A DNA stretch of 32,384 nt from Catajapyx aquilonaris (lineage: Eukaryota). A program made the translations under genes and the position numbers. Within the stretch, counting starts at the first letter, position 1. The number at the start of each line of letters is the position of its first letter. Under the pieces are notes generated by a model. The model was not told the DNA's origin and made no database searches. It was given only the letters and a program-made list of their open reading frames with translations. This document shows, piece after piece, positions 1 through 32,384 of this stretch. Where the stretch lies: contig JYFJ02004408.1 of NCBI GenBank assembly GCA_000934665.2, positions 1 through 32,384 of the forward strand. Direction: 5' to 3'.

Positions 1-595
1 ATATATCGGAACCTATTACGAACACAACAATGGAAATGCATACCACTGAAAGGTTATGGGTAGCAGATTACTCACAAAAATGTTCGCAAAATTCGACGCG
101 GTGCGGGTCGTCACGTCAAGGGTCACGCAACTTCGTAATATTGCGGAAAAGGGCGAAAGAGGCGCATCCGGCCTCCTTATTTGCTGTATTTTACATCTCA
201 GACCCTAATACGAGGGCAAATATGAAACTTGCACCATCACTGAAGCGGGGATATGACCTGCCAAAATGACACGTAATTTTAATCGTAGAATTTGTTGGAG
301 GTTATCTGCGAGTTCGGCGTTACCTTGTAGATATTAAGCCCCATTTTTTGCATGTATGTAGGACGCATAATAATTATTAGAGAAATTATTATTATCGGGT
401 TATTGTAAACATCAGAATGGAAAAGTTCCCATTTTTTACCTCGCTCATTTCTCGCGACCTATAGCGGTTATCTAGTTTGAAAAATATGTTCCTGTGACCT
501 TGACAAAATACGATCCTAAGTGCCAAATTTTGATTTTCTAAATAATAAAAAAATGTCGGGTGAACATAGTTGTATGATCTCACATGGAATTACCC
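1..595. mobile_element. Right-hand end (TIR plus AT-rich subterminal region) of a DNA transposon, Sola2-like terminus
   Basis: Reverse complement ending at 595 reads GGGTAATTCCATGTGA, 14/16 identical to GGGTCATTCCATGTCA at 32289. A GRG start is typical of Sola2. No coding signal. Confidence 0.45.
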
Positions 596-862
596 AAACT
601 ATACTCGTAGAAATAAGTTGCACGAATAAGTAGCGGCGCTCTCAAACAGCGACCCAGACCGTGCGGCCACTTGCGGGACTGTGCGGCCAAGGGACCGCGG
701 CCGTGACCGGTGAGCAGAGTGTTGTGGATTCCGGAACATCGCCAAATAAACATGTCCGTAACCCGGCAGCGCCCAGGATTACCAACACATAAACACAAAA
801 GCACATAAACAGTCGCGACATTACTTTTGCGGTCAATAGTACACCTGTACTGTAGTACAGCA

Positions 863-1294
863 CTGCACTGGCTGGATAATGCCTGTGTACAGTAGTGTAC
901 GGTACTGTAACAGTACTGTACTGCACAATGCACCGCGGACCGCACGTACCATGGCAATGGAGTAAGACTTTCTGGACATGGCAGTCATGGACCCATCAAT
1001 CAGCATCCGTAAAGTTGGTATGCGTACTGTCAGTACGCATACCATGACTACCGCAAATGCTGGCACTGGGGCCCATTCGCTCAGATGCTGTGATGGATGA
1101 TCCTTCACACATTGGAATGAATGCTGTGCACTCCATGACCGCCTTAACGGGTGCTGATCTATGGGTCCATGGCTACCATGTCCAGATTGTCTTCCTCCAT
1201 TGCCATGGTACATGCAGTCCAAGGTGCATTGTGCGATACAGTCCTGTTACAGTACCATACACTACTGTACACAGGTATTATCCAGCCAGTACAG
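863..1294. repeat. Long imperfect inverted repeat (arms ~863-1014 and ~1143-1294) with an internal perfect palindrome at 1016-1044
   Basis: The arms give near-identical peptides on opposite strands (SIAMVRAVRGALCSTVLLQYRTLLYTGIIQPVQ vs SIAMVHAVQGALCDTVLLQYHTLLYTGIIQPVQ). The spacer holds TGGTATGCGTACTG-T-CAGTACGCATACCA. Confidence 0.92.
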
Positions 1295-1802
1295 ATGTAC
1301 AACACACTGTACTGCTGTACGTACCTGACGTATCTCGCCTGCCTCGCAATGTACTGGCCTCACACAGCGTACTGCCCACCGCAAGATACATTTTTCGCGA
1401 TTTTTCGATGAGGATGATGTCTGCGTGGTATGCGTGCTGTCATTCTTGCCTGTACAGAGACATTGGTGCTCGACATCTTCTGCCATTTCTAGGTGCACCG
1501 TTGCATGGGCAGGTCGCGAAGAGGGGTTGCCGAGGTCCAAGCCCGGCCCCATGCTTTGCGTGGGAAGGCGGGATAGCATGAGAGCGCCTTGTTCAGTGCA
1601 ACCGGCATGGCTAGAGAGACACTGTACGCACCGGACTCGCCTCTCCGCACATCTCAATTCAAACAGAAAGGACTTGATGTCACACCATGTTGCTGTAATC
1701 AAAAATCGATTACTCCCTTATTTCTAATTATTTATGTAACTGCCACCTACGATTTTTCCCCACCCCCTCGCGTGCGCTTGACTCTGGTACACCCTTTATG
1801 CT

Positions 1803-2692
1803 CCGCCCATCGGCAGCCGCGAGACACTGACGTGCTGGTGACGATCCCTTCCGCGTAGAGGTCGGGAGCTGAGGATTGGGGGGTGTTTGGGTAGAGCATC
1901 CGAAGGAAGGAGACCAGATCAGAGGGGGGAGTCATATGCGTCCAGATGGGTCAATGGGAAAGAGAGACATTATGTGGGCTTCATCTGCTAATAAGCGCAA
2001 GGTCACAGGCATTTTTCAGACTCGAAATTTGTGTAACGTCATTACGATTTCACGCAATCATCTGTGATGCATGTTGGGCGAGCTGCAAATGTGTCAGTTG
2101 TCAGGTCATTCTTTTATCGATGCAGTATTCCATACGACGGCAATGCATGAATAATGGTGATGATGATCATAATAAGTCACACTGCAAAACAATCCACTCG
2201 GATATAGGTGTTCATTTTTTACTTGACAATATTAGCAACAATGAAAGCCATGATCCGACCGTGGTCCGATCACGATGTTCAAGTCCCGCGTGAATGATGT
2301 CATTCAGGTGGGCCGTATCTCGGACATCATTGGTGAAAGAAACTACGCCGCTCGCTACTTTTTCACTTCCAGCAATGACTTCCAAACAGCTCCAACACAA
2401 ATACACATTATTGTATTACTTGATGTGGCAGTTATGAACAAACTCCAATGTTACTGGGCCGAGAGGTGGATGTCCCACCTGATTACTCTTTCTTCTTTTG
2501 TTGACTCTAGTCAGGGCAGCTAATCTTTTCATTTGAAAATTATTGTGCATAATTTATGCATCCTGACATTAATTTGTCTGATCTGGTCTCCCTCCTACTG
2601 CTTCGCATGCAATCCCCCTACAACCCTCGGCTCCCGACGCGACCTCTAAGCGGCAGGGATAGTCACCAGCATGTCAGTTTCTCGATGGGCGG
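1803..2692. repeat. Diverged inverted repeat pair, arms ~1803-1923 and ~2577-2692
   Basis: Shared blocks TCTGATCTGGTCTCC, GCTCCCGAC, GACCTCTA.GCGG.AGGGAT.GTCACCAGCA.GTCAGT and CGATGGGCGG appear in reverse-complement orientation. Confidence 0.85.
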
Positions 2693-4461
2693 CACTAGAT
2701 ACCCATCACCTCCGGACAATACATTTGGCGGCCATAATACAGGATGCATCCACAGCTTTGGACAGTTGTTCAGTTCAGGCGGGACATGAAAACGTGTTCC
2801 TTCGACTGTAGCATAACCTGGTTCGGGCCATGCCTTAATGAAGAGAGGTTAGGTAAGGCAGTTGAGCCATCTGTCTGTCTGTGTCTTCTGCCCAATAAAT
2901 CTGGGTGTTTGCCCAGCAAAAGCAGCTGTGAAGCAGTTTGTTGATTAGAAACTCAGTAATGTACGGAAAACGAGAGAACGATCTGACATCATCGTTTCTT
3001 CCATTATTGCTTTCTGTTGACACTGTTTACTCATATTGTTCTGTGAGGAAATTTCCATAGAAACTGTGATGACGTCAGATCATTCACTCATTTTCCATAC
3101 AATAGAAAACCTGTAACGGGGCTTGTAGTGAAAACAACTTATTGTTTTCGAACGAAGATTTCACGAGGCACGAAGACGGCAGTGAAAACGAGGGTTTAGT
3201 GCATGTGTAGAATTTTAGATTTCATGAGGACAATTGTGCTGTAATGGGAGGTATTAGTAATTAGAGTATCGACAGACTGCTGCAATAACTTGTAAACCTG
3301 GCAAACATGGCAAAGGATCGTGTGGGAAGGGAATTTTGTTCATCAATTGCTCAAACATAATTTTGCCGTTTTTCAACCATGTACTGTACAAGTACATTGC
3401 GGATATATTGGGCTAACTTGTAGCAGAGTGAATGGGTGGTGTAGGGTGTAGAAAGTGACGGTATGGCACGTTTTTGGAAAAATGTAGCCCGGCAAAATCA
3501 GAAGGAAAGTAGAAGTGTTCGTTAGGGTTTCCTGACTACTTGTAATGCCCGTTTTATTAGGGGTAATTAAATGAAACGCGTTCATAATGTCTGGAGCAGA
3601 CAACTGAATGCAGCGGCTTGAAAGCATAGGGTCATACTTATATGGCCCTGTTCTTAATTTGAATTGAATAGGAGATTTCTACATTATTTTTTGTCTCAAA
3701 TGGAAAATGGTTGCACAATTTTTTAGGAAAATCATATACTTATGGTTATGATGCCAGGTCTTGTGATTGCCATTTTTCTGATGTGCTGAATGTGTGATGT
3801 AGATTGAAAATTAAGACTTTTTTTTTTCCTTCTCTTTTGCAGATTTGAAAGCACACATCCACTCTCCATCACAATTATTGGGTTTTATGTCAGGAGCGAT
3901 CTTGCCTGCTGGTAGAGGACTACCAGTGATGCAGGACCCAAGTGTTGTTCTGCAGGATTGGATAGGGGGACAGGGCTTTGAAATGTGCTGACTGGCAGCA
4001 ATCCACTTGATTAGCAAAAGATTGGTCAGCAACAGCGAGCTCCAGCCAGAGCTACTGAATATATTCGTTGAACTGGAAATGCCTTGTGCTCTTTCTTTCT
4101 GGGTGAGCTGACGTTCAGGGAGGAACAAGGGGATTGTAATGTTATAAAGACCGGGAGATCATAATTATGGTAATGAAAGTAACTGTGATGTTTATAACAC
4201 TGGAGGTGGGCATTTTAATTTGTTAGTTGAGATGAAAATAATTGAATAATGAGTACATCGTTTTCGTGACTTTAAAATTTGACGCACTTGTTATGAGCTC
4301 ATAGGCCCCTTTGGGGGGAAAAGAGTACATAATATAATGAATATAAAGTTAAATTTCACCAGTAACCCAGGAAAAACAGAGGCAGACAAGTACATGCATT
4401 ATTACTCATGTTGTTTCATCACATATCTGAAAAATTAATGAGAGAGGAGTTTGAAAATGTT

Positions 4462-4786
4462 ATGGAAGCAACATGACAACCTTGCCTAGTGAATCACATG
4501 TGACTTGATGGATAAAGCCAATTGCCTTTGCACTTGAGGACCTGATGGACGACACGAGGAGGGGGCCTGTGGGAAGGAGGGAAGGGAAGGGCTTCAATCC
4601 CCCAACCATCAAGAGATCCCTTGCGGGATGCTGGCGGGGACGACGTGAGGGTAGCAGTTGGGAAGAAGACCCATGGGCCTGGTTGCCGTCATCATTTGAG
4701 ACGAACAGACATAGCGAGGGCTACAAATTGCTCCACAAACAAGTCACATGTGGAGTATTCACATGGTTGGTCATGTGGTTTCCTAT
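4462..4786. repeat. Short diverged inverted repeat, arms ~4462-4531 and ~4714-4786
   Basis: Perfect core CACATGTGACTTG (4495-4507) / CAAGTCACATGTG (4740-4752), with flanking similarity ACATGAC(C)AACC and AGC.AATT. Confidence 0.6.
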
Positions 4787-4824
4787 GCATCTGTATCAAT
4801 TCCCGTCTGCAGTGTTGTTGGTGA

Positions 4825-4929
4825 TCGTATCCACAGGAACTGCTCGTATCCACAGGAACTGTTCGTATCCACAAAAACTGTTCGTAGTTGTACAGGGTGG
4901 CTCGTATTCACAAAACTGCTCGTACAGGG
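4825..4929 (+). repeat. Minisatellite, ~19-bp unit TCGTATCCACAGGAACTGC, 4-5 degenerate copies
   Basis: Directly visible tandem copies. Confidence 0.9.
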
Positions 4930-6082
4930 TCAGAGGAGAGGGTTTTTTTTACATCTCACAGGATTTAAGATAAAGGATAGGGGATAGTTTCACGTGAGGG
5001 GAATGACACGGAAACAAAGGGAGGATTTGACTTAACGTACTTGTTCTGCACGTAGTCGTAAAAATAGGGAAATGATGTAAGACCTTGGGGATATGCTCTA
5101 CAAGGGATAATGTGAGTACGTTTCTCACAGAGGAAAAATGAGATGCGCAGGGAGCTGCTGTATGCAGGTATGCACACTCTAAGGATGTGGCCGTAAGTAC
5201 TTGGTATGTACCTAGCCATATCCAGACTCCATGACCAAAGCCACGAGTTCGAAGGCGTCGATTCCGTAAAGGAGAAGGAATGACATAGGCACAAGGTAAG
5301 GAATAAGGAAACGAGTCTACAAACCTCGCAAGGAAGTCCATACACAACGCACCGCCCAAATTCAAAAGACAATAAATAGGAGCAAGCAGGTGTGACACAC
5401 GGGGAAAGGCCATTTCAAATCCCAATTCGGGCACCACGTTATTGACCAAAACGGCCAATGCATAGTGAGAGGGAATAAAGGTAAAAAGGGTCAAAAGACG
5501 ACAAGTGGGTCAATTGAATGTCCTCCGTGTATTCAAAGCCAAGCGTGAAAATAATACAAAACAATATGAGGGGGGGATGTGGAAAGAGATGGAAAGTAAG
5601 GATGACCAGTGGTCTCAACAACGGAAAGAGACCTAAGGCCTCGGCAAACGGGAAGCACGGGTGTATATAGGGTGGCGAAAAGCATTGTGGGTGGAGTAGG
5701 CAAGAAGGATAGTGTAGTACAAAATGCATGACACAACAACTCCGGAATGTACATAGTAGGTCAAAAGTAAAACCGCCATCCCCTTGGCCAGTACCTGTCT
5801 CCTCCTCATTGCTGACCCCCTCCGCGCCACCTTCTCCTTCTCCACCTCCCCCACTCTTCTCCTGGCCGGCCTCGCCTCCTTCCCCCTGCCGCTGACAGAA
5901 AATAATCAACAATTTTTGTCTGCCACGAGGCGGCCAGCCCATTCGCATGGGCTCCATCCTCACCAACTTGTCCGCCGCTGCGGACGCCCGAAACCCACAC
6001 AAATTATCTCTTTTTGTGGACGTCCGGCACAGACACACTTACCACTCACGCGGCCATCTTTTGCAAGTCTGATGATAGGTTA

Positions 6083-6247
6083 TTCCTCCTTCCCCTTGAA
6101 GATAAGCCGTTGCAAGTCGGGCTCAATGCTCATCTTCTCGTGGCCCACGCTTCTGAAGTCCTCAATGGAGGTGCTCTTGGACAGCTTGGAGCTGCTCAGA
6201 CAGGTTTTCTTCCCATCGGCGACGGTGAGCACCTGCACGTAGAACAT
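6083..6247 (-). pseudogene. Ubiquitin-like domain fragment resembling the UHRF1-type N-terminal UBL
   Basis: MFYVQVLTVADGKKT...LSKSTSIEDFR...IEPDLQRLIFKGKE matches the UBL pattern (QVRT.DG / P..QRL.Y.GK). It stops immediately after. Confidence 0.7.
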
Positions 6248-7787
6248 AGTTGCCCTGGGCATGAGTCCCGGCTCGGCGGCTCGCCAATGGTCAGCTATGT
6301 ATAGTTTATATGAATTTCAGTGAACAAAGATGGACTGAAACGACACATTTCAAATGTATGCCTACAATATCACTGGGCCTTCGTGTCCCGTGGTCATCCG
6401 GGTAAAATAAAATAGTGTTTTCCTTACCAATTTTTGAAAAAAACACGTAATATGTGCACATAATATGCGTAACTAATATAATGTGTACGTATAGCTAATA
6501 TTTTAGAACTGTGTTATAATATGAGGTGGCATTGCGCATATGCGGAATGCGCCATTTTGTGTTCTTCCTAGAAGTAACCACTTTTCCTCGCTCCATCATC
6601 TCTTTTCTCTGGTGTTTTGTGTGGGTCGATCTGAGAAGTAGTTGAAACCAGGGGCGGCCCAGGGAGAGATGATTTATCGTGACGTTATGAAGGGTCTTAC
6701 AGTAGGCTTTGTGCCAAGTGTCCAACATACCTAAAGTGTCCAATAATCACAATGCGTCTGGTGAAAGCTTACTTTTTCTGGACTATCACGTGGTTGCCAA
6801 AGGCCGAAGTTGTCATACGTCACGTGTATCGTCTGGAGTCCTTCAGTACTATTGGAACCAGTGCCCATACGGAAGGTTTTTCTTCTGAGGAGAAACAAGT
6901 AGTGTCATAATTATTATAGACATCATGTCATGTGCTAGTAGCTCCATGATGTGGATTTCAAGTCTTGTTACATCATAACCAGTAAATTTACATGGACAAT
7001 CTTCATTGTAAAAGGGAAGAAACGAAGGAAATTACAATTCCTTATCAATACTGATACATATCTAGAATTTTAAGCACATTCTTAAAGAAAAAAATAAATA
7101 TACATATGATAGGGCTGTTCCTTGGATATCGAGGAGAAAGACCAAAGGAGACGATCTGGAGGTGTCCGAAGCAGCTTTTCTAGGTACCTTTTTCTTGGAC
7201 TTTTGAATGTAGGCCAAACAAAAAGGATATATGGTGGAGGTTTTGAAATTGTTCCGTGTTCGGCTTGATTAAGCTTTAGCGACTTGCCATAACCTCGCAC
7301 ACTTGATGAATGGCTGTTTCACACACCCGAAATGACATAGCTTACTTTGTCTTGGTCCGTGATAGTGAAACAAGATCTCTGTCGCATTTTCAAACGCGGG
7401 CTTCTCCTGAGTCAGTCCTGCGGAGTACCATGAATATCGTAGAATGTTTATACCCAGCTGCGGTGGGGAGGGAGGAATATGGGACAACGGGGAGCACGGC
7501 ACAAAGATCTCCCTCTGCCAGACATCATCATAGTCTGACATTATCTCGGTGATGTCAGGGTCCGGTGAGGTGATCATGGTCCTTCTCTTTCTTACCTCTT
7601 TTATTCGTAGGAGGGACCTCTCTGGAGTGACTTTCTCCTTGTCTCTCTTGTCCTTTTTTTTTCTTTCATGGCCAGGAGGATGGGGGTCTTGTCGAGGAGT
7701 GGGTCGAGAACCGGGTTCTTGGTTTGCTCAATTTTTTCCCCGTAAAATTAAGTCAAGGTAATGGGCAAAACTTGGCGCAAAACTCAC

Positions 7788-8272
7788 CCGGGAGTCCGAC
7801 CTCACGGGCCACTTCAGCCCAAAGTACTTGTGTGATGTTCCTGTCGCGGTGGTCCTTCATCGTCTTATCCCAGATTGCCGCCCTGTCGTGCACCGCGGTG
7901 ATCAGGGCTTCCTTCGAGGCCACCGTACTCTTCCGCGCCTCCGCCTTCGCCTTCCTCTGACTCATTTTGTACAGTAAGTTCCCGACACCAGCAAGGCGGC
8001 AACTCCAACTCAGTGGACTGCTGCCTGACCGGCACAGGTGACACCTCTCCCCGGCCTCCCCCACCCCCAGCTCCCACCCTCCCAGTCCCCCATTGGCCGC
8101 ACACGGTCACGTGGTCTCCAAGCAGTTATTCTCTTTGTAAAATAAGCGCCCAAAATTCGCTCGCGTCTTGCGGGAATTCGCCGATACGTGAATTGCTTTT
8201 GTCGACGCGAATTCGCGGAAGGCTGTTTTTCGCTCGCTTTTGACGCTTTTTCGCGCATATGTGAATCCAGCT
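7788..8272 (-). mobile_element. 5' end of a PIF/Harbinger-type element: terminus plus first exon of a MADF (Myb/SANT-like) protein (ATG 7965, donor GTGAGT at 7787)
   Basis: LITAVHDRAAIWDKTMKDHRDRNITQVLWAEVAREVG is a MADF pattern. The terminus AGCTGGATTCACAT resembles the Harbinger MITE TIR AGGCCGCTTCACA at 26696. Confidence 0.75.
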
Positions 8273-8352
8273 GTATGCATGAAACAGCACCTTTTCATAG
8301 TTTTTTTTTTTTACAGGGGACATGGTACATTTTGAGCGAAACCAAATATGAC

Positions 8353-8876
8353 CAAAGGTAGGCACAGCTAACGGAAACATCAGCTTCTCTAACAGCTGAT
8401 CAGCTAACTATAAACAATTGGATTTGCTAAATAGCTAATGCTAAATGGCGAGAAAATTAGAGCTAATGCTAACAGCTAACTTCCTTAGGACGACATGTGA
8501 TTTTAAGTTGTAAAGGCTCCCTGCCTGTCCTTTTATGATAACTTCCTTTGGCTTGCATAAGGAGCACCGAAAATTGAGAACATTGTTGTTCTTTGTGTCC
8601 CTGGAGATGAACACGAAGTACTCTGCTAGGTGAGGCCAAGGGTTGTCCACCCTGGCCACTCATAAACTGGTCAATGCATCTTTAAAAAGTAACAGACAGC
8701 GAGACAGGAACACGAATGAATCTTGTTAGCTGAATTTATTTAGCTGCAGTGCGGCACTAATTTAGTGGGAGCTAATTTGTCAGCTAGTGGCCTGACAAGT
8801 TAGAGAAAACAGCTAATCAGCTAACGAAAGGTTAGTTCAGCTGTTAGCTGATTAGAGGCGCTGATGCCCACCATTG
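8353..8876 (-). mobile_element. Complete non-autonomous hAT element (524 bp) carrying a BED zinc-finger remnant
   Basis: TIRs CAAAGGTAGGCA / CAATGGTGGGCA(rc). Perfect 8-bp TSD AATATGAC at 8345-8352 and 8877-8884. AGCTAA subterminal repeats. PWPHLAEYF...RCSLCKP...NLKSHV is a BED finger. Confidence 0.92.
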
Positions 8877-8954
8877 AATATGACAAACTATTTCAAACTT
8901 GATCAAGGAGGTGGTGGCACCATTAGTTCAATTTCGAACTGGGATGGACTTGTT

Positions 8955-9160
8955 ACGTTTTGCATGATTGCTCCTCATATGATAGTGGCAAGAATGGACT
9001 CAAAATTTGCAAGGGACCCTGCTTCGGCGTTTACCTTAGGATCTCTGGTCTCCTCTGCTACCGTAAACAGGGCTTCTCTTACTCATTTGGTACGGCAATG
9101 CTTTTACACTCTCGAGGCGGCATTCCCATCATGTGTCTGACAGTGACTTTGCAATGACAT
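8955..9160 (-). mobile_element. hAT transposase fragment (ZMYM1-like clade)
   Basis: KSLSDT*WECRLESVKAL..Q then (frameshift) VREALFTVAEETRDPKVNAEAGSLANFESIL, matching the LS.TRW..R motif. Confidence 0.75.
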
Positions 9161-9189
9161 AAGGGACGATGTTCATTCTTTCCAATGTC

Positions 9190-10381
9190 ACAGATGGTTT
9201 GTCAATACAAGTGGCAAGGTCCGAAAATTTCAGAAAGTGGTCCTGGGTCAGGATCAATACTTTTGAAGGCTTCGTGCTCTTGCAGGTCCACACAATATCA
9301 ATCCAATGATCAGGACTGTAAACATTTTGGTGATTGTGCCGCACACTGTTCTCGACTGCTGCATAGTCTTGATCAGAGGGTAACATGGTATGGCCCACGA
9401 CAGGAAACCTGTGTTTTATGCTTTTGAATCTTCCACTTGCAAGAAGACGCAACCGGAATGCAATCTTCACCCAATTTTTATTCTGTCCAGAACAGTTGTC
9501 GGATATGGCAGTCAAACTTTGGCCGCATACGTACAGGTCCTCAAAGTAACGATGCAGACAACTGTAATTTCTTCCAGTTCCACGGCCAGCCACGGTCTCA
9601 TCCCACATGGAGCAGTATCCTTGGTCCTCGCCACAGTCATGGATGTTGAAATTCAGTGTGAACATTTTTCTCTTGTAAAATGTCGGCCCTGTAGATAACG
9701 TCGGAGTGGGAAGGGCTTGTTGTAGATTAAAAGTAATCTCGGGCATGCTGCTGATGGATTCTGATGTTGTCTTGACCAGCTTCACTGCTTGCATTTTTTG
9801 TGCTTCCTTCAATCCTACCTCATTTGATCAACGCTCGCAATGTGCAATTTGAATGTGCAACCTGTCGCATTCAGCACATGTGTCAGACTTAGGTGACTGG
9901 AAAGAGATGTTATAATCTGCTGTAAAAATGCGTCGGTACTTATCGTGTGAAACCGGGGTCAAGTCCAATTCTTTGCAGTAAATCTCTTTATAGTTTTCAT
10001 AGCACTTATTGATGGAATATTCCATCGTATGTATTCTTTATCATGATTCTTTTTCCTTGGGTAATGGCTGGAGTATCTAGGGAGTTTATTAATGCGCACC
10101 CTTACATTGTCAACGTCACTTTCAACATACTTCGTCTTGTGGTGGCCATGCAGTCCACATTTGTCAGTCCCTGGTGACACTGTTGCCTCAATGCTACTGC
10201 TGCCAGTAGTTTGCACTATCTTCTGAACTAAGATATCAAGTCGCTTACGAGTGTTCTGCAGCCCATGAATGCTCAAGAATGCTTTTTTGCAGACTTTGAT
10301 TTCTGTAACTGACTGCCTGACATGATAAGCCACAGAAATTGCACGCTTGTCTGGATTACTGGATTTGTATTGTCGTTTCAC
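9190..10381 (-). mobile_element. Sola1-type DDD transposase, frameshifted (ORFs 9959-10381, 9828-10025, 9129-9812)
   Basis: VCKKAFLSIHG, SHY.R, PKSDTCAECD, LQQALPTP...FYKRK...NFNIHD, WDETVAGRG, SDNCSGQNKN, GHTMLPSD. Confidence 0.85.
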
Positions 10382-10799
10382 AGACTGTGGTCCAACGACA
10401 CCCGCAAGGTAACCATTTTGGACGACATAGTTACCAAGCTTCCAAAATTCATTACATCACGGAAATTATTGTGCACCTTCAGCTACAATACATAAGGGTC
10501 ATTGTATCGTACACAATCAATGGAGAAATCACATGCTAGGGTTACAAAAATGATCCTAACTTCGAGAATATATATCATTGCATTCTAATATGGTATGGTA
10601 CATTCGAGCAATTTCAGCTATGACACAGCAGAAGTGACACTCTTTTTTGAGGTTAGGTAGTACTATAAATGTGGAGTGACGAATCAAAACGCAAAATAGG
10701 CCTTATTTTGAAACAAGAGGACTGTAATGAGATACAGTCCGACTCACCTTCTCATAGTGGCCTATCTGTCTGCAGCGTGGTATGTAGTACTTGCATTGG

Positions 10800-10935
10800 A
10801 TTTTTCCCTGTATGGCAAAGGGAAAATAGTCAGCTCAAACAATGGGCTTCTGGGATTCAGTGACTTTTGGCCATCCACAAAATGTTCACTGCATATTACT
10901 GTGCTGTTCCCATGGCTTTCCATCTGGCCTGAAAT
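10800..10935 (-). mobile_element. THAP zinc-finger fragment (DNA transposon N-terminus)
   Basis: VICSEHFVDGQKSLNPRSP...TIFP is the C-terminal half of a THAP domain. Confidence 0.75.
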
Positions 10936-11645
10936 GTTTGCAAGATTCAAGACTATCTAGATGCTACAGATTGTACCACACCATCATTATAATTCTCGTC
11001 CACTCGACGTACCCGTCACGCCTAACGCCTCACGTACAGCCGAACTCTTCCTAGGAGCAGGCAGCCGTGACAATTGGTAGGACTTAAATGTATCCATCAT
11101 GACATGGTTCACCTTTGATTCAGGATAAGACTTGGGAAATGATTGTTGAAGTTTGGTCAGATAAAAAAAACAAAAAACAAAATGACATCATTTTTGTTAG
11201 ATCTCGGCCCAGTTGCATAGTTATTCTCAATAGGGTTCATAATTCGTAATAAGTACATCGCCGAACCTTCACTCCGCAGTCTGTTTCAATACACATGATT
11301 CACTTTCTGTTATTGTGCAAATGACCCAACACTTTCTCTGTTCCCTTTCGGCCACTGGCACACACAACTTGTTGCACTAGGTCAGTCACAATAGTTCCAC
11401 ATGCCTGCATGGCCTCACTTTCCTTTTTTCTTTTTTTTTCTTTGTTTGCAATATGGAACTCATTGCTGAATTTCTGAGCATGCATCGTATTGGGCTGGCA
11501 ATAAGACATGTCCCTGCCCCGTCCAAAGAGCTCCTCAATTGTGGCTCATGGTTTGTATCGGAACTGCAACTCTTGGCTTGTTGTAGGTTTGTGCCACTTC
11601 TGGGCTGCTGCTGTTCGTGAAACAAACCTTTCTTCAGTAATGTAA

Positions 11646-11870
11646 TGTCACATCCCGACGTCATTGACGTCCCTGGATGTCGGGCTACAATCCCTCCTGA
11701 CCTGGAGTACTCACCTACGGCCTGCAATGCAAAGGGGGGAGAGCCCCCCAAACCACAAGTGACCAGAACAAGGTTCCAACTCAAAGTGTCTTTATTCCTC
11801 TTTCCCTCACCACTCCCAGCCCAAGCGGGCTGAGGGACAATACAGTGTTGCCATGTCACGGTCTGTGACA
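11646..11870 (-). mobile_element. Solo LTR (225 bp), Gypsy-like
   Basis: Ends TGTCACA...TGTGACA, 4-bp TSD GTAA at 11642-11645 and 11871-11874, AATAAA on the minus strand at 11791-11796. Confidence 0.8.
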
Positions 11871-11999
11871 GTAAGTAAGTGTGAGTTTAAGGAAACTTAT
11901 TGAGTCAGGAGGTGAAAGTGGCAATGCTGCTGGTCTTGGTGATGCCGGTGCTGAGGATGATGTTGGGGGTGACAAGACTGATGACGACGGTGACACTGC

Positions 12000-13010
12000 C
12001 GCCTGCAATAGAAACTGTGTTACAATTTCACTTGAGGCAAGTTCACATCCTACATCTGCCCTGAAGATCCTCCACCGTGTGGCGAGAATACCAAATGCAT
12101 TTTCAACGCACCTCCTACGGAGATTGTTTATTATAGTTTAGTGCAGGCTGAATGTGTAGCATATGGTATGTTATTATGGGATTGATCACAATTTATTTCA
12201 TAAAATTCAGCAGCATAATAGACCAGAAAAATTGGCGAAGCACATGTGATATGACTGTTTGCATAGGCTTAAAGGCCTTTTTGCAAAAACTTAAAGATGT
12301 ACTTTGTGAATAGTCACGTTACTAACATGTCTCGGGTAAGGCGGTAGTTGAAACTGGCTTGCTTCTGGCTCAGCTGTTGGTCAGGGTATGCATCATCTTT
12401 GTTGTCGGTGGCCTCATCCCCAATGGGAAAAAAATGTGACCTGACATTGGTGCCTGGAAAGTGGGCTGGAGCTGGTAGGGGCACTGTATTTTGTTCTAGC
12501 TGCTGACCCAATGGGGATTCCTTGAAGACACCTTCATCGCTCTGTCTCCCGTAGGCCCCGACATCAATGGACGTGAACCGATATGAGGCTACAGCGATCA
12601 ATATGATAGAGAAGGTGCCCTATAAGTTCAGAAAAATCTTGACAAGATGTTGGGCAATAAAAAAATGCGTACACTTGCTACAAGTCCTGTTTTACAGGCC
12701 TAGCCTAATTCAGTTCATATAGCCACAAGTTTATTTCTGAGACAGATCTCAAGTCAGGCCTCGTTAGGCAATCTGGTCGCCCTATGTAAATAATTGCCGG
12801 TCAATGTCCACCAATGTTGGGCTCGGGTCTGTAATAACGATAGCTCATCTCACGGATATAATCATGATGTCAGCTACCTTGTAGTTAAAAAAGAGGGAGC
12901 CTGATTTTGGAGGCGCTTGGATCTTCACATGCTTGCCGTCTATGGCTCCAGCACAGTTTGGAAAATTCCATAGTTTCCATAACACACCGATTTAACCATC
13001 TTGCAGGTGG
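12000..13010 (-). mobile_element. PIF/Harbinger DDE transposase pseudogene with introns
   Basis: FPNCAGAIDGKHVKIQAPPKSGSLFFNYK | GT-AG intron 12877-12620 | GTFSIILIAVASYRFTSIDVGAYGRQSD...GDEA...FNYRLTR ... RRCVENAFGILATRWRIF. Confidence 0.9.
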
Positions 13011-13039
13011 CGATTGTCCTTCCGCTGGAACTTTCTGCC

Positions 13040-14030
13040 TTCAATCCCAACCACTGGTTCTCCCACTTCTGCGTGTGGTAGCGAATCGGTTGGAAACCTT
13101 GTCGTGGAGGGCCGTCATATTGCTGGTCAGTGCAATTGGGATGGAAGTTACGACCCACAAACCACAACGGGGCTGACTCCGAAGAGGAAATACTAAGTTA
13201 GTCCGATGAATAACTACTCCATGCCCCTGGAAGTAGTTGCCCAGACCAGTGTATATCCACCCCATCCGTCCGTGCACAGCATGCTGTCTGGATGGGTGTG
13301 GTCTATTAGGATGGGCCACAGAGTCTTTGTCGCGCTTGGGCACAATCATGGCGAACCTGTCGATTGTAAAAATTATAGTGAAGGTCAATGTATTACAGGG
13401 CATGTTATACACATATTAAAGTAACATGAAAAATTGAACCAACTAGGCTGTCTCCTCAAATGACTCTTCAATGTTATTTGTGGAAGAACAACTTGACGTA
13501 CCACTTGGTTGTTCTTCTGACACATTCTACAGAGGACAGCTGCATGTCTGCTTTATCGACAGGAGGCTTTCCCGCCTTGGGGATGGCGATCACCACCGCC
13601 CGACGCCATAGGGCAGGGAACTCTTGCGCAACCCAGAGGCGGTTGAAGAACGCCAGCAGCTGCCGGCGGGGGTGCTCCGACAGGTGGCGCAAGAAAGGGT
13701 AGTGGACGTCGTCGGGCCCACTGAATAAATGTGATGTATTGGTTAACAGCACCCTAATATTCTCGCCCATATCCCGCCTCTCCTTCGTGGCCCGGCTTAT
13801 GCCTCCAAGGACCCAAATTTCCGACTTGATGCCGCCTACATTGGTTTTCCTGCGGAATAGTTGTGACTCATCCACTTCCATCCCCGCCTATGCCTTCTAA
13901 ATCGTGCCACTATATAACAGTTGCAGCATCACGGAACCTTGCATTCCAATTCTCATCCGATGGTAGTCATTCCTTCATTTAATGTCTGATTTTCGGTCGA
14001 TATCGATGCCCGACATGGCTTCCTGCAAAT
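13040..14030 (-). mobile_element. Merlin/ISXO2 (IS1595-like) transposase, degenerate
   Basis: FICRKPCR...GIGG-EVDESQLFRRK...WVLGGISRATKE / RFAMIVPKRD..TLWPIL...PDSMLCTDGWGGY...HTQKWENQW, with several frameshifts. Confidence 0.85.
13545..13720 (-). mobile_element. Non-LTR retrotransposon RT fragment (I/Jockey-like), nested between the Merlin halves
   Basis: GPDDVHYPFLRHL...LLAFFNRLW...FPALWRRAVVIAIPKAGKP is the N-terminal part of a LINE RT. Confidence 0.88.
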
Positions 14031-14124
14031 GAAGCTTGTTATTTATTGTAATTTCCTATGCCCTATGTTTGGCAACGGAGACTAAGTCTGGTGCTTTTTA
14101 CTTACAAATATATCAAATACTGAC

Positions 14125-14285
14125 CACACGACAGTGTCAAAGATCCAAGCCGGCATCACTCAATTTTTGCAAAGTTCGTCGCCTAATGTACTCGCCTGTC
14201 TCTCCCTCAACCTCTACGAAGTCCTTTATTTCGATATGGCCGCCATTGACGATACTTGCCCATTCTCCAGATTGTCCGGCATGTG
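14125..14285 (-). mobile_element. hAT transposase fragment (second ZMYM1-like piece)
   Basis: IVNGGHIEIKDFVEVEGETGEYIRRRTLQKLSDAGLDL*HCR matches the TGE...L...GLDL..CRGQ motif. Confidence 0.6.
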
Positions 14286-14324
14286 CTTTAGAGTTGTATT
14301 ATGTTTAGCCAATAGTGGCCACCT

Positions 14325-14481
14325 GTCCCCTACGGATATCACGCTGCCTACGAGGAGCATTATGCGCTCCTCTTCATTAGACAGATGAGGGGCACTATGC
14401 TTTCCTTGTCCAGTTGTCGTCGGAGCCTTCAGCAGCTGCGCCTGCTTGGACGGTGCGTGGCTCTTCAAGTCATTCCAAACC
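14325..14481 (-). mobile_element. Myb/SANT-like DNA-binding exon (Harbinger accessory protein)
   Basis: After an AG acceptor: VWNDLKSHA...TTTGQGK...LSNEEERIMLLVG...VGD (W.D.K...TGGG...L..EE pattern). Confidence 0.6.
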
Positions 14482-14969
14482 TATAGTATACCTATAACAT
14501 TGATATTAGGTGATGGCATGCATGAAATCTGCACATTTCTACGTTACACGGTACATTCGCAGAGCTGGCTGAGTGTTTCCTCCGATCTCAGTAAGCTTCT
14601 TCAGACAGAGAGAGGCTACCCCCTGGAAGTTCTTGACCACACAGTCATGTCCTTCTCTGATTCCTGTGAAGAAGAGGCTTCCCTTCTCTCCACCTGAGGA
14701 GTCTGCCGTCTGGCTCCGGAAAGGCAAACAGCTGAAATGATATTGTTACCCTTTGACATAATGTGGTAATACACAACCGGGAGATAGAGTGAAAATATAG
14801 TGTTTACTTTGGCAGCAAGGCAACAAGAGTCGCCTTTACAGAATCGGCCTCTACTGCCTCAAGGGCAGGTAATCACACGGCTTATATCCCCCATCAGGCA
14901 ATGGGGGCACCCACCATGGGGCGCACAATGTCAAATGCCCAGAAAGTGAAATGCGGTGACGTCACAACA

Positions 14970-15365
14970 TCAGCACAGTAGCGAAGTGACAGTGAGAGAC
15001 ACTGGAACCTGCCTTTTCCGATCCAAACAGGATTTCTGGTTTGGGCATGTGCTCCATTGTGCCTGACAAAACAAAACAAAAAAAAACATTTTCCTTATTA
15101 TTGATGTAGGTGGCATAATGCTGCGCCTTATTTATGAGCCTGGTAATGAAAGTTAAAAAGGATCCTCATACCTTGCCGGTGGTGCAGTAGTGGGGGTTTC
15201 TCAATGGGGGTCATCATATATGCCATAGTGGCATATTGCCACCATCCCCCAATAGTATGCTTCGGTGTGGAGCAGCCTCAAGTTCTTCCTTAGCTTACTT
15301 TGGTTCCAGATACTGCTGTCATGGACACTTCCTCTCCACCGTGCCACAATTTTTGTTATCTGGCA
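14970..15365 (-). mobile_element. Second PIF/Harbinger transposase fragment (HARBI1-like clade) with intron 15171-15063
   Basis: IVARWRGSVHDSSIWNQSKL...MTP / GT-AG intron / RHNGAHAQTRN...RFQCLSLSLRY. Confidence 0.8.
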
Positions 15366-15593
15366 ATGCATTATCGATGGGTTCAACTCCAATTACTTGC
15401 ACAACAATGAGTGACCAAAATGATTCCAGCATAGCCTTTTTTACGCAGCAAATACCGATAATAAATTACTGCACAATGTATCCTGAATCTTGCATAGCCT
15501 AACATAACATGCAGGCTAAATTCTAGACACTTGCATCAGTAATGGCATTGAAACAAAACATAAAAGCTGTTCAAGTGCAAATATTAATATTTA

Positions 15594-15782
15594 TTCCCTT
15601 TTCTGTGGAGTTAGTGGCTGGCCTGCAGATGTGCTGCTGCTAGACATGGCTGTCCGGTTTATCAATTTATTGTCTCCCCACACTGACTTTGCCAGATGCT
15701 TCACATACATGCTGCCTGTTGTTCCATTTTGAATGAAACCCCACAGGTGCTTGGTTATCTGTACTCCTTCAGTTAGTGTCAC
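15594..15782 (-). pseudogene. BEN-domain fragment
   Basis: YVKHLAKSVWGDNKLINRT...PLTPQK matches the BEN pattern LA..VWG...L..RS...LTP.K. Confidence 0.6.
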
Positions 15783-15889
15783 CTAATATATTGTGGCGCA
15801 TTGCAAACTGTCTGAAGGAGATCAGGGCACAGTTGTAATGTGATTGCATACACTGCAGTCAGTACTGAAGGTATGGAATTTATATTACA

Positions 15890-16345
15890 CTTCTCGACGA
15901 GGTTCGTCATTTTAATGAGCTTTTGGCGGAAAACTCGGGCCAACAGATCATGCCGATCCTTGGAAATCTGGCCTGGGAAAAGTTCGTCAGTGACCTCTTT
16001 CCAAGTGGGATTACAGGTGAAGGTGATGAAGAGATCTGGCCTGCCATACATGCGGACGTAGCTCATGGCGTCCTGCGTTCTCTCGTGCATGTACCGAGGA
16101 CCTCCCGTGAAACTGGATGGAAGAATACAAAGCTGACCAATGACCCTGCCTCCACCCTCATCGTTGTTGATGCCGTCTCTAAGATGAATGTAGGAGTGTT
16201 CACGTAGCTCTTTCTGGTGTGTCTTAATGTAGAGGAACCTTTCTGACTCCACCTTGGCATACATGTCAACAGCATACTGATGGAAAAGATCTTGAGATCG
16301 ATGCAAATGGTTGAAATAGTCATTCCGAACCATGAATATGAATAA
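15890..16345 (-). mobile_element. Helitron Rep/helicase N-terminal fragment (Helitron_like_N)
   Basis: LFHQYAVDMYAKVESER...ILPSSFTGGPRYM...QDAMSYVRMYGRPDLFITFTCNP.W...DRHDLLARVFRQKL. Confidence 0.95.
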
Positions 16346-16349
16346 CTTC

Positions 16350-16646
16350 ATCGTGATGACATTAGGCCCCCATGTGTCTGGCATCCACTACCATCACAAA
16401 TGCAGTGAACAAAGTCCAGTTCTTGTTTTGAACGCTACAATTGTCTGTCCACAATATGTACTTGTTTGCCTGTCCAGGTGAAGGACCCTGGTAATGCTAG
16501 TTATGTTAATGTCTCACGGTAGGTATCGCCTTATAGTGTGAGACCTGAGGATTATAATTATGAACTGATGTGTTCCTTGATTTGGATCGGTTCTGCTTTC
16601 CTGGCCTGAGTCTGATGCCTTCCCTTTCCATCGATTGATTGTACTA

Positions 16647-16722
<76 letters not shown>

Positions 16723-17010
16723 TACCGTTGTTAGGCATCCGTCTTCATACCATGTGTATGCATGAGCATAGTTTTGCAAACCCTCATGTGGGAACAATCT
16801 TGACTTGGTAATGCGGATGAAGGATAACTGCCTGCTGGATTTACTAGGAAAGCCTACCTTTCTTTGCTTCACAGGTAATGCTGCAATCAGTTTCTTCAAA
16901 TAGTGTCGACGCTCACCAAATAGTGACTTCCAAAATGCTATACGAATTTCTTCCCTTCTATCCTCTTCAATTTTCGAGTAGCACGTCATGCGACATGTCT
17001 CTGGACAAGG
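16350..17010 (-). mobile_element. Second Sola1-type transposase, heavily internally deleted
   Basis: CPETCRMTCYSKIEEDRREEIRIAFW; DGKGRH...IKEHISS; LWTDNCSVQNKNWTLF. Confidence 0.7.
16651..16722 (+). repeat. (ATT)24 microsatellite
   Basis: Perfect trinucleotide run; it produces the poly-N in ORF 16558-17046. Confidence 0.98.
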
Positions 17011-17829
17011 AGATAGAAGCAGATACCGGTTCACATCTCGTTCCAACCTATCCTTTTGTGTTCTGGCTCTCTGGACTGGAGCTGAGAATTGAATGATGTG
17101 CAGATAAATATGTTCTTGTAGTTAGGGTGTGAGGTCTCGCCTACATTCTATGGCATTATTTTAATTGCGTAACATATCTTTTGGACAAACATGGTTTCAA
17201 TGATTTTTAATAATTTTTAAAACACCTGCAGCTGCTGCTACTACTGCTGCGTCCCGTCTCGACTTGTTGACGCCACAGCCAAAGCATCACTTCGCGGGAC
17301 TAGATTGTCTGTGTTGGACACATTCCTGTAGGCATTGAGAACAAATAAATTACAGCAGTTGCGTATTTCTACGTGACCCATTATAGGCTTACTTTTTGGC
17401 CAAGGCCATGACCACCATGGCTTTTCCCCGGCTGACTGACCCTTCAGGATTGTCTGTAGAGGCAGTTAGTCATTCGGGAGTGGCAGAGATGAATATATAT
17501 GTGAGCTAGTAAGGCAATGCATGCAAGGCGGCAGCCATCTTTCCACGTTACTCGAACCCCTGTCGCCCACCAAAGAATAATAGTACAGTATATTCACACG
17601 CTATCCCCTATAATGGTAACATACCCCATTTGCAATTTCCTGACTATTATCCTCATCCATCACTACATCATTTTGTATGCTGGCTATGTATGAGGGCTAA
17701 TATTTGTTGCCTTGTTGATAAGCAAGCATAATTTAGCCGTAGGCTTTAAGTACCTTGTATGTGTCAGCGAAACCACTAATGACACTACAAAATTCACTCT
17801 GCAAGTCAAAAGAGCATAGTGCACGCCAC

Positions 17830-18140
17830 AGACGAGGGATGTCACACGTGTCGCAGTTGTGCCCAACCAGCACAATAGGTTTCCCCTCTTGCCTGACTCA
17901 ACTCAGGAAAAGTTTCAAGGCACTCTTCAAATCACAAGTTGTACTCTCTGCCCATGCAGCAACAGCTCATTGTCACATTTGGTGAGGCCTGTCACTGATG
18001 ACACAACTTTTGGTATGTCCTTCACTGGCAATGCATCAACACTGAAAGGGGGCTCCAGAGATCCTGCACATTAACCTGCACAATTTCAGATGAGGCCACA
18101 AACCCAGTTGTCTCCAAATCAAAAAATACAACACTGCTGT
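17830..18140 (-). pseudogene. DEDDh 3'-5' exonuclease fragment (TREX/exuperantia-like; frequent transposon accessory domain)
   Basis: VVFFDLETTG...EIVQ, then frameshifted SSVTGLT...LLHGQRV...ALKLFL...LVGHNC..CDIP. Confidence 0.8.
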
Positions 18141-18399
18141 CATCGGGTATTGACCGTGATACAACGTCACGGCTAGGATGTGGCACAGTGCTGGAACGGA
18201 GGAAGCCTGAACCACCAACTGCCACACTTCTCATGAGAACCAAATACATGATTCACTATATTGTGTGTAAGTCATATCTGTCTTGGAGTTGGTGACTTGA
18301 AAATCATCGTCACTGTCAAGCTGTTTGACTGTCAGACATTCCAAGCGGCTTTTGGCTGGGGCCTTAAGCTTTCTTCTCCTGATATCCAATTTTCTGGAT

Positions 18400-18780
18400 G
18401 TGGCTGTAACGATTCTTTTTGAGTAAACTTGCTCCAACTCCGACACAAAGGAAAAAGCTCCGGGATCGAATAGGCTTTTGTTCTGTGGAGCACCTTCTCC
18501 TTCAGCACCTTGAAGGCTACTTCCACCAGGTTGTTGGTGTCACTCCCCCGTGTTGGGAGATCCTGTCTCAGGGAGAGTCCCCACTTCTGAGATTTTTCAA
18601 TGAGATCTTGGAGATCTTTGGCAAACGCAGGGTAGCAGGCAGTGATATCATCAGTTGAGGCTGCTGCTTCCTTAAACTCCACCTGGGTTTTTGCTTAGAG
18701 AACAGCAGACGCCAACCAAAACAGGTGCTTCCTGTGGCCTTTTGCAATTCCATGGCTTCCATCCAAAACCCACCTCCACG
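18400..18780 (-). mobile_element. MULE/Mutator transposase fragment
   Basis: WRWVLDGSHGI...KWGLSLRQDLPTRGSDTNNLVEVAFKVLKEKVLHRTKAY (TNN..E third catalytic motif). Confidence 0.8.
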
Positions 18781-18794
18781 TTTAGTACAGTCAA

Positions 18795-19060
18795 ATTAGG
18801 GCTAGAGAGTCCTGGATTTCTTTGCTGTTGTATATCTTCCGAGGGCGTGTCGATGAGCCAGGAATCAGCATGTACACAGGGGCTTCTGGGCTTGCGTGAG
18901 CTATCAGAAGGACTACGATGTCAGTATCTTCCCCAACCACTACAGCATTGAAACCCTCTTCAACTTCATCTAAAGCCGTTCTCACAATCATTGTGTCTGC
19001 GTCAGAATCAGCTTGAACCACATTCATGCCGCCATCTAGAAGGTACTTCATCAGACGTGC
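18795..19060 (-). mobile_element. XPG/PIN-like nuclease fragment of an Academ-type transposase
   Basis: VVQADSDADTMIVRTA...VVVGEDTDIVVLL. Confidence 0.65.
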
Positions 19061-19389
19061 AATGCAAATATCAAATGCTTTATCCGTCGTCACTGCAACA
19101 TGTGCATCAAAATAGCTGGCCTCCTCTGGGGTGTCCGGCACTACACCTCTAATACGGATGGAAGATGTTGCATACATTGGAAGGTTGTGGTTGGCTTCCC
19201 TCATCTCGGCCAGGCATTTTCTCGTCAGGTCACTCTGCTCATTCTTAAGAACCTGGTCAGGAAGGTCTTCTACAACAGCATGCACTGCCCTGATGCCTGC
19301 GGTGCGGACCTCTGCTTCTTGAATCTCCATCAGCAACGACTTCGTGCCTTTCATGTGTGGCAAGTGAGATGGGCAAATTGGAAAGCAGG

Positions 19390-20253
19390 TTTGATGCAGG
19401 AAGCAGTTCCTGCATCTCCCTTCCTCCGGAATATTTTGCCAGGAGTGATGGTCTTGGTTTTCCCCATCGCTGCTCTGTATTGGTGCACGATGCTGCAGAT
19501 CCGTCATTCATCAACAGTATTGTAGCTGACACATGCTTACATGATCCAACAATACCTGCACGGCATGTGCAGTGGGCTTCTGTAATATTCCGTGAAGCGT
19601 CGACCTATATTCAAAAGAAACTGAGGTGTAATGGCAGAATTTCACAAGCCCATCATTTATTCATGGCATTAGAAAAGATTATCTACAGGTGCGTCCAGCA
19701 TATAACCAGGTCAGTGTTAATTAGGATTCCGGTCTAATGACCTAGGAGTGCTTATAAGGCTCCATTTCTATCAGGATATTATCAACATCAGTGCCCACAC
19801 ACCATCCCCTCAATTGACAGCATACATTAAAAGAAGTACCGTACTTTACTGAATGACAATAATAATTTATTCAAACAGATTGAGGAAGCATTGGCATTTA
19901 CAATATTTGAGGAAAAGGCAAGCATTTCCATACCTGGAAGGTCACATCGTAGGGCAGGTTGTTAATTTTGGTCTGGGGATGAACTCTCGTCGTCACCACG
20001 GACATTCCGCTGCTTATGTTCATCTTTTCCTGGACTCCAACGACGTGGCCGGCCTCTTGGAGTAATTGCCCCTTCTCCAGGGTCTTCGGCCGCAGACTGG
20101 GCGGTAGAAGAAGCCGACGAAAGTCAGAGACTTGGGACGGCATGACTGATAACTAGACTACTGGCCCTAGAATGGCATGGTAAAGACTCGATTGGCGAGA
20201 CGATTATTCATAGCCGGCCGCGAGTAGCGCTGCAGTCTAGAATCTTCCTGCCC
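19390..20253 (-). mobile_element. 5' part of a SWIM zinc-finger gene (ISL2EU/Kolobok-type accessory ORF): 2 exons, intron 19933-19605, putative terminus at 20253
   Basis: Exon 1 MPSQ...LEKGQLL..AGHV...PYDVTFQ splices in frame to VDASRNITEAHCTCRAGIVGSCKHVSATIL...SCTNTEQRWGKP (CxC...CKH SWIM). Confidence 0.8.
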
Positions 20254-20254
20254 A

Positions 20255-20480
20255 TGGTATTCCTCTAAGTGTCCTGTGTGGCAAAATCCTGTCAGATGTG
20301 GCAGTGCTCTCCGCAAAGATGTCTGTTTCACTATTGACACCAAGGTGATGTATGCTGGTGTCTTCTGCCTCTACCATTTAGGTTGCCTTTGATCACATAA
20401 CGGCCGTGCAGGCAACGGTGGAAGGTGATGTTTTCTTCCCACTAGTGCTCGTTCACTACGTGGTGTAAAATGGACTTCCA
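20255..20480 (-). mobile_element. Kolobok (T2-like) transposase fragment
   Basis: WKSILHHVVNEH*W...FHRCLH then TPAYITLVSIV...LPHLTGFCHTGHLEEYH. Confidence 0.7.
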
Positions 20481-20849
20481 CCGCTCCCTTGAAGGTGATG
20501 CATTACATTTTCCTGGACAGCATGTAACCATAATAATGTTTTAAAAATGAAGTGTACATCGATGGTGATGTTTTGTGCTTAGGTCAGTTGATTGCACCTC
20601 CCCAATACTTTAGCTGGTTACCTGCCAATCAATGCTATGTGGATCAACCTTAGGTATCTTTATGGCCAGAACAAATGAATGGGACCATTAATTTTTATGC
20701 ATTTATTATTTGCCACTGAAATATGCCATACATAAGTGCTACTTCAGTATTCTTCTTCAATGTCCTGCAGCAGTTGGAGGATCCGGATGTGGGCCTCTGC
20801 TTCTTTTTTCTTCGGTGGCTATTTATCCATCACATCCATTTCGTCACAA

Positions 20850-21090
20850 GAATCTGACAACGAATCAAGATTTTCGGGAGGTGTTGGCATCGGAATTTCT
20901 GTTCCATGAGGCACTGGCTTTATGGCTGATGGCACTTCAGGATACTTCACATGTTGCTTGCTTTTCCTATTTATACCATCAAGATTTGTCATACAAAAAT
21001 AACAGTTTGTCACGTGATCCCTTCCTTACCTTCAAACCATTGGGACACCAAATGGAAGACACTTTTGCTTCTTGTTGCTCACCTTCAGGA
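20850..21090 (-). mobile_element. Chapaev3 (CMC) transposase fragment
   Basis: LPFGVPMV*R*GRDHVTNCYFCMTNLDG...KYPEVPSAIKPVPH...PTPP. Confidence 0.8.
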
Positions 21091-21109
21091 AATTTTCCAT
21101 TATAGTTTC

Positions 21110-21845
21110 AGCAGGGTATTTGGGTGAAGTGGCTTTTGACCTTGTTCAGCAAAATGGCTAGAATCCTTTTTAAGCCTCCTGCTCTATGCAAGTACTTGCG
21201 GCTGTACATCAACATTATCTTATCACATTCTTGCAAGAACTTCACTACATCATTGTTGGGCACAATCAAACCTCCAAACACTACTTTCTTATGGGAATAA
21301 GCCCTGTAGTGAATATACAAGTTACTGCGGTGTCCAATTCAGTGCTTGAGGACTCATCAAATTGACACGTGGTACACACATGTACCTTCTGTAGTTTTCT
21401 TAAATATGCCCCACAAATGTATAAAAACACATTATCGTCTAAGATATCACCATCAGGGAGTGATACATCATCACAACTCAAATCTTTCATCACCTTCTTC
21501 AGTAACTAGGCTACTCCCTGAGGTCGTGTAAAAATGTCACAAAATGCAGCTAGGAAGGGAACGGAGTCAGGCTTGCAGTTTCCCTGATGACCGCTGCCTA
21601 GTAGTGCATCAAAGCATAATATTTTATATGCGCCAAAGACCTGCTCTGGTGTGGGTTTTCTATTGTTGCCACACTTCTTACGAACTTCTCCAAAAAAAAC
21701 TTTCTAGTGGATCCTGATTAAACCTTTCAGTCATCAGGAATTTCAAGCCCGACTTCTTCATTTCAAATGTCAATGATGGCATTGATAGTATTATCCAGCC
21801 CTTGATGAACTTCACTCTGCTTGTCACATCAGCCTCACCCTTGCA
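21110..21845 (-). mobile_element. P-element (THAP9-like) transposase C-terminal fragment
   Basis: FIKGW...FLMTERFNQDPLE.FFGEVR..CGNNRKPTP...GNC..D...YICGAYLRK...CTTC...GGLIVP. Confidence 0.88.
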
Positions 21846-21911
21846 TATTCGCATGTTATTATTTTTTTAAATAAAAAAAGATGACCATGTCCTTCGAGTA
21901 TGAAATATGCT

Positions 21912-22412
21912 CACTGTTAATAAAATTGGCACCAAATCTGGTGCCAAATGCTGTCTCCCCAGCGGCACCCTTTATTTGTGCCAACGGGCACCAAAATTTG
22001 GTGGTCTAGTGGTTAGCCCCTGACCAGCCAAGCGGGAGGCCGGGGGTTCAAATCCCGTCCCCGTCACCTCTGCTTGGCCGGGTCTTTTTCCGTTTTTCAC
22101 CCGACATGCCGGAGCAGAACTCCCTTCTCTGCTCGGGGCCAGGAGAAAATGCCTGGTGCCTTTTCTGAGTCAGAAATGACTATAATTACAGCGCCCTCCC
22201 TTGGGAACCTCCCCTCGCCCCCTAAAAGGGCTCCGCCCTATCACGGGGGTTTCAAAAAAAAAACAAAAACTGGCACCAAAATCAGTTGGTGCCACCTGGC
22301 ACATTTGCAGATAGGTGACAATCGTCACCAGTTGGTGCCAGTTTTTGCACCAGCATTGCTACCAACTGGAACCAATTGGAAACTGGTGCCAAGTTGTGTC
22401 CTGATGGTGCCA
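21912..22412. mobile_element. DNA-transposon end with GGCACCAA/TGGTGCCA subterminal repeats (EnSpm/CACTA-like), interrupted by a SINE
   Basis: Starts CACTGTTAA; many direct and inverted copies of the motif on both sides of the SINE. Confidence 0.45.
21998..22270 (+). mobile_element. tRNA-derived SINE
   Basis: A box TGGTCTAGTGG, B box GGTTCAAATCC, unique body and A-rich tail (22254-22269). Flanked by GGCACCAAAAT at 21987 and 22272 (possible TSD). Confidence 0.8.
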
Positions 22413-22639
22413 CATGATAGCAGCATGAGTGAAAGACTCTGAAAGGCAAGGATGTCACAGAAGGAGACTGTTTACCAAGACAAAATATAGGTACATTTAC
22501 ACCACTTATAACGTTTATTCATGAAGTGTAGTTTAGAAACCATGATTTGCCAAAGGGCCCAAGTCCGTGGAAGAAAATTTTTCAGGAGACAAAAAAAAAC
22601 CTCAAATTCCTGTATGGCTAGTACAATGCTGCCAATAAC

Positions 22640-23573
22640 CAGTGGTGGGCACAGTTAACCGTTAATCAAGTAACTAAAAAGTAATGGAAGTTAACGTTAA
22701 CAACTAAAGTTAACTTTTATTTTATGAATTTAACCTTTTTTTATCTAGGGCCCTTTAAAAAATAAAAACAGACCTAGAGTGCTAAAGAGTGCTAAAGTTA
22801 ACTAGAGAGCACTGCTACAACATACGCCTAATTCAGTTACGCTATTACCTGTTCCATACAAAAAGTATTAAACAAAATAATTCAAACACCAAAAAAGTTT
22901 ATTGGTTAGCATTAGCATACATGACTCCATCATTCATTTATTAACCAATGATGATGGTTTCCCCTCATAAAAACCAATCTTTCAAAAGTTGTGTCCGAGA
23001 GCGTGGCTCTTTTGGGCTTGAGGATGTCTTTTCCCATTGAGAACAATCTCTCGACAGCAGCACTCGATGGGATTGTGGTGTTACACTGGATAAAAAGGTC
23101 AATTAAAACTTTCTGCCCCAAGAATGCGTCATCTGTTAACACCCCCTTCGATCCAGCCTCGACCCACATCCTCACAAGGTTCTGTGCCTCTGCCTTCACC
23201 AATCTGTGCCTGTTTGAGATCTTCGACTTGGTGAATCGGCTGAATAAGTCGTCCTCTTCAGCCGATTCGCTGTTGCTGGTGGTGCTCTCACCATCACTGG
23301 TGCAAGCCGTCTGCATCATACCACCCTCTGTGACCATACCTTTTTGGCCATTTCCATCCTTCAGACCTTGAACTCCCCTACCACAAAACCTTATCCCTGC
23401 CTGGAGCAGAAATGTCAAGGAAACAATGCAACTCAAAAAAGAAGAGAGCGAGACAGGAACAGGATTGAATTTTGTTAACGGACTTACATTTAACGGAGCT
23501 AAACTTACAGCTAGTGGAAGTTAATTGGTCCATTAACGGTTTGAAAGTTAACGAAACCGTTAATCAATTAACC
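22640..23573 (-). mobile_element. Internally deleted hAT element with C-terminal dimerisation domain (ORF 22930-23436)
   Basis: TIR CAGTGGTGGGCAC at 22640; GTTAAC subterminal repeats at both ends; LFIQCNTTIPSSAAVERLFS...KRATLSDTTFERLVFM. The other TIR is missing. Confidence 0.9.
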
Positions 23574-23589
23574 TACAATTTTTCTTTGA

Positions 23590-25130
23590 AGGGGTACCAA
23601 AATCACAATCACGCGAAGACGCACTTTTTCCCGCTTTTTCCATTGCTTTCAATGATGATATCTCGGGAACTGTTCTGAGAACCAACATGAAATTTTAAAC
23701 TCATGCTTTTGGAATAGCACACTGTCATTTAATGCATAAATTTACTTTATTTAATGGTACAGTCACCTGCAAAAAAAATCACCAATCTTGCATATTTTGG
23801 TCAAAATGCGCATATTTCGCAATTTATTACGCCGTTATGGTAAACGTGACGGTTGTGCTGATTATATTTTGTGATATACTCGGTGACCCCCTCCAGGCTA
23901 TGAAATAATAAAACCTTCGTTAGCTCCGCGTGTAGTTGAGATATGCGAGGTGAAAATATGGCAACAAGCGAAACATGCATATTTCAAAAATTATTTTCTC
24001 AAAAACCCCATTTTTTATTTTTTATTTTACAAGGACGGACCTGTTATAAAATTAACTGGTGTCAAAACCCGGTATATGTTTTTTATACGTGAGATACAAA
24101 TTTTTGTAAAGTCACAATTTTCGTAATTGTGCTACAATATGCAAAATGCACAATTCAAATAAATATTTTTTCGAAGAAGCAATTTTAAATATTTTGATTT
24201 TATTTTTTACTTTACAAAGACGGACACGCTATAAAATTAAGTACTGTCAAAACCCGGTATATATTTCTTATACGTGAGATATAAATTTTTGTAAAGTGAC
24301 AACTTTGTGCTACAATATGCACACTTAAAATAAATATTTTCTCGAAGAAGCCATTTTGAAAATTTAATCGTTATTTTTTGTATAACAAAATAGCATGAGT
24401 TCGATTATAATATTATATCAAAATTTGGTATATATTCGTATTCAGTGAGATACGATTTTTTTCACGGGGGTGATTTTTGTTTCTATGCAACAACATGCAC
24501 ATTTCAAAAATTAATATATGGAAAACGCCATTTTTAATATGCAATATTCTTTTATATTTCATAAAGGAAAGGCCGGTTGTGTCATAAAATAATATAAAAA
24601 CCTGGTATAGATTCTTGATGATGCAAATTTATGAAAAGTGGTATTTTTGCTTTCGTTTAGTGTCTTTCAACATCCTTGCAGTTACTTCTAAAGTCATATT
24701 CGACATAAAAAATAAATGTCAACAACTAATCTGGCAACCTTTCATAATGGTCAACAGAGGCCAAGGGGGAATTAAATGTAAAATGGATCCACTTTCGTGA
24801 CCGTCTTCATGAACTATGGAATGCATGAAATTATACATCTTCATAAAACATCGTGAAACCCTCCCCACTTTTGTATCAGACTATGCATGCATGCATTTCA
24901 AGAGAAAGATAATCTTACAAAGGATCAGTGATAGTCATCTGCTTCTCGACTTCCATGGCCTCCCTGCAGCTCTCATTCGCAACAGCCACAATTCCAGCAC
25001 GTACATCACTCTCAGCCTTTTGTAAAGTATGTGCAGAAACTTCAGGCATGTTGAGGGCCGTGAGCACGGTATTCAGTTGGGCTGCCCCAATACCAGCGTC
25101 TATCATGGCTGAAAGAATAGTAACTATAAT
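23590..25130 (-). mobile_element. Kolobok-type ('Mutator-like') element: terminus, long subterminal region and transposase fragment (24915-25110)
   Basis: Terminus (TTGA)AGGGGTACC; AMIDAGIGAAQLNTVLTALNMP...LQKAESDV..GI..VANESCREA...EKQ. Linkage of the terminus to the coding piece is inferred. Confidence 0.65.
23975..24630 (+). repeat. Four diverged ~170-bp AT-rich tandem units
   Basis: Units begin ATGCA(C/T)A near 23975, 24146, 24317 and 24495. Units 1-2 share GTCAAAACCCGGTATAT and TATACGTGAGATA. Confidence 0.85.
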
Positions 25131-25254
25131 GTTCAATTTGCTTGGAAATTTCACAACATGCAGTATGCCGGTATAAAGTAGAGTCGACAACAATTTGCAT
25201 ATGCAGCTTTAAGTGACAGTGCAATGAAAGCATGCATGCTACACTTTTGAGCAT

Positions 25255-25680
25255 TGTGGCTGCACTAGGCTCGAATAAGCAGGAGACACAATAAAAGACG
25301 TCTGTATTCTCCGATCAGGCAGCCATTACTCCCCTTTCTTTATTCTCTCGTTCAAGTCCCCCCCCCCCCCNGTTAGGTGGCAGGAGCGGCTAGCTGCCGC
25401 TACACTCCCCCACCCTTATTCATTTACTACACTGAACAAAATAGCGTACATGGTACATCCACTGAATATCATGAAATCACACTCAGTTCAATCCTTAAAT
25501 GTTCCGTGCACAATGATGAGGGCGTATCCACCACACTACGACCACACCTGCTCGACCAGGTCTGGGTGAAATCGGACCCTCTTCTTGGTTGGACTGGTCA
25601 TCACATAGTCTCGCAGGTACCCAGGGGGTTGTCGACGGCGACAACCCCGTCTTTGCACCGCCTCTGGCCCCTAGTTCACG
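25255..25680 (-). mobile_element. Gypsy 3' end: integrase tail, PPT and 3' LTR (25404-25255)
   Basis: PGYLRDYV...KKRVRF; PPT AAGGGTGGGGGAG (25417-25405) abuts TGTAGC...AATAAA...GCCACA. An N lies at 25371. Confidence 0.75.
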
Positions 25681-25749
25681 AAAACTTCACTCTCTGTCAG
25701 AATCTTCACAATCGAATGTTGGTGTTCCCGTTCGGACATGGGGAGTAAG

Positions 25750-26125
25750 GAAATCAGTTAAACTCTCTAAATTGGCATGAAAGTCTTTGTTGGGCGGAAG
25801 GTATATTAGGCCCATAAGAATCTTTATGCCTTTCAGCTCTATGGTAACAAACATGTAGTGATACATGAGTAATAACTATTCTAGGTAGCAGGCGAGTGTT
25901 CACGATCAAAATGAGCCCCCCCCCCCCCTAGGGGCAGCCGGAACTAATAGGTTTCGTTGCAAGTAGTACTTGAAAAATCACAATGTTCGTGGCTTTGGTT
26001 AGGGAAAAATGAGTCGTGTGCCACGTTTCTACAAAGCCCCAGCTTAAAGCGCCCGGGAAGGTGTCCTTGCATTCAGAATTTGCTTCGGCTGCTGATTTAC
26101 CAGCGAAGTTCCAGGAAATAAGTCC
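25750..26125 (-). mobile_element. LINE APE endonuclease fragment (start of ORF2)
   Basis: LISWNFAG...FVETWH...RGGG...LMGLIYLPP, with frameshifts. Confidence 0.75.
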
Positions 26126-26519
26126 AGTTAGGGGTGTTTCCGTCTGTCTGGTCGTCCCAGGATCGAATCCAACTGGTACTCGCCGTCCTAGTGTGCTGAA
26201 TGTCCGGTCGGGGTGTGATCTTGGGTGTGGTCGGTGTCAATGAGAACGTCTTCTCGAAGTTCATGATCTTGTTTGGTTCCAGCGCCAAGTTGTTTGGTTG
26301 TGCGCCAGGCCTTTGGTTGTTGATTCCGCTTGGGTGTGGCACCTGCTGCCGGTGATGAGGCCACCCTTTTCCCGTCCCGAGATTAGTTATAACGGTAAAT
26401 GTACTATTAGTCACTGCAGGATGAGTAAAACACTTCCGTCCAGTGGACAACAGAGCCACCTGCGTCACTTTTATTTTTCCTCTGTTTACTATAACTACAC
26501 TATACTACTACACGCCACC

Positions 26520-27250
26520 GCTACGCTGGCCAAGCACGTGGTCCACAACTGGCATTGGGTGTAACTCCCGTTGTACAGCTCTATTTAGCTGTGCCACATC
26601 CACACAAATCATCACGTCCGTGACGTTCCCATTCGGTTTGGGCACAACCACCATCGCTGAGCACCATTTCGAAGGTTCCAGGACTTTTTGTATACAGGCC
26701 GCTTCACAAACTCGACGTTGCGCAAGCGGGGGGTGTGGGCCTTCCGCTCATCACACGCAGAAAGTCCACCCGGTTGGAAGCCAGCGCAACGCCCGCGCTC
26801 GGTCATCGCAAATTTTCCGCGTTCCGCACGCCCCGCTCGCGCAAATCCGAGTTTGTGAAGCGGCCTTAACTCCCTTCTTCTCCAAGTCATCCAGAGCTGC
26901 GCGCGTTTTTTTCCATCAAAGGTAACGGTACTCGTCTGGGAGCGGATAAAGCAACAGGTGGTATGGCAGGATTAAGGGAAATACGGTGTGGGGCTCCTTT
27001 AAGGAGTCCTAAGCCTTGGAAAAGCAATGGGAAATCTTTCATCGGGTCTAAGAGAGTGGTAACCGGATTTGGTATGATCTGTCAAATGGTACGGAGTGCT
27101 CCCTAGGCCTCTATTGCCGGTCTTCCCAAGAGAGCCTTGGAAAGATCCTTCAGGATTATGATAGTTTGTCTTACTTCATGATCCTCATACTTGAGAAGGG
27201 GCTCTATTTGGCCACAGAGGCATAATGGTTTTGCATCAGGGTCATAATTA
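26520..27250 (-). mobile_element. Gypsy pol fragment (protease end and RT start)
   Basis: ALLGRPAIEA...FPLLFQGLGLL...PRRVPLPLMEK..LDDLEKKGV[MITE]IQKVLEPSKWCSAMVVVPKPNG...CVD..QLNRAVQRELHPMP. Confidence 0.9.
26696..26866. mobile_element. Harbinger/Tourist-like MITE (171 bp) inserted in the Gypsy RT
   Basis: Perfect 19-bp TIRs AGGCCGCTTCACAAACTCG; 3-bp TSD TAC/TAA (1 mismatch). Removal restores the RT frame. Confidence 0.92.
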
Positions 27251-27653
27251 TACCTTCGTCATCGGTGGGCTCATCTTGATGTGGGGTAACGTCTTGCGAT
27301 GCACCACTTAACTTTGCTCGTTTTAGTGAGCCGGTCGTGGAGGAGCCACCGAAATAGCAGCCTCAAAATCTCCCATCCTGACAACTTGCCTTGTTCTAAT
27401 ATTGTGTTCTTCCATGGGTGGAGGCGTAATCTGTCGTGGTACTGCCCTCGAAAACCTATACAAATATTGCAATACTAGTGGACCCGTAGCCAAAATTTGG
27501 CAAAACATAATACTATCAGGATGACAATGGGAATGAAAACATGTGGCAAATACTCATTTTATTTCAAACATTTTTTCAATGTTGCAACAATTGGGATATT
27601 GCGGGATATGGGGAAACTGGAGGTTGGGGGCCCCAGTAACATGTCAGAAGTAA

Positions 27654-28475
27654 TTACATACGGGAATCGTACCTGAAATTTGTGGCAAAACCAATACTAT
27701 CTCTAATTTCAAAATTCATGTCAAATTTTTGTAATACATTTATCAAATCATCACGTTCATTATTATTTCTTGTCATAAATTGCTTGTTGCTTTTTAAAGA
27801 CACAAACTGTAAATACTTACTACTTGAACCCAAAGTAACAGGAATTACATCTTTTGTTAAGTTGTTGTCAGTTAGCATTAGTGTGTGCAGATTGTCAAAT
27901 TTCATTTATTTTAAAATTTTGGTGCAAAAAAAGGAAAAACCAGAAAATAGGTTCATTTCGACTATCTTCAAGTGATTGCTAGTCGAGATTTGTGTAAGAT
28001 ATCTCAATGGCATAGGATAACATTTTTTATAATGAAATTTTTCTATATGTTGAAATGCACAGGGACTTAGAGACAGATTATATCTTATGCACTGATTTGA
28101 AGCGATATCTAGTGACTTTAGATTTGGCATAATCTTCTCTATAGCTGGCAAGTTCAACCCCATGCATAGAGATACTCCAGTTTAGGGAAGGGAATATTTG
28201 TTTCCTTTCCGAAAATTGAATTGAGCTCATACATCTGAAAGAGTTAACCTCGTAATATGCCTCAAGCAGTTATCCAAAAGACAGTGCAGGTTAGTTGCTG
28301 ATCCTCCTACAAAATGCAATCTTTTCAGATTAGTCAATCTGTTTAAATCACTTAGATCTACTCCACCACTCAAGCCTACGTCAATCTGATCCAAGTTTGG
28401 GAAATAGGTAGCCACTTTGACGGTAACGGCCATGTAGCGTGAGAGGGCAAAAGGGGAAGAGCCCAAAGATGACAC
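27654..28475 (-). pseudogene. Intronless AT-rich leucine-rich-repeat pseudogene (F-box/LRR-like)
   Basis: Three same-frame ORFs split by stops, with LRR units FPNLDQIDV, LTNLKRLHF, MPNLKSLDI, FDNLHTLML, LQFVSL. Confidence 0.7.
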
Positions 28476-29832
28476 GTGGGTTAAAGTTCAAGTCCTCCAA
28501 TGTATTTGTGACCTTTTTGGGTACACAATAAATATTCGTGGGGTTCAGTCAGACAGTGTTTATTTGCCAGTTAAAGGGATTGGAATAACGAGTGGGTGCG
28601 AACGCCCACCCGGACTGATCAGAACAATCCCCAGCAAGGGGAAGGCCCGAGACAGCCTCGATACAAAGGTGCGAGCGGTTTAAATAGGTTGTAGTTCTGG
28701 ATGGTGCATGATGGGGTTTCTTAGTCGCTACTGATTCGACGTCAGATGAGGAAACTACTAGGTGGGGAATTGGGTATACATGCTTTACAGAGAAATGGGG
28801 CAGAGTATATATTTCCCGTTTTGGGCCCCATATTGGCCCATCCATTTCCCTCCATGGGAAATTTAGTTTAAGAACCACTCTCTTGGTATGACTAATATTA
28901 TGAACTGACCTATCGTAAAACAAATTTGAAGCAGTCTATCCTCTACAATTCTGAAGCTGTATCTTGTGTGAATTCCATAATGATTAGTATGATACTGCTC
29001 GCTATTCCTGACTACACTACTCTGACGTATGTGATATTTTAAATAAATGTAAAACTCGCCACTCCGATATACGTATAGTACTTACCAAACTCTTCATCTG
29101 TGATTCTGAAGCACATGCAATGTAATCCTCAATGGCCTCGCAGTCGTTCTTGCTGCTGATGATAACGAATGTGCGAAGGCTAAGTGTCGCTGTGTCTTCT
29201 CACCAGTTTTGCCACTACTCTCGCGTGCCAACCACGACGGATACCACACCCCTTCTGTCGCAGAACGCCTAATGTCAAGGCATACCAAGTAAAATATCAA
29301 AGCTTGGAATCTTCTGGGCTCCGTAAAGGCCTTGTCTGCCGATTGGGACCTTGTTGTGGTTTGTGGCCTTGCTATTTCCGAAACATTTTGTCGCGGTCTT
29401 GTAGTCTTAATCCTTTTGTCTCCCGCTTGCCCCCCCCCCCCCCTCGCCGCCGAAATAGATTCGATCATGATTATAACTTTGAGACACAAAATTTAGGCCT
29501 TCCTGATCGACCGAGCCTTACCGAAGCATGTTTATCGTATTCCGCACACGTCAAAGCGCCAGCATAATGATTCTTACAGTAGTATATTCAGAATATTCGG
29601 AGTAATATAGGTTTTCCCTAACCTCTGTCACCTGTGTAAAAACTTGAGACACACATTATCTAACGCATTTATTGAGATATTTAATTTGTGGCTTTGGGTT
29701 CATGTTCCATTAATCATCTATTTTGAGCGTTTTCAAAAACTTTTGATTACTGCAATTCATGGCAGAGCTACAGCTGTTTTAGGTGATTGAAAGCAGCCAG
29801 CTCTGAGTTCATGCCGAATATTCCTGGTCGCG

Positions 29833-31431
29833 GTGAGAAGTGCCGAAAAAATGCCACTCAGCAGGAATTCCAAAATCTTGCCTGTGACTGAGGAGATTCT
29901 TGAAGCTGAAGCAATTTTTAAAATGCTGCACTGCTCCGTCTGTGAAGTACACGATCATCTTCGGCTGATGGCACTTCTTCTTCAAGTGATTGATGATTAT
30001 CCGTTGAAACACATGCACTGCTGTTGTGTCATGTTTCCTATTGTCGGAAATAATGACCTGAGAGCCGTGCTTCACTTCCTCCTCCACTTTGAAGTAATAC
30101 ACAACGGTGAAGAGCGTGCATTGGTCATTGTTCCAGCGGAATCCTTGAACAGCATCCTGCGCCACAAACGAGTAATTTTCCGCGAAGTCGCATTGTACAA
30201 GGATTTCCCCAACCACCAGAGTGTTCTTCCGCTGATCGAGGTAACCCGACTGCTGACGTGCAATAAATGCATGTGTCTTCAAGCGAAAAACTTTCTCGCT
30301 GAGCTCCTCTGCAAAATCATCCGTGGATGACACCACCATCTTCAGAGAAGCCCTATCTGTTTCCGTCCATAGCTGGTACTGGATGTTGTCAATATCATTG
30401 TCCACGAACAAGTCTTGAAGGTAGCACTGAAGATTCTCAGGTCCTGGACAAGCATCGCACTCGCTGAGATGACAGGCTGTTGTCGGAGAGTCGCACATGA
30501 TCATCTCGATGCACTGCTGGTATGTCTGAAGTGGCTGTCCAGAATCCTGCGTCAATTTGGGGACGTTGGCAGCTTGCATCATCAGTTGCACGTTCTCGTG
30601 GTGGACACACACGCATACACAGTGGGTACCACTGGCACCCGCCAAAACGCAATGCTTTGGTCGAAGGGCTGCGAAAGAGGAAAAGCCAACCAGCGCGTCC
30701 GAGTGCTCTTGCTTGAAAAGAGCGTACAGCTCCTTCAGGTTACTATACAGCAGCCTCTTCTGCACATGCAATCGCGTACCATCTGGACCCTTCACCGAGA
30801 CGAAATCTTTAGCGCCAGCCATCAACTTGCCATTCTCCTCCCTCTCATAAAAGGATCGGACAGCTTCGGCGGTCTCTTAAGGCAACTTCTTTCCCGCTTT
30901 TGGATTTGGAGACGCCAAAATTCCATACTCCGCTACAAGTTCCTTGGCCTTACGCACCCTTCGCCGAGAAGTTGAAAAAAACAATGCCGTCTTCTTTACA
31001 CCCCAGCTTTGTGGAGCAAGAGTCAGAATTGTCACTTTCTCCGAAGTTGTCGTCGACGGCTTCTTGAACCTCTCCTGAAGTTGAAGCAGAACTTCCAAAC
31101 CTGCTTCTGTCATCTCCTTTTGCTGCTGGTCTGCGCTGAGCCCCACATGCTGCTCAACGGTTTTTCTCTTCTTCTGAGGCGGAGGGTGATAAGATGAGCT
31201 ACTGCTCTGGCTGCCCGAGGGGGTACCGTCGTCTGATGGAAGCAAAAGTGATGATGTCGCAATATTGCTGATTTTGAGTCGGCAACCGATGCACACCTTC
31301 CAGCCTGCTTTCAATGTCGGCATTTTCTTCATCATTGCCGGAGTGACGCCTTTCAACTGGTGCATCTTCAGGTGCTTCTTGATTCTGAATGGATTGCAAC
31401 AGCGGTCGCGCCAGGTCATCTTGTCCGCCAT
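29833..31431 (-). mobile_element. Sola2-type transposase, one premature stop (30877-30879) and 3' truncated
   Basis: CCNPF..., QKRLL..NLKELY..FK, F.ALRPKHC...THCVCVCVHHEN, DFAENY, SDNRKHD, TDGA..HFKN, WHFFGTSH. Breaks off before the expected GKG..DG third Asp. Confidence 0.85.
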
Positions 31432-32288
31432 AGGTAAGCCACTAAGCCTACAATACAATGGATCCGAGCTGACGTATGCTACCTCAGTGAACTCTGCCTC
31501 TGGGACAACACTGGAGTCGTATTTTGGGTGGCCTTTCTGGCCTACTACAGAGCAGGTATTCTCTGGTAAAAGCGCAGACGCAGGGACAAGCACCCTAATT
31601 TGCTTTCCTCTCCCCCCCCCCTCTCCTTCCCCCCTTCCTCATATTTGGGACACCTGTGCTCACCCTACAGCACCGAAAAATAAGTTACTGACCTTATTAT
31701 GGGCGGAGGTGCATTGTCAAGGTTTCCTGTCCATCCTTTTCTTAGGCAGGACTCCCTTCTAAACATGCACCGCAAATGCCTGAGGGAATTTATGAGTTTT
31801 TCGGGATTTTTGAGGGGCAGCGACCTGTCTCAAGGCTGTCCCCAGGTGATGTTCCTAAAGTAAAACTGGAATGCCACACATGTCATCATCAGTATTGCAC
31901 AAATCCACAATCAACCACTACACTGTGCACTGGAAGCAAAATAATTGCAGGGCGACAGCGCTGGGCCTTATAAAAATGTGTCCAATCAATTAAAATCAAA
32001 AAACGTCCATCCAGATTTTGCCTACATCTCAATATAACATTTCAATCTTCATTTTAAGCGCAATTCAAAATTTTTTTAAGCTGTCCATCGATGGGGAAAT
32101 GCAAATCTAACATTTGGACGCCATCTTTAATTCGAAATGTTGCTTTTTCACACACATGTGTTCCACCACCTGAAGGGGTGTTGAAATAGCTTACAGTCCC
32201 ATTAATCACATTTCGGATATGTTACAATCTTGCGAAGTTATGGCCCTCCAACTGATGGCGGACCGAGCCAAAATTGGCAAATATCCGT

Positions 32289-32384
32289 GGGTCATTCCAT
32301 GTCAATTCACCGAGCCCCCTGACCCTTGGGTTGTCAGATTTTGACGAAAATTGGCGAATCGCTTTAATTACGTCTTTCAAAAAT
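32289..32384. mobile_element. Left terminus of a Sola2-like DNA transposon running off the window
   Basis: GGGTCATTCCATGTCAA, similar to the terminus at 580-595. Confidence 0.45.

Follow-up and report, generated by a model that had tools for sequence, protein, structure and literature searches.

The array studied here occupies positions 6083..31431 (~25 kb) of the window, i.e. of the whole stretch of 32,384 nucleotides that was analysed, and is built of short bits of decayed coding sequence from transposon families that are not related to each other, with their sense on the minus strand. The window reaches 6 kb to the left and 1 kb to the right of the array, which therefore measures at least 25 kb, a size limited by the window.

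A strand-blind Pfam scan was carried out on the 450 stop-to-stop ORFs of at least 40 aa in the whole window, 222 of which lie on the plus and 228 on the minus strand. At E<=0.01, matches were found in 14 minus-strand vs 2 plus-strand ORFs of the window, and in 12 vs 1 inside 6083-31431. The sole plus-strand match inside the array, a 16-residue stretch of PQ-loop (E 0.0025), was read as noise. At E<=1e-3, a threshold for which ~0.45 false matches are expected over 450 ORFs, the array held nine matches on the minus strand vs none on the plus strand; five of these nine (MADF, DUF7869, the first DDE_Tnp_4, Helitron_like_N and Mutator) lie above Pfam's own cut-off. Homology searches added two minus-strand pieces, one Cc8L18.2-like and one PIN/NYN-like, but because minus ORFs alone were queried these two are not a symmetric test of strand. 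Altogether, the array contains eleven remnants that have support and stem from unrelated families, all with their sense on the minus strand (Table 1).

Table 1. Features of the array, with positions in the window, strand and the evidence for each assignment.
Feature	Positions	Strand	Evidence
Ubiquitin-like domain, partial	6083..6316	-	Pfam ubiquitin E 2.3e-4, profile 6-47 of 72, below cut-off
Tc5/pogo-type transposase C-terminal piece	7272..7727	-	Transp_Tc5_C E 7.9e-4, below cut-off
Half MADF domain	7756..8106	-	MADF_DNA_bdg E 1.7e-6, profile 1-47 of 84, above cut-off
DUF7869 fragment (transposase-associated domain, function unknown)	9132..9827	-	E 7.1e-8, profile 62-138 of 192
DDE transposase fragment, first	12317..12619	-	DDE_Tnp_4 E 1.8e-6, profile 33-115 of 158
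LINE reverse-transcriptase-like stretch	13477..13887	-	Motif in translation, without statistical support
DDE transposase fragment, second	15204..15392	-	DDE_Tnp_4 E 2.1e-4, profile 40-70 of 158, below cut-off
Helitron Rep-domain fragment	15782..16387	-	Helitron_like_N E 5.1e-39, profile 7-163 of 191
PIN/NYN-like domain, ~90 residues	18785..19063	-	Homology search
P-element/THAP9-type transposase RNase H C-terminal piece	21509..21703	-	TNP-like_RNaseH_C E 5.6e-4, profile 10-35 of 35, below cut-off
SINE-like insertion	21998..22271	+	tRNA-type, A/B-box-like head and A-rich tail, read directly from sequence
hAT-like element remnant	22657..23541	-	Inverted subterminal repeats on either side of a C-terminal dimerisation domain
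AT-rich non-coding repeat, very high-copy	23575..24760	.	Orientation not readable
Mutator-like (MULE) transposase fragment	24918..25208	-	Pfam Mutator E 5.6e-13, profile 74-139 of 357
Gypsy protease/RT-like stretch	26560..27300	-	Motif only; no Pfam family found
Leucine-rich-repeat-like stretch	27900..28487	-	LRR_4 E 0.0058
Cc8L18.2-like piece, least decayed	29833..31422	-	Homology search

Thus, the recognisable coding remnants are confirmed as co-oriented on the minus strand. The sequence-only reading had placed every recognisable element there and had named comparable numbers of plus-strand transposon fragments as the finding that would speak against it; the strand-blind homology scan found none comparable. 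Its claim for every element is nevertheless not quite exact, as the SINE-like insertion lies on the plus strand. Base composition, which is independent of any database, is skewed throughout the array: in 40 of its 50 500-nt bins the plus strand has more T than A (binomial p 2.4e-5), as do 5 of 12 such bins of the left flank. The same reading had counted ~29 pieces, at least 25 of them independent, and a chance probability of 6e-8. Support was obtained for 10-11 independent units, for which co-orientation by chance has a probability of 2 x 0.5^10 to 2 x 0.5^11, i.e. ~0.001-0.002.

Its view that DNA transposons dominate agrees with the supported superfamilies: Harbinger-type DDE (twice), Mutator, hAT, P-type, Helitron, DUF7869 and the Cc8L18.2-like family. 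As these superfamilies and that of the PIN/NYN-like piece are unrelated, the pieces cannot be parts of one element. Any family is present once or twice, so that redundancy is low. Other assignments fared less well. The LINE, Gypsy and DEDDh pieces stayed at the level of motifs: reading through their stops as X did not bring out any Pfam family at E<=0.1, and the LRR piece did not go beyond the value in Table 1. The repeat search yielded no LTR-sized direct repeat pair. Likewise, no viral piece was confirmed in the array.

In the left part of the array, the ubiquitin-like piece is not obviously of transposon origin; among PDB sequences it matched the UHRF1 ubiquitin-like domain (E 2e-4). The Tc5_C piece and the MADF half are possibly a single element. 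The DUF7869 fragment had no relative in the PDB. Upstream of it, a weak THAP match was seen at 10765-10956 (E 0.11). Both DDE_Tnp_4 pieces, which we take to belong to the Harbinger/PIF superfamily, cover overlapping profile positions and are therefore separate copies. In the case of the Helitron, the helicase part that would come after the Rep piece is absent.

In the right part, the PIN/NYN-like piece has 382 relatives at E<=1e-3 (best 1.8e-17) and maps to about residue 1150-1250 of uncharacterised proteins of 1000-1500 aa, one long relative showing a weak NYN_YacP match. Local tblastn with 150 of these relatives gave that piece, on the minus strand, as the single matching place. The Cc8L18.2-like piece holds the N-terminal 491 of ~616 residues with one in-frame stop and a truncated 3' end, and belongs to a multicopy insect family (339 relatives at E<=1e-3, best 4e-118, 52% identity); here too tblastn, with 40 of the 120 relatives listed, matched this piece alone, again on the minus strand. 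In the hAT-like remnant, Dimer_Tnp_hAT was matched in the minus-strand ORF 22933-23520 (E 0.0032), between inverted arms at 22657-22677 and 23521-23541 that are 76% complementary. A 43-nt stretch at 8694-8736 is related to this remnant in the same direction (direct repeat, 84%).

The SINE-like insertion is the youngest orientable insertion in the array, and it lies on the plus strand. It is flanked by an 11-bp direct repeat, GGCACCAAAAT, at 21987 and 22272, and has landed inside a palindromic MITE-like element, occupying the loop between arms at 21977-21994 and 22286-22303. Its contig depth is ~52,000 vs a baseline of ~30. The insertion is young and very high-copy, with an 11-bp target duplication. 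The head was read against what we take to be the A/B-box consensus; no tRNA was found in it by ARAGORN, nor by Rfam at E<=1. The AT-rich repeat, which includes a tandem repeat at 24013-24365 with a unit of 185 nt, has a contig depth of 7,000-16,000 against the same baseline.

Outside these young insertions the array looks worn. The fragments are rich in stops, only one ORF exceeds 260 aa, and the remnants are internal bits of long genes (~90 of 1000-1500 aa in the PIN/NYN-like piece; profile positions 74-139 of 357 in Mutator), which fits old insertions worn down in place. In the DNA runs, contig depth was at or near baseline (21-58) in 17 of the 30 bins of 6083-26082, summed depth being not a strict copy number; it rose to 4-5x baseline at the Helitron piece and to 9-20x at 8084-9417. 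The unique contigs of the array carried no variant letters. The depth suggests that most of the array is single-copy, with no near-identical copies elsewhere. Run-by-run contigs span 8800-10888, 10872-11675, 11753-13028, 13266-15400, 16731-17883, 17857-18898 and 19035-21722, crossing several fragment junctions with zero differing letters or gaps; this support is not independent, because the runs are from one sample, which is possibly the source of the assembly.

To account for the one-way layout, we consider that the array may be a uni-strand piRNA source locus, i.e. a transposon trap built by trapping and orientation filtering, the reading that we prefer and hold to be about as apt to prove right as wrong. 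What was observed in its favour is that the pieces are co-oriented, that they come from diverse families with few repeats of any one, and that they are heavily decayed and for the most part apparently single-copy. That the array is transcribed, from which strand, that piRNAs are made from it and that selection caused the bias are what we infer from these features. The plus direction of the putative precursor would follow by analogy, as transposons lie antisense in known clusters. If the plus strand is transcribed, the precursor would be antisense to the captured transposon families. In this model, one long Pol II precursor would start from a promoter left of ~6 kb, or by read-through out of an upstream gene, and would hold antisense copies of at least 10 transposon families. 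It would then be cut into phased, 1U-biased piRNAs, which would guide PIWI proteins to matching transposon messages.

The one-way layout would not be created at insertion, as elements would land either way round. Insertions adding transposon sense signals to the precursor, or giving useless sense piRNAs, would be lost, and antisense insertions would be retained and then erode to short pieces. The presence of each family once or twice would be predicted by the trap model, because a captured family would become silenced. AATAAA was counted 17 times on the plus strand vs 31 times on the minus strand, where composition predicts a ratio of ~0.65, so that no depletion on the plus strand beyond base composition was found; the count is no guide to a precursor. 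The baseline depth and the plus-strand orientation of the youngest insertion both speak against the array serving as a broad-spectrum defence at present. As the array seems mostly single-copy, few near-identical transposon copies are probably left as targets of piRNAs. The lack of a Pfam-supported Gypsy remnant and the number of supported pieces, no more than 10-11, also weigh against the piRNA reading. Overall, judging from its sequence features, the array is a reasonable candidate of a known kind.

The same layout could arise in an ordinary long plus-strand transcription unit with no piRNA role (a giant intron, a lncRNA or a read-through region), in which insertions with polyadenylation or splice signals in sense are purged and antisense remnants stay. 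We consider this unlikely. No exon was recognised in the visible flanks, which with 6 kb on the left and 1 kb on the right leave room for a host gene larger than the window, and an exon-like unit on the plus strand at ~3844-4103 is preceded by a polypyrimidine tract and AG and followed by GTGAGC; this unit, however, has neither an open frame nor a relative. The orientation bias in introns is generally moderate, and weakest for cut-and-paste elements, whereas the bias here is 9-11 vs 0 and concerns mainly DNA transposons. Moreover, such purging concerns whole elements with 3' signals, and the AATAAA counts give no sign of it. A rather improbable reading in our view is that of a fossil graveyard, either a former cluster or an assembly from few block events, in which a genuine co-orientation dates from the past, the locus no longer has any activity and its contents match extinct families only. 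The many baseline bins, the invariant unique contigs and the heavy decay with stops throughout would all suit it, as would the recent high-copy insertions at 21.4-24.8 kb, which break the orientation rule where they are readable. On the other hand, at least 9 families cannot come as one block unless nested beforehand, relatives at several-fold depth remain in the genome (the Helitron piece and 8084-9417), and a silent locus offers no cause for the bias to have arisen.

An origin as a composite mobile element with one-way capture of gene fragments (Helitron or Pack-type), or as a giant retroelement transcribed as a single unit, is disfavoured, and we judge it highly improbable. Gene-capturing Helitrons are known to carry captured fragments in one orientation, and a Helitron Rep fragment lies within the array. 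This piece, however, is itself an internal fragment of 600 nt, the depth suggests that the array is mostly single-copy and thus not a multicopy composite element, the repeat search found no direct or inverted repeat pair bracketing it, and no look-alike stretch was found in the other windows compared. It is also very doubtful that the array was written directionally, with pieces of transposon mRNA, e.g. products of piRNA-guided slicing, being reverse-copied to DNA and added in a fixed orientation, as a CRISPR-like, RNA-templated eukaryotic memory. Such writing would explain the short internal pieces, the one-way orientation of unrelated families and their occurrence once or twice. Neither poly(A) remnants at the piece ends nor a spacer or junction motif shared between pieces was found, both of which count against it, and the inverted subterminal repeats kept on at least one remnant, as expected of insertion at the DNA level, lean the same way. 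Finally, an artefact in which repeat fragments were strung together during assembly is extremely unlikely: one N lies at 25371 beside a poly-C tract, and the repeats at 21.4-24.8 kb are split into many short contigs, but the run-by-run contigs cross several junctions cleanly.

If small RNAs confirm the piRNA source locus, strand filtering could extend, in a further arthropod lineage, to cut-and-paste transposons of many kinds, and such loci could be predictable from sequence alone. The filter of Drosophila flam-like clusters is reported for Gypsy elements only (PMC10643416), so that a broader one would be new. Because most of the archive seems to have no near-identical family copies, it may record past invasions and not guard against current ones.

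Like flamenco and the flam-like clusters (PMC10643416), the array is made of transposon fragments, extends over at least tens of kb and is clearly biased to one strand. These clusters, with flam-like ones of 227-1,085 kb, are thought to be traps that give a long precursor antisense to the captured elements, and their strand bias is described there as driven exclusively by Gypsy elements. In the present array DNA transposons dominate instead, which sets its content apart from that of flamenco; the 450 ORFs gave no match to an RVT, rve, protease or env family at E<=0.01. Expression of flam is established, whereas the array is known at the level of DNA. In mosquito core piRNA clusters, which are uni-strand, viral remnants are mostly antisense and read-through from upstream genes drives transcription (10.1101/2022.08.22.504762). 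Such read-through would be a possible promoter-free route for the array, which differs from these clusters in that no upstream gene was recognised within 6 kb to its left. Aedes aegypti cluster 38, which gives the piRNA reading a precedent outside Drosophila, is described in PMC7161354 as a unidirectional, flamenco-like cluster whose elements lie on the same coding strand; a single long transcript antisense to them and primary piRNAs in phase were both measured. The cluster covers a 143-kb region and is made of transposon-virus hybrids, as opposed to the short DNA-transposon remnants found here; in both cases, however, the locus belongs to a non-Drosophila arthropod and its elements are co-oriented on one coding strand.

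All stop-to-stop open reading frames (ORFs) of at least 40 aa on both strands of the window (450 in total; 222 plus, 228 minus) were compared with Pfam at E ≤ 0.01, a threshold at which about 4.5 matches are expected by chance, as against about 0.45 at E ≤ 1e-3. At E ≤ 0.01, matches were found for 14 minus-strand and 2 plus-strand ORFs, and 12 and 1 of these, respectively, lie within the array of decayed transposon coding remnants (6083-31431). At E ≤ 1e-3 nine matches were obtained from the 450 ORFs, all of them on the minus strand and inside the array, and five of the nine passed Pfam's own cut-offs. This strand-blind scan therefore offered the plus strand the same opportunity, and the count of matches at the stricter threshold was zero there versus nine on the minus strand. 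DNA transposons dominate among the matched pieces, as had been proposed.

Features of the window, with Pfam E values where a domain was matched
Feature	Positions	Strand	Pfam E
Ubiquitin	6083-6316	minus	2.3e-4
Transp_Tc5_C	7272-7727	minus	7.9e-4
MADF	7756-8106	minus	1.7e-6
DUF7869	9132-9827	minus	7.1e-8
DDE_Tnp_4	12317-12619	minus	1.8e-6
DDE_Tnp_4	15204-15392	minus	2.1e-4
Helitron_like_N	15782-16387	minus	5.1e-39
TNP-like_RNaseH_C	21509-21703	minus	5.6e-4
hAT dimerisation domain	22933-23520	minus	0.0032
Mutator	24918-25208	minus	5.6e-13
ORF with PIN/NYN-like end	18794-19507	minus	
PIN/NYN-like domain	18785-19063	minus	
Cc8L18.2-like ORF	29812-30876	minus	
SINE-like insertion	~21998-22271	plus	
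Arms of MITE-like palindrome	21977-21994 / 22286-22303		
AT-rich non-coding repeat	23575-24760		
185-nt tandem unit	24013-24365		
Perfect (ATT)24 microsatellite	16651-16722		
Poly-C tracts	25358-25370, 25916-25928, 29430-29443	plus	
Single N	25371		
Foldback, left flank	863-1294		
Exon-like unit, left flank	~3844-4103 (~3818-4110)	plus	
TATATA, left flank	5664	plus	

Several weaker candidates were set aside. The sole plus-strand match inside the array, to PQ-loop, had an E of 0.0025 over just 16 residues. Between 1e-3 and 1e-2, Vir1p, NSP13_ZBD, DUF4231 and GRIP on the minus strand and DUF4379 on the plus strand (31746-31970) appear to be noise. ORFs of 40-59 aa gave no further credible Pfam match on either strand. 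A relaxed scan (E ≤ 1) of 95 of the 224 ORFs of at least 60 aa, from both strands and spanning 6083-19734, added weak THAP (E 0.11) and DDE_Tnp_1_7 (piggyBac-type DDE, E 0.16) matches on the minus strand, and on the plus strand a weak SWIM match (E 0.011) that is an antisense shadow of the DUF7869 ORF. The Pfam scan is the one strand-symmetric line of database evidence, as the large homology searches took minus-strand ORFs only.

Altogether, 10 or 11 independent units are supported, according to whether MADF and Tc5_C are counted as one, and their chance co-orientation has a two-sided probability of about 0.001-0.002. The sequence-only reading had counted at least 25 independent pieces (p 6e-8), a figure that has to be reduced accordingly. 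Its LINE, Gypsy and DEDDh pieces are short minus-strand motifs for which Pfam was empty at E ≤ 0.1 even with stops read as X, its LRR stretch reached no better than E 0.0058, and its LTRs found no counterpart in any LTR-sized direct repeat pair within the window. The co-orientation is thus genuine, yet on a smaller scale than claimed.

Two minus-strand ORFs could be described by homology to other proteins. The ORF with the PIN/NYN-like end had no relative in a word-indexed search of longer proteins or in PDB; an exhaustive search returned 382 relatives at E ≤ 1e-3 for its last 90 residues. This domain of about 90 residues matches near residue 1150-1250, close to the C-terminus, of proteins of 1000-1500 aa. 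Of ten relatives compared with Pfam, one gave a weak NYN_YacP match and the other nine matched no family. In tblastn, the 150 relatives listed matched the minus strand at 18600-19063 only. These proteins may represent an undescribed transposon-encoded family. The second, rightmost ORF is the longest in the window and continues in frame after one stop to 31638. Its relatives (339 at E ≤ 1e-3; best 4e-118, 52% identity) form a multicopy insect family, for which the name Cc8L18.2-like comes from one source, and 40 among the 120 relatives listed matched by tblastn at 29833-31422 only, on the minus strand. Because the match, which spans residues 2-491 of a 616-residue relative, stops at residue 491, the gene lacks its 3' end.

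Base composition extends this picture. Of the 50 500-nt bins of the array, 40 have more T than A on the plus strand (binomial p 2.4e-5) and 38 are deficient in purines there; the left flank, i.e. the sequence before about 6 kb, shows T above A in 5 of 12 bins and a purine deficit in 3 of 12. Sense strands of coding DNA are usually rich in purines and A, and hence all 25 kb look minus-sense-like, beyond the pieces with database matches. At 3-6 kb the plus strand has an excess of purines, the reverse of the array. The microsatellite encodes 24 asparagines within a 187-aa minus-strand ORF.

The earlier statement that all recognisable elements lie on the minus strand holds for the nine Pfam matches at E ≤ 1e-3 and fails for a SINE-like insertion on the plus strand. 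The latter begins with a tRNA-type head, in which motifs resemble the consensus A and B boxes, and has an A-rich tail; ARAGORN and Rfam called no tRNA there. An 11-base direct repeat, GGCACCAAAAT, is found on either side, and the insertion occupies the loop between the arms of a palindromic MITE-like element. Here the contig depth (the summed depth of Logan contigs) reaches about 52,000 versus a baseline of about 30, i.e. about 1,700-fold. Our interpretation is a young SINE of very high copy number, inserted in plus orientation; the youngest insertion of readable direction is therefore one that breaks the minus-strand rule.

The sequencing runs listed as containing the stretch were four DNA runs, all of one sample, and one run of unspecified type; none was recorded as RNA, which says nothing about expression. 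Contig depth was also followed along the array by comparing 6083-26082 with Logan contigs from three DNA runs, likewise of a single sample. In run X1, binned into 30, depth was 21-58 in 17 bins covering most of the array, 62-157 in 7 bins including the Helitron piece, and 266-16,411 in 6 bins (8084-9417, 21424-22757 and 23425-24758). Although depth summed over contigs does not strictly equal copy number, a contrast of 100- to 500-fold is hard to read in any other way. In run X5, contigs matched high-copy repeats only (12 records). For most array fragments, a near-identical copy thus seems to be lacking in the rest of the genome, and any piRNAs made from these fragments would today find few targets that match well. 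No look-alike of the array was found among the other windows compared. At 6083-8083, depth is about twice the baseline and a second contig series differs at about 1% of positions, with either series at roughly full single-copy depth, which suggests a second genomic copy of the array's left end instead of heterozygosity. The AT-rich non-coding repeat, with its 185-nt tandem unit, lies at 240-500 times baseline. The three poly-C tracts measure 13-14 bases; two of them come after similar 14-15-nt sequences (repeat family D3), and the only N of the 32,384-base window immediately follows the first.

Several explanations of the one-way layout have to be weighed. Contigs without errors (8800-10888, 10872-11675, 11753-13028, 13266-15400, 16731-17883, 17857-18898 and 19035-21722) span several junctions that join unrelated pieces. 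Together with the baseline depth, they argue against a multicopy composite element and against an obvious misassembly. A composite mobile element, to which the depth data are contrary, is accordingly very improbable, and an assembly artefact is hardly credible, even though the runs are possibly the assembly's own source and their agreement with it is then not independent. Directional writing by an RNA-templated mechanism is highly doubtful as well: within the array no spacer or junction motif common to the pieces was found, poly(A) remnants at piece ends showed no systematic pattern, and at least the hAT-like remnant is flanked by inverted subterminal repeats, as expected for DNA-level insertion. 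The pieces are short internal stretches of long genes: 90 residues out of 1000-1500 in the PIN/NYN-like case, a segment of the Mutator profile (positions 74-139 of 357), one half of the MADF domain, and a Rep domain followed by no helicase for the Helitron; the sole long piece (1.6 kb) is the Cc8L18.2-like one. The two Harbinger-type pieces are separate copies, because their profile positions overlap. Rfam gave no match in the window at gathering thresholds. The make-up of the pieces resembles the outcome of ordinary insertion and later erosion, rather than templated copying.

The array could also belong to a long transcription unit of the ordinary kind, or to a giant intron, and have no piRNA role, which we regard as unlikely, or be a silent fossil graveyard, which appears rather improbable. 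In the left flank, the exon-like unit has a polypyrimidine tract and AG upstream and GTGAGC downstream, and a TATATA stands about 400 nt ahead of the array. The exon-like unit has no open frame, Pfam match or relative, and a read-through host gene via this unit is unsupported. On the direction of transcription, both elements are no more than leads. Plus-strand AATAAA shows no depletion past composition (17 versus 31, expected ratio about 0.65). The left flank also holds a foldback with inverted arms of 157 nt, 87% complementary and spaced by 118 nt.

Judged from sequence, the array fits best as a candidate uni-strand piRNA source locus, a reading that we hold with roughly even confidence. A plus-strand precursor would carry antisense copies of at least 10 families, and the layout could arise if antisense insertions were kept and sense insertions lost. 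Comparable loci are documented in Drosophila as flam and flam-like clusters (PMC10643416). The same study attributes the strand bias of flam-like clusters exclusively to Gypsy elements, whereas DNA transposons dominate here, so that by content the array is not a flam-like member. In Aedes aegypti, another report describes cluster 38, where elements with the same coding strand give rise to phased piRNAs and a single antisense transcript (PMC7161354), and mosquito core piRNA clusters are transcribed by read-through, according to a third (10.1101/2022.08.22.504762).
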